Source: Candidatus Limnocylindrales bacterium
GTDB taxonomy: Bacteria; Moduliflexota; Moduliflexia; Moduliflexales; JAUQPW01
DNA: 64,000 nucleotides
Direction: 5' to 3'
NCBI GenBank assembly: GCA_035559535.1
Contig: DATMBG010000044.1
Location: 124,001 to 188,000, forward strand
How positions within the stretch are numbered: the stretch's first letter is position 1; each line of letters starts with the position of its first letter. Positions 1 to 64,000 of the stretch are shown here, piece after piece. Under the pieces are notes generated by a model. The model was not told the origin of the DNA and did not search any database. It was given only the letters and a program-made list of their open reading frames with translations. Made by a program: the position numbers and the translations under genes.

Positions 1-1312
1 AACCGTTAGATTCCAAAATATCCGAAACAATCCGAATAGTATAGGGGAACTCTTCACTGGTGGGAATAACCGGGGCTAAGGCTCGCTCAGCCAGATAACC
101 GTGACCTATTTCCCGTCTGCCAGGTCCTCGAAGGAATTCTACCTCACCGACGCAGAAGGGAGGAAAGTTATAATGGAGCATGAATCGCTTAGAAGCTTCC
201 CCTTGTAAATCATCTAGCCGTTGTTCATCCTCCGCAGTCCCTAAGGTAGATACTACCAGGGCCTGGGTTTGACCTCGGGTGAACAAAGCGGATCCATGGG
301 TCCGGGGTAAAAGGCCTACTTCACAGGTAATGGGACGAATATCCTTGGGTCCTCTCCCATCCGCCCGTCTTCCTTCCTCGAGAACCGCTTTACGAAGCAC
401 CTCTCTCTCTGTTTTATGGAAAGCTTCCTTGATCTCCAGGGATAAAGCTTCCAACTCTTCTTCTTCAAATCCGGCAATGGTATCCTCATAGATTTTTTTA
501 ATCTGATTCTGGTATTCCACTTTATCCGGGTAACTCTCGGCCAAATAAACCGCTTGACGGATCTTATCCATAGCCAGACTACTGACCTTCAAGGCAATGC
601 TTTGATCTTTCTCTACGGGCTTTATCTCCTGTTTGGTCACAGGGATCTGTGCAGCCAAGTCTTTCTGAAGCTTTACAATTTGCTTGATTTTTTCCTGTCC
701 ATACTCAATGGCTTCTAACATGTCTTCTTCGGGTACCTCCCTGGCATCTCCCTCCATCATAACCACAGCGTCTTCGGTCCCGGCCATCACCAAATTAATA
801 TCACTCTTCTCCAACTGCTTGTAAGGGGGATTCAGGACCCATTTCTTATCAATACGACCTATCCGAACAGCTCCTATAGGACCCATAAAAGGAATATCTG
901 AAATGGTAAGAGCTGCAGAAGCTCCAATAATAGCCAGGATATCCGGACTGTTGATTTGATCTACAGACAGGACGGTTGCAATGATTTGAATTTCATGATG
1001 ATAACCTTCTGGAAAGAGGGGTCGTACCGGTCGATCGATGAGTCTGGAAATTAAAACTTCTCGGTCACTGGGTTTACCTTCTCGCTTGATAAAACCACCT
1101 GGAATTTTACCCGCTGCATAGGCTTTCTCTCTGTACTCAACCATTAGAGGAAAGAAGTCAATGCCTTCCCGAGGTTCTTTACTTGAAACTGCCGTGACTA
1201 AAACAATGGTATCTCCCGATTGAACCCATACGGCCCCGTTGGCCTGCTTAGCCACTTTGCCGGTTTCCAGGGATAATATTCTTCCCTCTAAATCTAATTC
1301 TACTCTATACAT
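1..1312 (-). CDS. pnp: Polyribonucleotide nucleotidyltransferase (PNPase), 3' part runs off the window
   Basis: Not in the ORF track. Manual translation from ATG at 1312 gives MYRVELDLEGRILSLETGKVAKQANGAVWV..., with DFFPLMVEYRE, RLIDRPVRPLFP and RREIGHG motifs. GGAGG RBS upstream; follows rpsO. Confidence 0.97.
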   Translation of the reverse strand, partial: MYRVELDLEGRILSLETGKVAKQANGAVWVQSGDTIVLVTAVSSKEPREGIDFFPLMVEYREKAYAAGKIPGGFIKREGKPSDREVLISRLIDRPVRPLFPEGYHHEIQIIATVLSVDQINSPDILAIIGASAALTISDIPFMGPIGAVRIGRIDKKWVLNPPYKQLEKSDINLVMAGTEDAVVMMEGDAREVPEEDMLEAIEYGQEKIKQIVKLQKDLAAQIPVTKQEIKPVEKDQSIALKVSSLAMDKIRQAVYLAESYPDKVEYQNQIKKIYEDTIAGFEEEELEALSLEIKEAFHKTEREVLRKAVLEEGRRADGRGPKDIRPITCEVGLLPRTHGSALFTRGQTQALVVSTLGTAEDEQRLDDLQGEASKRFMLHYNFPPFCVGEVEFLRGPGRREIGHGYLAERALAPVIPTSEEFPYTIRIVSDILESNG

Positions 1313-1331
1313 TCTTTAAAACGCCTCCACG

Positions 1332-1601
1332 TTATTTACGTAATCCAAGTTCTTTAATAATAGCTTTATATCGCTCGATATCTTTTCTTTTAAGATATTC
1401 AAGAAGCCGACGTCGTTTACTCACTAACTTTAAAAGACCCCGCCTGGAGTGGTGATCTTTATGATGGATTTTAAAATGATCGGTTAAGTGATTAATTCGT
1501 TCAGTTAAAATAGCTATTTGGACTTCTGGGGAGCCGGTGTCGGTATCGTGCGTTTTATGGTGCTGGATAATTTCCTGCTTTCGCTCTTTAGTAACGGCCA
1601 T
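1332..1601 (-). CDS. rpsO: 30S ribosomal protein S15
   Basis: [13 protein letters not shown] and [13 protein letters not shown] motifs; lies upstream of pnp. Confidence 0.98.
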
Positions 1602-1748
1602 GGATTTCTCCTCCTCTCTGAAATTTTAAGGCTTGAAAAGTAAAATTATTCTCATTTCAATATACTCGTAAAATTTTTCTTGTAAAGAGAAAACTGTATA
1701 AATCTTGCATTAACCCTTTATGAAAAAGATAGTTGTACCACCCTGAAG

Positions 1749-2696
1749 TTACAACGGATAAATAACTTTTACAGGCTGTACCATCCAATCTCCCTCGGGA
1801 TTCGGTACAAGCTTTACCACTGCAAAAAAATTACCCCTTGCCTCATACCCCCGGTAATAACCCGGGGAAGGGTAACTATCCTGTTGGGATTGAAGAGACA
1901 AAGAAGGCAAAAGATTAAGGGACCCTTTTGATCGGTCCAACTTTACAAAGGCCCCCCGGGCCAGAAGCCGGCTTGTTTTTTCATCAAAATAAAGGGCAGG
2001 CAGAGTTGCTAAAGCCTTATCTATGGAAATCAAATATCTTTCTGCAATCCGCTCCGGGGAAAGGGATCTTAAAGTTTCAAAGGGTACGGCCTCATCCAGC
2101 CCAAAGGATCCTACGCGGGTTCTCCTCAATTCCCAAACACAAGCCCCGCATTTTAACCGCTCACCTAAGTCTGACACTAAAGTTCGTATATAAGTTCCAG
2201 GGGAGCAGGTAACCTGAAAACTTACAAAAGGAAAACGAATCTCCAGAATCTGGATCTCATAAATGATCACTTTCCTGGGAGGACGTTCAATTTCCTGATC
2301 CTGTCTGGCCAGTTCGTAAAGTCGCTGACCCTTTATCTTAATAGCCGAGAACATAGGAGGAATCTGCTTTATTTCTCCCACGAAGCTTTGGATTTGCTCC
2401 CTTAGTTCCTCCTCAGTGACAACCACGGGCTTTTCGCATAAAACCCGACCCGTGAGATCCTGGGTATCAGTGGTAACTCCCAACTTCATGGTTACCCTGT
2501 ATTCTTTGGTTAACTCGACCAGAAATTCGACAATTCGGGTCGCTTTCCCTATACATAGGACTAAAACTCCCGTTGCATAAGGATCGAGAGTTCCTGTATG
2601 ACCGATCTTTTTAATTTTGAGAAGTCTTCGAACTTGAAGAACGACTTCATGGGAAGTCAACCCCGCAGGTTTATCAATGGGAAGCACACCGTCCAT
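1749..2696 (-). CDS. truB: tRNA pseudouridine(55) synthase
   Basis: DKPAGLTSH, GHTGTLDP, PPMFSAIK and GTYIRTL motifs. Confidence 0.96.
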   Translation of the reverse strand: MDGVLPIDKPAGLTSHEVVLQVRRLLKIKKIGHTGTLDPYATGVLVLCIGKATRIVEFLVELTKEYRVTMKLGVTTDTQDLTGRVLCEKPVVVTEEELREQIQSFVGEIKQIPPMFSAIKIKGQRLYELARQDQEIERPPRKVIIYEIQILEIRFPFVSFQVTCSPGTYIRTLVSDLGERLKCGACVWELRRTRVGSFGLDEAVPFETLRSLSPERIAERYLISIDKALATLPALYFDEKTSRLLARGAFVKLDRSKGSLNLLPSLSLQSQQDSYPSPGYYRGYEARGNFFAVVKLVPNPEGDWMVQPVKVIYPL

Positions 2697-2776
2697 ACGA
2701 CCTATACCTCATTCACTTATTGATTACCTTATATTATACACTCCCTGTTCAACAAAAGGCGATCTTCCGAATTTTT

Positions 2777-3289
2777 TTAATCTCTGGAGATAACGATCCA
2801 TTCGGCTCCCTCAACGGTTTTATTGGGAATAACATGGAGCTTCCCTTCGCTGTCCATAATTCGGGTTTTTCGAATGTCGATACGCTGGATAACTCCCTCG
2901 ACCCCGGCGGCTTTCACTTTATAGCCGATTTCAAAGTCGTCATCGGTGACTAAGAACAACCCGGCAATGATATCTGCCGTGGTTCCAGAGGCAGCATTGG
3001 CAACGGCCAGAGCTACAAGGGCCACAGAACCTGAAACCGCCAGGGCAATCTGACTGAGCCCGAGAACCTGAAATAGGGCAGAAATCAGAATGATCCAGGC
3101 CAATATCGTCACTCCCGAAACCCCTAAAGAAACAATACTCGGAGAGATTCTTAGAGAATTTAAGATCCGATGGATAAACTTTGTAAGGATACGAATTAAA
3201 AAGCTACCGATAGCTAGCGTAATGAGGGCCCCAAGAATTTTAGGGAAATAACTGAGAATTTCATAGGCAAGAACTTCTATTCGATCCAT
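2777..3289 (-). CDS. Small-conductance mechanosensitive channel (MscS family)
   Basis: Three hydrophobic segments followed by IAGLFL...GVEGVIQRIDIRKTRI...VIPN. Start moved to MDRIEV at 3289, which has an AGGAGG RBS. Confidence 0.8.
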   Translation of the reverse strand: MDRIEVLAYEILSYFPKILGALITLAIGSFLIRILTKFIHRILNSLRISPSIVSLGVSGVTILAWIILISALFQVLGLSQIALAVSGSVALVALAVANAASGTTADIIAGLFLVTDDDFEIGYKVKAAGVEGVIQRIDIRKTRIMDSEGKLHVIPNKTVEGAEWIVISRD

Positions 3290-3540
3290 ACTTACCTCCT
3301 GATGGGATGATAATAAAAACTTCCTTTGAGACTCCAAAGCCGAAATAACCTCCTACCAAGTTGCATTATAATTATTACGAGGAGCAAAGCAACAAAACAA
3401 TCCCTACCTGGAAAGATTGCTTTCGCGGAGTTTAACTCTGAGGTATCGAAGGGTTCACAATCACAACATCCTTTAAAAGGACAGGGGTACAAATCATTAT
3501 AGTACTTACCTCAAGGTTGTAAAGTTTCTCTTCAAAGTAT

Positions 3541-3695
3541 GTAACTATACCAATTTAGTAGGTGTCACTTTTTCTGTCTGAACACCCCCCATCCCCCCTC
3601 CAGGGGGGACTGACATAGGGTTGCTGCTGCTGAATCCCCCCTGGAGGGGGGATGGGGGGTGTTTCTTTTTCCACCTACTAAATGGATACGGATAT
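3541..3695. mobile_element. MITE-like element, family 1, copy A
   Basis: Imperfect ~24-bp terminal inverted repeats (gtaactataccaatttagtaggtg ... cacctactaaatggatacggatat) and a GC-rich internal hairpin. Flanked by the direct repeat tcaaagtat (3532-3540, 3696-3704). Second copy at 55536-55657. Confidence 0.8.
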
Positions 3696-3770
3696 TCAAA
3701 GTATCGGTACTTCATAATTTCTTATTGACACTGCAATTAAACCATTGAAGTATAGAAGGGATGAAAGTGT

Positions 3771-3947
3771 TTGGCAAACCAACCAGAGACTCCACTCTTG
3801 ACGGCAGACGAAGACTTTGGTGAATGAGCTTTTCGTCAACGTCCTGTTTTTATGGGCGTAGACTGCTACACCTGGTCGGATTATCCACCGGCAGTAAAAG
3901 CGGAAGTGGGTTCCGCGAACATGCTACTAAACTTTTGGAGTGTTTAC
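3771..3947 (+). pseudogene. Decayed DUF5615-family PIN-like gene remnant
   Basis: Reading across frames gives LANQPETPLLTADEDFGE*AFRQRPVFMGV / LLHLVGLSTGSK / AEV / FREHATKLL, resembling the LLTxDKDFGELVFR...GVxLLRLxGL motif. Internal stop at 3825 plus frameshifts. Confidence 0.55.
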
Positions 3948-4082
3948 GAGTACACTGTTTACTTAATTTTGACCTCATAGGGCTGCTTTCACCCCTCAGC
4001 TCCCCTCTTCCGCAGCATGGGAGAGGGGCCGGGGGTGAGGGTCACTTAAACATTAAGCAAAATTAAAGTAACAAAGCACTAG
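3948..4082. mobile_element. MITE/REP-like element, family 2, copy A
   Basis: Inverted ends (tacactgtttacttaattttg ... caaaattaaagtaacaaagcacta) around a cccctc...gagaggggccgggggtgaggg hairpin. Shares end sequence with 28359-28584. Confidence 0.65.
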
Positions 4083-4152
4083 TACCTTGTAAAGTTAATC
4101 TGGATAAATCCTTAAAAGCTCCGTCAGGAGCTGATTGTTTGGGGGCAGAAGA

Positions 4153-4560
4153 ATGAAAAAGCCAAAACTTGATCACTGCGTGATTACAGTTTCCGATTGG
4201 GAACGCTCGAATCGTTTTTATCGCGATGTACTCGGCGCGGAACTTGTGCCACTTACAACGGGCTGGGCCTACCGCTTTGGTACAGAGCAACTGAATGTTC
4301 ACGGTCCGGGGGTGCCTGGCGACCCAAATGCACGTATTCCGGTCCCTCCGGGCGGTAGCGATCTGTGCTTTGAGTGGTTAGGATCCATCGAAGAAGCGAT
4401 GGAACATCTGCGTGGGCAGAAAGTACCTATTGAAGTTGGACCAGTCGTAAGAACCGGTGCGAAAGGCAAGGGTATCAGCATCTACTTTCGAGATCCGGAT
4501 GGATCGTTAATAGAGTTTATCTCGTATGAGAGCTATCGCAAGATTGAAGAAAGAGCCTAA
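4153..4560 (+). CDS. VOC/glyoxalase family protein
   Basis: LDHCVITVSD...FYRDVLG and GPVVRTGAKG...SIYFRDPDGSLIEF motifs; ATG at 4153. Confidence 0.9.
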   Translation: MKKPKLDHCVITVSDWERSNRFYRDVLGAELVPLTTGWAYRFGTEQLNVHGPGVPGDPNARIPVPPGGSDLCFEWLGSIEEAMEHLRGQKVPIEVGPVVRTGAKGKGISIYFRDPDGSLIEFISYESYRKIEERA

Positions 4561-4947
4561 CCGGGTGTCAGAGCCAAGCTTCCAGCCGTCGTACCCATAA
4601 GCTAAAAATTTAGACTATCACCTATCCCTTTAAACTTATTTTTGTATCGACAGGATAAGGAGGTGTTTTACTATTTTTAGATGAACATCTTTTCTATTAC
4701 AAAGGAGAGAGTTACAAAGTAAAGTAATGGATTAACCAGATGGATAATAGAAGCGTACAAACCCGCCGGACGGAAGTTTGGGCGAGCGGAGCTACCTATG
4801 AACTTGCGGGATACGCTAAAAGATAGGATTCAGACGACGGGGAAAATCAGGGATGATCTATATGATTACATGGCGTTTAAGGGAGTACGGTAAAATCAGC
4901 TCTCCGAAGTAACCGTTAGCTCAATCTGAATTCTGAGGACTTGGAAC

Positions 4948-5133
4948 TTACTCCTTTGGTGGAATCCCTTGCTTTTTTATCTCTTTCTCCGCTTCAGATT
5001 TGATCCGATCTCGCTCCCCTACGGCTTCTTGCCGAATTTTCTCAGAACAGGATTTACAAATGGAAGTAGTTTCCACCTCCACGATCCCACAAATCATACA
5101 AAGCTTTTTTTTAGCTTTTTTATTTTTATCCAT
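4948..5133 (-). CDS. Small hypothetical protein with CxxC...CxxC (putative Zn finger)
   Basis: CMIC and CKSC pairs followed by a charged helical tail. Confidence 0.6.
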   Translation of the reverse strand: MDKNKKAKKKLCMICGIVEVETTSICKSCSEKIRQEAVGERDRIKSEAEKEIKKQGIPPKE

Positions 5134-5208
5134 TTTTTGGAGTCCGTTGTCCTTTCCGTGATCCGTTGGGGTTCATTACTTCCGATTATTTTTCTGGATC
5201 AGAGCTTA

Positions 5209-5856
5209 TTAATCCCGGACGAGGGGCTGAGGACTCCGGACTACTAAAGGTTTAAACGCTCTAAAGGTCTGGACACCTTCCTCAACCAGGCTTTTATTAT
5301 TTAAAACATCATCTTCTAAATCCACGAAACGTTGAAGTTTTAGAAAACTCTTTTCTTTTAATAAAGGGACTACCTGGGATTTATTGACGTGTTGGAGGGG
5401 AACCACATATTCGACATCCCGGACCCATTCCCAGGGACTTTGGTAGGTAGACAGGTAAAAGCCCTTATCGGCAAAGTCATCGTAGAGTTGGATAAGATTC
5501 TCTCGATGAGCTTCGGAATGTGGTCCCTGGGTCATAAGAGCAAATATAAAATAGTGACCCCACCAGAGCATCCATCGAAAGGTTAAGATATTTACTTTGT
5601 TGAAACACTTGGGATAATCCAGATAAATATAAGGAAATCCCCGATAGTGCTCCCCCTTAACAAACTGGCTATTCTTCAAATCAAATTCGGGAGGGGCAAT
5701 AAACTGAAGGTCCCGAACTTCACTTTTGAGCCGTTGATGAAGCTCCGTTAATAACGTCAGGACTTTTTGGGTAATCGAGGTTTTTAACCTGAAGAACTCA
5801 ATATTTCTTAAAACTGCTTTCTCTTCCGGGGTGAAGGTTATGAATTCAGAGTTCAT
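5209..5856 (-). CDS. Hypothetical protein
   Basis: 215-aa ORF with globular composition (KGEHYRGFPYIYLDYP...FRWMLWWGHYF), co-oriented with its neighbours. Confidence 0.75.
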   Translation of the reverse strand: MNSEFITFTPEEKAVLRNIEFFRLKTSITQKVLTLLTELHQRLKSEVRDLQFIAPPEFDLKNSQFVKGEHYRGFPYIYLDYPKCFNKVNILTFRWMLWWGHYFIFALMTQGPHSEAHRENLIQLYDDFADKGFYLSTYQSPWEWVRDVEYVVPLQHVNKSQVVPLLKEKSFLKLQRFVDLEDDVLNNKSLVEEGVQTFRAFKPLVVRSPQPLVRD

Positions 5857-5863
5857 GTAAGAT

Positions 5864-5932
5864 CTATACCTTTGCAGCGGTTTTAGACTTTTGTTAACTT
5901 TTAAGATCTTATCAAAAACTGCAAAGGTATAG
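5864..5932. repeat. 69-bp element with perfect 14-bp terminal inverted repeats (MITE-like)
   Basis: ctatacctttgcag (5864-5877) ... ctgcaaaggtatag (5919-5932). Confidence 0.6.
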
Positions 5933-5957
5933 CTAAACCCTCCCTTTACAGGCAGGA

Positions 5958-6263
5958 TTAATCGGCTATATAAACATCCGATCCTTCTACTTTAACCCTA
6001 TAGGTTTTAACCTTAGACGCCGGGTTTATGGTATTGATCCCGGTACGTACATCAAAGCGCCATCCATGCCAGGGACAGGTCACCACCGTACCATTTAAGG
6101 AACCTTCTCCGACAGGACCTCCCCGGTGGGGACAGACGGCACCAATGGCATAGCAAGTTCCATTGATCTTGAAAAGACCGACCTCTTCGCCGTTGAAATC
6201 AACAATCATCCCTTGATCTGCTGGAATCTCCTCGATTCTTGCAACCTTTACGAATTCACTCAT
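5958..6263 (-). CDS. Rieske [2Fe-2S] ferredoxin (NirD-like)
   Basis: CPHRGG and CPWHGW Rieske motifs. Confidence 0.92.
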   Translation of the reverse strand: MSEFVKVARIEEIPADQGMIVDFNGEEVGLFKINGTCYAIGAVCPHRGGPVGEGSLNGTVVTCPWHGWRFDVRTGINTINPASKVKTYRVKVEGSDVYIAD

Positions 6264-6323
6264 GTTAAATCCCTCCTTCTCTTTTGGAAATCCGTTTTTC
6301 CCTGAGAAAACGGATTTCCCTGG

Positions 6324-7343
6324 CTAGGGAATCATAATCACCTTCATCGCTTTCTTCTCTGTTAAAAGTTGGATACCTTGAGAAAAGTACTCCAGGGGGA
6401 GCCGATGGGTAATCAGAGGGGTTACGTTGATCTTTCCAATTTCCAGGTACTTTAAAGCATGGGCCAGATCTGTGGGAGCTGAAGAATAACTACCGTACAG
6501 CGTAATTTCTCGATGATAGAGAACATTAGGATCTAAGAGAGCCATGGAACCGGGCGAGACACTGGCAAAACTATTGATCACCCCTCCATCTCTTACCAAT
6601 TCCAGGGACTGCATCAAGGTTTCTCCGGTTCCTGCCGTAAGTATCACAGCATCTACCCCACGTCCTTCCGAAAGCTCCAGAACCGTTCTTTTAATTTCTT
6701 CCGGTTGAGCTTTCACAACTTTAACTGCACCGGCCTGAAGGCCCATTTCAAGCCGATAATCTACAAGGTCCACACCGATAACTTGAACCTGGAACAGGCC
6801 CATCAACTGAACCATCATAAGGCCCATGGGGCCTAACCCTACAACCAGGGCTGTATCACCCGGTTGAAAATTACATCGCCTGATGCTTTTAAGGCAACAG
6901 GCCAGCGGTTCCATAAAAATCGCCTGATCATAGGATAACTGCGGAGGAATCAAAAAGGTAGTTTGATTGGTATGAAGTTCTGGAACGCGGATGTACTCAG
7001 AAAATCCGCCAGGATCTACATTTGAGGCCTTGTAGAACCGACACATGGCGTAATTTTGATGTCGGCAATAATGACAGTTGTAACAGGGGACATGATGGGC
7101 AACTACGACACGGTCCCCGACTTTAAATCGTTTGACCTGAGTCCCGGTCTTTACGACTTCACCGGCTATCTCATGGCCCAAAATGGCAGGGGGGGTAACT
7201 TTCCGGTTTAAAATTTTGACCAGGTCTGTCCCACAAATACCGCTCGCCCGGACCCTGACCAATAATTCTCCTGGACCGATTTCCGGCTCTTGCAAATTCT
7301 CAACCCGAATATCCTCTTTATCGTAATAAACCGCTACTCTCAA
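6324..7343 (-). CDS. Zinc-dependent alcohol dehydrogenase (MDR family)
   Basis: GICGTD, GHE, CxxCxxC structural Zn site and GLGPMG nucleotide-binding motif. Confidence 0.9.
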   Translation of the reverse strand: MRVAVYYDKEDIRVENLQEPEIGPGELLVRVRASGICGTDLVKILNRKVTPPAILGHEIAGEVVKTGTQVKRFKVGDRVVVAHHVPCYNCHYCRHQNYAMCRFYKASNVDPGGFSEYIRVPELHTNQTTFLIPPQLSYDQAIFMEPLACCLKSIRRCNFQPGDTALVVGLGPMGLMMVQLMGLFQVQVIGVDLVDYRLEMGLQAGAVKVVKAQPEEIKRTVLELSEGRGVDAVILTAGTGETLMQSLELVRDGGVINSFASVSPGSMALLDPNVLYHREITLYGSYSSAPTDLAHALKYLEIGKINVTPLITHRLPLEYFSQGIQLLTEKKAMKVIMIP

Positions 7344-7448
7344 GTTCCGAAACTTTTTATCAATCAGTATGGGAGACTAGGGAACCAGGCTATAAAAATA
7401 GCTGCCTACACCCTCGACCTCCCACACTCCCATACGCTGAGCCCTCTG

Positions 7449-9110
7449 CTAGCTCACAGCCTGACTTCGTTGATACTCCCTTGCAAGCCTTTCCTGTTCT
7501 CGGGGATTCGAGATGAATTCCCAGGGCAAAGGGGTTGAGGAAAGATTAGATCTTCCGGCCAGGCAGGCTTCCCAATTCAACCCTATTTCTTTAGCGGCCC
7601 GTTCCCAGTTTCCCCGACATGCATGGATGGCTATTAGAAATTGACCCATGCTTCGGTCTCCACGGGACAAAATTCCTTCCAGATAGGCCGTTCGCAAACT
7701 CTCTGGTTTTAATTCAACATTCCTGACCTGACCCAGTCTTTTCCGAATATACTCCAGTTTACGTTTAACCTCCTTCATACTGACCATGGGACTCCACTGA
7801 AAAGGTGTGAGGGGTTTGGGAATAAAAGGATTAATGCTTAGGCTGAGCTTTCCGAGCTTCCCAGTGGTTTTGGCTTTTTCTAACATTTTCTGCCGGATTT
7901 TTAAAGTAATTTCAATCAAACTGTCTAAATCTTCATCGGTTTCTGTGGGAAGCCCGATCATAAAATAAAGCTTTAAATTGGGAACTCCCCGGTCCAGAAT
8001 TCTCTCAGCTCCTTCTATCACTTCCTCATCGGTCATCTCTTTTCGGATAACCCTTCTCAACCTTTCTGAACCGGCTTCTGGCGCAATAGCCAAAGTCTGA
8101 ATACCACTATACGCGATGGCATCCAGGAGCACATCCGGAAGCCGATCAATACGAAAAGAAGACACAGAAACCTTGACACCTAACTCCCTAAGCCCTTGAC
8201 AAAGTGTATCTAATCCCCGATAATCACAAATATCTGAACTCACCAACCCTACCTTTTGAATCGGTGGAAATCCTCGTTCCGCATCCATCCGAAGTCGCTC
8301 TCGAATAATATCAATAACAAAATCCGGTGGGAGCATCCGAAACTTGGGGTAAACATAACTTACGGCACAAAAACGGCAGAGTAAAGGGCAACCTCGGGAT
8401 ACCTCGATAAGGAACATCTCGCTGAACTCCGTTTCATCGGTAATAATGGCCGAGTAAGCAGGATACAACTTAAAATCAGAAACTTTTTGTTTCTCGATGG
8501 TTATGCGGGAAGAAGTCAGAGAGGGAACATATACACCCGGTATCTGAGCAGCCCGTTCCAGATGTTTTTTTCTTGGAATCCCCCCATCCTCCAGGAATAG
8601 GGAGAGATATTCCTCTAAAACCTCCTCACCATCCCCGATGATCATCAGGTCGGCAAAATCTGCCAGGGGTTCCGGGTTGATGTAGGTAATCGCTCCTCCG
8701 ATTAGAATAAGGGGATAACGCTCATCCCGATCTACTGACTTAAAAGGTATGCGGGCCAGCTCCAGGATTTTGAGAAGATTCACATAATCATTCTCAAAAG
8801 AGACTGAAAAAGCCAGAATATCTACGTCGGTTACCAACCGTTGAGATTCCAGGGTTAGAAGAGGAATATTCTGACGCAGGTAGATGTCCTCATCCTCCGG
8901 GTCCGGGAGAAAAACCCGTTCACAGCGGGTATCCGGTCTCAAATTAAGGTACTTATAGATGGTCTGGAATCCTAAATTAGACATGCCCACATAATAGGTA
9001 TTGGGGTAAGCTAGGGCAAGGGTTAAAGAAGATCCCATCGAATCTTTAAAGGGCATGGACCTTTCTTTACTTAGCAGAGCCTGATATTTCTTTTTTAATT
9101 TCCAGTTCAT
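7449..9110 (-). CDS. Radical SAM protein with B12-binding-like N-terminus (TIGR03960-like)
   Basis: YPNTYYVGMSNLG, CPLLCRFC (CxxxCxxC), APEAGSERLR and LYFMIGLPTE motifs. Confidence 0.88.
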   Translation of the reverse strand: MNWKLKKKYQALLSKERSMPFKDSMGSSLTLALAYPNTYYVGMSNLGFQTIYKYLNLRPDTRCERVFLPDPEDEDIYLRQNIPLLTLESQRLVTDVDILAFSVSFENDYVNLLKILELARIPFKSVDRDERYPLILIGGAITYINPEPLADFADLMIIGDGEEVLEEYLSLFLEDGGIPRKKHLERAAQIPGVYVPSLTSSRITIEKQKVSDFKLYPAYSAIITDETEFSEMFLIEVSRGCPLLCRFCAVSYVYPKFRMLPPDFVIDIIRERLRMDAERGFPPIQKVGLVSSDICDYRGLDTLCQGLRELGVKVSVSSFRIDRLPDVLLDAIAYSGIQTLAIAPEAGSERLRRVIRKEMTDEEVIEGAERILDRGVPNLKLYFMIGLPTETDEDLDSLIEITLKIRQKMLEKAKTTGKLGKLSLSINPFIPKPLTPFQWSPMVSMKEVKRKLEYIRKRLGQVRNVELKPESLRTAYLEGILSRGDRSMGQFLIAIHACRGNWERAAKEIGLNWEACLAGRSNLSSTPLPWEFISNPREQERLAREYQRSQAVS

Positions 9111-9146
9111 GGCTATACCATCGGTCCCTTACCTATCACTTCCGGT

Positions 9147-10145
9147 TTATCCCCCTATTTGAGACATGGTCCGGGTCGTTCGTTTAAAGGAGTTGTCGTT
9201 GATATGATGTTTTAACTCTTTTCCTTTCACGGCCTTAAGTAGAATTTGTTCTAACTCCTCATCTGAACAGCCATTTCGGAGAGGGGTCCTCAGGTCAGTC
9301 TCCACCTGGGAGAATAAGCAGGTACGGAACATTCCGTCTGCCGTCATCCGGATTCGGTTACACGTGGAACAAAAGGGTTCACTGACCGGATTAATAAAGC
9401 CAATCTGACCAATACCATCCTCAAACTGATAATTTTTAGACGTAGAGCTGGGATCCTCTCCCCCCAGGGGAACCAATTTCATATACGTAGTGTTAATCTT
9501 CTCCAAAATTTCCTTCCCCGTCAGGACATCTTCTTTCCTCCAAATTCGATCCGCTTCCAGTGGCATAAACTCTATGAATCGAATAATGTAAGGTTTCCTT
9601 CTGGCCAGCCTGGCAAAATCAATGATTTCATCTTCTGTAAATCCCCTCATGGCCACCACATTCACCTTAATAGGCCGTATTTGCGGGTACTTTTCTAGCT
9701 CCTCCAAACCTTCCATGACTTTATGAAGGGCATTTCGTCGGGTAAGCTTGAAAAATTTTTCCTTAACCAGGGAATCCAAACTCACATTGATGCGTTTAAG
9801 TCCGGCAGCGGCCAAATCCCCCGCCAACTCCTTAAGAAGAAAACCGTTGGTCGTTAAACTTAAATCTTCAAGGCCTTCAATTTGAGATAATCTTCTAATG
9901 AGATCAGCAACCCCTTTTCGAACCAGGGGTTCTCCACCGGTTAGACGAATCTCCTTAACCCCCATCCTTACCACAATCCGAACAATTCGCTCAATCTCAT
10001 CAAAGGTCAACAGCTTCTTACTATCAAACCAGTCTAATCCTTCTTCAGGCATACAGTATACACATCGGAAATTACAACGGTCGGTTATCGAAACCCGCAT
10101 GCTTCCCATCTGTCGATTATAACTATCGATTAGCTTTAATTGCAT
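9147..10145 (-). CDS. moaA: GTP 3',8-cyclase
   Basis: CNFRCVYC, TGGEP, FCSTCNRIR...C and C-terminal IGG. Confidence 0.96.
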   Translation of the reverse strand: MQLKLIDSYNRQMGSMRVSITDRCNFRCVYCMPEEGLDWFDSKKLLTFDEIERIVRIVVRMGVKEIRLTGGEPLVRKGVADLIRRLSQIEGLEDLSLTTNGFLLKELAGDLAAAGLKRINVSLDSLVKEKFFKLTRRNALHKVMEGLEELEKYPQIRPIKVNVVAMRGFTEDEIIDFARLARRKPYIIRFIEFMPLEADRIWRKEDVLTGKEILEKINTTYMKLVPLGGEDPSSTSKNYQFEDGIGQIGFINPVSEPFCSTCNRIRMTADGMFRTCLFSQVETDLRTPLRNGCSDEELEQILLKAVKGKELKHHINDNSFKRTTRTMSQIGG

Positions 10146-10451
10146 AAATCCTGACCGCCTCCTGGAGATTCGTGCTGGTGATAAATCTCAAAATTTTTAT
10201 CTTCTTCCAAGGTTTTTGATAAGAATTTACACCTTTATGTTAAGATAATACCTCATCATTCTGGAGAGTAGATCGGTTCTATAAGTCGTCGTGAAAATGC
10301 AGGAATTTTAAAGGAGATCAGAAAATCCGAGCTTGCTTGAGCCTTTAAGTTTAACTGTAAGAACCTTATTTGACCAGAATGCGCTTTAAAGAAGTTAAGA
10401 TCCGAATTTGTAAGGTAGAAGGGCCTACTTCCGGGTAGGGCAAGTATGCCA

Positions 10452-10709
10452 TTAAGATGGAGGTTGAGTTTTTACTTTCTCCGGTTTGGATTCAGCCACT
10501 TCTACCCCTTTCGGTTGCTTGTTGGTCGATCCGGGTTTCTGAAAGCGTCCTTTACTACGTTTTTTGTTGCGCTTTTTGAAAGACTTGGGACCTTTTTTAG
10601 CTTCAGCCTCCTCAGGATTCGATCTATATTTACCATCTACAATCATCTTAGCTAAGGGAGAATCGGATTCCTTAGCCGCTTCCAATAATTTCTTTCCTAA
10701 GCTTTTCAT
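10452..10709 (-). CDS. Small basic hypothetical protein
   Basis: ATG preceded by AGGAGG; Lys-rich low-complexity 85 aa. Confidence 0.6.
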   Translation of the reverse strand: MKSLGKKLLEAAKESDSPLAKMIVDGKYRSNPEEAEAKKGPKSFKKRNKKRSKGRFQKPGSTNKQPKGVEVAESKPEKVKTQPPS

Positions 10710-10768
10710 TAAAATTTGCCTCCTAAAAATGAATTTTCTAAACTCAAGGTGTTAAGTTCTCTCGCTTG

Positions 10769-11611
10769 TCAGAAGACCATTTCCTTATGACGATGGGCAT
10801 GGCAATCCAGGTTCACGGCGACAGGGAGGCTTGCTATATGGCAAGGAAAAACCTCCATATGAACGTCTAAAGTCGTCACCCTACCTCCCATGCCTTGAGG
10901 ACCTATACCCAGGTTATTAATTTTTTCAATCAATTGTTCTTCTAACTGAGCATAAAAAGGGTCCGGGTGTCTTTGGCCCAGAGGCCGAAACAGGGCTTTT
11001 TTGGCTAGAAGAGCACTCTTCTCAAAGTTTCCACCAATTCCTACCCCTACGACCAGAGGGGGACAGGCGTTAGGACCGGCCTTTTTTACCACCTCCAACA
11101 CAAAATTCATAATACCTGGAAGACCATCGGCAGGACGTAGCATCCTTAAGGCGCTCATATTTTCCGCTCCCCCGCCTTTGGCCGCAACCATAATTTTTAA
11201 TTTATCTCCAGGTACAAGATCAATATGTACAATGGCCGGCGTGTTATCCTGTGTGTTTTGACGCCGTAAGGGATCACGGACCATGGATTTTCGAAGATAA
11301 CCTGTCTGATAGCCCTCTGCAACTCCTTGATTAATCGCCTCGATCAATCCAGATCCCTCGAAGCATACTTCCTCTCCCAGTTCTACAAAGACTACAGTAA
11401 CACCCGTATCCTGACACATGGGAACAAATTCTGCCGTAGCAATTTGTGCATTTTCTATAATCTGGGTCAATACTTCTATTCCAATAGGAGATTCTTCCTG
11501 TTGCAGAGCCTTTTGAAATCCAATGCTCATCTCTTCGTTCACCAAACAACAGGCTTCCATACACAACCTTTTTACAGCTTCTGTAACTTCCGACAGCCTG
11601 ATTTTCCGCAC
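10769..11611 (-). CDS. Fe-S fumarate/tartrate hydratase, alpha subunit
   Basis: PMCQDTG, KGGGAENMS, NACPP and CHIASLPVAVN motifs. Confidence 0.92.
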   Translation of the reverse strand: MRKIRLSEVTEAVKRLCMEACCLVNEEMSIGFQKALQQEESPIGIEVLTQIIENAQIATAEFVPMCQDTGVTVVFVELGEEVCFEGSGLIEAINQGVAEGYQTGYLRKSMVRDPLRRQNTQDNTPAIVHIDLVPGDKLKIMVAAKGGGAENMSALRMLRPADGLPGIMNFVLEVVKKAGPNACPPLVVGVGIGGNFEKSALLAKKALFRPLGQRHPDPFYAQLEEQLIEKINNLGIGPQGMGGRVTTLDVHMEVFPCHIASLPVAVNLDCHAHRHKEMVF

Positions 11612-11693
11612 GCTTTACTTATCCTCTCCTCCAACCCTTTGTCCCTGCAGGGAAGGAAGTTTCCCCTGGTCCCTGGTAGCAGGTCCGGTGAGT

Positions 11694-12842
11694 TTAATTT
11701 ATAATCTTGAGCACGGATTTCTCATAATTTACCATACTTAATTGAGCAGCCATGGCTTTGGCAATTTCCATAAACTGTCGGGCTTGCTGGGAATCAGGAT
11801 GGGATTTAATAATGGGAATACCTTGATCTCCTCCAACGGGAATATCCGGGTTAAGGGAAATTTCCCCCAGAAAAGGAATTCCGTATTGCTGGCTGGCCCT
11901 ACGGCCCCCCCCATGCTTAAAAAGATCAATCCTTTCATGGCAATGGGGACATTCCAGGTAGCTCATATTTTCGATAATACCTAAGACCGGAATATTTACC
12001 TTCTTGAACATATTAACGGCTTTAATCACATCGAGAAGGGCCACATCTTGAGGGGTTGTCACCACCACGGCTCCACTCACAGCAACCTTCTGAGCCAGAC
12101 TTAACTGAGCATCCCCGGTACCCGGAGGTAAATCCACTACCAGGTAATCCAGCTCTCCCCATTCTACATCGGTTAAAAGCTGATCAACCGCTTTACCGAC
12201 CATAGGTCCGCGCCAGACGACCGGGGTCGAAGTATCAGGTAGAAGAAATCCCAACGAAATAAGCTTTACTCCATAACGGATCGGGGGAATCATTTTATTT
12301 CCATGGGAAGGAGGAAGATCTTTAGAACTTACGCCCATCATCATCGCCAGACTGGGTCCATAAATATCTGCATCCATAAGTCCTACCGAAGCTCCACACT
12401 CGGCGAGAGCCACGGCCAGATTAACTGCTACGGTAGATTTTCCAACTCCCCCCTTACCGCTTCCCACCGCGATAATATTTTTGACCCCTGGAACCGGTGA
12501 ATGGTCACCAAATCCAGCCGATTGCACCCGTGAGGTCATCTTGACCTCCACTTGGGTAACCCCGGGAATCGCCATCACAGCATTTCGAGCTTCACTCTCA
12601 AGCTTCGCCTTGACCGGACAGGCCGGCGTGGTTAACTCTATGGTGAAACTTACCTTAGAACCCTCGACAGAAAGATCCTTAATGAAGTTTAGAGAAACCA
12701 AATCACGATGTAAATCAGGATCTTTCACTTGACTCAAGGCAGCTAAAACCTGAGCCGGAGTAATCCCATTTCCGGATAGCTCTTGACCATTTCCTGTCGG
12801 TTTCTCTCCCGACGAAGATTTTTTCGACCAGAACATGCCCAT
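11694..12842 (-). CDS. apbC: Mrp/NBP35 family Fe-S cluster carrier ATPase
   Basis: N-terminal DUF59-like domain (DPDL...TTPACP), then GKGGVGKS, DADIYGPS, DLPPGTGD and ENMSYLECPHC. Confidence 0.92.
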   Translation of the reverse strand: MGMFWSKKSSSGEKPTGNGQELSGNGITPAQVLAALSQVKDPDLHRDLVSLNFIKDLSVEGSKVSFTIELTTPACPVKAKLESEARNAVMAIPGVTQVEVKMTSRVQSAGFGDHSPVPGVKNIIAVGSGKGGVGKSTVAVNLAVALAECGASVGLMDADIYGPSLAMMMGVSSKDLPPSHGNKMIPPIRYGVKLISLGFLLPDTSTPVVWRGPMVGKAVDQLLTDVEWGELDYLVVDLPPGTGDAQLSLAQKVAVSGAVVVTTPQDVALLDVIKAVNMFKKVNIPVLGIIENMSYLECPHCHERIDLFKHGGGRRASQQYGIPFLGEISLNPDIPVGGDQGIPIIKSHPDSQQARQFMEIAKAMAAQLSMVNYEKSVLKIIN

Positions 12843-13357
12843 CGATTTATCTGACCTAAAGCCTCATACAGAATCCGGGGAATTTCCTGATCATCTTCCC
12901 ATGACCTCTTCCTCTTTAATTCCTGTATGGCGCTTTAGATCCTCGATTAAGGATCCTTTAAAAAATCTCTTAAATTTTATCCTCTCTCCGTATTTATCTC
13001 CTAGACCAGATCCCGGTCCCTTCATCCTCTACTTTAAAACGGCTGGATTGTAGAAGAACTGGAATTTTTTCTCACCTCGGTTGATCTTCCACTGCAGGTC
13101 TGGTCGGGTTAAATCCATGACTTGACTCTTTTCGGAGTTGGAGTATGGAAATTCGGGGAGATCTTCACTGACTCTCCTGTATTAGGATACGGTCAGGGAC
13201 GGTTTTTGTCAAGGAAAAGAAATCCTACTTGACAAAGCAAAGTCCAAGCTGTTAATTTCATAGCTAACAAAGATATTTGCTAAAACTTCATGCGTAATAG
13301 ATAGAGCGGCAAATGGCTTATCTATCTATTAGGCAGGACTGAGATCATAACCTTTTC

Positions 13358-13804
13358 ATGGAACCCTTACCAATCGGTATCGATGCACCTCGATTCTCCC
13401 TTCCGGCAACAGGTGGAGGAACCGTAGCCCTGGAAGATTTTTTGGGTCGAAAAAATCTGGTTCTCGTTTTCTACTGCAAAAATAAAACCCCAGGGTGAAA
13501 TAGACAACTCTCATCCCTGCGGGATGACAAGGAACAATTCGAACAATTGGATACGGAAATTCTAGGCATTAACCCGGGTTCTCTTAAATCCCATGAGAAT
13601 TATGTACGGGATCTTCAACTCAATTTTAAACTCCTGAGCGATTCTCAATGTACCATGACCAGGGCCTATAATGCCCTCAAAGAAGATGGTAAAAGTGTCC
13701 AGAGAACCGTTTACATTATAGATAAAACCGGAAAGATTCGATATGCAAAACAGGGTATGCCTTCAGATCAGGAACTTTTAGAAACTCTTAAATCCCTGGG
13801 TTAA
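13358..13804 (+). CDS. Peroxiredoxin (BCP/PrxQ-like), probable selenoprotein with in-frame TGA at 13496-13498
   Basis: ATG at 13358 gives MEPLPIGIDAPRFSLPATGGRTVALEDFLGRKNLVLVFYCKNKTPG(U)NRQLSSLRDD..., in frame with the tracked 13547..13804 ORF (RTVYIIDKTGKIRY). The TGA occupies the peroxidatic Cys position of the TPGC motif. Confidence 0.88.
13511..13527 (+). promoter_or_regulatory. Candidate bacterial SECIS hairpin
   Basis: tcatccc-tgc-gggatga stem-loop beginning 12 nt after the in-frame TGA, with a G in the apical loop. Confidence 0.6.
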
Positions 13805-13834
13805 ATCTTTGAGACTTTTGAAAAGCTTGAAAAG

Positions 13835-14158
13835 ATGGAATGGCGTGAACTAAATCGGTTAAAGAAATTCTCTGACGAGAAGTTTCAAAAGATCAATGTG
13901 TTTGAAAGCGAACGAATGTTTTGCGATATTTACTGTTTCAAACCGGGCCAGGAACAAAAAATCCATAAACATGAAGGCTCCGACAAGATTTATTACATCT
14001 TAGAAGGGCAGGGTCGCTTCAAAGTTGGATCTGAAGAAAAAGAGTTTCGAGCCGGAACATCCATCTGGATTCCCCCAGGAGTTGAACACGGAGTCAGAAA
14101 CTCAGGATCGGACCCTCTGGTTACCCTGGTCTTTATGGCTCCTAAACCCTCCCACTAA
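13835..14158 (+). CDS. Cupin domain protein
   Basis: HKH...EGQG...PPGVEHGVRN cupin motifs. Confidence 0.88.
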   Translation: MEWRELNRLKKFSDEKFQKINVFESERMFCDIYCFKPGQEQKIHKHEGSDKIYYILEGQGRFKVGSEEKEFRAGTSIWIPPGVEHGVRNSGSDPLVTLVFMAPKPSH

Positions 14159-14193
14159 ACTTTATAGATAACAGGGGCTGATGAACTGAGGAA

Positions 14194-14595
14194 ATGGCTG
14201 CAAAAATTTTCACTCTTGAAGAAGCTAACCGATTAATTCCGCAATTACGGGCTATCTTAACAGGAATCATGGAGAAGCGAGACAAAATCGCCGCCCGGCA
14301 AAAGGAAGTTTATGCGATTCGCAGGATTATAGACGGTAATGGGCATAATCCAGAAGCTTTAGGCTTCGCGGCCAAGGAACGGGAGTTAAAAGAGCTGATC
14401 AACCAACTCAATGAAGATATTGAAAAGATCAACAGTTTAGGATGTGAACTTAAAGATATTCACCTGGGTTTAGTGGATTTTCGCTCTATTCGGGAAGGAC
14501 GAGAGGTTTACCTGTGCTGGAAGTTCGATGAAGATGAGATCAGTTTCTGGCATGATCTCCACACCGGATTTGCCGGTAGACAACCCCTTTTTTGA
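14194..14595 (+). CDS. DUF2203 family protein
   Basis: FTLEEANRLIP ... KDIHLGLVDF ... YLCWK ... WHDLHTGFAGRQPL. Confidence 0.88.
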   Translation: MAAKIFTLEEANRLIPQLRAILTGIMEKRDKIAARQKEVYAIRRIIDGNGHNPEALGFAAKERELKELINQLNEDIEKINSLGCELKDIHLGLVDFRSIREGREVYLCWKFDEDEISFWHDLHTGFAGRQPLF

Positions 14596-14612
14596 TAAAT
14601 GAAGATATAAGA

Positions 14613-14732
14613 ACATGGGGACTGGGAGATGTGGGGGTTTTGGAACACGGAGACGCGGGGACTGGGAGACGCTTCAGATTTCCCCGCGTCTCCGCGTACC
14701 TGTGTCCCCGCGTTCCAAAATCCCGCGTCTCC
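14613..14732. repeat. 8-nt short tandem repeat array with inverted halves (ggagacgc-type)
   Basis: ...ggagacgcggggactgggagacgc... followed by ccccgcgtctccgcgt...cccgcgtctcc. Confidence 0.7.
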
Positions 14733-14750
14733 ATATTATATATTATTTCA

Positions 14751-15053
14751 TTGAATCTTCCCTTTAAAAAACAGGTTCTTATTTGCGTGGGTCCCCATTG
14801 TGGGGGTCGGCGTGGCTCAAGTAAAATTCGATCTGCTTTTCGCCAGGAGATCCTGGTGAGAAGGCTTCACGACGAAATCAAAGAGACCCAGTGTATTTGT
14901 TTTGGATTGTGTAATTTCGGTCCTAACATTGTTATCTATCCCGATGGGATCTGGTATCACGGAGTTACCCCGGAAGATGTTCCTGAAATCATAGAAGATC
15001 ATCTCATAGGTGGAAAGGTTATCCAGCGACTTCTGTTTAACGAATCTACTTAA
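14751..15053 (+). CDS. Thioredoxin-like [2Fe-2S] ferredoxin
   Basis: CVGPHC...CFGLCNFGPNIVIYPDGIWY. The tracked N-terminal extension is repeat-derived, so TTG at 14751 is taken as the start. Confidence 0.8.
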   Translation: MNLPFKKQVLICVGPHCGGRRGSSKIRSAFRQEILVRRLHDEIKETQCICFGLCNFGPNIVIYPDGIWYHGVTPEDVPEIIEDHLIGGKVIQRLLFNEST

Positions 15054-15131
15054 ATCTGAGGTGAGAACAGGCAGAAATGGGTAGAAGGGATCGGCCGGGC
15101 TGCCTTACTACCCAGTTCCTAACTAAAGATC

Positions 15132-16496
15132 ATGCCGTATGACTTGTTACTTAAGAATGGAATCCTCACAACGGATTATGGGGTCTTTAAAGCCGACGTA
15201 GGAATAAAGGACGGGAAGATAGCTTTTCTAGGAAATCTGGATTCGCCCTTTCCAGGGGAAGTCCGGGAAACGATAGACCTTCAAGGTAAATACCTTTTCC
15301 CCGGTGTTGTAGACCCTCATTGCCATTTCGGTGAACCCGGCACAGCCGAGCGGGAAGATTTCGGTACAGGTACTCGAAGTGCCGCAGCAGGAGGGGTTAC
15401 GACTGTTATTGAAATGCCGCTTTGCTTTCCCCCCACAGATAACCCTGAGCACTTCTACCTCAAGCTAGCCCTGGCCCAGGAAAAAGCTGTGGTGGATTTT
15501 AGCTTGTGGGGAGGTCTGGTTCCGAATAATCAGGAAGAAATCCCAAAGCTTTTTGAATTGGGAGTTCAGGCCTTTAAAGCCTTCATGTGCTATACTTCTC
15601 ACTATCCTCAGGTCACAGATGGAGAGCTCCTGCAAGGGATGAAAATAATCGCCGATCTGGGCGGGTTAGTTGGTGTTCATGCCGAGAATGATGGAATTAT
15701 CAAATATTATACCCAACAGCTCAAAAAAGCCGGACGTACCGATGGTAAAGCCCATGCTGAAGCACGTCCTCCCATTGCAGAATATGAAGCCATCTCCCGG
15801 GCCATTCTTTTGGCTAAAGAGGCTGAAGTAAATCTGCACATTCTCCATATGGGAATTGCCAGTGGAGCTAAACTCATCCACGAAGCAAAACAATCGGGAA
15901 TTCCCGTAACTTTTGAAACCTGTCCCCATTATTTAACCCTGACGGAGGAGGATCTTCTTCGACTGGGGCCTTATGCCAAGTGCAATCCGCCTCTGAGGAG
16001 CCGGGAAAATGTAGACGCACTTTGGGAGTATGTTCTCAATGGGACCCTGGATATGATCGTCTCCGACCATGCTCCTTATACCATTGAAGATAAAAATAAG
16101 GGTTGGCAGGAAATCTTTGCAGCTCCCTCGGGTATTAACGGAATCCAGACTCTACTGCCTCTAATGATCAGTGAAGGCGTCCACAAACGCGGCTTGAACC
16201 TCGTTCACTTAGTCCGTCTCGTCTCGACCAATCCTGCCAGGCGGTTCAAATTGTATCCTAAAAAAGGAACCATCCGTATCGATTCAGATGCAGATCTGGT
16301 AGTTGTGGATCTGGATGCCCCATGGACGGTTAAAAAAGAAGATCTCTTCTATAAAAATCTCTGGAGCCCTTACGAAGGATGGACCCTCAAGGGAAAGGTT
16401 CTTACGACCTTCGTCCGTGGAAAAAAAGTCTTCGAGGAGGGGAAAATCCTTGCAGAACCCGGCTACGGTAAATGGATAGCCATGGGAAGCAGCTAA
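15132..16496 (+). CDS. allB: Allantoinase/dihydroorotase-family cyclic amidohydrolase
   Basis: DPHCH, AAAGGVTT, FKAFM, HAEN, ETCPHYL, KCNPPLR and SDHAP motifs. Confidence 0.78.
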   Translation: MPYDLLLKNGILTTDYGVFKADVGIKDGKIAFLGNLDSPFPGEVRETIDLQGKYLFPGVVDPHCHFGEPGTAEREDFGTGTRSAAAGGVTTVIEMPLCFPPTDNPEHFYLKLALAQEKAVVDFSLWGGLVPNNQEEIPKLFELGVQAFKAFMCYTSHYPQVTDGELLQGMKIIADLGGLVGVHAENDGIIKYYTQQLKKAGRTDGKAHAEARPPIAEYEAISRAILLAKEAEVNLHILHMGIASGAKLIHEAKQSGIPVTFETCPHYLTLTEEDLLRLGPYAKCNPPLRSRENVDALWEYVLNGTLDMIVSDHAPYTIEDKNKGWQEIFAAPSGINGIQTLLPLMISEGVHKRGLNLVHLVRLVSTNPARRFKLYPKKGTIRIDSDADLVVVDLDAPWTVKKEDLFYKNLWSPYEGWTLKGKVLTTFVRGKKVFEEGKILAEPGYGKWIAMGSS

Positions 16497-16500
16497 ACGC

Positions 16501-16899
16501 TCATTCTAGAAATCGTTCTTTCAATTCCGGGGTCGGAACCCGGCACGTTTCCGTTTTACCAAACCAGCTATAACGATTTCTGGCAATGAAGTCATAAACC
16601 GCATCACGAATAAACGGTGGAACTACAATAAAAATGTATAACAGGGGCCAGAGTCCCTGTAACCTCTTGGCTATTCGCAGAGCCGCTGCCGATCTGGTAT
16701 AAAACTTTTCCCCCTCTATAAGAATCAGGGTATCCAGGGCTGTTGGGGAAAGATTAAATTTTTTCAATAATCTTTGACCGGCTTCGGATTGTAAAGGCGC
16801 AAAGCGAATATGTTTTTCTGGATCTCGATCCATGACAAAGTTTACACTGGCATTGCAAAAATTGCAAACCCCGTCGAATAAAACGATGGCCTGGTCCAT
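16501..16899 (-). CDS. DCC1-like thiol-disulfide oxidoreductase
   Basis: LFDGVCNFCN, FAPLQS and YDFIARNRYSWFG motifs; start at MDQAIV. Confidence 0.9.
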   Translation of the reverse strand: MDQAIVLFDGVCNFCNASVNFVMDRDPEKHIRFAPLQSEAGQRLLKKFNLSPTALDTLILIEGEKFYTRSAAALRIAKRLQGLWPLLYIFIVVPPFIRDAVYDFIARNRYSWFGKTETCRVPTPELKERFLE

Positions 16900-16910
16900 A
16901 CCCTGTCTTT

Positions 16911-17453
16911 TTACTTTAAACGTTCCCAAACCAGGATCAGAATCTGCTGATCACCGGCTTGCTGGAAGGGAGGGGTTTTAAGTGTCAATCGATCTCCGGA
17001 AAACTCGAAGAATCGTTTCTGATCGGTGCCGATCCAATTGGGATACATACTGAGCTTCAAATGATGAACCACAAAACCTCCTTTTTCGTTAACTTCGTAA
17101 GTACCGCAGTAGGCAAAATACCCCTCGAAAGCTGACTTTATCTCTTCGGGAGTCCCCCCTAAAAAGTTATTGGAAGCAAACTTTGGGCGATTGGCACGGG
17201 TCAGTTGTACACACATGTGACCTTTCCCATCATACATGATCCAACCATCGGCATCGGGACCCATAGGATAGCTTACCTCTCCATTGGATTTTACCTGTTG
17301 GAAAGAAACCAGCTTCCAGGTCCCTGTAAATTGTTCCTCTGATTTTCCCAAAGACTTGGGGGAACCTGAAGAAGATTCCTGTTGGCCCAGGGCATAATTT
17401 GTAACCAAAATGAAACCCCCAATAAGAACCGCTATATGGAGATATTTCTTCAT
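16911..17453 (-). CDS. Secreted lipocalin-like domain protein
   Basis: Signal peptide; GTWKLVS, G-x-IMYD, AYCGTY, PNWIGTDQKR and LVWER motifs. Confidence 0.85.
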   Translation of the reverse strand: MKKYLHIAVLIGGFILVTNYALGQQESSSGSPKSLGKSEEQFTGTWKLVSFQQVKSNGEVSYPMGPDADGWIMYDGKGHMCVQLTRANRPKFASNNFLGGTPEEIKSAFEGYFAYCGTYEVNEKGGFVVHHLKLSMYPNWIGTDQKRFFEFSGDRLTLKTPPFQQAGDQQILILVWERLK

Positions 17454-17599
17454 AGACCTATCCCTGTCGTTACCCTCCGGGGAAACGCCTTCAATCCTCT
17501 ACCTGAAAGGAGGCTGAGGGAGTTCCTGAGGTCATATTCATCTATCTTTTTAACTCCAGGCCTTCATCCCCAGCCTCCCCCAGGCGCCAAGACAAGAAG

Positions 17600-17730
17600 G
17601 TTAGCCCCGGCGGGGCAACCTGTTTCCCAGGTCGCTCCTCTGGAACCTGAAAAAAATTCTGACTGACTGAAACCCCCGACTTGCGTCAGGGGCTACCCAC
17701 GGTTCGCCCCTGACGGGGCTTTTCAGCTTA
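17600..17730. repeat. REP-like palindromic element
   Basis: gccccggcggggc ... caggggctacccacggttcgcccctgacggggctttt. Confidence 0.55.
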
Positions 17731-17841
17731 ACCTGGCGCATAGGGGGTGTAGGGGCGAAGGTAGAACAGTTATTCAATTTAACTCTCGGCTTTGGTTCAG
17801 CATAAATAACAGGAAGATTTTCGATTACAAAGTCCATAGGA

Positions 17842-19188
17842 TTATTCTACCACCAATTTCTTCACCATCTCGTATAACATCCGGGTGCCGAATCTTACAT
17901 TTTCTACTGAGATGCGCTCATCGTTTCCATGGAAGAGGGCCAGATCCTGGTCGGCAAGTTTAAAAGGTACGAATCCATAGCTGGGAATCCCCTTTTTTCG
18001 GAAGTAATGAGAATCGGTAAATCCGACCAGAAGGGGTCTGGTCACTACCGCTCCGGGATGGTATTCTTTGGCAATCTCCCGAATGACTCGGATGAGTTCT
18101 GAATCGGCCGGAGAGGCACTGGTTGGGGTAAAAGCCAGAATAGGTTCAATGTTGATGGAGTCATCTTTAATAACCTTCCGAATCTCTTCCAGAAAGGCTA
18201 CAGGATCCTCGCCGGGGAGGAGTCGGACATCAATCTGAGCGGAAGCTTCCGGTGGAATAACATTGATTTTGTTCGAGCCTTCCAACATGGTTACTGAAAT
18301 AGTATTCCGAATTTCAGCGTTTGAACGGAGGTTCCTGGTAAACTGGGCGACAAAAGCGGGATCCTGGAGGGCCGATTTCAAATCCTTTAACTTTTCTCGA
18401 AAAGGCCCGGGTGCAAAATCGGCAAGATCGGCATAAAAACTCTGAACATCCGGGACTACCTTAATAGGGGTTTGATATTCGAGGAGTCTATGGAGCGCCT
18501 CGATTAATTTATTTACCGATGAATCGGCTCTGGGCATTGACCCATGACCAGGGGTACCTGTAGCCGTCAATCTTAACCAGAAGGGGGTTTTTTCAGAGAC
18601 TGCTATACCATAATGTTCAACTTTTCCATCCCTCACGTAGATCCATCCAAACTCGTTCAATACAACCCCTGCATCCCGGATAAGGTCGAAGTGTTGATCA
18701 ATCATGTAACCGACACCGTAGCGACCTCCGGCTTCTTCATCGGCTGTTCCCAAGAAGATAACGTCTCCTTTCAAAGGAATCTCCTGGCGTTTTAGAATCA
18801 AGACGGTCATGAGTTCTAGAATTCCCATTCCCTTCATGTCGATGGCTCCCCGTCCCCAAATATAGCCATCCTGGATCACGCCACTGAAAGGTTCCATGGA
18901 CCAGAACCGCCGATCTGCCGGAACGACGTCCATATGATTCAACAAAATGATCGGTTTCTTCGAGCCATTTCCTTTAAGACGAACATAGATGTTTCCTCGT
19001 CCAGGTGCCGACTCAAAGATCTGGCTTTCGATTCCTTCCCGATCAAAAATAGATTTGAAAAATTGGGCGGCCAGAATCTCGTTTCCAGGTGGATTGGTCG
19101 TGTCAATTTGAAGATACTGGCTTAGAAGAGAAATGGCTTCTTCTTCCAACGCTTTCCAATCTGGACTGCCTTCTTGGTACTTTACCAT
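17842..19188 (-). CDS. M20/M25/M40 family metallopeptidase
   Basis: HMDVVPA, GRGAIDMKG, ADEEAGG, GHGSMP and HGNDERI motifs. Confidence 0.92.
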   Translation of the reverse strand: MVKYQEGSPDWKALEEEAISLLSQYLQIDTTNPPGNEILAAQFFKSIFDREGIESQIFESAPGRGNIYVRLKGNGSKKPIILLNHMDVVPADRRFWSMEPFSGVIQDGYIWGRGAIDMKGMGILELMTVLILKRQEIPLKGDVIFLGTADEEAGGRYGVGYMIDQHFDLIRDAGVVLNEFGWIYVRDGKVEHYGIAVSEKTPFWLRLTATGTPGHGSMPRADSSVNKLIEALHRLLEYQTPIKVVPDVQSFYADLADFAPGPFREKLKDLKSALQDPAFVAQFTRNLRSNAEIRNTISVTMLEGSNKINVIPPEASAQIDVRLLPGEDPVAFLEEIRKVIKDDSINIEPILAFTPTSASPADSELIRVIREIAKEYHPGAVVTRPLLVGFTDSHYFRKKGIPSYGFVPFKLADQDLALFHGNDERISVENVRFGTRMLYEMVKKLVVE

Positions 19189-19255
19189 AGGACCTCCTTC
19201 TCTATTATAAACCCTTCTATCGGTTTCCAGAAGTACTTCCCTTGTTTATCGGCGG

Positions 19256-19696
19256 TTATTTCCAACGCTCCCAAATTAAACGCGAACTTACCGTATCACC
19301 GGTCATGGGAAAGGTCAGGATTAACCGATCCTCAGAAACCTGGAAAAACCGTTTTCGAACGGTATTTACCCAGTTCGGAACCAGACTACCTTCCAGATAG
19401 TGTGTTACACTTCCCTCCTCCTCGTTAACCGTATAAGTACCCCAATAAGCAAGATATCCCTCAAATGCCGCTATTTTTTCTTCTGAAGTGGCTGCCAAAG
19501 GATCATTTGAGGTAAACTTCCGAAGATCGGTACGCATCAATTGTACCGACATGTGGCCCCTTCCATCATAACTGATATAACCCTTAACTTCTCGTCCCAT
19601 GGGATAAACCGGGGTTCCATCTGCTCGCTGTTCCTCAAAAGAAACCAATCTCCACGTACCTGCAATAGGATCTCGAGTTTTTATATCTGAATTCAC
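19256..19696 (-). CDS. Lipocalin-like domain protein (paralogue of 16911..17453)
   Basis: GTWRLVS, GYISYD, AYWGTY, PNWVNT and LIWERW motifs. The tracked N-terminal extension comes from a repeat, so the start is uncertain (GTG at 19696 assumed). Confidence 0.8.
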   Translation of the reverse strand: MNSDIKTRDPIAGTWRLVSFEEQRADGTPVYPMGREVKGYISYDGRGHMSVQLMRTDLRKFTSNDPLAATSEEKIAAFEGYLAYWGTYTVNEEEGSVTHYLEGSLVPNWVNTVRKRFFQVSEDRLILTFPMTGDTVSSRLIWERWK

Positions 19697-19794
19697 ACTC
19701 AGTCGATAAAAGAAGAAACACATCCTTCTTCCCCCCAGGAGGGATTTACGGGATATCCCTCCTGCTGCCCCCTGGAGGGGAAGGTAAGGGTAAC

Positions 19795-19857
19795 TCTCTC
19801 TCCTCACCCCCGGCCCCTCTCCCACGCTGAGGAGAGGGGCCGGGGGTGAGGAGAGAG
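19795..19857. repeat. GC-rich REP-like hairpin (family 2 core)
   Basis: ctctctcctcacccccggcccctctcc-cacgctga-ggagaggggccgggggtgaggagagag, a near-perfect long stem. Confidence 0.75.
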
Positions 19858-19978
19858 AACTCTACTCAAACCGATACAAATACCTCTTTTCTTATACTAT
19901 GTGACTCCGACCCTGTCAAGGAGGATTTAGGACTCAGGTAACAGTCCAGCAGTACCGTTTTCTACGGGTTAAAACAAA

Positions 19979-20004
19979 TAAGGGCACGCGGTTGCGTGCC
20001 CTTA
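19979..20004 (-). terminator. Rho-independent terminator
   Basis: taagggcacgc/gcgtgccctta stem followed by a T-rich tract on the minus strand, downstream of 20046..20549. Confidence 0.65.
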
Positions 20005-20045
20005 GACCCGGCTTTATAGGTTGCAGAAGGATTCTTTGTATTTTC

Positions 20046-20549
20046 TTACGCCTTCTTCATACTGGTAGCTTTTTTCGAGCTGGTAGACTTTTTTGAACCG
20101 GTGGTGCGGCGGATTTTTACCGTTTGGGCAACCTTGGAGCCACCTTCCTCTTTATACCAGACGGTTACCTGTTCGCCTGCCTTAAGGTCCGCAGTGCTAC
20201 CCCCTCTTACTTTGGTCTTGTCAGTAAGGGTAATAGAGATAGGTTCCGGAGTCGTAGCACTTTTGCCCTTCGCCGGCGTTAGGGTAAGGGTATTCCCAGA
20301 AACCTCTTTAACAGTTCCATAGACCTTTTCAAGACCTGTAGATTTTTTCTTTTGACGGGGAGTTGTAGCTTTCTCACCGGTTGCAGTTCCAGACTTCATC
20401 TCAGGCTGTTGACCGGGCTGTGCAGATGGCTGGCTCGTCTGACCCGCCGGATTACTACTCTGGCTACTCGGTTGTTGAGCATAACTTATCCCTATCCAGG
20501 TTACGGTTACAACTAAAACTAATGTTAAGATCCCTAATTTCCTGATCAT
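20046..20549 (-). CDS. Secreted protein with OB-fold-like (DUF5666-like) domain
   Basis: Signal peptide, Q/S/P-rich linker, then GTVKEVSGNTLTL...LKAGEQVTVWY; GGAGG RBS. Confidence 0.75.
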   Translation of the reverse strand: MIRKLGILTLVLVVTVTWIGISYAQQPSSQSSNPAGQTSQPSAQPGQQPEMKSGTATGEKATTPRQKKKSTGLEKVYGTVKEVSGNTLTLTPAKGKSATTPEPISITLTDKTKVRGGSTADLKAGEQVTVWYKEEGGSKVAQTVKIRRTTGSKKSTSSKKATSMKKA

Positions 20550-20764
20550 TTTTTCCTCCTAAATGGCTTCAGATAAAAAATCACGTGATGTGATCTTTTC
20601 TCCAAAGATGTTGGTCTCCTGTGATTGTTTTACACCAATTCCTTATAGGAACCTGCCGTCAGAAATTTCCTTCCTCTGAAGGCTGGTTTCAGAATGGAAT
20701 TGGTATCAGAAATACGCTTCAGATTAAGAAATCTAGGTATGTTAGATTTCCTACCGGATTTAAA

Positions 20765-20780
20765 AGCTAGTTTTGTGCCA
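20765..20780 (-). promoter_or_regulatory. Putative sigma-54 (-24/-12) promoter
   Basis: Minus strand TGGCACAAAACTAGCT has GG-N10-GC spacing, close to TGGCAC-N5-TTGCW. AT-rich DNA lies upstream. Confidence 0.5.
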
Positions 20781-21154
20781 GCCCCCATAAAGCAACAAAT
20801 TATTTATAAGCTATTATAAATTAAAAGCTTATTGTAAAGGTTAAAACTATCAGTAGGGTAAATTCCTCCTATAAACCTCTAAATCTCCAGGCTAACAGAT
20901 AGATTCCCAAAAGGTTTACCAATAAAACCTGATCAGTTTGGCCGAAGAAGGTCATGGCTTAAATAAGGTATGGAAACCTTAAAAGAGGTATAACGTCCCT
21001 CTAAAATAAACCTCCCATCTGGTGAAGAAAGTGTCTTCAAAATTTGTTGATTTATCGTTGAATTCTCAGATTTATCGTAGTAAACTTTCCAACAGGGTTT
21101 CTTATTTAATCGGATAGCCATTTCAGATGGAAAGCTGTAAATCCCTTTCCTAGG

Positions 21155-21189
21155 CCCTTCGACTTTGCTCAGGACAGGCCTGTCGAAGC
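21155..21189. repeat. REP-like element
   Basis: cccttcgactttgctcaggacaggcctgtcgaagc; short imperfect palindrome of a common REP type. Confidence 0.45.
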
Positions 21190-21392
21190 AGGGAGGGTAT
21201 TTACCCTTGGCTAGGCTTTAGATAAAGAGGGAGGAGCCATCTGCCTAAGCCGATGATCAAAGTTTTTTATTTTCCAGGCTATAAGCAGATTACTCCAGTG
21301 GGGGTAAACCCCGAGACTTATCTACAATCGATTAAATAAGTATTCATATTGGACATACCCCGTGGAATTATTTAACCAGGAGGCGTACTGTT

Positions 21393-22775
21393 ATGAGGAA
21401 TCAAAACTTATTACAATTACTAGCGGCCCGTGCCGAATCTGGCAATCCACTCCGGGTTGGACTTATTGGGGCCGGTAAATTTGGGACCATGTTTTTGAGT
21501 CAAGCCCTTCGCGTGAAGGGCCTGCATGTATTAGGTATTGCCGATTTATCGGTAGAACGTATTCGCAATGCCTTACTTCGTGCAGGCTGGCCCCCAGAGC
21601 AATTTACAGCTAGTAGTTTCGTTGAAGCGTTCAAAACGGGTAAGACCTATTTAACCGATAATAGTGAAAAGCTCATTCAGGCTGAAGGGTTAGAGGTTTT
21701 GGTTGAAGCAACGGGGATTCCCACTGTTGGGATAAGGCATGCCCTTAAGGCCTTTGAAAATGGCCGCCATGTGGTCATGGTCAATGTAGAAGCCGATGTA
21801 TTGGCAGGACCTCTGTTGGCCGAGCGTGCAGCTACAGCAGGCGTTGTTTATAGTCTGGCTTATGGAGATCAGCCCGCCTTGATTTGTGAGTTGGTGGAAT
21901 GGGCACGGGCTTGTGGCTTTGAAGTTATCTGTGCAGGTAAAGGAACTAAATATCTTCCACTTTACCATACTTCGACCCCGGATACAGTGTGGGAGTATTT
22001 TGGCATCAAGCGGGAAAGGGCTCTGGAGGATAATCTCAATCCACGTATGTTCAATTCCTTCCTGGACGGAACCAAATCAGCTATTGAAATGGCAGCTGTG
22101 GCCAATGCGACCGGGTTGATTCCCCAACCGGAAGGTCTGAACTTCCCACCTTGTGGAGTAGATGATTTAGCCCATGTATGTCGCCCTCGAAGTGAAGGAG
22201 GTCAACTCAGTCATCCTGGTACGGTAGAAGTGGTCTCCAGCCTGGAGCGAGACGGGCGACCTGTCTTTCGGGACTTACGATGGGGAGTTTATGTGACTTT
22301 TGCGGCCCCCAACGACTATGTTAAACGTTGTTTTGTCGATTATGGCTTAAAGGTCGATTCCACAGGACGTTATGCGGCCATGTATAAGCCCTTCCATCTC
22401 ATTGGATTGGAAGTCCCGATCAGTGTTCTGAGAGTAGGCTTACGTAGGGAAGCGACAGGTACTGCGACGGGATTCCGAGGAGATGTTGCAGCCATTGCCA
22501 AACGGGATCTGGCCGTCGGGGAGATCCTGGATGGAGAAGGGGGTTATTGCATCTATGGTCGATTGATGCCGGCCACTCAGGCTCTGAAATCAGGTACCCT
22601 TCCCATAGGTCTGGCCCACCACCTAAAACTCAAAAATAAGGTAGCCGCAGGCCAACCGGTTCGCTGGTCGGATGTGGAATACGATGAAACCGACCTGGCA
22701 GTGCGAATTCGGCGGGAAATGGAACAGAGATTTGGTAGCCAAAAACCCGATACGCCACTACGAGAGGCTCTTTGA
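21393..22775 (+). CDS. Homoserine-dehydrogenase-like NAD(P) oxidoreductase with C-terminal SAF domain
   Basis: GLIGAGKFG, NVEAD, GDQP, FLDGTKSAIEM and AKRDL...LDGEGG motifs. Confidence 0.88.
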   Translation: MRNQNLLQLLAARAESGNPLRVGLIGAGKFGTMFLSQALRVKGLHVLGIADLSVERIRNALLRAGWPPEQFTASSFVEAFKTGKTYLTDNSEKLIQAEGLEVLVEATGIPTVGIRHALKAFENGRHVVMVNVEADVLAGPLLAERAATAGVVYSLAYGDQPALICELVEWARACGFEVICAGKGTKYLPLYHTSTPDTVWEYFGIKRERALEDNLNPRMFNSFLDGTKSAIEMAAVANATGLIPQPEGLNFPPCGVDDLAHVCRPRSEGGQLSHPGTVEVVSSLERDGRPVFRDLRWGVYVTFAAPNDYVKRCFVDYGLKVDSTGRYAAMYKPFHLIGLEVPISVLRVGLRREATGTATGFRGDVAAIAKRDLAVGEILDGEGGYCIYGRLMPATQALKSGTLPIGLAHHLKLKNKVAAGQPVRWSDVEYDETDLAVRIRREMEQRFGSQKPDTPLREAL

Positions 22776-22822
22776 TAAAGCTCAAAAATCCCCTGAACTT
22801 ATCAAAGGAGGATAAACCCTTT

Positions 22823-22862
22823 CATGAAGCAATCTCGGCTCGTTTCAAGGGATTGCTTCATG
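22823..22862. repeat. Palindromic REP/terminator between convergent genes
   Basis: catgaagcaatc ... gattgcttcatg, a 12-bp inverted repeat. Confidence 0.55.
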
Positions 22863-22914
22863 TGTAGATGGGTCTTCGCAAGATTTATATTCAGGATCCA
22901 GACAATTCCATAGA

Positions 22915-25900
22915 TCAACCCTGGGGAATGATATATTCCATCACCTTATAGATTTGAACCGGGCCATCCCGATAAACTTCCTTAAAAAGGTCCTTTGCCT
23001 GCTCAAATTTCTCTAACCCCGCTTTGGGATAAGTCCTTCGCTCGGTGTTTCCAATATAGATATAAGATACATCATATTTTAATAGCAGTCGCAGGATATG
23101 TTCTAGGTTAGAACTGCTATAGATGGTTTGAACGGCCTGTCTTCGCTCACCGGATAGTCCCCAGTGTTCCCGTTGTTCGGCGTGGCTTGGCCATCCCAGA
23201 ACAGTAGGTAATCCCGTATTTGAAGAAATACGATTGAACTCATAGAGGTAATCATCTCCAACCGCCTCCAGGATAACCGGACTTCCTTCAACCTGTTGAT
23301 TTAACCAGGCAATAGCCCGATATTCCCAAGGATCTTTTACTTTCAGGTAAGCGAGTCCGTCCCAGGTGGGAGGAAGATGAATCCGGTTATAGTTATCGTG
23401 GTATTTCCGTCCGTAAACTCCCATTACGGTAAAAACCAGGGAACCTCCTATCAAGATGAATAAACCGGCCCACCAGACAGGTTTAAGACTTCGAGCAATT
23501 ACCCTGAAAGGTAATCGGGCCAAAACCCCGGATCCGGGACGCTCGGGTAATCCCAAAAGCCAGTAAGGGGATATACGAAATTCAGAAGAGGTGGAAAGAA
23601 CTCCTGAACGGTTAAAAAGGAGGTAAAGCAGGTAGGTGGAAGCAAGGGATAACAGAAACCAGGCCTGCATATAGAATTTAAAAATGGTATTCATACGTCG
23701 CCATTCCCCGTTGTATTCGGCTATAGTCAATTCAAGCATCTTAAAAGACTTAAAAAAGGGAATCGTTTGTCTCCAGATTTCTTCTCCCTGAAGAAAATCC
23801 CGGACGAAAATCCACTCACATCCTAAGGGAATGATCAACCCGAGCATCAAGCAAAGAAATATAAACCCATCGGATAGGGACTGAATCCGTCGTGGAAAAA
23901 TAAACAGGACAAGGGCTAAAAGAAAAAGCAGCAGAACCGTAACCAGATAAGATACATCGGAAAGTAAACTTATGGAAAACCCCACCAGGAAAAGAATAAG
24001 CAGGCTATAAAAGACTTTCTTAAATCGAGGGGAATCTTTAGAAAGGGTAAAACCGGTCTTCAAGAAATAGGAAAGGATTATAAAGATAAACAGGCCAAAG
24101 AAAATGAGAAAGGAAGAAAGGGGTGTGACGGCTTTTCCTACAAGCCCTAGACCCATTTGTTGACGGTAAAAGTTTTGATAAAAAGGTAGATAAAGTAGAA
24201 GACTGAGCGGGACTAATATTCCAAATACACCTGTTATCGGTTTGAGCAGGAACCGATATAGTTTATAAAAAAATCCCTTACCCGGGAAAGATTCATAAAG
24301 GTAGGAAATTCGGCTTTGGTAAAGAGCTACAAACAACAGGAAGATAACCGCTGTGGGATAGTCCCAACTGCTGATAACGGAAAGGGTACCCAGGCCAAGA
24401 GCGTAAATCATCCAGGAGAGGAGACTTAACGGTACCTGTAACGAGGCCAAACGGGGCCAGGAGGGAATTTTCTCTTCTTCAAATAGAAGCTGAAGCCCGA
24501 TCAATAGAATAAAAAGAAAGAAAGGCATGTTCAGGACATGGGCATGGAGGTCTACGAAAATGAAACTCCAGAAGGGAAATTCATGAACCGTATAAGGAAG
24601 GACCTCGTGGGCACTCCGAAAGAAGCGAAAAACGGCTTCCTTACCGCGATAAATATCGTATAACTGAACCAGTCCATCCAGATTGCCTAGGACACAGGAG
24701 AATAGAACTCCTAGAAGACCGTATCGGTATTTAGAGGTCAGGTTAAAGAGCAAACTAAAAACTTCAGATATGACCAGGGCCGGGATCAGCGCAAAGGCCA
24801 GGTTGTAGGTAATCTGGGCAGGAATTCCGGTAAGTTTGGTCAGGGTTGCAACCAGGTAGTGACCAAAGTAGTAGTAATTCAACGGAAAGCCTGATAACCA
24901 GGGATCTTGGGGAGGAAACCACTCGGATCGAATGACTGAGTTAATAAAAGAAAAATCCATGGAGCTTTCACTCCAGAATATATCGGGATTGTAAGCCCGA
25001 AAGATGAGGAAGCCGATAAACGCTGTTAAAAAAACGGCTTCGTTTATGAGAAAGTGAGAGATACGACGAGGGAAAAAAGTGTGGAGAAAATCTCGTGTAA
25101 GGCAAGTTATATAAACAGAGATTACTAGGCATAATCCCAGGGTACCCAAGATGAGGATTCTGGAATATCTAAATATACCCCAACTGACCGTAAACCAGGT
25201 TAAATAGGCCGGGATGAGAATCCCTAAAACTTTCGCTAAAGGATATCCCCCATCTGGAAGTTTTCGAAAAATCAGCACCGTGATAGGTAGAAAAATGAGC
25301 CCCATCAGTTCGATGGTTACCAGCCAGAGGATCCAACCATATCGCTCATAAAAGGGCGTCAAGGGTTCAACTTCCATTTCCCCTTTTGGAGTTCCAGGTT
25401 TAACGAAAAGGTTTTGTGAAGGATTTTCAACCTGCCGACCCAGATCTGAACGGGAGCCAGATCTGGGGCTGGTCTCCAGGGGAGTTGGTCTTAAACCCAT
25501 GGACCCTGCCCCGGTATCTGTAACCGGAGGTTTCAAACCTCCTCCTGTTGTTGTGGTACCTTCGAGTTCTTCGAAGTTCTCTTCCAGGTCTTCGAAACCC
25601 GTAGGGAACAGAAGCTCCAGGGGAGGTTTTTCAACGGTCAACATTCTACTTAACAGGGCAAAGGAATCATAAACAGGGGCTGCTTCCTTTAGAATAGTTT
25701 GAATCTCAGAAGCCGACAGGTTTTTTGTTTTCTTAAATAAGAGGATCTTAGGATGATCGTAAACTGAAAAACTCTCATCGGCAAAACGGTCCTTGAAGGT
25801 TATGCGCCAGCCGGTCTTTTGAAAGGAAAGGGTCGGATATCGCGTAACGACTTCTACCAGACTAAATCCGAGTTTCCCCTCGAAAAGGAGTTTATAGTAT

Positions 25901-27531
25901 TTAGATGTAATAGGATATCGATCTGGAACTCGCAGAATCGAGCCGTAAACCCGTTGACTGGCCAGAGCTACCAGGGTGGCACGGGATAATTTTTGAGAAA
26001 GATCCTCGAGCTTTCTCGTGTCATCGGGATGATAAAGACTTAAGGAAATTACCTGATAAATCCTGGGATCCAATCCATCGATGGGAATTGGGAGAGTTAG
26101 ATCCCAATCTTCTCCAAGGATAATAGAGCCCGGTGGAATATTTACATAGATCCATTTGGAAGCAGTCGCCCGGGTATTTTCTTTTCCATAAATGGAAACA
26201 AAAGCAACGGCATAGACAGCAGAAAACAGAAACACCCCCATACCCAGAACGAAAGCAACACGATTCTTCAGGATCCTTCTTCCGGTCAGGGAAGGAACTT
26301 CCCCTGTTTTCTTGAGGTGACTTTCCCACTCTGCCAGAGCAACAGCACCCAACAAACAAAGGAAGGGGAAGATAGGGAGCAGATATCGGATAAATTTAAC
26401 CTGAAGTCCGGCTGTTAGAAGAAAGTATCCCACCGTCCAGGCCAGGATGAGAGTATTAATTTTTTGATAGACTGGAGAGTTTTGATCTCTCCCCGGAAAC
26501 CCTTCCGACATCTTAAACCCATAACCCCTTGCCAGGAGACTTTGGATGGGGAACTCCGGAACCCGTCTATTATCTTTGAAGACCTGAACCCATCTCTTGA
26601 GGGTCACAAAGCTCATCCAGGCAACACCGGCCAATGTTAGAATGCCCAGGAGGATCCCCATGCTATAACCGGTGAGATTTCTTAGATGATAAAAATAGGG
26701 AACCGTTTTTTCGTATTGAAGAGTATAGGGATACTGAATCACGCCTCGGACCAGATCGCTCTGTTCTTTAACCTGCCGGAAAAATTCTGAATAATCCAGT
26801 AACGCATAGGGTTGCGTGAGGAGGGCGGTTATTCCAGCAGCAAGAAAAGCCAGAATCAGAAGACTCAAACCTTTGAGAGAAAGAGCCTTTTTAATGAAAA
26901 GGAAAGTCTGTCCTGGGCCGAGAAAGGCCAGGATATGAGCCAAAACCAGAACTCCAAAGAGGGAAAGAGCACTGAACTTGGTAGCCAGAGCCATTCCTGT
27001 AAAAATACCGGTTAAAATATAATATCGAGCCTGTGCAGGTTGCTCAATTAAGCGGGCTCCAAAATAAACGGCCACCGTAACAAAGAAGGTGAGCATTCCA
27101 TCTACAGTCAAAAAGTGAGAAAGCTGAATGTGAAGGACCGTCACAGCCAAAAAGGCCGCAGCAAAGAAACCTACTTTCCAGGAATAAAATTCCTTCCCTA
27201 ATCTATAAAGAACCAGTAATGTGGCAGATCCCAATAAGGCCGAGAGGGCCCTTCCGGCCAGGAAGAAAGCTTCATAAGGAGATAGGCTAGGAAAAAATAG
27301 AAGGGTAAGCTGTTGACTGAGTTTGAGTAGATAGATCGGTAAGGACCCATAAGCAAAGAAGTGAGGATTCAGATTTTTCGTTGAAATTTCCTCAACGGCA
27401 TAGAAGAGTCGAAGCTCATCGGGATGAAAGGCATAACTCGGGGCTCCCCAGTTCAATCCATAAAAACGAAGAATAACCCCTAACAACAAGATTAAACAAA
27501 AAAGATAATTCCGTTTCATAGTCAACGCCAA
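22915..27531 (-). CDS. Fusion of GT-C (PMT/ArnT-like) glycosyltransferase and DUF2298 (YYY) membrane domain
   Basis: N-half has HPDE, FFAYGSLP and IQLSHF. C-half has ESSMD, DPWLSG, NYYYFGH, HEFPFWSF, DLHAH, NTIFKFY and PTVLGW. Confidence 0.85.
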   Translation of the reverse strand: MALTMKRNYLFCLILLLGVILRFYGLNWGAPSYAFHPDELRLFYAVEEISTKNLNPHFFAYGSLPIYLLKLSQQLTLLFFPSLSPYEAFFLAGRALSALLGSATLLVLYRLGKEFYSWKVGFFAAAFLAVTVLHIQLSHFLTVDGMLTFFVTVAVYFGARLIEQPAQARYYILTGIFTGMALATKFSALSLFGVLVLAHILAFLGPGQTFLFIKKALSLKGLSLLILAFLAAGITALLTQPYALLDYSEFFRQVKEQSDLVRGVIQYPYTLQYEKTVPYFYHLRNLTGYSMGILLGILTLAGVAWMSFVTLKRWVQVFKDNRRVPEFPIQSLLARGYGFKMSEGFPGRDQNSPVYQKINTLILAWTVGYFLLTAGLQVKFIRYLLPIFPFLCLLGAVALAEWESHLKKTGEVPSLTGRRILKNRVAFVLGMGVFLFSAVYAVAFVSIYGKENTRATASKWIYVNIPPGSIILGEDWDLTLPIPIDGLDPRIYQVISLSLYHPDDTRKLEDLSQKLSRATLVALASQRVYGSILRVPDRYPITSKYYKLLFEGKLGFSLVEVVTRYPTLSFQKTGWRITFKDRFADESFSVYDHPKILLFKKTKNLSASEIQTILKEAAPVYDSFALLSRMLTVEKPPLELLFPTGFEDLEENFEELEGTTTTGGGLKPPVTDTGAGSMGLRPTPLETSPRSGSRSDLGRQVENPSQNLFVKPGTPKGEMEVEPLTPFYERYGWILWLVTIELMGLIFLPITVLIFRKLPDGGYPLAKVLGILIPAYLTWFTVSWGIFRYSRILILGTLGLCLVISVYITCLTRDFLHTFFPRRISHFLINEAVFLTAFIGFLIFRAYNPDIFWSESSMDFSFINSVIRSEWFPPQDPWLSGFPLNYYYFGHYLVATLTKLTGIPAQITYNLAFALIPALVISEVFSLLFNLTSKYRYGLLGVLFSCVLGNLDGLVQLYDIYRGKEAVFRFFRSAHEVLPYTVHEFPFWSFIFVDLHAHVLNMPFFLFILLIGLQLLFEEEKIPSWPRLASLQVPLSLLSWMIYALGLGTLSVISSWDYPTAVIFLLFVALYQSRISYLYESFPGKGFFYKLYRFLLKPITGVFGILVPLSLLLYLPFYQNFYRQQMGLGLVGKAVTPLSSFLIFFGLFIFIILSYFLKTGFTLSKDSPRFKKVFYSLLILFLVGFSISLLSDVSYLVTVLLLFLLALVLFIFPRRIQSLSDGFIFLCLMLGLIIPLGCEWIFVRDFLQGEEIWRQTIPFFKSFKMLELTIAEYNGEWRRMNTIFKFYMQAWFLLSLASTYLLYLLFNRSGVLSTSSEFRISPYWLLGLPERPGSGVLARLPFRVIARSLKPVWWAGLFILIGGSLVFTVMGVYGRKYHDNYNRIHLPPTWDGLAYLKVKDPWEYRAIAWLNQQVEGSPVILEAVGDDYLYEFNRISSNTGLPTVLGWPSHAEQREHWGLSGERRQAVQTIYSSSNLEHILRLLLKYDVSYIYIGNTERRTYPKAGLEKFEQAKDLFKEVYRDGPVQIYKVMEYIIPQG

Positions 27532-27709
27532 GATATCAGGTCCAGGAAATTACGTCAAGATTTTCCTGGGGAAGGGTTTAAATTTGAAAGTCCTGGAATT
27601 TAAAATTTTATTTTCCTACTTTCCAAAAAAAGTCTTGACGCTATATTATACTGTGTAGTAATTAACCTTCAATCCATTTCAGATAGAAAATCTCTCAATT
27701 TATAAATAC

Positions 27710-27979
27710 GTGAGTCAGGAGGATAAATGGAAACCGCTCCGACAGGTGGGGCAACTTAGCTCGCTGGGAATAGCAATGGCCATGTCCATTGTCATTGGCG
27801 TTGCTATTGGACTGTATCTGGATAGTCTCCTGGGAACTAAACCCTGGATGTTTTTACTTTTTATGATCTTTGGAATTGCGGCAGGGTTTAGTATCGTCAT
27901 TAAAGAGGTAACTAAACTTGGTAAAGAGGACTCCCGTGAAAAGTTCGAAGGAGGTGACAAACCCCCGACAAGGGATTAG
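27710..27979 (+). CDS. atpZ: AtpZ/AtpI family ATP synthase accessory protein
   Basis: GLYLDSLLGTKPW...FGIAAGF; first gene of the F0 cluster. Confidence 0.88.
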   Translation: MSQEDKWKPLRQVGQLSSLGIAMAMSIVIGVAIGLYLDSLLGTKPWMFLLFMIFGIAAGFSIVIKEVTKLGKEDSREKFEGGDKPPTRD

Positions 27980-28361
27980 CATCCGACAAATCGAAGTAAA
28001 CTACGCCCGGCTATTGGTGGCTGTGGTAGTGGCCAGCTTAATTTTTCAAAATCTTTACTTTACGCTGGGCATTTTAATCGGAGGGGGAGTTTGTCTACTT
28101 AATTTTCGAGGACTTACCTTCTCGGTGCGAAGGACGTTAATTCCTCATCGAATTCCTGCAAAGGTTAACCTTCTTTATTTTCTTGGATTCTTCTTTCGAT
28201 TCGGACTGATTGCCCTGGCAACTCTCTATGTTTTTAAACTCAAAACAGGCGGGTTGATAGGCTTTATTTTGGGACTATCCTTAATTCTGATGGCTATAAC
28301 CCTGACGGGAATCGGTCAGGCCATTCAAGAACAGAGGCAAAAGAAATCACAACGTTTGTAA
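27918..28361 (+). CDS. atpI: ATP synthase protein I
   Basis: Four hydrophobic segments, GGGVCLLNF and FRFGL; lies between atpZ and atpB. Start uncertain. Confidence 0.75.
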   Translation: MVKRTPVKSSKEVTNPRQGISIRQIEVNYARLLVAVVVASLIFQNLYFTLGILIGGGVCLLNFRGLTFSVRRTLIPHRIPAKVNLLYFLGFFFRFGLIALATLYVFKLKTGGLIGFILGLSLILMAITLTGIGQAIQEQRQKKSQRL

Positions 28362-28584
28362 TGCCTTGTAAAGTTAAATTTGAATAGCTATTCTGCCCTC
28401 CCCCCCAACCCCCTCGCCTGAGGCTTCAGGCGAGGGGGTTGGGGAGTTGACCCGGAGATCTTCTCGCTCTCCTCTTCGCCCCTACCCCTTCCTTCCCCGT
28501 CCACGGGGAGGGTGAGGGAGGGGGAGAGGGGTCGGGGGTTAGGGCTACTTAAAAGTCAAGCAAAACTAAGTAAACAGAGTAGTA
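28359..28584. mobile_element. MITE/REP-like element, family 2, copy B, between atpI and atpB
   Basis: Ends taatgccttgtaaagttaaatttg ... caaaactaagtaaacagagtagta; two GC-rich hairpins; right portion closely matches 4025-4072. Confidence 0.65.
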
Positions 28585-28631
28585 ACAACGGACATTGTTA
28601 CTACCTTCAGGGTAAAGATCATCCAAAAGAA

Positions 28632-29342
28632 ATGGAAAAACTCGAACATCCGACACTCATCGGTACTTTGTTGAGCTGGATTGGTCTACATATACCGGAA
28701 CATGTGCTCATGACGTGGCTGGTCATGATCATTTTAATAGGCTTGGGGTACTTTATATCCAGGAATATCACTTTTATTCCTTCACGGCTTCAATCGGTTA
28801 TTGAGATTTTAGTCCTGGCCCTGGATAACTTATTAGAAGATACGGTTGGGCCCAAAGGAAGAAAATATCTACCTCTGGTAGGAACACTGGCTTTGTATAT
28901 TTTTCTCTCCAATATTCTTGGGCTAATCCCCGGTTTCAAGTCTCCGACCAGCAGTTTAAATACAACGGCATCATGTGCTCTGGTTGTTTTTATTTACTAC
29001 AACTATCAGGGAATTCGAGAGCATGGGGCCTGGAATTATATCCGGCACTTTATGGGACCTGGTCTTGGGGAGAAAAACATTCCCTGGTTGGCTCCCCTGA
29101 TGTTCCCGGTGGAAATTATTAGCCATGTTGCCCGACCTCTTTCTCTGTCGATGCGTCTTTTTGGCAATATCATGGGTGAGGATCTGGTTCTTGCCGTACT
29201 CATGGTTTACATTACCCCCCTTGTGGTTCCCCTACCCATGATGTTTATGGCTGTTTTCACGAGTCTTATTCAGACCTTCATCTTCGTTCTTCTAACTTGC
29301 CTGTACCTTGCCGGTGCTGTAGCTGGGGAGGAAGAACATTAA
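28632..29342 (+). CDS. atpB: F0F1 ATP synthase subunit a
   Basis: NILGLIPG, RPLSLSMRLFGNI and IQTFIF motifs; start at MEKLEH. Confidence 0.96.
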   Translation: MEKLEHPTLIGTLLSWIGLHIPEHVLMTWLVMIILIGLGYFISRNITFIPSRLQSVIEILVLALDNLLEDTVGPKGRKYLPLVGTLALYIFLSNILGLIPGFKSPTSSLNTTASCALVVFIYYNYQGIREHGAWNYIRHFMGPGLGEKNIPWLAPLMFPVEIISHVARPLSLSMRLFGNIMGEDLVLAVLMVYITPLVVPLPMMFMAVFTSLIQTFIFVLLTCLYLAGAVAGEEEH

Positions 29343-29423
29343 AAGGATAAGGGAGGAATAGAGGGATCTGGAGTATCTATTTCTCCCTTATCCTTATATA
29401 ACTAGAAAAAAGGAGGAAAACAC

Positions 29424-29789
29424 GTGTTCTCAAAGAAAACCCTTGTTGTAACTGCCTTTGTAATGTTGATTGCTTTTGTTGCATTACCGGTTTTGGCTGC
29501 TGAAAAAACCGCTGAGGAGTCTGCGGGCGGGGCTAATCGAATTACTTACTTTTCCGTAGCCGTTTTTACCGGTGGATTCGCCATGGCCATCGGCTCTTTG
29601 ATTACCAGTTTAAGCCAGGGACGCGCCATTGTAAGTGCCTGCGATGGAATTGCCAGAAACCCTGGGGCAGCACCACGAATCCAAACGGCTATGATTATCG
29701 GTCTGGCCTTTATCGAATCTATTGCTATTTACGTGTTGGTTACCGTACTGATTATCTTCTTTGTCGATCCCTTTGGTTTACTGGGTTAA
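29424..29789 (+). CDS. atpE: F0F1 ATP synthase subunit c with signal-like N-terminal extension
   Basis: GIARNPGA loop and LAFIESIAIY; GTG start with AGGAGG RBS. Confidence 0.95.
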   Translation: MFSKKTLVVTAFVMLIAFVALPVLAAEKTAEESAGGANRITYFSVAVFTGGFAMAIGSLITSLSQGRAIVSACDGIARNPGAAPRIQTAMIIGLAFIESIAIYVLVTVLIIFFVDPFGLLG

Positions 29790-29799
29790 ATCCAAGAAA

Positions 29800-29866
29800 T
29801 ACGGAAGTGTGGGAGTCCTCCCACACTCCCAAACTCCCATACCCCCATATCCCTACACTCCCATAC
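29800..29866. repeat. 8-nt short tandem repeats (cccatact-type) between convergent genes
   Basis: cccacact cccaaact cccatacc cccatatc cctacact cccatac. Confidence 0.75.
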
Positions 29867-30616
29867 TTACTTAGCTTTGGTTTTCTTCCGGCTGAGTTTT
29901 TCCACGTATTTCTTGAGGGAAGTAACTTCTTCAGGGGTTAAGAACCGATAGCTTCCCTTCTCAAGTCCTTGCAGGGTTAAAGGCCCCAGAGCTACCCGTA
30001 TCAACCGAGAAACAGGATGTCCCACCGCCTCACACATACGTCGAACCTGGCGTTTTTTACCTTCATAAATTGTTATTTGAAGCCAGGCATTTTTCCCGGT
30101 TGTTCGTAAAAGCCGGACTTTAGCCGGTTTTGTTTTCCCATCTTCCAGTCGGATTCCTTGGGATAGCCGATTGAGATCCTTCTCATCGGGAATGCCATGT
30201 ACCCGTACCTCATAGGTTTTAGGAACTTCAAATTTAGGATGTTGGAGAATATAGGCCAGCTCTCCATCATCGGTCAAAAAGACCAGGCCTTCGGAATTAA
30301 AATCCAGTCTTCCCACGGGAAAGACCCGACCCTTTAGCTTGGGAAGCAAATCGGCCAGGGTCGGCTTGGTTTCATCTGTTTTGAAGGTTGTCAAATACCC
30401 AGCCGGTTTATAGAGGAGGAGGTAATGGTAAGATTTTTTAAGAGAGATCTGCTTTCCGTCTACCTGGATAATATCCTGGGTTGGGTCTACTTTGGTTCCC
30501 AGTTGGGTAACAATTTTACTGTTGACCATAACCCGACCCTCTTTAATCAGCCGCTCACTCTCCCGCCGAGAAGCAATTCCTGCCCTTGCTAAAACCTTTT
30601 GTAATCTTTCCATCAT
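29867..30616 (-). CDS. rluB: Ribosomal large subunit pseudouridine synthase B
   Basis: RLQKVLARAGIASRR S4 domain, VGRLDFNSEGL and EGKKRQVRRM; downstream of scpB. Confidence 0.9.
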   Translation of the reverse strand: MMERLQKVLARAGIASRRESERLIKEGRVMVNSKIVTQLGTKVDPTQDIIQVDGKQISLKKSYHYLLLYKPAGYLTTFKTDETKPTLADLLPKLKGRVFPVGRLDFNSEGLVFLTDDGELAYILQHPKFEVPKTYEVRVHGIPDEKDLNRLSQGIRLEDGKTKPAKVRLLRTTGKNAWLQITIYEGKKRQVRRMCEAVGHPVSRLIRVALGPLTLQGLEKGSYRFLTPEEVTSLKKYVEKLSRKKTKAK

Positions 30617-31143
30617 GATACCATTTCTTCAAACTCATCGGGCTCAGGCAGCTCGGATAAATCATTTAACCCGAAGTGTCGGAGAAATTCTGGGGTTGTT
30701 CCGTACACAGCCGGTCGGCCCGGCACTTCCTTTTTACCGATAATACGGATCAATCCACGCTCTAAAAGGGTTTTGATAACCCCATCAACATTAACACCGC
30801 GAATCTCTTCGATCTCGGGCTTTGTAATGGGTTGTTTATATGCTATAATCGCCAGGGTTTCTAGAGAAGGAAGAGACAATTTGGAGCGTTTTTTGAGGAT
30901 ATTTAACTTTTTGATCCAGCGGGCATACTCGAGTTTGGTTGCCAATTGATAACCTCCTGCCACTCGAACCATTCGAAACCCTCGTCCCGGCTCCTGATAC
31001 TCCCGATCTAACTGGCTTAGCATGGCGGAGATACTCTGGGGGTCTACCCCTTCTAAAACCTCGCAGATTCTATCCAAAGTAAGGGGTTCTGGGGATGCAA
31101 AGAGAAGGGCCTCAAGGGTAGCTTTAATTTCCTGGGTATCCAT
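30613..31143 (-). CDS. scpB: Segregation and condensation protein B
   Basis: LEALLF, LETLAIIAYKQP, IRGVN and YGTTPEFLRHFGL motifs. Confidence 0.95.
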   Translation of the reverse strand: MDTQEIKATLEALLFASPEPLTLDRICEVLEGVDPQSISAMLSQLDREYQEPGRGFRMVRVAGGYQLATKLEYARWIKKLNILKKRSKLSLPSLETLAIIAYKQPITKPEIEEIRGVNVDGVIKTLLERGLIRIIGKKEVPGRPAVYGTTPEFLRHFGLNDLSELPEPDEFEEMVS

Positions 31144-31399
31144 ATTCCTTCGGACGTTGAAACTTTTTAAGATTAAAGGTTGAGAACTTATTACTTACAA
31201 AATAAACCTTTGTCAAGGGTTTTGGTCTTTAAAATTGTAGAATCAGGAATTGAGAGTGAAAAAGGTATTGACAAAATCGAACCAGGAACCCTTATATAGT
31301 AAAGGGAGACAGATATTTTGGCTATAAGATTCACTCACTAAAACAATCAGTTAACTAAGGACCTCGAATTAAGAATTAACATCGTAAGCAGGTAGGGAG

Positions 31400-32278
31400 A
31401 TGATGGGTATAGGGTTCTTCTTGTTTACTACAATCCTCTTCTCCCTGTTCTCTACCTTCAGCCAGGCAGAAAATTCTCCTTCCCCTATACTGGCTAAAAT
31501 CGACGGGATTGAAATAACCGTAGAAGAGTTTAAAGCCTCCTTTGATAATCTTCCGGCAGAAACTAAAAAGAAGTACTCCACCCCAGAGGGCAAGGAAAAA
31601 TTCTTGGAAGAGTTGATAAATCAAAAAATTCTCTTAAAAGAGGCAGAAAGTCGAGGTATTCCTGAAAGGAAAGAAGTTATTCAACAAATTAAGGAGGCCA
31701 CTGCACAAATTATCATTGTCAACCTCATAAATGAGCTCAAACGGGATGTTAAAATCACCGAAGCCGAAGCGCGCCAATACTATGAAGAGCACAAGGATGA
31801 ATTCCGCACCATAGACCAGGTTCGAGTTCGTCATATCTTGATCAGGCCAGCTTCTGCAGATTCAGATGCCGATACAAAAGCTAAGGAAAAAGCCGAAAAA
31901 ATTCTAGAGTTGATTCGAAGTGGAGCTGACTTCGGCACCATGGCCAAGCAGATCTCGGAGGATAAAGTTTCCGGTCAAAAAGGAGGAGATTTAGGCTATT
32001 TAACCCGGGAGCAGATGGATCCCGAGGTAGCCAGATTCGTCTTCTCTATGAACCCTGGAGAAATTGCCGGACCGATCAAAACCAATGTGGGTTATCATAT
32101 TATCAAATTAGATGAGAAAAAGTTGGGAGATCAGTTGGATTTTGAGAGGGTTGAGAATAAGGTACGGGATAGAGCTTTGCTGGACAAACAATCCCGAGTT
32201 GCCGGTGAACTTCTGGCCTCTTTGAAGAAAAATTTAAAAATTGTACTTGACAAGGAGCAGTTAGATTTGATTAAGTAA
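31400..32278 (+). CDS. PpiC-type peptidyl-prolyl isomerase (PrsA/SurA-like), exported
   Basis: Signal peptide; RVRHILI, SED...GGDLG and GYHIIK motifs. Confidence 0.9.
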   Translation: MMGIGFFLFTTILFSLFSTFSQAENSPSPILAKIDGIEITVEEFKASFDNLPAETKKKYSTPEGKEKFLEELINQKILLKEAESRGIPERKEVIQQIKEATAQIIIVNLINELKRDVKITEAEARQYYEEHKDEFRTIDQVRVRHILIRPASADSDADTKAKEKAEKILELIRSGADFGTMAKQISEDKVSGQKGGDLGYLTREQMDPEVARFVFSMNPGEIAGPIKTNVGYHIIKLDEKKLGDQLDFERVENKVRDRALLDKQSRVAGELLASLKKNLKIVLDKEQLDLIK

Positions 32279-32437
32279 ACCTTTGTAAGGAGATGTTTCA
32301 AAGTTACTTTAAGTTAGAAAGGAGGTGATAGGGGTTAACTTTTGTTAAGTCAAGGGTTTAAAGTGTGCGTCGTTTGTTTATTTATTAATGTTACCGGTGT
32401 TTTAATGTTTCAAAGGTGATAATCAAGGAGGTGCCTT

Positions 32438-33313
32438 ATGAAGATCAAACAGGTTGTTGCTTTGATCCTCGCTATTCTAGCTATTTCCTTTGTTTTTTCT
32501 ACCGGCAAAGCAAGTGCTGCAGAATCGGCCAAGTTTGATAAGTTATATTGTGTTAATTTTGCCACTCTGGCAAATTATCCGTTAGATGCTCTATTATTTG
32601 GAGTTGGAAGAGGCGAGAAAGTCAATGTTCCTTTCCAGCTTTGCCTTGCCAAGAGCGGAAATACGGTGGTAGCCCTGGATTCTGGCTTCACCAACATGGA
32701 AATAGGTCAGAAATGGGGTGCTAAAGATTACGTTGATTATAAAACTGCCTTTGCAAAAACCGGCATTAAGCCCGAAGATGTTAATTACGTAACCATTGGA
32801 CATGCTCACTGGGATCATGCCGGGGGTACTGGCGCTTTCCCCAATGCCAAGTTTATCATCCAAACCAGGGAATTGGAATTTGCAGCGGGCTCTATGACTC
32901 AAAATAAACAAGCTAAAGCAGGTTTTGAACCGGCCGACATCCTGAACCTGGTCAAATTGAACTGGGAAGGAAGAGTGATCCTGGTCGATGGAGATGTTCA
33001 AGATGTTATTCCCGGTCTAAGCGTCTATCTGACTCCAGGTCATACAGCCGGAACTCAAACTGTCTGCTTAGAAACGACCAAAGGAAGAGCCTGCTATACT
33101 TCGGATGCCGTTTATATGTACCGGAATATAAATGAAGACATTCCCCTTGGATTCGGTTTAAATTTGTATCAAATGGTTGAATCTTATAAGAAGATTCGTG
33201 CGGCAGTCGGTAACGGTTTACTCATTCCCGGTCATGAACCCCTCCTTTACTCTGAACCTGAGAAACATGGGTTCAAGAAAATTGACGATCGTACTATCGC
33301 AGTCGTTGAATAA
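32438..33313 (+). CDS. Exported N-acyl-homoserine-lactonase-family metallo-beta-lactamase
   Basis: Signal peptide; HAHWDHAGG, TPGHTAG, SDAVY and IPGHE motifs. Confidence 0.82.
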   Translation: MKIKQVVALILAILAISFVFSTGKASAAESAKFDKLYCVNFATLANYPLDALLFGVGRGEKVNVPFQLCLAKSGNTVVALDSGFTNMEIGQKWGAKDYVDYKTAFAKTGIKPEDVNYVTIGHAHWDHAGGTGAFPNAKFIIQTRELEFAAGSMTQNKQAKAGFEPADILNLVKLNWEGRVILVDGDVQDVIPGLSVYLTPGHTAGTQTVCLETTKGRACYTSDAVYMYRNINEDIPLGFGLNLYQMVESYKKIRAAVGNGLLIPGHEPLLYSEPEKHGFKKIDDRTIAVVE

Positions 33314-33360
33314 GCAAGGGTCTTTTCGATAGAGAGCAATGGGTCCATGACCCCTTTTAG

Positions 33361-33402
33361 AAATTCGTCTCCCTTTAGTTTTGAGGGAGACGAATTTTTT
33401 TT
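33361..33402 (+). terminator. Rho-independent terminator
   Basis: aaattcgtctccct/agggagacgaattt stem followed by a T run. Confidence 0.75.
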
Positions 33403-33420
33403 CGAGTATATTTTTAAACC

Positions 33421-34146
33421 ATGAAGGTCACAGAAATTATTCTTATTCTAACCCTGGGAACTGTAATGTCCTTTCCACTCCTTTTCGGATGTAATTCCGA
33501 TAAAGCCGGAAAGCAAACTTCCGAAAAACAAAAAGGGTCCTCTCCCGGTGAACAAAAGGTTGACAAAACCGCTTCCCAGAATGTAAACTCGGTAAAGGAG
33601 TCGGATACTTCTCGTACGAATTTAACCGCCGAGCGGGAAAAATGGCTTGCTCAGGTTAAGGCACAATCCAAAGATCCTCAAGTTTATTTGCAGCTTGGGT
33701 TAAGTTATTACCAGGAAGCCCAGGCCTTAAACAATCCTAAAAGGGAAACTTTAGAAGAATTATACAAACAAGCTATTGAAAACTTAGAAATGGCTAAGTC
33801 CCTCTTTGAAGATAGGAAACAACCCCTTCAATTATATCAGGCATTATGGGAAAGCTATCGGAATTTAGCTTATCTTCCCGTTACTTTTAATCAAGGCACA
33901 GACCCCGATTATGGAGTGGTCCCTTTCAACATGAAAAACATGAAAAAGGCTATAGAGACTTACGAAGAAGCCAAAGCCAGGTATCCTTCGGACCCTGCTA
34001 CTGCTCCAGAAACAGGAAACCGGCTTTCCACAGATCTGAAGAATCTAGAAGCTGTTTATCTGGCCAACGTCCAGAGACAATGGAACGAAATGAATGAATC
34101 GGGTTATCGTAAACCGGAGACCTATCAAGAGAAAGTGCATCGTTAA
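33421..34146 (+). CDS. Lipoprotein with TPR-like helices
   Basis: LLFGC lipobox; DPQVYLQLGLSYY. Confidence 0.7.
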   Translation: MKVTEIILILTLGTVMSFPLLFGCNSDKAGKQTSEKQKGSSPGEQKVDKTASQNVNSVKESDTSRTNLTAEREKWLAQVKAQSKDPQVYLQLGLSYYQEAQALNNPKRETLEELYKQAIENLEMAKSLFEDRKQPLQLYQALWESYRNLAYLPVTFNQGTDPDYGVVPFNMKNMKKAIETYEEAKARYPSDPATAPETGNRLSTDLKNLEAVYLANVQRQWNEMNESGYRKPETYQEKVHR

Positions 34147-34194
34147 GACCTTTCTTTTAGAAGCATACCTGGAAGAAACGAGAGTTAAAAGGTT

Positions 34195-35343
34195 ATGCCG
34201 TCTAAAAGTTTTTTTTCCAAAGTCGTTCCCCTTCTCATTTTAATTCTTTTATTTATCCTGGTGGTATTTACCTTAAAACCGCGGTCCATTTCCAGGGTTC
34301 CTGAAACAGGTGAAAAAGGAATTGCCTTGGTTGAAACGGCTCGGGTGGTAAGAGGAAACCTGGAACCTCTCTTCTCAGCCCTGGGAAGTATTGAACCGCG
34401 CCAGCAGGCCAGTGTCTTCTCCCTGGTAACCGGACAGTTAGACAAAGTTCTGGTTAATGTAGGGGATAAAGTGCAGGCTGGAGATGTGCTGGCGGTTATC
34501 AATTCCAGCGGAATCGAAGCAGAGCTCAAGCGAGTTGAAACAGAACTGGAACTTGCAAAAGCGGCTCCCATAACCGAATTAGATCCCTCGAAGGATGGTT
34601 TTTTACAGGCCCTTCGAATAAAACAACAGGTGGCACGGGAAGCCGAGTTACGTCAAAGGTTAAACGATTATACAATTCGGGCTCCCATTTCCGGCATGGT
34701 GGTAAAGAAAAACGTCCATGCTGGAGATACCGTGGCCGCTTTGGGGACTGTAGCTTCTCCTGAGCCACTTTTTGTAATTGAAGATATAGAATCGGTTTAT
34801 GCTCGGGCTGGAATTCCGGAGAAATTTATTTCCCAGGTTCAGGTTGGAATGAAGGCAAAGGTTCGGGTAGGGGCCTATCCCCTGGAGAACTTTCCTTTGG
34901 CGATCTTTCAGGGACAACTGGCCCGTATCAGTCCCACCATCAATCCAGAAACCCGAACCCTGGATATCTGGGTAGAAATTCCCAATAAAGATGGTAAGCT
35001 CAGACCCGGTATGTCTTCCGAAGTGGGATTGGTGATCGAGCATTATAAAAATGTCCTTCTGGTTCCCAAGGAAGCTATTGTTAAATCAGAATTTCAAGCA
35101 ACTGAAGCAACCATCGTGTATGTTATAGAAGATAAGGAAGCCATTGCTCAGGGAAAAAGTTCTCCGGTGGTAGCCCGAGGGGTTAATCTGGGGTTAAGCG
35201 ATGGAGTCAACTATATGATTGAAGAAACAGGTAAGGCTGGAGCTCAAGAAAAAGAGACCAGTTGGTTAAAGGAAGGAGATCTTGTGGTCACTATCGGAGC
35301 TCCTACGCTCGTTGACGGACAATTGGTCCGGGCCATTCGGTAA
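34195..35343 (+). CDS. RND efflux periplasmic adaptor (membrane fusion protein)
   Basis: VNVGDKVQAGD, IRAPISGMV, INPETRT and LRPGM motifs. Confidence 0.92.
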   Translation: MPSKSFFSKVVPLLILILLFILVVFTLKPRSISRVPETGEKGIALVETARVVRGNLEPLFSALGSIEPRQQASVFSLVTGQLDKVLVNVGDKVQAGDVLAVINSSGIEAELKRVETELELAKAAPITELDPSKDGFLQALRIKQQVAREAELRQRLNDYTIRAPISGMVVKKNVHAGDTVAALGTVASPEPLFVIEDIESVYARAGIPEKFISQVQVGMKAKVRVGAYPLENFPLAIFQGQLARISPTINPETRTLDIWVEIPNKDGKLRPGMSSEVGLVIEHYKNVLLVPKEAIVKSEFQATEATIVYVIEDKEAIAQGKSSPVVARGVNLGLSDGVNYMIEETGKAGAQEKETSWLKEGDLVVTIGAPTLVDGQLVRAIR

Positions 35344-35356
35344 GAACAAGATCCGG

Positions 35357-35420
35357 TCTGAAGTCTAAAGTCTGAAGTCCGATATCTGAACTTCAAACTT
35401 CGGATTTCAGACTCTCAAAC
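35357..35420. repeat. 7-nt tandem repeats with inverted halves
   Basis: tctgaag tctaaag tctgaag tccga ... cttcaaa cttcgga tttcaga. Confidence 0.6.
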
Positions 35421-35428
35421 GTTTTCCA

Positions 35429-38400
35429 GTGTATCTTTCGGATTTATCTATACGACAGCCTGTACTCACCACCATGGTGACTGCTGCCTTGATTGTCCTC
35501 GGCCTGGTTTCGCTTTCTCTGTTGAGCGTAGAGCGTTTTCCGGATGTTTTCCCTCCTGTGGTTTTGATTACCATTCAATATCCCGGCTCCAGTGCCGAGG
35601 AAATTGAAAACCTTATTACCAAGCCTGTGGAAGAAGCAGTAGCCCCCATTGGAGGGGTTACCAATATCCTCTCGACTTCCAATGAAGGAGTTGCCGAGGT
35701 GAAGGTTGAGTTTACCCTGGAAACCCCTAAAGATCAGGCGGCAAACCGGGTACGAGAGGCTCTTTCTGCCATCAGGCATATCCTGCCTCAAGGAATTGAG
35801 GAACCTAAAATTCAAAGATTCGATCCAGCTTTCCACCCTATGATGCTTTATGCCTTAATGGGAGAAAGCGATGATCGGACCGTTGATCAACTTTGGGTTC
35901 TTATTCATCGGTACATAAAACCCCAACTGGAAAGTATAGAAGGAGTGGCGGCGATAGATATCATGGGAGGATTGGAAAGGGAGATCCAAATCAACCTGGA
36001 TCCCAACAAATTGGCCGTCCGAGGAATTCCGTTTCAGTTGGTTGTGGACCGGGTTAGGGAAGAAATGTCGGTTGTCCCAGGAGGACGGATTAAAGAGAGG
36101 AAGAAAGAACTGGTTTTGAGAACGCGGGGTGAGATAACCGATCTTGCGGAACTGGATAATATCATCTTAAAGTATGAGAAGGGATCTCCCATTTATCTGA
36201 GGGATGTGGGATATACGTACGATTACTACAAAGAGGTCCGCTTATTAACCCGTGTCAACCGAGACAAAGCGGTTGCCTTTGGAGTTCGAAGACAACAGGG
36301 GAGTAATGCCCTGACCGTAGCCCAACAGGTACGTACAAAATTGGCCGAACTCTCCAAAACCTTTCCCTCGGATGTTAAGGTCTTATTGATGCGGGACGAT
36401 TCTTTAAGGATTGCCAGCTCTGTTCGGGATGTGTATTACAGTCTCTTGATCGGTACGGCCCTGGTGGTTCTTATTGTATTTCTTTTCATGCGGGATTGGC
36501 GAAGCACATTTATCGTCTCGCTAACCTTACCGACAGCCGTCATTGCAACCTTTACCTTTATGTATTTTCAGGGTTATAGTATTAATTTAATGACCCTGAT
36601 GGGGTTATCCCTGGCTATAGGTCTCATTGTAGATGATGCCATTGTAGTCCGTGAAAATATCTTCCGGCATATGGAAATGGGGAAAAATCCTTTTCAAGCG
36701 GCCCGGGAAGGAACCGCCGAGGTGGGTCTGGCCGTTATGGCCTCCACCTTTACCATTGTTGCCGTATTTGTACCTGTTGTTTTCATGACCGGTACCGGGG
36801 GAAGGTTCTATAAAGAACTGGGAATAACGGTCATCGTTTCGGTTCTTTTATCCCTCTTTGTTGCTTTTACCCTGGATCCGATGCTTTCATCCCGTTTCAT
36901 GAAAGTCATGGGGAAGAAGGGGGCAATAGGAGAATGGGAGAACGGGAGGGTGGAGGCACGTCCGTTCATCCATTCTCCCCCTCGCCCCTTTTATCTCTCT
37001 CTTTATGAACGTATTTTAAACTGGGCACTGGATAATCGGGGAAAGGTGCTTTATGGGGCCGGGGTTATGTTTTTGTTGAGTTTACTCTTAATTCCCTTCC
37101 TGGGAAGTGAATTCCTTCCCACTCCTGATAGTGGAGAATTCAGTATTTTGCTGGAATTACCCCTGGGGTCTACCATTAATCAAATGAATGATGTGGTCTA
37201 CGATGTAGAAGAGTTTTTGGATGCAGACTGGAATAAGTCCTGTGTTCCCTGCCGGGATATCCAGGATATACTCTCCATTGTAGGATCTACCTCAGGGGTT
37301 GAGCGAACCGAAATTAAAGTTAAACTGAAACCACCCTCTGAGAGAAAAATGTCCCAAGACGAAATTATTACCCAACTTCGGAGAGATTTTCCTAAATTTC
37401 CCGGCCTGAGGGTTGCCTTTATTCCTGTCGGGGCTTTTGGAGAGGAAATCCAGGAATTTCCGATCCTGCTCCATCTTCGAGGTGAGAAGCTTGAAGTCCT
37501 GAGAAGTCTGGCCAATGATGTTTTTAAAGTATTGGCAACAACTCCAGGTACAGCAGATATTAAAATTCTGTCGGCCAGAGGACGGCAAGAATTTGAAATC
37601 AAGATCGATCAGAAAAAAGCGGCTGATTTCGGCCTTGGAGTGCGGGAAGTGGCCAACTTGATCCGCTCTATGGTAGAAGGAGTTGTCCCGGCTAAATTCC
37701 GGGAAGGTGGTTATACCCATGATATCCGGATTCACATACAGGAATCGGAGCGACGTTCAACCGAGGATCTGGGTAAATTAACTATTTTAACTCCTAAAGG
37801 AGAGAAAATCCAACTCCAGGACATTGCCACCTTTGGTTATTCATCCGGGGTGACCCGAATTGAGCGGCTCAATCGAACCCACCAGATCACCCTCGCCAGT
37901 CAAGTGGCTGAAGGCCGATCCCTGGGAGAAGTAGTTAACGATCTCAAGGCAAGACTAGCCCAGATAGATTTTCCGCCGGGTTATTCCTATACCTTTGGAA
38001 GCCAGGTACGACAAATGGTGGAATCCTTCCGCTCTTTGTACTTTGCCCTTTTCTTGTCGGTCATTTTTATTTATATGGTTTTGGCTTCACAATTCGGTTC
38101 CTTTATCCATCCCTTTACCATTATGCTTTCACTCCCTTTAGCCATTATCGGGGCCCTGTTGGCACTTTTCCTGGCAAGACAGACCCTTAACCTGATGTCC
38201 CTGATCGGAATGGTTCTCTTAATGGGACTGGTTACTAAAAATGCCATTTTGCTGATCGAATTTGCCATCTCGTTGAAAGAACAAGGTCTACCTCGACGAG
38301 AATCTGTCCTATCTGCAGCCTTAATCCGCTTTCGCCCCATCTTGATGACCTCTTTAACGACTATTTTTGGTATGATTCCTTTGGCCGTAGGACTGGGATC

Positions 38401-38587
38401 CGAGTTTGAAATCCGCCAACCTATGGCCATAGGTATTATCGGAGGAATGTTGAGTTCTACCTGCCTGACCCTGGTGGTTATACCGGTAGTTTACACTTTA
38501 ATCGATGAAAAAATAGAAAAATGGTCCATGGTCCGCCGTCCGTTGTCCGTTGTCCGGGATCCTTTGTCCCTTTCGACAGACAATTGA
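35429..38587 (+). CDS. RND efflux permease (AcrB/AcrD/AcrF family)
   Basis: YPGSSAEEIE, GLIVDDAIVVRENI, GLVTKNAILL and RFRPILMT motifs. Confidence 0.95.
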   Translation: MYLSDLSIRQPVLTTMVTAALIVLGLVSLSLLSVERFPDVFPPVVLITIQYPGSSAEEIENLITKPVEEAVAPIGGVTNILSTSNEGVAEVKVEFTLETPKDQAANRVREALSAIRHILPQGIEEPKIQRFDPAFHPMMLYALMGESDDRTVDQLWVLIHRYIKPQLESIEGVAAIDIMGGLEREIQINLDPNKLAVRGIPFQLVVDRVREEMSVVPGGRIKERKKELVLRTRGEITDLAELDNIILKYEKGSPIYLRDVGYTYDYYKEVRLLTRVNRDKAVAFGVRRQQGSNALTVAQQVRTKLAELSKTFPSDVKVLLMRDDSLRIASSVRDVYYSLLIGTALVVLIVFLFMRDWRSTFIVSLTLPTAVIATFTFMYFQGYSINLMTLMGLSLAIGLIVDDAIVVRENIFRHMEMGKNPFQAAREGTAEVGLAVMASTFTIVAVFVPVVFMTGTGGRFYKELGITVIVSVLLSLFVAFTLDPMLSSRFMKVMGKKGAIGEWENGRVEARPFIHSPPRPFYLSLYERILNWALDNRGKVLYGAGVMFLLSLLLIPFLGSEFLPTPDSGEFSILLELPLGSTINQMNDVVYDVEEFLDADWNKSCVPCRDIQDILSIVGSTSGVERTEIKVKLKPPSERKMSQDEIITQLRRDFPKFPGLRVAFIPVGAFGEEIQEFPILLHLRGEKLEVLRSLANDVFKVLATTPGTADIKILSARGRQEFEIKIDQKKAADFGLGVREVANLIRSMVEGVVPAKFREGGYTHDIRIHIQESERRSTEDLGKLTILTPKGEKIQLQDIATFGYSSGVTRIERLNRTHQITLASQVAEGRSLGEVVNDLKARLAQIDFPPGYSYTFGSQVRQMVESFRSLYFALFLSVIFIYMVLASQFGSFIHPFTIMLSLPLAIIGALLALFLARQTLNLMSLIGMVLLMGLVTKNAILLIEFAISLKEQGLPRRESVLSAALIRFRPILMTSLTTIFGMIPLAVGLGSEFEIRQPMAIGIIGGMLSSTCLTLVVIPVVYTLIDEKIEKWSMVRRPLSVVRDPLSLSTDN

Positions 38588-38609
38588 TGAGACGGTTGAT
38601 TGAAGCCTT

Positions 38610-39332
38610 ATGGAATATAAGTATCATAAAACTTTTATATGTGGCTTTTTAATTTCTTTGATCTTTTGTTGGATTGAAACTCCTCAACCAGTGCTGGCCA
38701 AACACTACGAAGGCTTTGAATTTGATACAGCTAAATGGACGGAAACCTTAATCCATGTGGATTATGATGGGAGAACCCTGGATACAGTCACTTCTAAAAT
38801 TTGGATCAAAAATGGAGGTAAACTGGAGCGAATTGAAAAAGTTAGGGAAGTTACCTCCGCACCCAATCAACCCAAGGGGTTAAGTTTTATTATTATCCAT
38901 GACCATGATAAGTATACCTCTACCAATACCTATAGCGATGGGACCATAAAATTGACCAAAACAGATTTGGAAGCGGAATCTGTACTTTATGATGAAAAAT
39001 GGATAACCAAAAAGAACCTGCAAAAGGTGGGGACAGAAACCGTCGATGGAAAAGAGTGCGAGGTCTATACCTACGATTCAGAACATAATCTAGGGGGGTT
39101 AGTAACGATTCGGAGTAGTGTTAAAGAATGTCGATGGCGTGGGCTTTCTTTGAAAACGATCTCTCGTATGCTACCTCCTCCAGATGGCTCTGGAGATTCT
39201 TACATTACTATTCTCAAAGATGTAGAGGTGAATATTCCTATTCCTGATGATCTCTTTCAACTCCCCCCAGGTGCCCAGATAGAGGAAAAAGTTTTGCCTA
39301 CTCTCAATCCACCCCCATTGAAAAAACAATGA
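38610..39332 (+). CDS. Exported LolA/DUF4412-like protein
   Basis: Signal peptide; VGTETVDGKECEVY and NIPIPDDLFQLPPGA. Confidence 0.6.
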   Translation: MEYKYHKTFICGFLISLIFCWIETPQPVLAKHYEGFEFDTAKWTETLIHVDYDGRTLDTVTSKIWIKNGGKLERIEKVREVTSAPNQPKGLSFIIIHDHDKYTSTNTYSDGTIKLTKTDLEAESVLYDEKWITKKNLQKVGTETVDGKECEVYTYDSEHNLGGLVTIRSSVKECRWRGLSLKTISRMLPPPDGSGDSYITILKDVEVNIPIPDDLFQLPPGAQIEEKVLPTLNPPPLKKQ

Positions 39333-39342
39333 AAGATGGCCT

Positions 39343-39903
39343 ATGTGGAGGATTCTTAAACTTTTAACCACGCAGGGAAGAGCTAAGGTACCGGGGGGCT
39401 CTCTCTTCCTCTGCCTGCTCTTAGGTGTGATCATAGAGGTACTTTCGACTACCCCGTCTAAGAGCTTCGGCCATGATAGTTCCAACCCTCAAGCTCAAGC
39501 CTTTGAACTTGCCAAGGACTTTAACGGAAAGATGGATCCCCTACTCGCGGTAGGTTTAAGAATGGGTGAATATGCCATGAAAAAATTGGGAGTTAAAAAA
39601 CATGAACTCAAGGTGATTGCCGAGCTTAATTTAGAACCCCCCCAATCTTACATCCTGGATGGTCTCCAGATTATCACAGGGGCTACCTTCGGTAACCGAC
39701 AGATTGAAGTGCTACCTTCGGCTGAACCTAAAATTACCTTTATTAACCTCAATGATGGAGGAGGAAAAGTGACGCTTACGCTATCCAAAAACTTTAGTGA
39801 AAAACTAAATGGGTGGATGAAGGATTGGGGTGACGCGGAGATTGTTTCCTTGTATATTTATACCCTGCCGACTAATGAGGATATTTTTCAAGAAGTTCCT
39901 TAG
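39343..39903 (+). CDS. FmdE-family protein lacking the canonical metal ligands
   Basis: FNGKMDPLLAVGLRMG...PPQSYILDGLQIITGATFGN aligns by eye with FHGHxxP...GxRMG...SCxxDGIQxxTGCT; hydrophobic N-terminus. Confidence 0.65.
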   Translation: MWRILKLLTTQGRAKVPGGSLFLCLLLGVIIEVLSTTPSKSFGHDSSNPQAQAFELAKDFNGKMDPLLAVGLRMGEYAMKKLGVKKHELKVIAELNLEPPQSYILDGLQIITGATFGNRQIEVLPSAEPKITFINLNDGGGKVTLTLSKNFSEKLNGWMKDWGDAEIVSLYIYTLPTNEDIFQEVP

Positions 39904-41113
39904 GGGGTTGCTTCTCCGGGGAGTCGTGGATCAAACCAAAAGATGTCAGATCGGCCTTTAACTTTTCGGCTTTTCCTACCAACTCTCTATAACAGGCTTC
40001 TCGAGTCGAGCCACAGGCAAAAAGGGTGCAAACAGGTTCTCCTTTGTAGATAAGCTCCCCTTCCAGGGGAATATCCCGGATTCCCTTCTCAAACCAATCT
40101 CTTTGAATGGGGGGGACTTTCAAATCTTTTTCGGCAAAGAGAATAGCCTTACCCCAATATCCCTTCTCCAGATAGGTCATAAGATTAAAAGCCGGCAGGT
40201 AACCTTCCAAAGAATTCAGATGGGCCTCCACAATCGGCAGATGGTAGGCTTTTTCAATCAGCTCCATGGCTGCCGTGTAACGAGGGTTGACTTCTAAAAG
40301 ATAGGGGACTCCATCTTTTAAGATAAAATCGATTCCATTAGCTCCCCGGAGTTTAAATTCCCGGGTTAAAAGGGTCGTAATTTCTGCCAGCTCTCCCAGG
40401 AGGTGAGGGCCTTCAGTTTCTCTCCAGACCTTTCCCAGGATGTTTCCACAGTACCTGAATCCCCGGCTACCAAATTCCTCAAGGCCGATAAGTTGTTCTG
40501 TTAAGCCGATCAATACACTATCTTGACCGTTAGCCAGGAACAGGGCAGAGCAAGGCAGACCCGGGATATACTCCTGGATAACCTGTCGAGCTTTTTTTTC
40601 TGGCGCGCTTATCTGGGTAATCCCAAACCCACCCCCGCTACAAATCGGTTTTTGTAAGAATATAGATTGCGAAAATCCAGGATCGCTCTGTTCAATCTTC
40701 CCTTTTCGATCTTCAAAATAGGTTTTGGGGTGGGGAATTTCGGTTCTTTCCAGAAAGGGGAAGAAAATCTTGGGATTACGAATTCGGGAGAGGGTTTTAG
40801 GGGAATTACCCAGCAGAATACTCTTACGCTGAAATTTCTTTAGGAGGGAGGGATAATTTTCCAGATTTGAGGTATAGATAACCGCCTGGAAAGATAAATA
40901 CTGACTGGCAGAAAACAGATTCGAAGCCGTAAAGGGCCTGGAGAAGGTCCGTTTAAGGGAGTAATTCTCACAAAGTCCCTGCAAGTCGTAATCACCGAAG
41001 TAATCCAGGGAGAGAATCTTCCGGGCAGGAAGACTTTTCAAGGCGGATTCGACCATTGCCCGCGTGCTGACTCCAGTTAAAAGGATTCTCATGGAATTCG
41101 ACTTAATCCCCAT
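39872..41113 (-). CDS. ATP-grasp protein of the H4MPT/methanofuran-linked type (COG2232-like)
   Basis: GVSTRAMVESA, LDYFGDYD, QEYIPG, EQLIG, FRYCGNI, LEVNPRY and GEPVCT motifs. Confidence 0.8.
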   Translation of the reverse strand: MGIKSNSMRILLTGVSTRAMVESALKSLPARKILSLDYFGDYDLQGLCENYSLKRTFSRPFTASNLFSASQYLSFQAVIYTSNLENYPSLLKKFQRKSILLGNSPKTLSRIRNPKIFFPFLERTEIPHPKTYFEDRKGKIEQSDPGFSQSIFLQKPICSGGGFGITQISAPEKKARQVIQEYIPGLPCSALFLANGQDSVLIGLTEQLIGLEEFGSRGFRYCGNILGKVWRETEGPHLLGELAEITTLLTREFKLRGANGIDFILKDGVPYLLEVNPRYTAAMELIEKAYHLPIVEAHLNSLEGYLPAFNLMTYLEKGYWGKAILFAEKDLKVPPIQRDWFEKGIRDIPLEGELIYKGEPVCTLFACGSTREACYRELVGKAEKLKADLTSFGLIHDSPEKQPPKELLEKYPH

Positions 41114-41185
41114 AGGTTGACTCAGATTTTAAGCTTATCCAGAATCTGAAGAGAAGGATCTCTTTTTATCCAATTTTTATCGTCT

Positions 41186-42022
41186 TCAAAGCTCCAACAT
41201 AGTCCCTTCGATTCCCGGGATGAGCTGAAAGGTTAAATCAAAAGAGTTTTGGACACCCTGGATGAGGTAATCTAAAAGGAAATCTGTATGACTGGGGTCA
41301 TGGTGGAAGGTAACAAGCCGTTTGACGCCTGTAACGGTAGCAAATTGGATGGTATGGGAAATGGCGCTGTGTCCCCATCCGATACGCTTAGAATACTCCT
41401 CCGGCGTATATTGTGCATCATGGATGAGAAGATCCACCCCTTCGGCCAGGCTAAATCCGGATATCCAATCCGGTTCTCCTGGAAATTCTTTCGCCCCGAG
41501 AGCTGGTTCATGATCCGGCAAGTAGGCGATTGAAGTAGAGCCTTCGGTAATCCGAAAACCCAAGGTCGGTCCGGGGTGACAAACGAGAGAGGCCATAATC
41601 TGAAATCCTCCAATCTGGAAACTGCCTAGAGAGATGTCATGAAGTGTAAGTTGGCAGGGTAAATCCCGTAGCCATACCGGAAAAAGGGGGGGTGAAAGGT
41701 ATCGGGCCAGGCGGGCATGTAAATCCAAGGTTATGGAGGGAGGCCCCCAAATATGGACTTCTTGATCGGGCTGATCTAAGGGTTTGAAAAATCCCAATCC
41801 CTGGATATGATCCATATGAAGATGGGTCAGGAGAAGATCGATACGGGGTACTTCGGGTCCGATAGTGGCCCCCAGACGCCGGATGCCGGTCCCTGCATCC
41901 AGAACTAAGAGAGTCCCATCGGCTCCCCTTACCTCCACACAAGAAGTATTACCTCCGTAGCGGACAGTTTCAGGACCTGGAGCTGCCAGGGAGCCCCGGG
42001 TTCCCCACAGGGTGATTCTCAT
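41186..42022 (-). CDS. MBL-fold metallohydrolase (PhnP/phosphodiesterase-like)
   Basis: MRITLWGTRGS, YGGNTSC, THLHMDHIQG, HDAQY, GWGHS and FHHDP. The ATG overlaps the upstream stop. Confidence 0.88.
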   Translation of the reverse strand: MRITLWGTRGSLAAPGPETVRYGGNTSCVEVRGADGTLLVLDAGTGIRRLGATIGPEVPRIDLLLTHLHMDHIQGLGFFKPLDQPDQEVHIWGPPSITLDLHARLARYLSPPLFPVWLRDLPCQLTLHDISLGSFQIGGFQIMASLVCHPGPTLGFRITEGSTSIAYLPDHEPALGAKEFPGEPDWISGFSLAEGVDLLIHDAQYTPEEYSKRIGWGHSAISHTIQFATVTGVKRLVTFHHDPSHTDFLLDYLIQGVQNSFDLTFQLIPGIEGTMLEL

Positions 42023-42852
42023 AAAGGGTTCTCTTCCTCCCAAAAGATTGCCACGGCACCTAGATGCCGATTTCCTTCTCCTTCCAGTGGAAATGCTGTC
42101 ACTGCAATTCTTCTGAAAATTCCATCCAGACTTCGGATCCAGAATGAACGATGGTCTGCTCGATACTTCTGGAGAGCAATGCTCAGGGGGAGATCCTCGG
42201 GGGAAATAGGAGAACCATCTTCGGCCGTTGGAGTGAAAATGGTAGACCACTCCTCAAAAGGCATTTCACCGGTTTCATTATATCGATGGCCCAGAAGCCT
42301 TTCGGCGGATTCATTGTAAAAAAGCAGGTTTCCGACCGGATCTACCAGGAAGATCGACATGGCAAGATAACTTGAAAGCTGTCGCATGAGGATGACTTCT
42401 ATACACCTGGAAACTTTGAGGTTTTCTACGTTTTGGGCAGCATTTACTACCTGCCTAGGTAGAGGATTTACCTCCCAGAAGATGGATACCGCACCCAGGT
42501 ATCGACCCGCCATTCCCTTTAGGGGGAAGGCGGTAATCTTAATTTTTTTGAAGAGGTTGTTAAAGGTACGAATCCAATAGGCCCGATGGGTTGCCTGGTG
42601 CTTCTGAAGAGCGATTAGTAAGGGTCTGTCTTCCATGGGGAGGGGTGAGCCTTCCTCGGTAATTGCCGGAATCATAGAAGACCATTTTTGCAGAGATACT
42701 TCCCCGATTTCTTTGTATTGACAACCCAGCACTTCTTCAGCCGAACCATTGCAAAAAATTAAGGTTTCACCGGAATCTGCAATAAGGGTGGGTATGGCAA
42801 GATAACTCGCAAGTTGCCGCATTAGAATAATTTCAATATCTTTCTGGGGCAT
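42019..42852 (-). CDS. Tandem PAS-domain protein (internal duplication)
   Basis: Two ~125-aa repeats, each IExILMRQLxSYLA...TAFPL...LGAVxIFWE. Confidence 0.82.
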   Translation of the reverse strand: MPQKDIEIILMRQLASYLAIPTLIADSGETLIFCNGSAEEVLGCQYKEIGEVSLQKWSSMIPAITEEGSPLPMEDRPLLIALQKHQATHRAYWIRTFNNLFKKIKITAFPLKGMAGRYLGAVSIFWEVNPLPRQVVNAAQNVENLKVSRCIEVILMRQLSSYLAMSIFLVDPVGNLLFYNESAERLLGHRYNETGEMPFEEWSTIFTPTAEDGSPISPEDLPLSIALQKYRADHRSFWIRSLDGIFRRIAVTAFPLEGEGNRHLGAVAIFWEEENPL

Positions 42853-42913
42853 AAATCCCCTTTCCGCTCATGGAGGCTTTAGCTGGTCGGGTGGTTTAAG
42901 GATATGTTACTTT

Positions 42914-42947
42914 AAAGTAGAGACGTTGTTGGCAACGTCTCTACTTT
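42914..42947. repeat. REP-type palindrome, possible terminator
   Basis: aaagtagagacgttg-ttgg-caacgtctctacttt. Confidence 0.7.
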
Positions 42948-43147
42948 TTATCCCCCAAAAAGTTTACCAAAAAAGCGGGTCAGTTTAGCTAACAAACCTG
43001 CGGGGGCCTCTGTTGGTTTGATTTCCTCGGGTTTTACTGGTTCAGCAGGCTTTGTTTGCTGAGGGGGACCGGCTTTTTCAGCAGATTTTGAGGGTTCTTG
43101 TTGGGTATCATCTAAGGCTGCTTTTTTAATGGGGGATTATCCCCCAT
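42948..43147 (-). CDS. Frameshifted small ORF coupled to fae (Pro-rich linker plus amphipathic C-terminal helix)
   Basis: The ATG overlaps the fae TGA. A -1 shift at A_AAA_AAG (43127-43121) yields 66 aa ending AGLLAKLTRFFGKLFGG. Confidence 0.45.
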
Positions 43148-43638
43148 CAAGCGAAGGGGTGTTTGGCCGTGTCCTTCTTGGCCAGTACTTCATCGATACT
43201 CGGTTCATTTTTCATGGCTCGGGCAATCGCTTGTTTGGTCGCCTCGTAATTATAATCGTAAATTTTCTTCTTATCCTTGGCATCCCAGTGAATAAATACC
43301 CCGACCACAATCACAATATCTTCGACCAATCCTTTAGGAATTACACCGGCTTCAACTGAATCGGCAACGGCTTTAGCCACTGCTGCCTGGGCCGGACCAA
43401 ACATCAATACCGCTTGGTCTCCCCCCTTGATGGTAACCTTATTCACAATAACGGTCGCCGGTTTTGGTTGGAGGTTTGGGGTTAAGACGGCCAGAAGAGC
43501 GGTATGACCCATTCGCGGCGATACAAGGGTTTGGGCAAAGGCCTGACCTACTGGACCTGTTTTGGAACCTATCAGCAAATCTATATGGGCTACTTCATTT
43601 CCATCCCCAACTAGGGATTCACCGATACGCATATCCAT
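43147..43638 (-). CDS. fae: Formaldehyde-activating enzyme
   Basis: IGESLVGDGNEVAHIDLLIG, NKVTIK, MFGPAQAAVAKAV, GVFIHW and HPF; start at MDMRIG with GGAGG RBS. Confidence 0.96.
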   Translation of the reverse strand: MDMRIGESLVGDGNEVAHIDLLIGSKTGPVGQAFAQTLVSPRMGHTALLAVLTPNLQPKPATVIVNKVTIKGGDQAVLMFGPAQAAVAKAVADSVEAGVIPKGLVEDIVIVVGVFIHWDAKDKKKIYDYNYEATKQAIARAMKNEPSIDEVLAKKDTAKHPFA

Positions 43639-43824
43639 AAGAAGTCCCTCCTTTTCTTTAATTAGACCAGACTGGTAAAGATCCAATAAAGGGCGCTCCT
43701 AAAATCTATACCAGCCCGGTAAGGGTTTACAAATTTGTAGGAAAAGCCCATCAGGCTACCTACACCAGGATCTGATGCGCCCATCAAAGATTCTCTTTTT
43801 TATAAGTAGAGACTCACTTTGCTG

Positions 43825-44724
43825 CTAAAGTCGTTTTTTCGCTGCCTCATAGGCAAATTGAAAATCAACAACCGTCATTTTCTCTGCCGTTCTTATCTTA
43901 TCCAGCATGTCCATTTCCACCTTGTATTTTAAGTCTCCAATAACTAAGGCTCCGATGCCCAAGATGCCTGGAACAATCTCGGCTAAATCTTGATTAGAGG
44001 CAAGTCCCTCAATCCCTGACGGAGGTACGGCATTGACATCTGCCACGATTTTACCCGGTGGGAGCTTTTCCAGAATAGCTTTGGAAAGAACCTGAATACC
44101 GGCTTTAGCCGTTGAGAAGATAAGATGAGCCTCTTTAAGAATATCCAGTTTCTTCTCAGGAGTCCAGGCATAATCTCCCTCTACCGAGACCCCATATCGC
44201 TCCTTAAGGGTTTTGGCAATCGTCTCGGCAAATTCCGGACTTCGAGAAGGATCGGTCTCTACAATCTTCGTATGACAACCGTTTTTTGCACACAGCACAG
44301 CAGCTATACGACCGACCGGGCCGGTACCGCCCAGTATAGCCACATTCTTACCCGCTAAATTACCCATTTTGCAAACTTCAAGGGACTTTTCAACCTTGGC
44401 CAGCAAAGCAGAGGCTGTCGAATAAGCTCCTTTGGGATCAATCATGATGGAAACCTGGAAGGGTGGAAACATGTTTTTCTCCACGGCTTTCCAGATATCC
44501 TCTGCTAAATTGAGATCACTTCCTCCTATGAAAATACTTGAAAATTTAGTCCCCCCGACACCCCGAGAAAAAATAATATCTTGAGCCAAAAGCCCGCCGA
44601 TTTGGGGAGTTACATGGGTATAGGGGATAACAATATCGAATCCCACATCATAGGCCATATTAATATCGAAGGGACTTGCATAATCATCAGTTGTAAACAT
44701 ATACAAAAGGTGTTTTCTTTCCAT
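43825..44724 (-). CDS. mtdB: NAD(P)-dependent methylene-H4MPT dehydrogenase (MtdB/MtdC family)
   Basis: SPFDINMAYD, IFSRG, DPKGAYSTA, GGTGPVG, DVNAVPPSGIEG and GIGALVIGDLKY motifs. Confidence 0.85.
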   Translation of the reverse strand: MERKHLLYMFTTDDYASPFDINMAYDVGFDIVIPYTHVTPQIGGLLAQDIIFSRGVGGTKFSSIFIGGSDLNLAEDIWKAVEKNMFPPFQVSIMIDPKGAYSTASALLAKVEKSLEVCKMGNLAGKNVAILGGTGPVGRIAAVLCAKNGCHTKIVETDPSRSPEFAETIAKTLKERYGVSVEGDYAWTPEKKLDILKEAHLIFSTAKAGIQVLSKAILEKLPPGKIVADVNAVPPSGIEGLASNQDLAEIVPGILGIGALVIGDLKYKVEMDMLDKIRTAEKMTVVDFQFAYEAAKKRL

Positions 44725-45068
44725 AGGTGAAAATTAGTCTCCCTTTTGAAATTCAAAGTTTAGCACATCCACCAGCTCCTTACGGGACTCGGTGAATAAT
44801 CCCCATATCCTCATATCGGGAAGGATGAAATTTCAGGATAATCTGGATGTCAGAAATTAAATCTTAGAGAAAATTAAATAAAGAATCTCAAGCCCTGTCA
44901 AGATAATTTTTTGAATTTTTTACCCAGAGGATATACCCGTCCTGCCGAATTTGGCATATTTTAATAAAAGGGGTTACTTGAGGAGTTGCCTGCTCTCTAT
45001 AGTATTCTAGCTATCTTGTTCCAGGGGAATAGTAGGGGGTATCAACCAACGGAGGACATAAACTTTCC

Positions 45069-46028
45069 ATGAAACCTGTAAGAGATATTCAAGGAATGCG
45101 ACCTAACGTTCCTATCAGCTTAAGTCGCGTCGGGGTGATAGGAGTCAAGAAAATTATTCCCATTAAGCATGATCGGGGAGCGGATCTTTTTTACTCGGAA
45201 ATGGATTTGTATGCAGACCTGTCTCCTGAGCAAAAGGGTCTCCATATGTCCCGATTCAGTACCATCGTCAATGAGATCATCGATGAGGTGATACGATCGG
45301 CTTCCATGGATCTGGAATCCTTTGCAAAAACCGTTGCAGAGAGAATTAATCGAGAACAGAATACCCTGAAATCCGAAGTAGTCATTCGGGCTAAATATCC
45401 TAGAGACCGTCAAACTCCTGTATCTAACCAGGTTTCTCAGGAAATCTATTCTTTAATCAGTATTGCCGTAAGCACGAAGAACCGAACCCGGACCATTGTG
45501 GGTGGGGAAGCCCAGGGTATGACGGTATGTCCCTGTGCGCAGGAAATGGTCCGGGAACATTCCAGGAAAAAACTCTGGGAAGCCGGATTTACCGAAGAGG
45601 ACATTGAAAAAATCTTAGCCACCGTACCGCTTTCCTCCCATAATCAACGAGGAGAAGGAACCCTGTTTGTCGGAACAGACCTGAAAATCAATGTGGACGA
45701 TCTGGTAGATATTGTAGAAGCCTCCATGAGCTCTCAGATTTATCAACTTTTAAAAAGACCGGACGAATTCTTTATCGTACACAAAGCCCATACCCATCCC
45801 ATGTTTGTAGAAGATGTAGTCCGAGAGATGCTTCGAGCGGTCCTGGTTAAATACCCGAACCTCTCCGATGAGAGTTTTCTCCTGGCCAGGCAGCGAAATT
45901 TTGAAACCATCCATAGCCATGACGTCTTTGCAGAACGATACGGTACGGTCAAAGAGATCCGCGAAGAACTCTTTCAGGGAAAGTATCTTACCCGACATAC
46001 TACCCTGCGGAGCTGGTTGGAGGATTAA
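45069..46028 (+). CDS. mptA: GTP cyclohydrolase of the FolE2/MptA family
   Basis: KGLHMSRF, GMTVCPCAQ, HNQRG, LKRPDE, FVEDVVR and ETIHSHD; MptA assignment rests on the H4MPT gene context. Confidence 0.75.
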   Translation: MKPVRDIQGMRPNVPISLSRVGVIGVKKIIPIKHDRGADLFYSEMDLYADLSPEQKGLHMSRFSTIVNEIIDEVIRSASMDLESFAKTVAERINREQNTLKSEVVIRAKYPRDRQTPVSNQVSQEIYSLISIAVSTKNRTRTIVGGEAQGMTVCPCAQEMVREHSRKKLWEAGFTEEDIEKILATVPLSSHNQRGEGTLFVGTDLKINVDDLVDIVEASMSSQIYQLLKRPDEFFIVHKAHTHPMFVEDVVREMLRAVLVKYPNLSDESFLLARQRNFETIHSHDVFAERYGTVKEIREELFQGKYLTRHTTLRSWLED

Positions 46029-46131
46029 AAACCCGGTAGCACATCGGATCTGTTTTTCTTTCAAAACCATTATCCAAAGCAAAGAAAGGAACCAAAAAGT
46101 TCGCAACTTTTAAGCCTTTCGTAAGAGATTT

Positions 46132-46866
46132 TTACCGAATAGCTTCCAGATCCTCCCGGGTAATCCTCCCATTATGGAAAGCGGTAGCAATTAAAGCTCC
46201 TCTAACCCCCAGTTCCTTTAAGGAAATAAGGTCTTCTACTCCCCTGATCCCTCCTCCTACCAGGAGCGTGATATCGGGGTGTTCTCGAAGAATATCCTTG
46301 AGGAGCTCCCCGGCTATGCCGCTCTCTGTTCCAACTTTCGCCAACTCCAGGAAGATAAATTGCCCTATACCCATCGACTTAATTCGATGGATAAGCGAAA
46401 CAGGATCCAAACTTCGAAGTTCCTCGGATTCAGAAAGGACTTTTCCCTCTTTCATATCAAGACTGAATAGGACCCGATCAGAAGGCACCTCTTTTAAAAT
46501 AGAAGCAAGTTCCCATAAACCGCTTAACGTTTCAGAACCCACGATCAATTGATGAATTCCCAAACCCATTACCTGTAAAGCCGATTCCAGATTATTCACT
46601 CCCGCATCTACCATGATCTGACCGTCCGGCAGGTTCTGCACAATCTCTGACAAAATCTTATCAGGCTTTCTTTTCCTTTGAATGGCATCCAAATCGGCTA
46701 TATAAAACCGGGAACATCCCAGTTTATCTTGAAAAGCCTTTAGTACGGCAAGAGGTTCTGCGCTATCCACCAAAATACTTTGAATTTTCTCATATCGGTC
46801 ACGTTCTCCTTTTTTAGCATGGACCACGTAACCACCCTTGAGATCTATCACCGGAATGACTTGCAT
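46132..46866 (-). CDS. HisA/HisF-related TIM-barrel protein (C1-cluster type)
   Basis: IPVIDLKGGYVVHA..GERDRY, YIADLDAI, VGSET and VGGGIRG motifs. Confidence 0.85.
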   Translation of the reverse strand: MQVIPVIDLKGGYVVHAKKGERDRYEKIQSILVDSAEPLAVLKAFQDKLGCSRFYIADLDAIQRKRKPDKILSEIVQNLPDGQIMVDAGVNNLESALQVMGLGIHQLIVGSETLSGLWELASILKEVPSDRVLFSLDMKEGKVLSESEELRSLDPVSLIHRIKSMGIGQFIFLELAKVGTESGIAGELLKDILREHPDITLLVGGGIRGVEDLISLKELGVRGALIATAFHNGRITREDLEAIR

Positions 46867-47089
46867 AACCGATTTACTCGTTTGTATATTTTTCGGTCTG
46901 TTATTCCTTGTATTCTATTCTCCAGGACCTGACGGCTTATAGGGGTAAAAAGAGAGTTAAATGGGTTTTCATCTTAACTCAGGACGTCTTCGAGTGTAAC
47001 AGCGTTGAAATAAAAGTCAACCTTATTTTTAGAACCTTTCTGATTCTTTAATTGACAAGAACCGGGAAAGGACTTTAAATTTCATCCAA

Positions 47090-48094
47090 ATGAAAATCTT
47101 TGTCCATGAATTTATAACAGGGGGTGGATTGATAGGGGAAGAGCTACCGGCCAGTCTTATGAGAGAGGGTGCCTGGATGTTGGAGGCGATTTTACAGGAT
47201 TTTTTATTACTCCCCCAACATCAGATTTTCACATCCTATGATGAACGTTTGCGTCTGACATTACCGGTTCATCAAAAAGTTCCGGTAAAGAGGGATGGTT
47301 ACCTGGAAACTTTTTTATCTTTGGTTCAAGCAACCGATGCCACCCTATTGATTGCACCGGAAACAGACGGGATCCTTGCAAAGCTAACCAGATGGGTAGA
47401 GAAAGAAGGTAAACTTTTATTGGGTTCTACGGCAGAGGGTATTGAATGGACCGGGGATAAGCTATCGACTTATAAACGATTCGAGGCCTTGGGGATACCC
47501 TTTCCTAAAACCCAGGAAGCCAATTTTGGGGAAAACCTTTTGGAAAAAGTCAAGGTCTTGGATCTTCCCCTCATTCTTAAACCTGTAGATGGGGCTGGCT
47601 GTTCCGGAGTATTCCTCCTGAGAAGGATCGAGGACATCCCATCGATCCTTGCCCAACTGGCCCAGGAAACCCGTCACAACCGGTTTCTTATCCAGGAGTA
47701 CATTGCCGGTATTCATGCTAGTGTCTCCGTAATTTCCAACGGAATTCACGCCGTTCCACTTACATTGAATGCCCAGTTTATCGAGGAATCCCAGCGATTA
47801 ATCTATAAAGGTGGATTGGTGCCACTTCCTCATCCTTTAAAGCAAGAAGTTTTTCGCCTGGTCCGGAGTTTACCCACCTGGATTAAAGGTCTTCAGGGTT
47901 ATCTGGGCGTAGATCTGATTTTAACCGAAGATCGGCCCGTCTTCATCGAAATAAATCCGCGTTTAACCACCTCTTACGTGGGAATCCGGCAGGTACTCCC
48001 TTTCAATCTGGCTGAGGCCATTCTGCGTGCCGTTATGAAGAGAGAACTCCCTGAGGAGGTGGAGGTTAGAGGTCAGGTGAAATTTGCCTCATGA
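47090..48094 (+). CDS. mfnD: ATP-grasp ligase, MfnD (tyramine-L-glutamate ligase)-like
   Basis: EFITGGG, EGAWML, IAPETDG, KPVDGAG and IEINPRLTTSYVG motifs. Confidence 0.75.
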   Translation: MKIFVHEFITGGGLIGEELPASLMREGAWMLEAILQDFLLLPQHQIFTSYDERLRLTLPVHQKVPVKRDGYLETFLSLVQATDATLLIAPETDGILAKLTRWVEKEGKLLLGSTAEGIEWTGDKLSTYKRFEALGIPFPKTQEANFGENLLEKVKVLDLPLILKPVDGAGCSGVFLLRRIEDIPSILAQLAQETRHNRFLIQEYIAGIHASVSVISNGIHAVPLTLNAQFIEESQRLIYKGGLVPLPHPLKQEVFRLVRSLPTWIKGLQGYLGVDLILTEDRPVFIEINPRLTTSYVGIRQVLPFNLAEAILRAVMKRELPEEVEVRGQVKFAS

Positions 48095-49149
48095 TTACCG
48101 TAATAGGTTGGGACATTGGAGGGGTTAATACGAAAGGTGCCATTCTGAGATATGAGAAAGGACAAATAGTAGATTTTAAAGTAACCAGTCGGTATTTTGA
48201 AATATGGAAGGATTCAACGGCCCTTGCTTCCGTGCTTAAATCTATAGAACAGGAACTGATAGAAGGGAATTCCGAATCCCGGATTGCTATGGCTCTGACC
48301 ATAACGGCAGAATTGTCCGATATTTTTAGGACCAAGCGGGAAGGGATTGAATTTATCTTAGATTGCATTCAAAATACCTTTACCGAAACATCCCTTTATG
48401 CTTTGGATATCGAAGGGCAGTTGATCAGCTTACAGGAGATTAAAGATCCTGTACGTCTGGCCGCAACGAATTGGCTGGCAACGGCTTTGTTCCTGGGTAA
48501 ATGGTATAAGAACGGTTTACTGATAGATATCGGAAGTACCACAACGGATATCATCCCCCTGAGAGATGGAAAAGTAGCCGCGCAAGGTCGAACGGATATG
48601 AATCGGCTTATAACGGGGGAGCTGGTCTATACCGGGGTCCTGCGGACTCCGATTAGCTCGGTGGTTTCACAGGTTCCTGTAAGAGGCGAGTTTTGCCGTA
48701 TTTCCCCGGAGTACTTCGCCATTTTGGGGGATGTTTATTTAATCCTTGGATATATTCAGGACTCCGATTATGTATGTGAAACCCCAGATAAACGTCCCAA
48801 AACCCGGCAATTTGCCGGAGAACGGTTAGCCCGAATCGTTTGTGCCGATGGAGAGATGCTGGGTGAAGAAGAGATTACCACACTAGCCCGTTATATCTAC
48901 GAAAAACAAATCCAACAAATCACAGAGGCTTTGATGCAGGTTCTCTCCCGTTTCCCAGACGCCTACAACTTCCCGGTGATTACCTGTGGTCTAGGAGAGT
49001 TCCTTGCTAAAAAATGCTGTGAGCGATTGGGATTGAAAGTTGAAGGAGTTACAGAGATTTTAGGCTCTCAGGCCTCTCGGGTTGCCCCCTGTGTGGCTCT
49101 GGCTTATCTGTTGGCTGAAAAACTGGATCAGGCCGTCCGTTGTTCCTGA
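48091..49149 (+). CDS. mfnF: Hydantoinase/oxoprolinase-fold H4MPT-linked protein, MfnF-like
   Basis: GWDIGGVNTK, TAELSDIF, ATNWLATA, DIGSTTTDIIP, GELVYTGVLRTP and RLARIVCAD motifs. Confidence 0.78.
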   Translation: MITVIGWDIGGVNTKGAILRYEKGQIVDFKVTSRYFEIWKDSTALASVLKSIEQELIEGNSESRIAMALTITAELSDIFRTKREGIEFILDCIQNTFTETSLYALDIEGQLISLQEIKDPVRLAATNWLATALFLGKWYKNGLLIDIGSTTTDIIPLRDGKVAAQGRTDMNRLITGELVYTGVLRTPISSVVSQVPVRGEFCRISPEYFAILGDVYLILGYIQDSDYVCETPDKRPKTRQFAGERLARIVCADGEMLGEEEITTLARYIYEKQIQQITEALMQVLSRFPDAYNFPVITCGLGEFLAKKCCERLGLKVEGVTEILGSQASRVAPCVALAYLLAEKLDQAVRCS

Positions 49150-49176
49150 CAGGACAATGGATGGGACAATAGATCA

Positions 49177-49857
49177 ATGACTATAGATACGGTGATAAAA
49201 ATAGGAGGAAGCCTCAGCGCCGGTGGGAATCTACATCCCCTCATGCAAACCGTTGCGACTCTGGCCCATGACCATAACCTTTTGGTCGTTCCGGGAGGAG
49301 GAGGATTTGCCGATACGATTCGCTATTACTATCGAAAATACCGTTTGAGTGAGATAACTTCTCATCATATGGCCATTTTAGCTATGGATCAATTTGGACT
49401 CCTTCTCCACGATATAACCCCCCACAGCCAAGCGGTTAGGACGATTTCCGAGGCCAGACAAGCTCTGGCCCATAAGCAATTACCCATTTTGCTCCCTTCT
49501 ACACTCTTATTTAACCTGGATCCTTTACCCCATTCCTGGAGTGTTACCTCAGATTCCCTCGCAGCCTATATTACCCGAATCATAAAAGCGCGCAGGCTCA
49601 TTTTAATAAAGGATGTCGATGGAATTCTCTCTTTGGACCATAACCTTCTTCGTACTTCAGAAGAAAAACAGATTTTACCTGTACTTTTACGGTCCGTATC
49701 CATCTCGGATCTTCATCAATATAAATGTGTAGATAGTTACTTTTCTAAGGCTTTAGAAGGCATCTCAGAATGCTGGATTCTCAACGGAAACCATCCGGAA
49801 CGATTAACCCAGCTTTTAGAACAGGGTCAGGCCCTGGGAACACAAATACGATTTTAA
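49177..49857 (+). CDS. mfnE: Amino-acid-kinase-family protein, MfnE-like
   Basis: IKIGGSL, VPGGGGFAD, HHMAILAMDQ, HSWSVTSDSLA and KDVDG motifs. Confidence 0.78.
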   Translation: MTIDTVIKIGGSLSAGGNLHPLMQTVATLAHDHNLLVVPGGGGFADTIRYYYRKYRLSEITSHHMAILAMDQFGLLLHDITPHSQAVRTISEARQALAHKQLPILLPSTLLFNLDPLPHSWSVTSDSLAAYITRIIKARRLILIKDVDGILSLDHNLLRTSEEKQILPVLLRSVSISDLHQYKCVDSYFSKALEGISECWILNGNHPERLTQLLEQGQALGTQIRF

Positions 49858-49863
49858 AACCTT

Positions 49864-50778
49864 ATGACAGCCATTGAAGTTAAAGATTTGGTAAAAAAAT
49901 ATGATTCCATTACCGCCGTAAACGGAATTTCTTTAGAAGTTAAACCAGGAGAGTTTTTTGGATTTCTGGGTCCTAACGGGGCAGGGAAAACAACGACCAT
50001 CCATATCCTGTGCACGCTTCTTAAACCGACGAGCGGAAGTGCTAAAGTTAATGGATATGACTGTATCACGCAGGCTCTGCAGGTCCGTAGTTCCATCGGA
50101 CTTGTATTTCAGGAAACTACCCTGGATCGAGAACTCAGTGTTTATGAAAACCTGCTTTTCAATTGTTATCTTTACAACTTAAAGAAAAAAGTTACAGAAG
50201 CCCGAATCGACGAAATCCTGGAAGTTTCCGGCTTAAAAGATCGCAAGCATCACTCCATCATGAAGCTTTCCGGCGGGATGCGCCGGAACCTGGATATAGC
50301 CAGAGGCATTCTACACCGTCCCAAGATCCTTTTCCTGGATGAACCGACCATTGGACTGGATCCTCAAGCCCGTATTCATATCTGGGATTTTATTAATAAA
50401 CTCCGTAAGCAAGAAGCCATGACTGTCTTTCTCACCACACACTATATGGAAGAGGCCGAGAAGTGTGATAGAATCGGAATTATCGATCATGGTCGGTTGA
50501 TAGCTTTGGGAACTCCTGCCGAGTTAAAGCGAATGATTAAAGGAGATGTTATTCATCTTCGGACAACTCGGGATCTTGAAGTTGAACAACTGATCCAAAA
50601 ACAGTTCCAACTCAGTACCAAACGTACACCGGAAGGGATTTTTTTGGAAGTAGATTCCAGTGAAGCTTTTATTCCCCTTCTCTTTAAAACTTTTGGAGAT
50701 CAAATTCAGGCTATCAATATCAACCGACCTTCCTTAAATGATGTATTTCTTCATTTAACGGGAAGGGAGTTTAAGTAA
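49864..50778 (+). CDS. ABC transporter ATP-binding protein (ABC-2/PedB-like)
   Basis: GPNGAGKT, LSGGMRR, LDEPTIGLD and TTHYMEEA motifs. Confidence 0.92.
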   Translation: MTAIEVKDLVKKYDSITAVNGISLEVKPGEFFGFLGPNGAGKTTTIHILCTLLKPTSGSAKVNGYDCITQALQVRSSIGLVFQETTLDRELSVYENLLFNCYLYNLKKKVTEARIDEILEVSGLKDRKHHSIMKLSGGMRRNLDIARGILHRPKILFLDEPTIGLDPQARIHIWDFINKLRKQEAMTVFLTTHYMEEAEKCDRIGIIDHGRLIALGTPAELKRMIKGDVIHLRTTRDLEVEQLIQKQFQLSTKRTPEGIFLEVDSSEAFIPLLFKTFGDQIQAININRPSLNDVFLHLTGREFK

Positions 50779-50876
50779 ACTAAAGTGTCTTTTAAGCACC
50801 TGAGGGGGATTTCGTTTCCATATCTTATGTTGGTGGTAAGTTTAAGTAAACTAAAGTGTCTTTTAAGCACCTGAGG
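50768..50876. repeat. Perfect 38-bp direct repeat separated by a 33-bp spacer
   Basis: agtttaagtaaactaaagtgtcttttaagcacctgagg at 50768-50805 and 50839-50876. Confidence 0.9.
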
Positions 50877-50931
50877 TGGCAAAAGTCTCTACCTTGCTGT
50901 TTTTAAATATTTATCTTGAAGGATCGTGAAG

Positions 50932-51020
50932 AGTGTATAAGGAAGTATAGGAGTAGAGGGGTAAATTCTCCTCACTTCCATACTCTTATACTCCCATACT
51001 TCTCTACTTCCACACCTCCA
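50932..51020. repeat. 8-nt short tandem repeats with inverted halves
   Basis: agtgtata aggaagta taggagta ... ttccatac tcttatac tcccatac ttctctac. Confidence 0.65.
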
Positions 51021-51022
51021 CT

Positions 51023-51826
51023 ATGTTGGCTTTTAAACCTATTTATATTATAATGGTTCGGGAATTTAAGCGGTTTTTTCGTCAGAAAGGACGATTTTTC
51101 AGCGCATTGGCCCGACCTTTGATATGGCTTTTTGTGATTGGATCAGGCCTTGCCCAAATCGTCCAGGCACCTGACGGATTTTCTTATAAACAGTTTATTT
51201 TTCCCGGAATTCTAGGCATGGTTGTCCTTTTTCAGTCCATGCTTTCTTCTTTATCCACTGTGTACGATAGGGAATTTGGAATTGTCCGTCTATTGCTTGT
51301 CGCTCCGATCACAAAATTAACGGTTGTCATTGGAAAAATAGCCAGTGGTTCCTTTTTGGCTACTACCCAGGGGGTTATTTTATTGATTCTGGCCCCTTTT
51401 TTAGGGATTAAGATTGGATTTGTGCAGTTCCTCAGCATGTTAATCTTTCTCATCCTCACGGCCATCGCAATCAGTTCTCTGGGAATGCTGATAGCGACCC
51501 AGATGAACTCCCTGGAGAATTTTGCTGGAGTCATGAATTTTGTTATTTTCCCTATGTTTTTTCTGAGCGGTGGGCTCTATCCGGTAAAACTCCTTCCTAG
51601 GGTCCTTCAAGTCATTGTGTATATCAATCCCCTTACCTATGGAATTGACCTCTTCAAACATACGTTACTTCCTGAGATTTACCGTACCGGAAGAGGTACC
51701 GATTTTCCGATGGAATTTGATATTTTTATGCTGTTACTCTTTACCACGGTCATGGCCTCCCTGGCCGTAGCGTTCTTCAATAGGGAAGGAAAATTGGTTT
51801 TATTGGGGCGGAGACCGAGGGGATAA
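51023..51826 (+). CDS. ABC-2 permease, PedC-like (quinoprotein alcohol dehydrogenase-associated)
   Basis: REFKRFFRQKGRFFSALARPLIWLFV, QSMLSSLSTVYDREFG, LENFAGVMNFVIFPMFFLS and NPLTYGID. Confidence 0.8.
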   Translation: MLAFKPIYIIMVREFKRFFRQKGRFFSALARPLIWLFVIGSGLAQIVQAPDGFSYKQFIFPGILGMVVLFQSMLSSLSTVYDREFGIVRLLLVAPITKLTVVIGKIASGSFLATTQGVILLILAPFLGIKIGFVQFLSMLIFLILTAIAISSLGMLIATQMNSLENFAGVMNFVIFPMFFLSGGLYPVKLLPRVLQVIVYINPLTYGIDLFKHTLLPEIYRTGRGTDFPMEFDIFMLLLFTTVMASLAVAFFNREGKLVLLGRRPRG

Positions 51827-51861
51827 GAGGATAGAAAAGGCAAAGAAAGATCTTAAGGTGT

Positions 51862-53271
51862 TCAGCCTGTCATCGAACTATAGACAGTTTTGGCCGGGAG
51901 TTGTTTAAGCTCTACTGGAGTTAAGGGATAAGACTCTTGGGAAGGGGGAAGAAAGTCTATTAATGTTCCCCAGTTATTGCAAAAATGACAGTAATCTCGC
52001 CACGTATCATACAAAGCCTTACATACCTCGCATTCAAAATGAATCAGCCTGGAGTCTGTAAGTTTCATGGCGGTTTGATAGGCTTCAAGGGCGGCTTCGG
52101 TTTTAGAAGAGCGCTGATAGAGAGTTGCCAAAAGGTAATATATCTGAGGGATCTCAGGATTTTTAGCCTGTAGATCTAGAAGTTTTTCTTCGGCCTGTTC
52201 TCGCATTTCCAATCTCAAATAAAGTCTGGCCAGTGCTAATTTAAGCTGGGGTAGATCTTGCTTGGTTAAAAGATCTTGATAGAGGGCAATCGCTTGCTGG
52301 GGCTTACCTTGCTGGTAATAATAATCTTCTATTTTCTTTAAAACCACAGTAGATAGGGTATTCTCCAGACTTTTTTCCCAGATCTTGCGGGCATTTTTCT
52401 GCTGATCTTCGCTCAGGTAGAGGTCTGTAAGCGCCAAAATTGCCGGCACAAAGTTGGACATAACCTCTAAGCTACTCTCCAGAGAGGATCGGGCTTTTTC
52501 TTTCTCCCCCTGATCCCTTTGCCGTAAGCCCAGCCTATAATAAAGAGAAGCTAACAGACGTTGATCTGCTTTGGACCGACTCCGTATCCGTGTAAAGGTT
52601 TCAATGGCTTCTTCATAAAGTCCTGCTTTCTCCTGTAATTCCAGAAGTTTACTTATAACTGCGGGGGCATAATAATTTATCTCCAGAACCTTTCGATAAG
52701 TTTTAATAGCCTCTATGAAATTACCCAGCAACGTCCAATCTTCGGCAGCACCCAGGAGTGCAGAAATGTTTTCGGGATCTTTAGAGAGTACGAAACTATC
52801 ATGTTCCAGGGCACTTTTATAATCCTGTTTTTGTCGATAAACCTCTGCCAACTCCAGATGAAGCTCCGGTTCATCGGGCATCCTCTTAAGAATTTTTTGA
52901 TAGTCCGCAATTGCCTTATCATACTCTCCCATTAAACTGCTGGCTTTGGCTCGGGCTCGAAGCGTTAAGATGGTCTGCTCTCGACTTTCAGCACGTTTTC
53001 GTTTCAGATAAGGATATAAAGCCAGAAGTGCAGCTCCCAGGGAGAGAAGAAAGGCTGCAAGGACACCAAAAAAGAAGGACATTAACACTACCACCGCAAC
53101 TGAAACCTCCCCTGTTCGCCACTCCTTGTCCAAAAGAAACGGAATATGAAGATGGTAGCGCAGCTCTAGAGTACCTGGATTTTGAAAAGTAAAAATGCCT
53201 ACCAAGATACAGGCGATAAGGAACATCAAAACGGTTGGAATGATAACAGCCATTGCAGGCAAACGTTTCAT
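51862..53271 (-). CDS. LapA-LapB-like fusion (LPS assembly; TPR repeats, C-terminal rubredoxin-like CxxC pairs)
   Basis: N-terminal TM-FQN-TM (LapA-like), multiple TPRs, then CEVC...CHFC. Confidence 0.72.
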   Translation of the reverse strand: MKRLPAMAVIIPTVLMFLIACILVGIFTFQNPGTLELRYHLHIPFLLDKEWRTGEVSVAVVVLMSFFFGVLAAFLLSLGAALLALYPYLKRKRAESREQTILTLRARAKASSLMGEYDKAIADYQKILKRMPDEPELHLELAEVYRQKQDYKSALEHDSFVLSKDPENISALLGAAEDWTLLGNFIEAIKTYRKVLEINYYAPAVISKLLELQEKAGLYEEAIETFTRIRSRSKADQRLLASLYYRLGLRQRDQGEKEKARSSLESSLEVMSNFVPAILALTDLYLSEDQQKNARKIWEKSLENTLSTVVLKKIEDYYYQQGKPQQAIALYQDLLTKQDLPQLKLALARLYLRLEMREQAEEKLLDLQAKNPEIPQIYYLLATLYQRSSKTEAALEAYQTAMKLTDSRLIHFECEVCKALYDTWRDYCHFCNNWGTLIDFLPPSQESYPLTPVELKQLPAKTVYSSMTG

Positions 53272-53287
53272 AATCAGGCAGTTCTTT

Positions 53288-54025
53288 TTACGATTGTTCT
53301 GGTTTCTTGGTTGGGGTCCCAGTGGGTTTTTCTTCAGGGCCGGGGACCGATTGGGTTTCAGGTTTTACAGGTGGCGTATTGTTTACGTTTCCGAGCTTAT
53401 CCAGGATGTCGCTTAAAAGCTTGGCAACAGAAGGAGTCGGATTTTGAAGTTGAACCGCTATATCCTGCAGAGATTGCTGAAGTTTTTGAATACTGAGCTT
53501 TTGATCTCCTGCCAAAGTTTCTGAAATTTTAGATAATCGATTCCTGGCTTTCTCAATTTCGCCGGCTGCTTTCGCATAATCCCCATCCCTCAAAATAGCC
53601 ATATGGGCATGTTCTATAAAACTATAAACTCCCTGAAGCTGGATAAGCGCATTTATCTGATTCACCCGTGCTTCCGTAAGCTTTATTTGTTGATCAATCT
53701 GAGATTTTGCCGATTGAATCTCATCGCTTAAAGCCTTAGATACTAACTTAACATTCTTGTCTGTATCTTGTTGGATTTTGGTTAAGTTTTGTTCGGTTTC
53801 CAACAGCTTACCTTGTAAAATCTCAATTAAAGCAGAATGTCTCATGACTTCCGATTTATAAGAAAAAGCTACGACCAGGGAGAAGAGGCTTATAATAACC
53901 GAAATAAGGGTGAGACCCTTCCAAAACAATTGGGAGGAATATCTTGTATTTTGCTTAATCCCTTGGGAGATATTTTCTGGAATTGTCATGCTCTTGAACA
54001 AAGGGTAAACTAGTCTTTTGAACAC
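53288..54025 (-). CDS. Membrane-anchored coiled-coil hypothetical protein
   Basis: Single TM segment, long heptad-rich helix and Pro-rich tail. Confidence 0.7.
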   Translation of the reverse strand: MFKRLVYPLFKSMTIPENISQGIKQNTRYSSQLFWKGLTLISVIISLFSLVVAFSYKSEVMRHSALIEILQGKLLETEQNLTKIQQDTDKNVKLVSKALSDEIQSAKSQIDQQIKLTEARVNQINALIQLQGVYSFIEHAHMAILRDGDYAKAAGEIEKARNRLSKISETLAGDQKLSIQKLQQSLQDIAVQLQNPTPSVAKLLSDILDKLGNVNNTPPVKPETQSVPGPEEKPTGTPTKKPEQS

Positions 54026-54031
54026 TCAGCT

Positions 54032-54283
54032 TTATTTAAGCTCCAGGCTCAACTTACTAATTTCCCGATCCTGTTCCGCAAGTTCTTCAATCAAGCTTTT
54101 AAGTGAAGGATCCAGGGAAGCATCCGATACTCTGTTTACAGCCGCATTAAAAACGAGCTTACCTAATTCCTTAAACTTTTTTAATCTGGTCCTTCTCAGA
54201 TGGGCAAGACGTACTTTTATTGAAATTCTTCGGGTAAAATCACCGATATACCTTCTTATTTCTGAAATCCAATCTTTTACCAC
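54032..54283 (-). CDS. Small helical hypothetical protein
   Basis: KKFKELGKLVF...LIEELAEQDREI. The tracked N-terminal part is translated repeat, so the start is moved to GTG at 54283. Confidence 0.55.
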   Translation of the reverse strand: MVKDWISEIRRYIGDFTRRISIKVRLAHLRRTRLKKFKELGKLVFNAAVNRVSDASLDPSLKSLIEELAEQDREISKLSLELK

Positions 54284-54286
54284 AGA

Positions 54287-54420
54287 TGGAGTAAGGGGTA
54301 TGGGAGTGTGGGGGTATGGAAGTAGGGGGGTATTAAAAATTTCTCCCACACTTTTCTACTCCCACACTCCCATACTTCTCACTCCTACCCTCCCATCCTG
54401 ACACTCCGCTACTTCTCTAT
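54287..54420. repeat. 8-nt short tandem repeats with inverted halves
   Basis: tggagtaa ggggtatg ggagtgtg ggggtatg gaagtagg ... ctcccaca cttttcta ctcccaca ctcccata. Confidence 0.8.
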
Positions 54421-54425
54421 ATCGG

Positions 54426-55403
54426 TTATACAAGTACCCATAAAATACCCATGGAATGAACAGTAATATCTAATTTCTCGGGCTTTATTTGAATACTCTC
54501 GGTCAACTTCAAATATTCTTTAAACCTCTCTTCAATGGCTACAACTTCCTGCTCTAATTCGAAGTTGAGGTCATAAAGCTGTTGTCTCAGTTCATCAAAT
54601 GGGTCCAGTTTATCTGGCCTATTTTTCACTTTGTTCAGATTATCATGATCTTTCCCACTTTGAACTATCTCATCCACGGATCTCCTTCCCTGTAAGAAGG
54701 CCAAGACAGGTTCCCCGGCGGTCAAGAGCACTTCACGTTTTCTGGCTGTATACTCCATCTCATCGGATATAAGCACATCTTTCTCACTCATGAATCTCTT
54801 TTCTATTTGGTCAAAGCGTCTTTGGTAAACATTTCGGAGATTTTCAATGGCATCTTGAATTTTCTCATCAATAATCCCTTCACATTTAAGCTGAAACTCC
54901 TCCAGAGATTCTTTTAAGCCAGAGTAAATTTGTAGTCCAGGGTTATAATATATAACCAAAAAATAGTCCCTGTAAAGATGTTCTTTAAGCTCTTTCTCAA
55001 GCTCCGTGAAATCATTCATTTTACTTAAAGCACTGGGAAGTCTATCGTGAAGGGCATCCTCCTCAGGGGTAGCCTGTAAATCTGCTTTAGAGATCTGGAA
55101 GGAACTCCGGCTCCAGTCTACAAAGGGATAAAAATCCATGAATGGAGCGGCGAGATGGAACTCCTTAGACACATGAATATTGGCGCGTTTATAATCAAAA
55201 TTAATCTCAACTCTGGCATAAATAGCAGGTTTATAAAGCTTTTTCCCCTTAGCTCCTTCTCGCCAGTCATCAAAAGACTTTAAGAATTTATCTGCTTCTT
55301 CTTTCAACAGAGCAGAACTTTTTAAATAAAGCTGATCCCCTGTTAACAAAGTTGAAAGCAAATGTTGAGATCTACCCTGCTTATGCATTGTAATAAAACT
55401 CAC
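54426..55403 (-). CDS. Hypothetical protein resembling the C-terminal region of HerA/DUF87-like ATPases
   Basis: LYRDYFLVIYYNPGLQIYSGLKESLEEFQLKC...LRNVY...GILWV; no Walker motifs. Confidence 0.6.
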   Translation of the reverse strand: MSFITMHKQGRSQHLLSTLLTGDQLYLKSSALLKEEADKFLKSFDDWREGAKGKKLYKPAIYARVEINFDYKRANIHVSKEFHLAAPFMDFYPFVDWSRSSFQISKADLQATPEEDALHDRLPSALSKMNDFTELEKELKEHLYRDYFLVIYYNPGLQIYSGLKESLEEFQLKCEGIIDEKIQDAIENLRNVYQRRFDQIEKRFMSEKDVLISDEMEYTARKREVLLTAGEPVLAFLQGRRSVDEIVQSGKDHDNLNKVKNRPDKLDPFDELRQQLYDLNFELEQEVVAIEERFKEYLKLTESIQIKPEKLDITVHSMGILWVLV

Positions 55404-55535
55404 TTTAAGAGCAGATTATCCATAGGTTAAAAACCTATATTAACTTTAATGTGTAAAGCTCAGAGTTATTTTTCAAAATAACAACCCTATCATAAAAGGA
55501 AATATTTTGCCTTGTCAATAATAAAGTTGTAAGAC

Positions 55536-55657
55536 GTAACTGTAACAATTTAGTAGATGTCACTTTTTCTGTCTGAATACCCCCCCCCGCTAGCCTCCCT
55601 CCAGGGGGGCCAGCGGGGGGGTGTTTCTTTTTCCATCTACTAAATTGATATGAATAC
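55536..55657. mobile_element. MITE-like element, family 1, copy B
   Basis: gtaactgtaacaatttagtagatgtcactttttctgtctgaa ... gtgtttctttttccatctactaaattgatatgaatac. Arms nearly identical to 3541-3695; flanks ttgtaagac/tttcaagac. Confidence 0.8.
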
Positions 55658-55761
55658 TTTCAAGACTAACTGAAAGGCGTAAGGAAGGAAGTAGTCCTTG
55701 ATGAGTTCTCTCTACCTGTGACTTTTCATCAAAGAGTACTTCATCTTATGATTCTACAGGA

Positions 55762-56922
55762 ATGATATCTAAAAAAGCGATGGAAATATCTCCCTTTATT
55801 GTTATGGAAGTTCTAGAAAGGGCCCATGAGATAGAAAAGCAGGAAAAAGGTTCGGTCATTCACCTGGAGGTTGGGGAGCCTGATTTTAACACCCCTTCCT
55901 GCATTATCGAAGCTGCCGTAGAAGCCCTTCGACAGGGAGATACCCACTACACCCATAGCATGGGGCTTCTAGAACTTCGAGAAGCCATTGCCCGGCATTA
56001 TCAGGAAAAGTATCAAGTTTGTATTTCACCGGACCAGATTATTGTAACTTCAGGAACGTCCCCGGCTCTATTTCTCATTTTTGCTTCCCTCCTTGAACCT
56101 GGGGATGAAGTTATTTTATCTAATCCTTGCTATGCCTGTTATCCCAATTTTATAACCCTGCTAGGTGGAGTTCCCTGCTATGTGGAGGTTGAAGAAAAAG
56201 AAGGGTTCCAATATACGCCGGAGAAAATTAACGAAAAACTCTCCAAACGGACCAAGGCTATTTTACTTAACTCTCCCTCAAATCCTACCGGCAACCTGTT
56301 ATCTGCAGAAACCATGCAACGTATCGCTTGTTTTTCGCCTTTTATTATTTCAGATGAAATTTACCATGGTCTGGTTTATGAAGGAAGGGAACATTCTATC
56401 TTAGAATTTACCCGTCGTGCTTTTGTTTTAAACGGATTTTCCAAGCTATACGCTATGACAGGATGGCGTTTAGGTTATGTAATAGCTCCCCCGGAATTTG
56501 TTCGTCCCATGCAGAAAATTCAGCAGAACTTTTTTATCTCTGCCAGTTCCTTTGCTCAACGGGGTGGAATTGCAGCTTTAACTCTTCCTCAGGTTAAAGA
56601 AGAAGTTCAGAGGATGGTCGATCTCTACAATATAAGAAGAAAACTCATGCTAAGAAAATTACGAGAGGGTGGATTTGAAATTACCGTGGACCCTACCGGT
56701 GCCTTTTATGTATTTGCCCGCGCCGATAGGTTTGGAAAGGATTCCTATAAACTGGCCTTTGATATTTTAGAAAATGCCCATGTGGCCGTTACCCCTGGAA
56801 TTGATTTCGGAAAAAAAGGAGAAGGATATCTGCGATTTTCCTATGCTAACTCCATAGAGAACATCGAAGAAGGTCTTCGAAGAATAAATCAGTATCTTCA
56901 TCAAAGAATCCCCCTGGGTTAG
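55762..56922 (+). CDS. PLP-dependent class I/II aminotransferase (MfnC/aspartate aminotransferase-like)
   Basis: HLEVGEPDF, NSPSNPTG, SDEIYHG, FSKLYAMTGWRLG and LRFSYA motifs. Confidence 0.9.
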   Translation: MISKKAMEISPFIVMEVLERAHEIEKQEKGSVIHLEVGEPDFNTPSCIIEAAVEALRQGDTHYTHSMGLLELREAIARHYQEKYQVCISPDQIIVTSGTSPALFLIFASLLEPGDEVILSNPCYACYPNFITLLGGVPCYVEVEEKEGFQYTPEKINEKLSKRTKAILLNSPSNPTGNLLSAETMQRIACFSPFIISDEIYHGLVYEGREHSILEFTRRAFVLNGFSKLYAMTGWRLGYVIAPPEFVRPMQKIQQNFFISASSFAQRGGIAALTLPQVKEEVQRMVDLYNIRRKLMLRKLREGGFEITVDPTGAFYVFARADRFGKDSYKLAFDILENAHVAVTPGIDFGKKGEGYLRFSYANSIENIEEGLRRINQYLHQRIPLG

Positions 56923-57050
56923 TTAAAGAATGTCAAAATTTTTTCTTGACTTTAGATAGATAAGTCTTTTATAACAATCCGCGTAGCAGTTCTACCCTGG
57001 AAGCTATAGGTTGGGATATGGATAGGCTTCCAGGGGAGTAACTAAATAGC

Positions 57051-57485
57051 GTGCTGTTCCCAAAATTCAGATTACTGGAAAGGAGGGTTGGAGTGATAAG
57101 GGAAATCTTGAGGAGGACAGGTTATGGGATGGTGGCTTTTGTGCTCATGATAGCAGGTATCATGCCTCACGTGATATCTGCTGCTGAAGGAAATCCGCCT
57201 GCAGCCGGAGATCCCGAACATGGAAAAGCACTTTTTCTTAGATATTGTCAGGGGTGCCATGGCCCAGATGGAAGGGGAGGAGCCCAGACTTTTATGCCCC
57301 ACGTGGATAATCTCACCCGAAAGGGATACATCGAGAAGCTTTCTGATGAGTATCTGTTTCAGGTAATATCCAAAGGAGGAGCTGCCATGGGAAAAAGTGC
57401 TTATATGCCAGCCTGGGAAAAAGTATTGCAGAGGCAAGATATCTTGGATGTGATTGCCCATATCCGGAAACTTCCTACCTATTGA
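57051..57485 (+). CDS. Mono-haem c-type cytochrome, exported
   Basis: CQGCH, YMPAW axial Met and a hydrophobic signal; start uncertain. Confidence 0.88.
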   Translation: MLFPKFRLLERRVGVIREILRRTGYGMVAFVLMIAGIMPHVISAAEGNPPAAGDPEHGKALFLRYCQGCHGPDGRGGAQTFMPHVDNLTRKGYIEKLSDEYLFQVISKGGAAMGKSAYMPAWEKVLQRQDILDVIAHIRKLPTY

Positions 57486-57866
57486 TATGTTTATACTCGA
57501 GTTCTAGACGGGAGTCGATCCGGGACCGGGGAAAGATGATAGGGAATCCTAAAGAAATGGAAAAACCTGGTCTTTTTCTTATCCCTCAATCTTCGATCCT
57601 CTCTCCTCGATCTTCAAACCGTTTAGTACAAAAGTTCAGTGTCTAAAGTCACCTGATGGCTTATGCGGTAAGGTGATTCAAAGAATCGGTAAAGTTTTGT
57701 AATTGGCTGGATAGAAGGTGTTGGAGAGGTTTATGCTTTTGATCTATTTCTAAAAAGATACTCATGAAAGTAGCTATATAGGTCTTCTCCTTTCTCCCAG
57801 GGCATAGAAGAGGAATGAGGAGCGGGGATAACCTGAATAGTTACAATCAGGAAGAAGGAGAAAATA

Positions 57867-59507
57867 ATGAAAAATTTTACCTGGTTAGTACTTGCTGGGA
57901 TTGTAGGGATTTTTGCTATCATGATACCAACCGATTTACAAGGAGCCAGTAAGTCTGGGGATTGGACCAGGCGTACCGCTGTAAAACCGGATCCATCAAA
58001 GATTGTAATAGCTCCCGGCTACAAAGTAGAAGTTTTTGTGGCCGGATTGGATACTCCTTCCTCTGCAACCGTTGATAAAGACGGCAATGTTTGGGTAGCG
58101 ATTTCAGGGCCTTTGTTTGGAGGTCCAGACCCGACCGAGCCACCCCATGTAAAGGTTTTCGATAAAAACGGTAAACTTCTGAAAGAAATTGGCAAGGGGG
58201 TCTTCAAGACGGTAATGAATGAAATCGGATACTGCCCGGATAATAGTATTACCTATATTCCCGAATATGGCGAGAAGATTTGGGAGATCGAAGGAGTTAA
58301 TGGAGAGTTACGTCTGATTATCAAAGATCTCTTTATAGGGGATCACCGTAATGGTGGGATCACCTGTAAGGATGGATGGTTATACTTTGCTCTGGGTTTT
58401 CCCAGCAATACCGGCTTTGCGGATCCAGATAATCATGGATGGACCGATATTCCCAACGATCCCTTCTGGGTCAAACACCCGGATGGGTTAGGCACCACCC
58501 CCCATGACCCCGTCTGTCGGGATATTGTCCATACAGGGTTAAACATTAAATCCTCCGATGGCCGGATGACGGGTGCCTTGATGCCGGTAGGTGTGCCGGC
58601 TAAACCTGGGCAGATCGTCAAAGCGCAGGTTCCCTGTGGTGGATCTATTATGCGGGTGAAAATTAGCGATAAGGGTCCGGATGGGATTTATCCCCATGAA
58701 AAGATGGAAGTCTATGCCTTTGGCTTCCGGAATCAATCGGGAGTTGCCTTTGGGCCCAAGGGGACGCGATTCGAAAATGCTCTGGCAGTCACCGATAACG
58801 GTGCCAATGACCTGGGTCACCGTCGGATTGCCAATGGTGCTGAAAAACTATTTATCGTAACGGAAAAGGGTCAGGATGCCGGCTTCCCCGACAAGGAAGG
58901 CTTTGGCTTTGTAACCAACAAGCGCTTTGGTTGGGAAATGTATGAAGGTAATCCGGTCAAAAATCCTTATCCTAACCTCTATATCGGGGACAAACCCTTC
59001 GTCCCTACGGTTTGGCCCTATCGCTTCCAGGTCCATGTGAGTGGTACTCGAGGAGTCCCTCTCATCGCTGCGAATCCTAATCCGAACGGTTATATCAACC
59101 CTGTTTTAGAATGGGATACCAATAACCCTATTGACGGTATTGCCTGGAGCTTCAGTGATCAGTTTGGATTCAAAGGAGACTTATTCGGGGCCGTGTACGG
59201 TATCCTGGATACGGGACCTGAGAGCCTGGTACCAACCTGGCCGGCCGTCCTCCGTATCCACTTCCTGGAACCTACCGGGGTGAAGTGGGAGTATTTCATG
59301 CGGAATATCGATATGGGACCTAACGCCTATCAGAAGCCTGAAAATGTTGGAGGGTTGGAACGCCCCAATGATGTCGTCTTTAGTCCCGACGGAAATATCA
59401 TGTATGTGGTAGATTATGGGGAAGTAGCTGTGGATTTCTATGAACCAAGACCCTTTTACACCACCCCGAAGTCCGGAGTAATCTGGAAAGTAACAAAAGC
59501 CCAATAA
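57867..59507 (+). CDS. Exported beta-propeller protein of the glucose/sorbosone (PQQ-type) dehydrogenase-like family
   Basis: Signal peptide; PGYKVEVFVAGLDTP, YAFGFRN, LERPNDVVFSPDG.MYVVDYG and GVIWKV. Confidence 0.72.
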   Translation: MKNFTWLVLAGIVGIFAIMIPTDLQGASKSGDWTRRTAVKPDPSKIVIAPGYKVEVFVAGLDTPSSATVDKDGNVWVAISGPLFGGPDPTEPPHVKVFDKNGKLLKEIGKGVFKTVMNEIGYCPDNSITYIPEYGEKIWEIEGVNGELRLIIKDLFIGDHRNGGITCKDGWLYFALGFPSNTGFADPDNHGWTDIPNDPFWVKHPDGLGTTPHDPVCRDIVHTGLNIKSSDGRMTGALMPVGVPAKPGQIVKAQVPCGGSIMRVKISDKGPDGIYPHEKMEVYAFGFRNQSGVAFGPKGTRFENALAVTDNGANDLGHRRIANGAEKLFIVTEKGQDAGFPDKEGFGFVTNKRFGWEMYEGNPVKNPYPNLYIGDKPFVPTVWPYRFQVHVSGTRGVPLIAANPNPNGYINPVLEWDTNNPIDGIAWSFSDQFGFKGDLFGAVYGILDTGPESLVPTWPAVLRIHFLEPTGVKWEYFMRNIDMGPNAYQKPENVGGLERPNDVVFSPDGNIMYVVDYGEVAVDFYEPRPFYTTPKSGVIWKVTKAQ

Positions 59508-59602
59508 ATCTTAGCAGGGGTGACCCTCCCTGGTATCAAATTAAGGATTAGACCTGGCTCTAGAAGTGGAAATAAGGTTTCTCCCTTGCTCAGCTTAATA
59601 TT

Positions 59603-59630
59603 TAGGGGGTGATCTCAGAGTCACCCCCTA
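59603..59630. terminator. Hairpin between convergent genes
   Basis: tagggggtga/tcacccccta inverted repeat. Confidence 0.5.
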
Positions 59631-59765
59631 CGGTCTCAAGAAAATCCTCTCCATACCTGGGTGCTTCTTCGGTTTTCTTTTTATCCCTACGAAACCCAGG
59701 TTATCCCGACCCTATTCCTCTGAGAAGTTAACAGGAATAATTAATTATAATCTTATCCCGATTTG

Positions 59766-60695
59766 CTATTTCAAAGTTAGCAAATAGGCGACAATGTCAT
59801 AAAGTTCTTGATCGGTTAGATTAATCGTGGGCATAAGGGATACATTTCGAGGAACCTTATTTTGAAGGTCATTCTTTGAAAAAATCAAAGATTCGTCCTG
59901 GGCAGTCCGAATTTGGATGGAGTAATCGTCCTCATGCTTGATAATCCCAATAAATCGCTTTCCCTCCTTGGTCACAATTTGTACGGGTGTAAATTCTGGA
60001 GCGATATAGGCGCTGGGATTTTGGATAGATTCTAGAAGATACTCTGGAGATCTATCTCCAATATGGCTCAAATCGGGTCCAACTTTTCCACCTTGCCCGT
60101 TTACGGTATGACAGTTAATACAGCCTGCCTTACCGTTTGGATCCTTAAATAAGGCTTCTCCGGCTTTGGGATCCGGTGTAATTCCGGCAGGAGGTTTCCA
60201 TTCTGAGGTGGTTACTTTTTGAACTTCTTTGGAGGGATAACGCTGAGCCCAATCTCCATAGGTTGCCTGACTTCGAAGGTAGGCAATGATCTTCCAGATT
60301 TTATCTTCATTCAGTTTCTCAGCCGTCAGAAAAGCCCCCATCTGAGTTCCGGGTCGTCCATGGGCGATGGTCTCAAACACTGCTTCATCCGTCCCTCCCC
60401 ATTTCCAAAACTCATCGGTTAAGTTAGGGCCTTTAGCCCCCCTGGCGCCTGTTCCATGACAAAAAGCGCAGTAGCTTTTGTAGAGGGCAGCTCCCTCCTC
60501 TACTGCCTGGGCATTCCCCTCGTAGGGATTTTTTACCCCAGAGCTCTGGACGGCCAAAGCAAGATTTTCGTTTAAAAATAGAAAACTAAATCCAAATATC
60601 CCCAGGAAAAGAAAAAAAATTAAAGCAGACTGACTGACCAAAGGCTTGAGAAGTTTTTTCACAACTATTCCTGTCCGTGTTCCTGAAACACTCAT
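59766..60695 (-). CDS. Di-haem c-type cytochrome (cytochrome cL/XoxG-like domain plus putative haem-binding domain)
   Basis: CAFCH and CINCH; NPYEGN, GPNLTD, GPDLSHIG and SLMP. ATG at 60695 has an AGGAG RBS. Confidence 0.85.
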   Translation of the reverse strand: MSVSGTRTGIVVKKLLKPLVSQSALIFFLFLGIFGFSFLFLNENLALAVQSSGVKNPYEGNAQAVEEGAALYKSYCAFCHGTGARGAKGPNLTDEFWKWGGTDEAVFETIAHGRPGTQMGAFLTAEKLNEDKIWKIIAYLRSQATYGDWAQRYPSKEVQKVTTSEWKPPAGITPDPKAGEALFKDPNGKAGCINCHTVNGQGGKVGPDLSHIGDRSPEYLLESIQNPSAYIAPEFTPVQIVTKEGKRFIGIIKHEDDYSIQIRTAQDESLIFSKNDLQNKVPRNVSLMPTINLTDQELYDIVAYLLTLK

Positions 60696-60727
60696 AGCTT
60701 TGACTCCTTTCTTTTGAAGACCCACCG

Positions 60728-61585
60728 CTATTCCTCTGGAAAAGGAAGATAAAAAGGTACTCCGTATTTGGAGAGAATCTCTTTAATCTGTCCACCCTTT
60801 AAGAGCTCTTCTAATATGGAATCCAGAGCCTCTTTTAAATCTTTATCTTCTTTCCTTATGGCAACGGCAATGTTCCATCGTAAAGTAGCTTCAGGTGTGT
60901 AGTTCTCAACCAATTTAGCATTACTTTCCGGGTGTTCCTTTAACGAAGACCCTGCCATGGGGGCCCAAACCAGGGCCACCTCTAATTCTCCTTTTTTCAT
61001 AGCTTCCAGGATTTCAGGGACAAAGCGATATAAACTTCGCTCATATCCGTTCTTAAACAAATACCAATCGGCCGGGGTCGTCATCTCAACCCCTATCTTT
61101 TTCCCCTTGGCACTACTGAGATCCTTAATGGCATTATCATCCCGGCGGGTTAGAAGTATAAAACCGGTTCCGAAATAAGGTCTAGTAAGTATAAGCCCCT
61201 TTTCCTCCATTTCTTCCTCGGCTTCTTTACCGGTCGGTAAGCCCATAAAGGCCTCGCATTTTTTCTCTAAAATGGAGTTACGCAATGCACGCCCTAATCC
61301 ACCCCGTGTACCGGTATCAATCCAGAAAAATTGAGCCTGTACCCCAAGCTTTTGGGCAATTACGTTCGCTATTTCCACATCAAACCCTGGATTTCCCGGA
61401 TTATTAGCCGAAAAAGGAAAGTTGTAGGGATCTGCACAGAATGTAATCACCCCCATGGTTTTTATTCGTTCCAAGGCACTCCTTTTTTCTTCGGCTCCTT
61501 CAGAAATGGAGCAGAGTATAAGTAAGGATACAAAAAATGTTATCAATGGCTTTAGCATCGTATAGTCCTTCAGATAATTCTTCAC
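60728..61585 (-). CDS. Quinoprotein-dehydrogenase-associated substrate-binding protein (XoxJ/MxaJ-like)
   Basis: FCADPYNFPFS, GFDVEIA, LTRPYF, VWAPMAG and ILSKYGVP; directly downstream of the dehydrogenase. Confidence 0.85.
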   Translation of the reverse strand: MKNYLKDYTMLKPLITFFVSLLILCSISEGAEEKRSALERIKTMGVITFCADPYNFPFSANNPGNPGFDVEIANVIAQKLGVQAQFFWIDTGTRGGLGRALRNSILEKKCEAFMGLPTGKEAEEEMEEKGLILTRPYFGTGFILLTRRDDNAIKDLSSAKGKKIGVEMTTPADWYLFKNGYERSLYRFVPEILEAMKKGELEVALVWAPMAGSSLKEHPESNAKLVENYTPEATLRWNIAVAIRKEDKDLKEALDSILEELLKGGQIKEILSKYGVPFYLPFPEE

Positions 61586-61602
61586 GTTACTTATCTCCTT
61601 TT

Positions 61603-61639
61603 AAAAGGAAGAAGGGCAGAGAAACTCTGCCCTTCTTCC
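61603..61639 (-). terminator. Terminator/stabilising hairpin after the PQQ dehydrogenase
   Basis: ggaagaagggcagag/ctctgcccttcttcc stem followed by TTTT on the minus strand. Confidence 0.7.
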
Positions 61640-61689
61640 CATAAAGATATACTCCTGGAGCGACCCGATCCTTGCCTGTGGGTGATCTT

Positions 61690-63411
61690 TTACTCAGGAA
61701 GACCGAATACAAATACCGCACCACCTTTGGATTGGGTCTTCATCCATTCTTTATAATGTAACGGCCATAATCCACCACCCCCAGGACCTACCACGATAGC
61801 TACCAGCTGTTTACCATTCGCCGTAAAGGTAGTGGGGTTACCATGAATACCGGTCCCTACGTTGAAGCTCCAGAGCATTTCACCTGTGGTATCATCTAAG
61901 GCCATAAACATACCCTGAGGGTTCCCGTAGAAGACCAGCCCTCCGGCTGTAGCGAGAACACCACTTGTGGAAGGTGTAGAATCGGCCCGCATCCATTTAA
62001 GCTGACCCGTAGCTGCATCGAAGGCCTTTAAAGCACCGTTTCCAGGATTCAAACGGATCACCTTTGCTCCCAGATACCATTCCCCGCGTTTCCAATCCAT
62101 TTTCAGAGCCTGGAGATCCATGGAAAAATTATAGGTAGGCACATAGGCCATCTGGGTTTTGGGGCTGTAGGCTATCGGATGCCATTCTTTCCCTCCATCC
62201 AGGGTCGGAGCGATATCCTTCGTAACTTTATCATAAACGACATCTTTCTCGGGCCAGTTCATCTCAGGTTTACAATTCTCACCAAATTTCTTGACCCAGT
62301 TCACACGTCCCAGAGGAACTACATAATTACACTTTGCAGTCGTCCGATCCACAGAGTAAAAATGGCCGTTTCGATCTCCATGAAGCCAGACTTTCTTTCC
62401 ACCTACATCGGCTAAAACCACCTCATTAACCCCATCATAATCATAGGGATCGTTGGGAGTATACTGGAAATACATTTTTATTTTACCTGTATCCGGATCT
62501 AAAACCAGGGTTGAATTGGTATAAAGGTTATCTCCAGGTCGGACATGCCGGTCAAAATCAGGACCCGGGTTACCCACCGGCCAGTAAAGGTTATTGAGCT
62601 CAGGATCATAGGAACCCGTAATCCAGGCAGAACCACCTCCGTATTTCCAGGACTCTCCACCCCAGGTCTCAGAACCCGGCTCACCGGCTGCAGGAATTGT
62701 GTAAGTTTTCCAGACCTGTTCTCCGGTCTCTGCATCCACAGCAGCAATCCAGCCCCGCACGCCATATTCTGCTCCAGAGGTTCCAATGATGATCTTACCT
62801 CGAAGGGCCATGGGCATAAGGGTCAAACTCTCCGAGTATTTATAATCCCCCATGGGTTTATCCCATACCACCTTTCCTGTAGCATTATCCAGGGCTACAA
62901 GATGGGCATCCAGCGTAGCCAGGTAAACCTTATCATGATAGAGGGCTACTCCACGGTTTACCACATCGCAGCAGAGATGGGGATAAAGATCTGCGGGCAG
63001 TTCACGTTCATATTTCCAGAAAACTTTTCCGGTTTCACAATCTGCTGCAAAAACCTTATTAAAAGAAGAAGTTACGTAACATCTTCCGTTATAAGCAACA
63101 ACTTGGCTGTCCTGACCCTCCAAAGCTCCAAAGGAAAGAGACCATTTGGGGACCAGTTTTTTCACATTGCTTTTATTGATCTGACTTAGAGGACTATACC
63201 GTGTGCTGGCATAATCTCGTCCGTACAGCAGCCAGTTATTGGGGTCTTTATCGGCATTGAGAAGCATATCATCGGTTACATATTCAGGACGTTGAACGGC
63301 TTCTATAACCTCCATACCCGGTATCTGAGCACGTACTGAAGCAGGTAACAACAGGACCAAAGATACAAACAGGACTACCACTGCTGTAGCAGAAAAAATA
63401 ACTTTTTTCAT
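61690..63411 (-). CDS. PQQ-dependent alcohol/methanol dehydrogenase with lanthanide-type D-Y-D motif
   Basis: Signal peptide; RYSPLSQIN, vicinal CCDVVNRG, GAEYGVRG, GNPGP, RPGDNLY, DPYDYDGVNE and GGAVFVFGLP. Confidence 0.92.
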   Translation of the reverse strand: MKKVIFSATAVVVLFVSLVLLLPASVRAQIPGMEVIEAVQRPEYVTDDMLLNADKDPNNWLLYGRDYASTRYSPLSQINKSNVKKLVPKWSLSFGALEGQDSQVVAYNGRCYVTSSFNKVFAADCETGKVFWKYERELPADLYPHLCCDVVNRGVALYHDKVYLATLDAHLVALDNATGKVVWDKPMGDYKYSESLTLMPMALRGKIIIGTSGAEYGVRGWIAAVDAETGEQVWKTYTIPAAGEPGSETWGGESWKYGGGSAWITGSYDPELNNLYWPVGNPGPDFDRHVRPGDNLYTNSTLVLDPDTGKIKMYFQYTPNDPYDYDGVNEVVLADVGGKKVWLHGDRNGHFYSVDRTTAKCNYVVPLGRVNWVKKFGENCKPEMNWPEKDVVYDKVTKDIAPTLDGGKEWHPIAYSPKTQMAYVPTYNFSMDLQALKMDWKRGEWYLGAKVIRLNPGNGALKAFDAATGQLKWMRADSTPSTSGVLATAGGLVFYGNPQGMFMALDDTTGEMLWSFNVGTGIHGNPTTFTANGKQLVAIVVGPGGGGLWPLHYKEWMKTQSKGGAVFVFGLPE

Positions 63412-63691
63412 GACTTTATTCCCTCCCTGGTTAAAAAATCTTACCTTACAAGGAGAATTTTTTTACCGGCCTGTTAAAAATTCCCCTGTAAATTTCAGGT
63501 TTTCATTATTTATTTAACAATCCAACTATCCGACTTTAAATCACCTCCTTCCCATGGTGAAGACGCGGCTTAGGAAAATTATAACCACCTCAGATCAACC
63601 TATTTGGGTTATCATGGGTTGAACGATTAAAATCTGAATAAATTTCTTTAAAGAAACCTCGAAATCTCCTTTACTACCAGGAATACCAAGG

Positions 63692-63719
63692 ATTCTATCT
63701 ATTTAGCGAAATTTGTCAA
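63692..63719 (-). promoter_or_regulatory. Putative sigma-70 promoter for the dehydrogenase operon
   Basis: Minus strand TTGACA-N16-TAGAAT. Confidence 0.5.
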
Positions 63720-63902
63720 CACAAAAAATTCCAAAATATCCCTGTCCATTAAATCGGTACTAGATTAACTCTTTTGGTGCAGTCTAAGTTTGATTGTTCT
63801 TCATAGAGCTTTCTAAGGTACCGACCAGATTAATACTGATACGCCTCCAGCATTGAAACCTATTTTCTTTGTAGTTTCTATAGTTCTAGAAAAGAAGGTG
63901 GG

Positions 63903-63930
63903 AACCAGCTGCCTTCTAGGGCAGCTGGTT
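63903..63930 (-). terminator. Hairpin after the edge gene
   Basis: aaccagctgcc/ggcagctggtt inverted repeat just downstream of the stop at 63957. Confidence 0.55.
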
Positions 63931-63956
63931 TGGAGAGAAGAAAGCTTTCAGGATAC

Positions 63957-64000
63957 TTATTCACTGAGTGCGAAGACCCAGATCACTCCACCTTGCAGGA
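63957..64000 (-). CDS. C-terminus of a second PQQ-dependent dehydrogenase (partial)
   Basis: Minus strand reads LQGGVIWVFALSE*, the typical quinoprotein ADH ending and similar to KGGAVFVFGLPE of the neighbour. Confidence 0.65.
   Translation of the reverse strand, partial: LQGGVIWVFALSE

Follow-up and report, generated by a model that had tools for sequence, protein, structure and literature searches.

Four dispersed gene sets in the genome of Candidatus Limnocylindrales bacterium (GCA_035559535.1), one of them in the DNA analyzed here, probably encode between them the oxidation of methanol and other alcohols to CO2. The window, meaning the whole 64,000-nt stretch under analysis, spans positions 124,001 to 188,000 of contig DATMBG010000044.1 (forward strand); coordinates refer to it, and the gene island occupies its 39.3–64 kb region. 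The metabolism is of a known kind in an unexpected host from a little-known phylum, and the gene content leads us to predict an NC10-like methylotroph or alcohol oxidizer without a methane monooxygenase. A preliminary, sequence-only reading had proposed periplasmic alcohol oxidation coupled to H4MPT-dependent formaldehyde oxidation in an atypical host; at the genomic level this proposal is supported, with the remainder of the pathway found outside the window. Window genes were called by profile searches (Pfam, NCBIfam/TIGR, and PDB sequences) against curated cutoffs, as follows:

39343..39903, +, FmdE-domain protein (Pfam FmdE, 51.1 bits; cutoff, 22.9)
39872..41113, −, ATP-grasp ligase (Pfam ATP-grasp_3, 79.5 bits)
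41186–42250, −, metallo-beta-lactamase-fold hydrolase (Pfam Lactamase_B_2, 69.3 bits)
42019–42852, −, PAS-domain protein (PAS_8 and PAS_9)
43147..43686, −, fae, formaldehyde-activating enzyme (TIGR03126, 264.5 bits; cutoff, 118)
43825..44724, −, Mtd, MtdA/B/C-family methylene-H4MPT dehydrogenase (Pfam Mpt_N, 96.6 bits; PDB MtdA 1lu9, 139 bits)
45069..46028, +, mptA, GTP cyclohydrolase, first step of methanopterin biosynthesis (TIGR00294, 295.8 bits; cutoff, 220)
46132..46866, −, HisA/HisF-related protein, Orf17-like (TIGR00734, 138 bits, below the cutoff of 179.85; Pfam His_biosynth, 144.9 bits)
47090–48094, +, ATP-grasp protein, MfnD/MyfA-like (NF040722, 144 bits, below the cutoff of 400)
48091–49149, +, MfnF/Orf9-like protein (TIGR03123, 348.7 bits; cutoff, 244)
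49177–49857, +, MfnE/Orf21-like protein (NF040622, 151.6 bits, below the cutoff of 300)
49864–50778, +, ABC ATPase (TIGR01188 drrA, 328.9 bits; cutoff, 312; TIGR03864, 217 bits, below 302)
51023–51826, +, ABC-2 permease (TIGR03861 PedC, 175 bits, below 241)
51862–53271, −, TPR protein (profile search)
53288–54025 and 54426–55403, −, two reading frames with no family match in the profile search
55762..56922, +, class I/II aminotransferase (Pfam Aminotran_1_2, 207 bits; PRK08960, 400 bits, below 554)
57051–57485, +, monoheme cytochrome c (one CxxCH motif)
57867–59507, +, 546-aa six-bladed propeller (no family over cutoff; fold search)
59766..60725, −, diheme cytochrome c (CxxCH at residues 86 and 202; TIGR03872 MoxG-like, 60.9 bits; TIGR02603, 107 bits)
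60728..61585, −, MoxJ/XoxJ-like periplasmic binding protein (TIGR03871, 116.3 bits, below the cutoff of 212)
61690..63411, −, PQQ alcohol dehydrogenase (TIGR03075, 591.3 bits; cutoff, 480; vicinal Cys-Cys and Asp-Tyr-Asp)
63957..64000, −, final 44 bases of a second PQQ alcohol dehydrogenase (PQQ-ADH; 585 aa, Asp-Trp-Asp, no Cys-Cys), continuing past the window end

The sequence-only reading had named fae and an mtdB-like gene; the first is borne out by its TIGR03126 score, and the second belongs to the Mtd family but is assignable only to the MtdA/B/C level. Fae shares 99% identity with its counterpart in the sister species (G007), whereas identity to the 80 named loci does not exceed 75%. Mtd is closest among named relatives to that of a Methylomirabilis sp. 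metagenome-assembled genome (MAG; 55%), and compares at 36–41% with alphaproteobacterial and 28–33% with planctomycete fae-adjacent copies. Among 81 Fae loci, 40 also contain a homolog of the ATP-grasp ligase at 39872–41113, and the hydrolase and PAS protein are kept beside fae in G007 (84% and 91% identity, respectively). Because the reading frames listed for these two proteins overlap, the true start of the hydrolase probably lies further in. The FmdE-domain gene lies just left of position 39872, where the earlier reading had begun the island.

The plus-strand block at 47090..49857, in which neighboring genes either overlap or are separated by 27 bases, forms together with the HisA/F-like protein and the ATP-grasp ligase at 39872–41113 what is, judged by family membership, a methanofuran/methylofuran biosynthesis set. 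Homologs of MfnE (Orf21), MfnF (Orf9), Orf17, the ATP-grasp proteins, and, elsewhere in the genome, MfnB (Orf22) are likewise known from Methylorubrum extorquens, and the HisA/HisF-like Orf17 has been linked to methylofuran synthesis (PMC8141765, in excerpt). Profile searches agree with the earlier calls of mptA-like, HisA-like, MfnF-like, MfnE-like, and two ATP-grasp genes. The ABC pair, called PedB/C-like at that stage, consists of an ABC ATPase and an ABC-2 permease and begins 7 bases past the MfnE-like gene; its top matches are DrrA/DrrB, and the PQQ-system models TIGR03864 and TIGR03861 fall under cutoff. The supposed MfnC-like gene at 55762–56922 proved to be a generic aminotransferase lacking specific MfnC support, for which an MfnC role is possible.

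That mch, fhc/ftr, mfnB, mptG, and pqq genes lie outside the window had been listed correctly, and absence of the rest of the pathway had been named as grounds for abandoning the proposal. Apart from pqq, these functions are present. Contig C50 carries, in order, fwdD, fwdB, a DUF1097 gene, fwdA, ftr, fwdC, mch, a sensor kinase gene, and mptN; all five NCBIfam-matched C1 enzyme subunits score over cutoff, and FwdD exceeds its Pfam cutoff. An island on contig C34 contains mptG, mfnB, and pterin genes.

At the right end of the window, the predicted dehydrogenase with an Asp-Tyr-Asp motif and XoxJ-like and cytochrome partners was recovered as described (TIGR03075, 591 versus 480 bits; two CxxCH motifs). 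The closest solved relative of this enzyme is PedH (6zcw, 375 bits; XoxF 4mae, 342 bits), and its placement in the XoxF clade was rejected; identity to the XoxF encoded in this genome is 41%. The window enzyme belongs to a widespread clade of its own with no solved member, and its best 120 relatives in public data are 67–97% identical. The second PQQ-ADH (L004:957-2714 [−], equal to C44:187957-189714; TIGR03075, 601 bits) also has PedH as its best PDB match (358 bits). Since the window-end enzymes are not XoxF-type, their substrate may not be methanol. The diheme cytochrome at 59766..60725 is a candidate electron acceptor of the window ADH; it and the MoxJ/XoxJ-like protein are 38% and 33% identical to their counterparts in the true XoxF operon, which lies 52 kb upstream of the window on the same contig. 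There, genes for XoxF, an SBP_bac_3 (XoxJ-like) protein, and a diheme cytochrome follow one another. This XoxF matches that of Methylacidiphilum fumariolicum SolV (4mae) at 801 bits, with WDYDGVNE identical in the alignment.

The genome encodes 13 PQQ-ADH paralogs (28–78% mutual identity), most of them not XoxF-like. The lanthanide-position Asp occurs in all 13, the catalytic Asp in 11, and Cys-Cys in 9. The earlier suggestion of a lanthanide-dependent dehydrogenase is consistent with the extra Asp; the window enzyme is outside the XoxF clade and the true XoxF is outside the region that suggestion covered. Searches for pqq genes, also proposed then, found no pqqC in any of the nine phylum genomes (a positive control was found in four of five named genomes), no pqqE match over cutoff in the genome, and no pqqB in either genome of the genus. 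The host is apparently unable to make PQQ for its many alcohol dehydrogenases, which would then function only with PQQ scavenged from outside.

This diversity of paralogs, and the likeness of both right-end enzymes to the ethanol dehydrogenase PedH, also suit a general alcohol and aldehyde oxidizer that is not a methylotroph, in which the ADHs serve diverse alcohols and H4MPT only detoxifies formaldehyde. The genome also encodes a [NiFe]-hydrogenase cluster, and with it carbon fixation through the Calvin cycle could be tied to a different source of energy, in hydrogen-driven or other lithotrophy. We know of no demonstrated growth of planctomycetes on C1 compounds. H4MPT genes have been reported in bacterial groups such as Planctomycetes, including groups not known as methylotrophs (PMC5020050, in excerpt). 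We consider this account unlikely, although it is the strongest competitor: against it stand the true XoxF operon with its XoxJ-like and cytochrome genes on the same contig, the complete investment in cofactor biosynthesis over three islands, and an NC10 methanotroph reported to pair the same modules with the Calvin cycle (PMC8498564, in excerpt).

The formyl-methanofuran enzyme is, by its sequence features, an archaeal/NC10 redox-type Fwd. The suggested search for fhcABCD did locate genes for such an enzyme on C50, but of Fwd rather than Fhc type. Subunit B aligns over its full length to archaeal FwdB (8rja_B, 441 bits; 5t5i_B, 429 bits) and scores only 68 bits against M. extorquens FhcB (6s6y_B). 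Its CxxCxxxC (4Fe-4S) and SVCH (catalytic Cys-His) motifs align with FwdB. M. extorquens FhcB is described as having lost the tungstopterin motif, Cys118, the 4Fe-4S domain, and FwdD (PMC6926001, in excerpt), whereas the tungstopterin motif, Cys, 4Fe-4S domain, and FwdD are all kept here; proteobacterial Fhc identity was rejected on FwdD, both motifs, and the weak FhcB score. B-subunit matches occur in 21 of 81 Fae loci and retain SVCH/TVCH in 7. FwdD accompanies the motif in 6 of these, which come from Methylomirabilis, Methylomirabilota, and Rokubacteria MAGs and from one MAG each labeled Planctomycetia and Actinomycetota. A redox-competent Fwd could instead fix CO2 onto methanofuran, as in methanogens, and the archaeal enzyme is a CO2-reducing system (PMC6926001, in excerpt). 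Such reductive use would fit the presence of FwdD and of both the catalytic and the cluster motifs in subunit B, but it is very improbable, given that Fae and the PQQ-ADHs point to formaldehyde input, that four heme-copper oxidases and a Calvin cycle are encoded, and that no F420-dependent Mer equivalog was found (luciferase-like proteins near the window score 60–72 bits against TIGR03555 [349] and NF002619 [276]).

For the preferred oxidation of alcohols to CO2, we infer substrates, metal use, flux direction, and expression from the observed genes, motifs, and their distribution. Periplasmic PQQ-ADHs with the additional Asp that characterizes lanthanide enzymes would oxidize alcohols, passing electrons through diheme cytochromes c to the heme-copper oxidases. 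Formaldehyde would be joined to H4MPT by Fae and oxidized by the adjoining Mtd, and Mch and Ftr would pass the C1 unit to methanofuran. Fwd probably releases CO2 directly, with a separate formate dehydrogenase (alpha subunit, 855 bits) alongside. Carbon fixation most likely proceeds via the Calvin cycle, for which there is a form I RuBisCO/PRK cluster (cbbR, cbbL, cbbS, cbbX, and prk); hexulose-phosphate synthase is also encoded, and nothing in the genome exceeded the cutoff for the isomerase.

The host's GTDB phylum is very small, with nine species genomes, and Fae, PQQ-ADHs, mptG, and mfnB occur only in this genus (two of the nine). The main body of RpoB is 60–67% identical to Rokubacteria and Acidobacteriota MAGs (~63% to a Rokubacteria MAG) and 41–57% to two others, one from Planctomycetota and one unclassified. 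The GTDB check that had been proposed and the RpoB identities bear out a host outside the alpha-, beta-, and gammaproteobacteria. The short C-terminal stretch of RpoB is 69–79% identical to all five compared MAGs. That faulty assembly or binning produced the island, from an organism other than that of the genome-placing marker genes, is scarcely credible: the assembly (estimated 95.8% complete) has 58 contigs with 4.1% estimated contamination and RpoB on a short, 16.7-kb contig, but the C1 and ADH genes lie on at least 12 contigs of 76–521 kb, far above 4% of the genome; the C1 genes sit amid housekeeping genes on large contigs; the 237-kb window contig has even G+C and carries truB, ATP synthase, scpB, and moaA; G007 has the same gene complement; and between 43.5 and 52.5 kb the gene order recurs, at ~92% identity, in X7, which was assembled independently in a different study.

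Nor is the host an already described methylotroph, which had been the other stated ground for abandoning the proposal. Its nearest parallel is Ca. Methylomirabilis oxyfera (NC10), for which excerpted reports describe PQQ methanol dehydrogenases with an H4MPT/methanofuran route keeping fwdD (PMC5020050), Calvin-cycle carbon fixation (PMC8498564), and no PQQ biosynthesis genes (PMC6028718). A Methylomirabilis sp. MAG supplies the closest named FwdB (69%), FwdA (67%), and FwdD (55%) among Fae loci. Unlike Methylomirabilis, the host belongs to another phylum, has 13 ADH paralogs, and yielded no pmoA, nor did G007 (controls positive in Methylocystis and Methylosinus); the compared Methylomirabilis MAG, unlike the host, carries pqqC. 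In this comparison Fae reaches just 65% identity, and the Fae tree that had been called for recovered no clade uniting it with NC10. Verrucomicrobial methanotrophs share Calvin-cycle assimilation but are described as lacking Fae (PMC8498564, in excerpt), whereas a full H4MPT set is present here. The host XoxF lies outside the window and, as a further difference from SolV and verrucomicrobial XoxF, XoxJ and the cytochrome each have a gene of their own. The "archaeal-like" cluster and Fhc complex of M. extorquens have fae, mtd, and mch in common with the host, and their B-A-D-C arrangement recurs here. Like PedH/ExaF, both right-end ADHs align at Asp-x-Asp, and, as in the Pseudomonas putida ped cluster, homologs of the PQQ-system accessory families (TIGR03864, 03861, 03871, and 03866) lie nearby, all four under curated cutoffs; unlike PedH/ExaF, the window enzyme falls in its own clade, in a host where no PQQ synthesis genes were found. 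Binatota MAGs are likewise predicted methylotrophs of an uncultured phylum, with XoxF accompanied by xoxG and xoxJ in nine genomes, but the excerpted report gives them PQQ synthesis, no H4MPT route, and the serine cycle (10.1101/2020.09.14.296780), the reverse of the host on the first two counts and replaced by the Calvin cycle on the third.

Two further quinoprotein candidates had been suggested. The reading frames at 53288–54025 and 54426–55403, without a family, are by eye low-complexity and Glu/Lys/Leu/Gln-rich, and one further PQQ-ADH is real, with just 44 bases within the window. The 546-aa propeller has PQQ pyranose/sugar dehydrogenases as top folds (6jt5, E = 5e-13; 3a9g; 1cq1; model mean pLDDT, 65.9), making it a lead as a putative quinoprotein. 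Contigs from two other samples, runs X7 and X3, skip the 57051..59507 segment that contains it, joining 57110 to 59012 and 57137 to 59659, respectively.

The window spans C44:124001-188000 of the host assembly. Ordinary genes occupy its left 39 kb, among them truB, moaA, scpB, and those for fumarase, ATP synthase a and c, an Mrp-type ATPase, and an AcrB-type pump, and the G+C content of the window is even (0.40-0.48 in 2-kb steps). A gene for a 1538-aa membrane protein with DUF2298 and a PMT_2 glycosyltransferase-like domain also occurs here (22915-27531, minus strand). The remainder, from position 39872 to the window end, had been interpreted in a sequence-only reading as a lanthanide-dependent C1/alcohol oxidation island; an FmdE-domain gene adjoins its start on the left. 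When 21 ORFs from the 39.9-63.4 kb stretch were scanned with Pfam and NCBIfam models, most of the listed genes were confirmed. The observation is sound, and its reading as predicted methanol or alcohol oxidation holds at the level of genomic inference. Family searches confirmed fae (TIGR03126, 264.5 bits against a cut-off of 118), mptA (295.8 bits, above the curated cut-off), the MfnF-like gene (TIGR03123, 348.7 bits against 244), and membership of the dehydrogenase in the PQQ-dependent family (TIGR03075, 591.3 bits against 480). The mtdB-like gene was placed at the level of the MtdA/MtdB/MtdC family (Mpt_N, 96.6 bits, above cut-off) and also matches the PDB entry for MtdA (1lu9, 139 bits). 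Genes described as HisA/HisF-like, MfnD-like, MfnE-like, MoxJ-like, and PedB/PedC-like are homologues of their namesakes but do not reach equivalogue cut-offs. This extends to the four ped-type ABC system models, each of which scored under its cut-off (TIGR03864, 217/302; TIGR03861, 175/241; TIGR03871, 116/212; TIGR03866, 254/287 bits). The gene labeled MfnC-like encodes a generic class I/II aminotransferase that matched no MfnC-specific model.

Three PQQ-dependent alcohol dehydrogenases (PQQ-ADHs) on this contig, C44, are listed here:

61690-63411, minus strand: window ADH, with a vicinal Cys-Cys, the catalytic Asp, and another Asp two positions further along
63957 onward, past the window end: second ADH, starting 546 bases past the first, with Asp-Trp-Asp, without Cys-Cys, and with PedH as its closest solved relative
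C44:70887-72734 (contig coordinates, outside the window): XoxF, matching 4mae (801 bits), 6oc5 (779 bits), and PedH (395 bits), with a DYD motif

Aligned to PedH and to the XoxF of the same genome, the window ADH displays the motifs HLCCDVVNRG and PYDYDGVNE, the latter corresponding to WDFDGVNE of PedH; the Asp located two residues past the catalytic Asp is what we take to be the lanthanide ligand. Pairwise scores argue against assigning the window ADH to the XoxF type: among solved structures PedH matches it best (375 bits), ahead of XoxF of strain SolV (342 bits), and it is 41% identical to the XoxF of its own genome. Its clade is uncharacterized, though widespread: its best 120 relatives show 67-97% identity, and those few that are labeled derive from metagenome-assembled genomes (MAGs) of Rhodospirillaceae, Planctomycetota, Burkholderiales, and Betaproteobacteria. 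The genes adjacent to the window ADH encode a XoxJ-like protein (the TIGR03871 match) and a dihaem cytochrome with a MoxG-like domain. The same three-gene layout recurs at C44:70887-72734, where the dehydrogenase gene is followed by SBP_bac_3 and dihaem cytochrome c genes, and the partner proteins of the two operons are 33% and 38% identical. By sequence comparison, this dehydrogenase is a true XoxF, closest to the characterized XoxF enzymes and with J/G partner genes alongside.

XoxF is the highest scoring of 13 PQQ-ADH loci in the host assembly, 11 of which exceed the family cut-off, and mutual identity within the family spans 28-78%. In a MAFFT alignment of the 13 paralogues, the Asp at the lanthanide position is present in all, the catalytic Asp in 11, and the Cys-Cys in nine. 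Three paralogues on other contigs (C7:47071-48885, L108; C25:62987-64804, L109; C37:24861-26684, L110) are 77-78% identical among themselves; two of these three have the catalytic Asp replaced by Ala or Gly, with the second Asp and Cys-Cys retained.

A 546-aa propeller ORF in the island matched no family above cut-off. Among 29 members of its own family, nine were matched by Pfam GSDH, with a best E value of 0.021. The ORF has 315 relatives at E <= 1e-10, the best 120 of which are 69-89% identical, and the Atlas puts it close to clusters bearing the name glucose/sorbosone dehydrogenase or PQQ sugar dehydrogenase. Sequence and profile searches against the PDB retrieved NHL "Pizza" repeat matches only. 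A fold search used an AlphaFold model (mean pLDDT 65.9, pTM 0.72); among the best matches listed, 13 of 14 were PQQ sugar/pyranose dehydrogenases or AA12 enzymes (E 5e-13 to 4e-8; TM 0.45-0.65 by target length). Owing to this fold likeness, we regard the ORF as a fair quinoprotein candidate. The pair formed by this ORF and a cytochrome c gene (57051-59507) is skipped in contigs from two other samples, even though the propeller has the public relatives described above.

The block of genes at 46.1-49.9 kb agrees with the methylofuran gene assignments of PMC8141765, which equates Orf22, Orf21, and Orf9 with MfnB, MfnE, and MfnF, respectively, and links methylofuran synthesis to a HisA/HisF-like protein, Orf17, as well as to ATP-grasp ligases. 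According to the same paper, no bacterial MfnC has been identified, not even that of M. extorquens. The MfnF-like protein reached 263.5 bits on the archaeal equivalogue model NF040623, under its cut-off of 520; the MfnD-like and MfnE-like proteins scored 144 bits (cut-off 400) and 151.6 bits (cut-off 300). MfnB itself is encoded at C34:10280-11023 (PF04476, 261.7 bits against 22.4).

The sequence-only reading had noted that mch, the formyl-methanofuran enzyme with ftr, mptG, and mfnB were missing from the window and proposed a search of the whole genome. All are present elsewhere in the genome, on two further contigs:

C50, in order: fwdD, subunit B, a DUF1097 gene, subunit A, ftr, subunit C, mch, a sensor kinase gene, mptN
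C34 island: mptG, mfnB, and genes for HPPK, FolB, a pterin-binding protein, DUF447, DUF1464, and a CitG-like protein

On C50, the five C1 enzyme subunits with NCBIfam matches all exceeded their cut-offs (Mch, TIGR03120, 401.7 bits; Ftr, TIGR03119, 419.6 bits; subunit A, TIGR03121, 800.6 bits; subunit B, TIGR03129, 552.2 bits; subunit C, TIGR03122, 275.2 bits), and FwdD exceeded its Pfam cut-off. Another Ftr copy, which shares 49% identity with the C50 one and is also above the TIGR03119 cut-off (338.9 bits), is encoded 3.5 kb past the window end; its gene, together with Rieske and MTHFS-like cyclo-ligase genes, adjoins the second PQQ-ADH (L004:2968-5429, the stretch 3-5.4 kb past the window end). 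Farther along C44 are genes for a PQQ-system-like beta-propeller, DoxX/DoxD, a sensor kinase, and a sigma-54 regulator.

The type of formyl-methanofuran enzyme bears on whether the pathway would end in CO2 or formate. The alignment of subunit B with archaeal FwdB spans the whole protein (441 and 429 bits), compared to only 68 bits against M. extorquens FhcB, and its CxxCxxxC and SVCH motifs align with the FwdB cluster motif and Cys118-His119. A FwdD homologue is encoded directly ahead of it. Since the catalytic Cys, the 4Fe-4S domain, and the FwdD partner are all present, the enzyme was classed as Fwd-type, and a proteobacterial Fhc complex was ruled out. PMC6926001 describes FhcB as having lost the tungstopterin motif, Cys118, the 4Fe-4S domain, and FwdD, all of which are kept here, a loss said to explain formate release by Fhc. 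According to PMC5020050, fwdD has been retained by Archaea, Synergistetes, Firmicutes, and NC10 and is missing from Proteobacteria and Planctomycetes. Across 81 Fae loci (80 named loci plus that of G007, the sister species), a B-subunit match was found in 21; seven of these carry an SVCH/TVCH motif, and six of the seven are accompanied by FwdD. The closest relative is a Methylomirabilis sp. MAG (FwdB 69%, FwdA 67%, FwdD 55%), which also gave the best Mtd match (55%). The cluster (L005:5493-12199 on C50) follows the bacterial gene order B-A-D-C, yet subunit B contains the archaeal FwdB cluster and Cys-His motifs; the FwdD and DUF1097 membrane-protein genes are additional to this order.

Beyond the H4MPT route, the genome encodes a formate dehydrogenase alpha subunit (855 bits), FTHFS, and a Calvin cluster comprising cbbR, cbbL-cbbS-cbbX, and prk (form I RuBisCO large subunit, NF003252, 770.9 bits against 438; RuBisCO_small, 136 bits; CbbX, TIGR02880, 504 against 459; PRK, 289 against 236). 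Hexulose-phosphate synthase is present, and no hexulose-phosphate isomerase match in the genome exceeded cut-off. We did not find pmoA in either genome of the genus using a search whose positive control matched in two named methanotrophs; an mmoX-type family was likewise not found in the host assembly, although the control for this second search gave no match either. A separate region (L113, C41:14000-26000) encodes an NrfA-type cytochrome c552, followed by a cytosolic-type [NiFe]-hydrogenase cluster with ferredoxin-like, NAD-binding, small, and large subunits and a HycI protease.

The search for pqq genes, also proposed from the sequence alone, covered pqqB, pqqC, and pqqE. None of the three was found: pqqB gave no match in the two genomes of the genus, which are 95.8% and 97% complete; pqqC gave none in the nine genomes of the phylum, with the same search matching four of five named control genomes; and the best pqqE match reached 129.7 bits against a cut-off of 381. 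Set beside thirteen PQQ-ADH paralogues, these negative results imply a dependence on neighboring cells for the cofactor, and the genus appears to rely on PQQ made by other organisms. A precedent for methanol dehydrogenases without PQQ synthesis is NC10, as described in PMC6028718. The genus is a clear example of a lineage that invests heavily in PQQ enzymes although no pqqB, pqqC, or pqqE was found in it.

The host phylum comprises nine species genomes in two families, the genus under study (two genomes) and a sister family of seven. Fae, mptG, mfnB, form I RuBisCO, and haem-copper oxidase (four copies each) occur only in the two genomes of the genus. PQQ-ADHs above cut-off are distributed likewise within the phylum: the 31 genomes searched included all nine, and the seven of the sister family gave no match. 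The seven sister-family genomes (3.4-8.4 Mb) contain no haem-copper oxidases, form I RuBisCO, Fae, or PQQ-ADHs. The sharp contrast between the two families offers a compact setting in which to study the gain of aerobic C1 metabolism. The main body of the host RpoB (1470 aa) is 60-67% identical to one Rokubacteria MAG and two Acidobacteriota MAGs. For a Planctomycetota MAG and the unclassified MAG holding the nearest Fae, RpoB identity is 41-57%; a short C-terminal stretch is 69-79% identical in all five. A quick tree built from 82 Fae sequences places the two members of the genus together as a separate starred pair, inside an unresolved group that includes archaeal, Rokubacteria/Methylomirabilota/Acidobacteriota, and Planctomycetota clades. 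The split between this group and Pseudomonadota/Gemmatimonadota/Actinomycetota has 92% SH-aLRT on a branch that is not starred. Adjacency of fae and mtd is common (60 of 81 loci), whereas a PQQ-ADH within the same 20-kb locus as fae is rare (6 of 81).

The closest published combination is that of NC10, which likewise has PQQ methanol dehydrogenases together with the Calvin cycle and an H4MPT route that includes fwdD, and which also lacks PQQ synthesis. The genus differs from NC10 in phylum and in being without methane monooxygenase, judged from the controlled pmoA search. Binatota, an uncultured phylum with predicted methylotrophy, differs in PQQ synthesis and H4MPT. Literature searches by metabolic trait rather than by lineage name returned no publication on this lineage. 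XoxF combined with the Calvin cycle also supports methanol growth in Bradyrhizobium and Sinorhizobium, according to PMC12628762.

We tentatively propose, as a possibility that falls well short of probable, that the genus lives aerobically as a methylotroph or alcohol oxidizer with a Calvin cycle and has to scavenge both PQQ and lanthanides, having acquired an NC10-like C1 module inside an otherwise oxidase-free nine-species phylum, and that a redox-competent Mo/W Fwd enzyme would convert formyl-methanofuran directly to CO2 under oxic conditions. To our knowledge, the last reaction has not been biochemically shown for any aerobic bacterium. Should the reading of the island hold, it would add a phylum-level lineage to the possible consumers of methanol and volatile alcohols that use rare-earth enzymes. 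Two points stand out, the apparent PQQ dependence on others and the intact Fwd enzyme in a predicted aerobe; an enzyme of this type in an oxidase-rich bacterium provides a test of whether a bacterial H4MPT route ends in CO2 or formate.

Several observations bear on the authenticity of the DNA. The host assembly (5.6 Mb, 58 contigs, ~45% G+C, estimated 95.8% complete and 4.1% contaminated) carries its C1 genes on many large contigs among housekeeping genes, and G007 carries a matching C1 gene set. In a sequencing run of another study (X7), a single 20-kb contig piece reproduces 43.5-52.5 kb at ~92% identity, and further pieces cover most of what remains; contigs of this run and of a second one (X3) skip the segment with the monohaem cytochrome c and the 546-aa ORF. 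Stretches of the window that lack contig cover in X3 and in a third run, X2, did not enter the interpretation. Intergenic runs of octamer-like units such as CCCAYAC, along with a direct repeat of 41 nt, occupy window positions 50768-51020, 54288-54385, and ~55536-55660. Clusters of such units number 104 in the genome, and at these sites independent assemblies break and contig depth rises about ten-fold.

Follow-up and report, generated by a model that had tools for sequence, protein, structure and literature searches.

Directly behind the gene of formaldehyde-activating enzyme (fae), in the stretch of 64,000 nucleotides analysed here (the window), lies a 59-codon reading frame which, judging from the substitutions between related genomes, is most likely a real small gene. 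The ATG that overlaps the fae stop codon stands one base out of its register, and it is rather probable that the gene is real and at the same time requires non-canonical decoding, either by a −1 ribosomal slip at the heptamer A_AAA_AAG or by initiation at an in-frame AUU codon.

Organization of the fae junction

The locus is a tetrahydromethanopterin C1 module. Along with fae and a methylene-H4MPT dehydrogenase-like gene it contains genes for a metallo-beta-lactamase-fold protein, ATP-grasp proteins, GCHY-1 cyclohydrolase, Hydantoinase_A, amino-acid-kinase and FmdE-like proteins, and the peptide reading frame is placed in it between fae and a stable hairpin. The features of the junction and of its surroundings are as follows, in window coordinates.

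43825-44724, methylene-H4MPT dehydrogenase-like gene (mtd)
43147..43638, minus strand, fae, formaldehyde-activating enzyme of 163 aa (Pfam PF08714, E 5.7e-74)
43126..43150, minus strand, junction RNA hairpin of 11 bp with the loop UAA (UUGAUGGGGGA-UAA-UCCCCCAUUAA, −16.6 kcal/mol)
43112..43147, minus strand, zero-frame mini-ORF of 12 codons (MGDNPPLKKQP, then TAG) starting at the coupled ATG
43141..43145, minus strand, Shine-Dalgarno-like run of five G (G5), about 12-13 nt upstream of the heptamer and 10 nt upstream of the ATT
43137..43139, minus strand, TAA in the peptide frame, closing this frame upstream, four codons ahead of the two Lys codons
43128..43130, minus strand, ATT (Ile), the sole near-cognate start in the peptide frame ahead of its conserved part
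43121..43127, minus strand, A_AAA_AAG heptamer in the phase of the ATG frame, candidate −1 slip site
42948..43127, minus strand, conserved peptide ORF of 59 codons plus TAA (42950-42948) in the −1 frame, KKAALDD...FFGKLFGG
42951..42998, minus strand, C-terminal cationic amphipathic helix GLLAKLTRFFGKLFGG, membrane-targeting-like by its hydrophobic moment
42914..42947, minus strand, 15-bp hairpin directly after the peptide stop (−22.9 kcal/mol, z −5.9, 0 of 200 shuffles as good)
42019-42852, protein with two PAS-like halves

The fae gene has AAGGAGG 8 nt ahead of its ATG, and its product is 99% identical to that of the sister species G001. No further species of the genus was present in the genome set, and G001 has the same arrangement. 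The fae stop codon (TGA, 43149-43147) is overlapped by an ATG (43147-43145) so that the two form TGATG on the minus strand. From this ATG the zero frame gives the mini-ORF listed above, which in the sister species reads MGDYPPLKKQP, with an identical heptamer. Translation of the −1 frame is KKAALDDTQQEPSKSAEKAGPPQQTKPAEPVKPEEIKPTEAPAGLLAKLTRFFGKLFGG: it begins with KKAALDD, proceeds through a Pro/Lys/Ala/Glu-rich linker and ends in an amphipathic tail. The overlap, the course of the zero frame to KQP, the phase of the heptamer, the −1 frame open to 42948 and the hairpin immediately 3′ of its stop had all been reported in the preliminary description and were verified here on the minus strand. 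Within the window no ATG, GTG or TTG is able to open the peptide frame, and only the ATT at 43130-43128 can do so. The TAA that closes this frame upstream is replaced by TTA in the sister species; at the responsible position (43138) the metagenomic contig X5 has the letter of the window, and the contig X2 that of G001. Contigs of the RNA run X11 cover positions 43150-43537 within fae, outside the peptide region.

The junction hairpin buries the fae UGA, the overlapping AUG, the G5 run, a C5 run and the AUU, and its 3′ arm extends as far as the first A's of the heptamer. In a 34-nt context its folding energy is −17.8 kcal/mol (z −4.0), a value equalled by 0 of 200 shuffled sequences. The sister species retains the same fold (−16.6, z −4.0), and the sole change between the two genomes within this element, at 43138, falls on a loop position. 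The hairpin is not repeated in the genome: the pattern G5-N3-7-C5 occurs at 35 places, several of them overlapping, none with the same sequence. Such an architecture is typical of translational coupling, and both candidate starts would stay concealed until the hairpin is opened by a ribosome completing fae. The second hairpin, at 42914-42947, carries a single G001 change (42931), again in the loop, and is probably the end of the transcript comprising fae and the peptide. Its tail is merely UUUAAAG, a weak T-tract, and a scan for consensus terminators gave 0 sites in 42600-44000. A search of both hairpins against Rfam returned only sub-threshold chance matches.

Conservation and relatives of the reading frame

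An open frame of 62 codons is in itself not significant at 45.7% GC (estimate ~0.03 per frame). What lifts the ORF above chance is its substitution pattern against relatives, counted in the alignment of the window assembly (G000) with the sister species G001. The differences are distributed as follows, with changes at codon positions 1, 2 and 3 in brackets.

Peptide ORF (180 nt): 9 differences [0,2,7]
fae: 18 differences [2,0,16]
mtd: 56 differences [7,5,44]
Intergenic stretch 43636-43824: 26 differences and 5 gap columns [9,9,8]

Seven of the nine changes are synonymous in the peptide frame, while the other two frames give 0/9 and 2/9. When the same numbers of transitions and transversions were placed at random positions, seven or more synonymous changes were obtained in 0.3% of 100,000 trials (P = 0.003). 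Changes at the first and second codon positions affect 2 of 118 sites in the peptide ORF and 12 of 600 in mtd, as compared with 26 of 189 sites, plus indels, in the intergenic stretch. Neither a stop codon nor an indel has arisen within the 59 codons in any of three lineages. The −1 frame thus carries the signature of purifying selection on a coding sequence (7 synonymous versus 2 non-synonymous changes); the case for selection comprises 9 substitutions and three closely related lineages.

Two other openings of the region were considered and rejected. An ATG just past the zero-frame TAG opens a 25-codon frame, which is not conserved, since three of its four substitutions change an amino acid; a TTG near the end of the ORF would yield a helix of 15 aa only and leaves the synonymous pattern upstream of it unexplained.

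A collection of 5.8 billion proteins contains two relatives of the peptide. P0002 (97% identity) is the G001 version, called from an upstream ATG inside fae and therefore 81 aa long, and P0003 (83%, 66 aa) stems from other sources. All three sequences share the same last 14 residues, and the window's own version is missing from the collection. Among 41 related genomes matches were found in G000 and G001 only, the remaining hits having E ≥ 0.05. A HMMER profile built from the three peptides and run against 1.84 billion representatives recovered P0003 and two long repeat proteins; the latter were judged spurious, as only 21-40 low-complexity residues were matched (E 1.3e-8 and 6.9e-4). Pfam has no family for P0003, and the Atlas offered no usable structural look-alike for the peptide, whose model has a pLDDT of 0.36. 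Of 73 Fae loci found in genome contigs 11 were inspected, and the peptide was present at the G001 locus only: four planctomycete-like loci have unrelated sequence 3′ of fae, and at six archaeal-type loci reading continues in frame into another domain. Thus no members of the family are known outside this genus and P0003. In our view the locus probably holds a true small protein gene restricted to this lineage, whose product of about 59-66 aa is composed of a short N-terminus, a disordered linker and a MinD-type helix.

The one-base offset and its possible decoding

Comparison with P0003 suggests how the frame became detached from its start. The N-terminus of P0003 reads M-G-G-N-S-P-I-K-K-A-A, with M in the peptide frame, and over the same stretch the peptide frame reads D-G-G-stop-S-P-I-K-K-A-A in the window and D-G-G-L-S-P-I-K-K-A-A in G001. 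Homology in the peptide frame thus reaches the two Gly codons after the ATG, which in the window is displaced by one base. Fae proteins of the four closest clusters (P0004-P0007, one at 99% and three at 86%) end in the same residues as the Fae of the window, and the fae stop is therefore probably at the same place in the organism of P0003. Taken together, these comparisons suggest that the genus lacks one base relative to the lineage of P0003, most likely in the G5 run, where the placement of the indel is based on the protein of P0003. A search for the corresponding DNA in metagenome contigs with the peptide alignment gave 413 stretches fitting the pattern, none of them confirmed, while a degenerate DNA pattern for the tail had 0 matches and a scan of viral contigs gave none.

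The out-of-frame state is common to G000, to G001 together with X2, and to X5, and thus arose before these three lineages separated. The synonymous bias accrued after the separation, so that the ORF has been functional in the offset state.

An error of assembly or sequencing, with A7 or G6 as the true run and a plain small gene read without recoding, had been allowed for in the preliminary description. Homopolymers are indeed error-prone on some platforms, and very low coverage is stated for the G001 contig, but contigs of three lineages from three studies have identical run lengths. They were compared over 42850-43700, and it should be kept in mind that contigs can hide rare variants. The 22 kb contig of X1, the probable source run, is identical to the window (depth 28.7, 0 gaps). 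The 20 kb contig of X2 (depth 10.1, 0 gaps) carries the G001 letter at 10 of 10 positions differing in G001 within 42948-43147 and is therefore not independent of G001. The 549-nt contig of X5 (depth 3.15, 0 gaps), from a soil study, belongs to a third lineage and has 19 other letters; it retains the TAA, and among the differences listed, beside which there are 14 further ones, at least four in the ORF are third-position synonymous changes and at least one is a replacement. Run lengths are also the same in the alignment of G000 and G001, which has no gap between 42853 and 43635. The many differences between the lineages at other positions show that one error has not simply been copied, and an artefact in these runs is hardly credible.

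Ribosomes finishing fae would open the junction hairpin and restart at the overlapping ATG, as the coupled arrangement suggests, and a small share of them would slip by −1 within a window of seven codons between the peptide-frame TAA and the zero-frame TAG. The best slip site there would be A_AAA_AAG, possibly aided by pairing of GGGGG with the anti-Shine-Dalgarno sequence. The product would read MGDNPPLKK-AALDD..., i.e. MGDNPPLK(K)AALDDTQQEPSK, and so come near to the MGGNSPIKK-AAIED... of the relative. Slippage of this kind would be of the low-efficiency, "corrective" type, not a high-efficiency programmed site in the style of dnaX, and would yield little peptide relative to Fae. That the full peptide arises specifically by a −1 slip is a tentative proposal, plausible yet short of probable.

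Several local properties bear on this proposal. The heptamer is in phase with the ATG frame, but such phasing carries no weight because it is automatic after the loss of one base upstream of two AAA Lys codons. As in E. coli dnaX, an in-phase heptamer of identical sequence is preceded by a Shine-Dalgarno-like, G-rich run, here about 12-13 nt upstream. The spacing at which Shine-Dalgarno-like stimulators act is about 10-14 nt upstream of the slip site. For dnaX itself the upstream sequence is described as a known stimulator in a part of PMC5600365, and passages of PMC5009743 state that C directly 3′ of the heptamer, which is the base found here, favours shifting. Unlike dnaX, the junction has no downstream stem-loop: the first 30 nt after the heptamer fold with 0.0 kcal/mol and the first 50 nt with −4.7 kcal/mol (z −0.7), with the same result in G001. 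Also unlike dnaX, the cognate tRNA-Lys(CUU) is present together with tRNA-Lys(UUU) among the 44 tRNAs found, and the heptamer is common in frame, with 402 copies in 3785 long ORFs. AAA-AAG accounts for 24.9% of the Lys-Lys pairs preceded by A and for 24.8, 23.0 and 26.7% of those preceded by C, G and T. The genome thus shows no avoidance of the heptamer, which in this bacterium is probably not a very slippery sequence. According to passages of PMC5009743, E. coli owes the slipperiness of AAG to having a single tRNA-Lys, whereas Thermus with two tRNA-Lys relies on slippage of RNA polymerase instead. In E. coli the bare heptamer shifts at ~0.3%, and at up to 3.7% in the best 3′ context, according to PMC4066793. 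Two more differences from dnaX are that the shift is needed here for the only useful product and not for a second isoform, and that the site lies 8 codons into a tiny ORF. Thus, of the recoded peptide proposed at the outset, the coding −1 frame and the out-of-frame ATG stand, while most marks of the dnaX type are missing.

Another parallel is given by "corrective" frameshifting, treated as a recognised class in passages of PMC5009743, and by the rescue of one-base deletions near the start codon through C-AAA-AAA slippage in E. coli with pDEST17, reported in a part of PMC1851650. The likeness to the cases in these excerpts consists in a one-base shortfall near the start followed, a few codons on, by an A-rich slippery run, and the non-shifted product is here a useless 11-mer. 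The difference is that at this junction, where shifting is putative, the offset has become fixed in three or more natural lineages of a free-living bacterium, where it is under selection.

The data are fitted about equally well by initiation at the in-frame AUU (43130-43128), an equal rival of the −1 slip with a similarly low predicted output. This start would produce a peptide of 59 aa starting with Met-KKAALDD..., the G5 run acting as the Shine-Dalgarno sequence once the fae ribosomes have melted the hairpin. The ATG mini-ORF would in this case be a by-product and the one-base difference from P0003 would belong to an untranslated leader. The AUU is the sole near-cognate start in frame after the TAA, and Ile is retained at its position in P0002 and P0003. 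Its distance of 10 nt from the G run lies within the range of 4-11 nt at which GGAGG is enriched ahead of starts in this genome (52 cases at 10 nt), and the genome has a canonical anti-Shine-Dalgarno sequence, the 16S 3′ end GGATCACCTCCTT having been found on contig C26. Such a start would also account for the absent frameshift stimulator and for the irrelevance of tRNA-Lys(CUU). In E. coli AUU initiates at 1-2% of AUG, which is comparable in magnitude to unstimulated slippage, and AUU is the start codon of infC and pcnB, as stated in a part of bioRxiv 10.1101/063800. The junction shares with these two genes an in-frame AUU at a workable distance from a Shine-Dalgarno-like run and an expected low expression, but differs from them in that both the AUU and the G run are base-paired in a hairpin of −16.6 kcal/mol and that ribosomes leaving the fae stop would first reach the overlapping AUG in another frame. 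We know of no autoregulatory logic for the fae-coupled AUU, unlike infC and pcnB. Starts of this kind are moreover very rare, and P0003 has a canonical M in frame six codons upstream, so that AUU would be a newly adopted start. On balance we consider this start possible, on the doubtful side.

Less weight is given to a decaying relic, disabled by the loss of one base, in which the substitution bias reflects small numbers or recently ended selection. The in-frame TAA upstream and the lack of a canonical start in the window agree with it, as do the tiny size of the family, the selection argument built on only 9 substitutions and the fact that gene callers gave no protein for the window's version, the collection having P0002 and P0003 only. 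We nevertheless find a relic unlikely, since the offset predates the split of G000, G001/X2 and X5, seven synonymous changes versus two others (P = 0.003) have accumulated since then, the rate of change at positions 1 and 2 is like that of mtd and unlike that of the intergenic stretch, and 59 codons have passed through three lineages without a stop or an indel. The frame may also be restored in the nucleic acid, either by polymerase stutter from A6 to A7 or by rare G6 or A7 alleles in the manner of phase variation. The critical 27 nt do contain two homopolymers, G5 and A6, and with one A added the product would be that of a −1 slip. For dnaX, passages of PMC5009743 state that polymerase slippage is favoured by bacteria possessing two tRNA-Lys. 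Runs of 5-6 are, however, short for polymerase slippage or phase variation; productive transcriptional slippage is described at runs of ~9 or more. No length variant is present in the contigs of X1, X2 and X5, though contigs drop rare variants, and restoration of this kind appears very improbable. A +1 shift or readthrough from fae was rejected: in the window the way into the peptide frame is closed by two TAA codons, one at 43139-43137 and the other in the fae frame.

Amphipathic tail and meaning of the peptide

The C-terminal segment LLAKLTRFFGKLF has a hydrophobic moment of 0.69 with Lys/Arg gathered on one face, as compared with 0.08-0.42 in the linker; the tail of the genome's own MinD, GLLKGLKRLVGID, reaches 0.46. 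Computation thus supports the MinD-like amphipathic tail described earlier, and the rest of the peptide is predicted to be disordered (Atlas pLDDT 0.36). In both cases a cationic amphipathic helix, about 13-15 residues long in the peptide, forms the very C-terminus, and the tail may resemble the membrane-targeting sequence of E. coli MinD itself. The difference is that here the helix sits on a disordered linker of ~45 residues and not on a folded domain, and there is no homology to MinD. The MinD tail is described, in PMC8155659, as a transplantable membrane-targeting helix of which a single E. coli copy binds weakly, and membrane binding of the peptide is uncertain for this reason. That it would act as a peripheral membrane peptide is a fair guess from its modelled properties.

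A descent from Fae itself found no support. The peptide had also been considered as a detached C-terminal extension which once localised Fae to the membrane; no longer protein carrying the peptide was met among the 20 candidates of the P0003 search (0 of 20), the four over-long Fae proteins inspected have no such tail (4/4), and in the four closest clusters Fae has the same terminal residues as in the window. Prediction of a complex of two Fae copies with the peptide (score 0.01, mark 0.32) speaks neither for nor against binding. Full-text searches of the literature gave no recoding at fae, as judged by titles, and nothing on a formaldehyde-activating enzyme with an amphipathic helix.

One can also imagine that the one-base offset is a fixed design, in which an obligatory −1 shift, or the AUU start, linked by the hairpin to termination of fae, meters a membrane-anchoring peptide at ~1% of Fae and this peptide tethers or organises formaldehyde/H4MPT chemistry at the membrane; we hold this to be quite unlikely. 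Should the offset prove to be a selected metering device, it would represent chromosomal, non-mobile recoding in the presence of both lysine tRNAs and without a classical 3′ stimulator, and only in this case would it be notable. If the peptide is not made, the locus is an ordinary young pseudogene. If it is made, slippage or a non-AUG start has long kept a chromosomal gene with a disrupted frame functional in this uncultured lineage, and genes of such kind are invisible to gene callers. Its product would then be an orphan small protein, consisting mostly of a membrane-seeking helix and its linker and closely coupled to an enzyme central to C1 metabolism.

Reading frames on both sides of the hairpin

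The peptide discussed here is encoded directly after fae and is followed by a hairpin, and the features concerned are the following.

43147–43638 (−), fae
42948–43127 (−), conserved small ORF encoding the peptide
42914–42947, 15-bp hairpin
42019–42852 (−), protein with two similar PAS-like halves
41186–42250, next ORF in its long GTG-started reading

Just upstream of the peptide the sister species of the same genus (loci L006 and L026) has TTA at the place of the peptide-frame TAA of the window, and therefore its peptide frame is open back to an ATG within the 3′ end of fae. The 81-aa protein P0002, which overlaps fae, is the gene-caller product from this fae-internal codon. The same ATG is also present in the window, where the frame meets TAA after 18 codons.

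Each half of the PAS-like protein encoded downstream of the hairpin begins with ...IE(I/V)ILMRQL(A/S)SYLA.... Compared with the sister species, 29 of the 556 sites at first and second codon positions of its gene have changed, a faster evolution than in the adjacent genes. At its 3′ end the gene overlaps the next ORF in the long reading of the latter, the true start of which is probably further in than the GTG.

Additional observations on the genome and the metagenome

Among 44 tRNAs registered by aragorn in the genome of the window there is one tRNA-SeC (anticodon TCA), and the organism therefore probably synthesises selenoproteins. In metagenome run X1, the probable source of the window, another contig, 1530 nt long and with a depth of 15, matched only 90 nt of fae (window 43216–43305) with 18 differences and was unlike the window on both flanks of this match. 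It probably carries fae of another organism from the same sample.

Distribution and possible origin of Fae

In all six archaeal-type loci (L030–L035) the Fae frame runs without a stop into an additional domain (...PRLWRPPYLQI(A/S)LD...), so that these are fused proteins, while Fae of the window is stand-alone. Among 41 related genomes Fae was present in two, that of the window and that of its sister species; the search in seven sister-family genomes (G002–G008) found it in none (0/7). Outside the genus the closest Fae proteins have 73–78% identity to that of the window; those of them that are named belong to planctomycetes (Gimesia). The tetrahydromethanopterin C1 gene set, comprising fae and its neighbours, may have been acquired horizontally.
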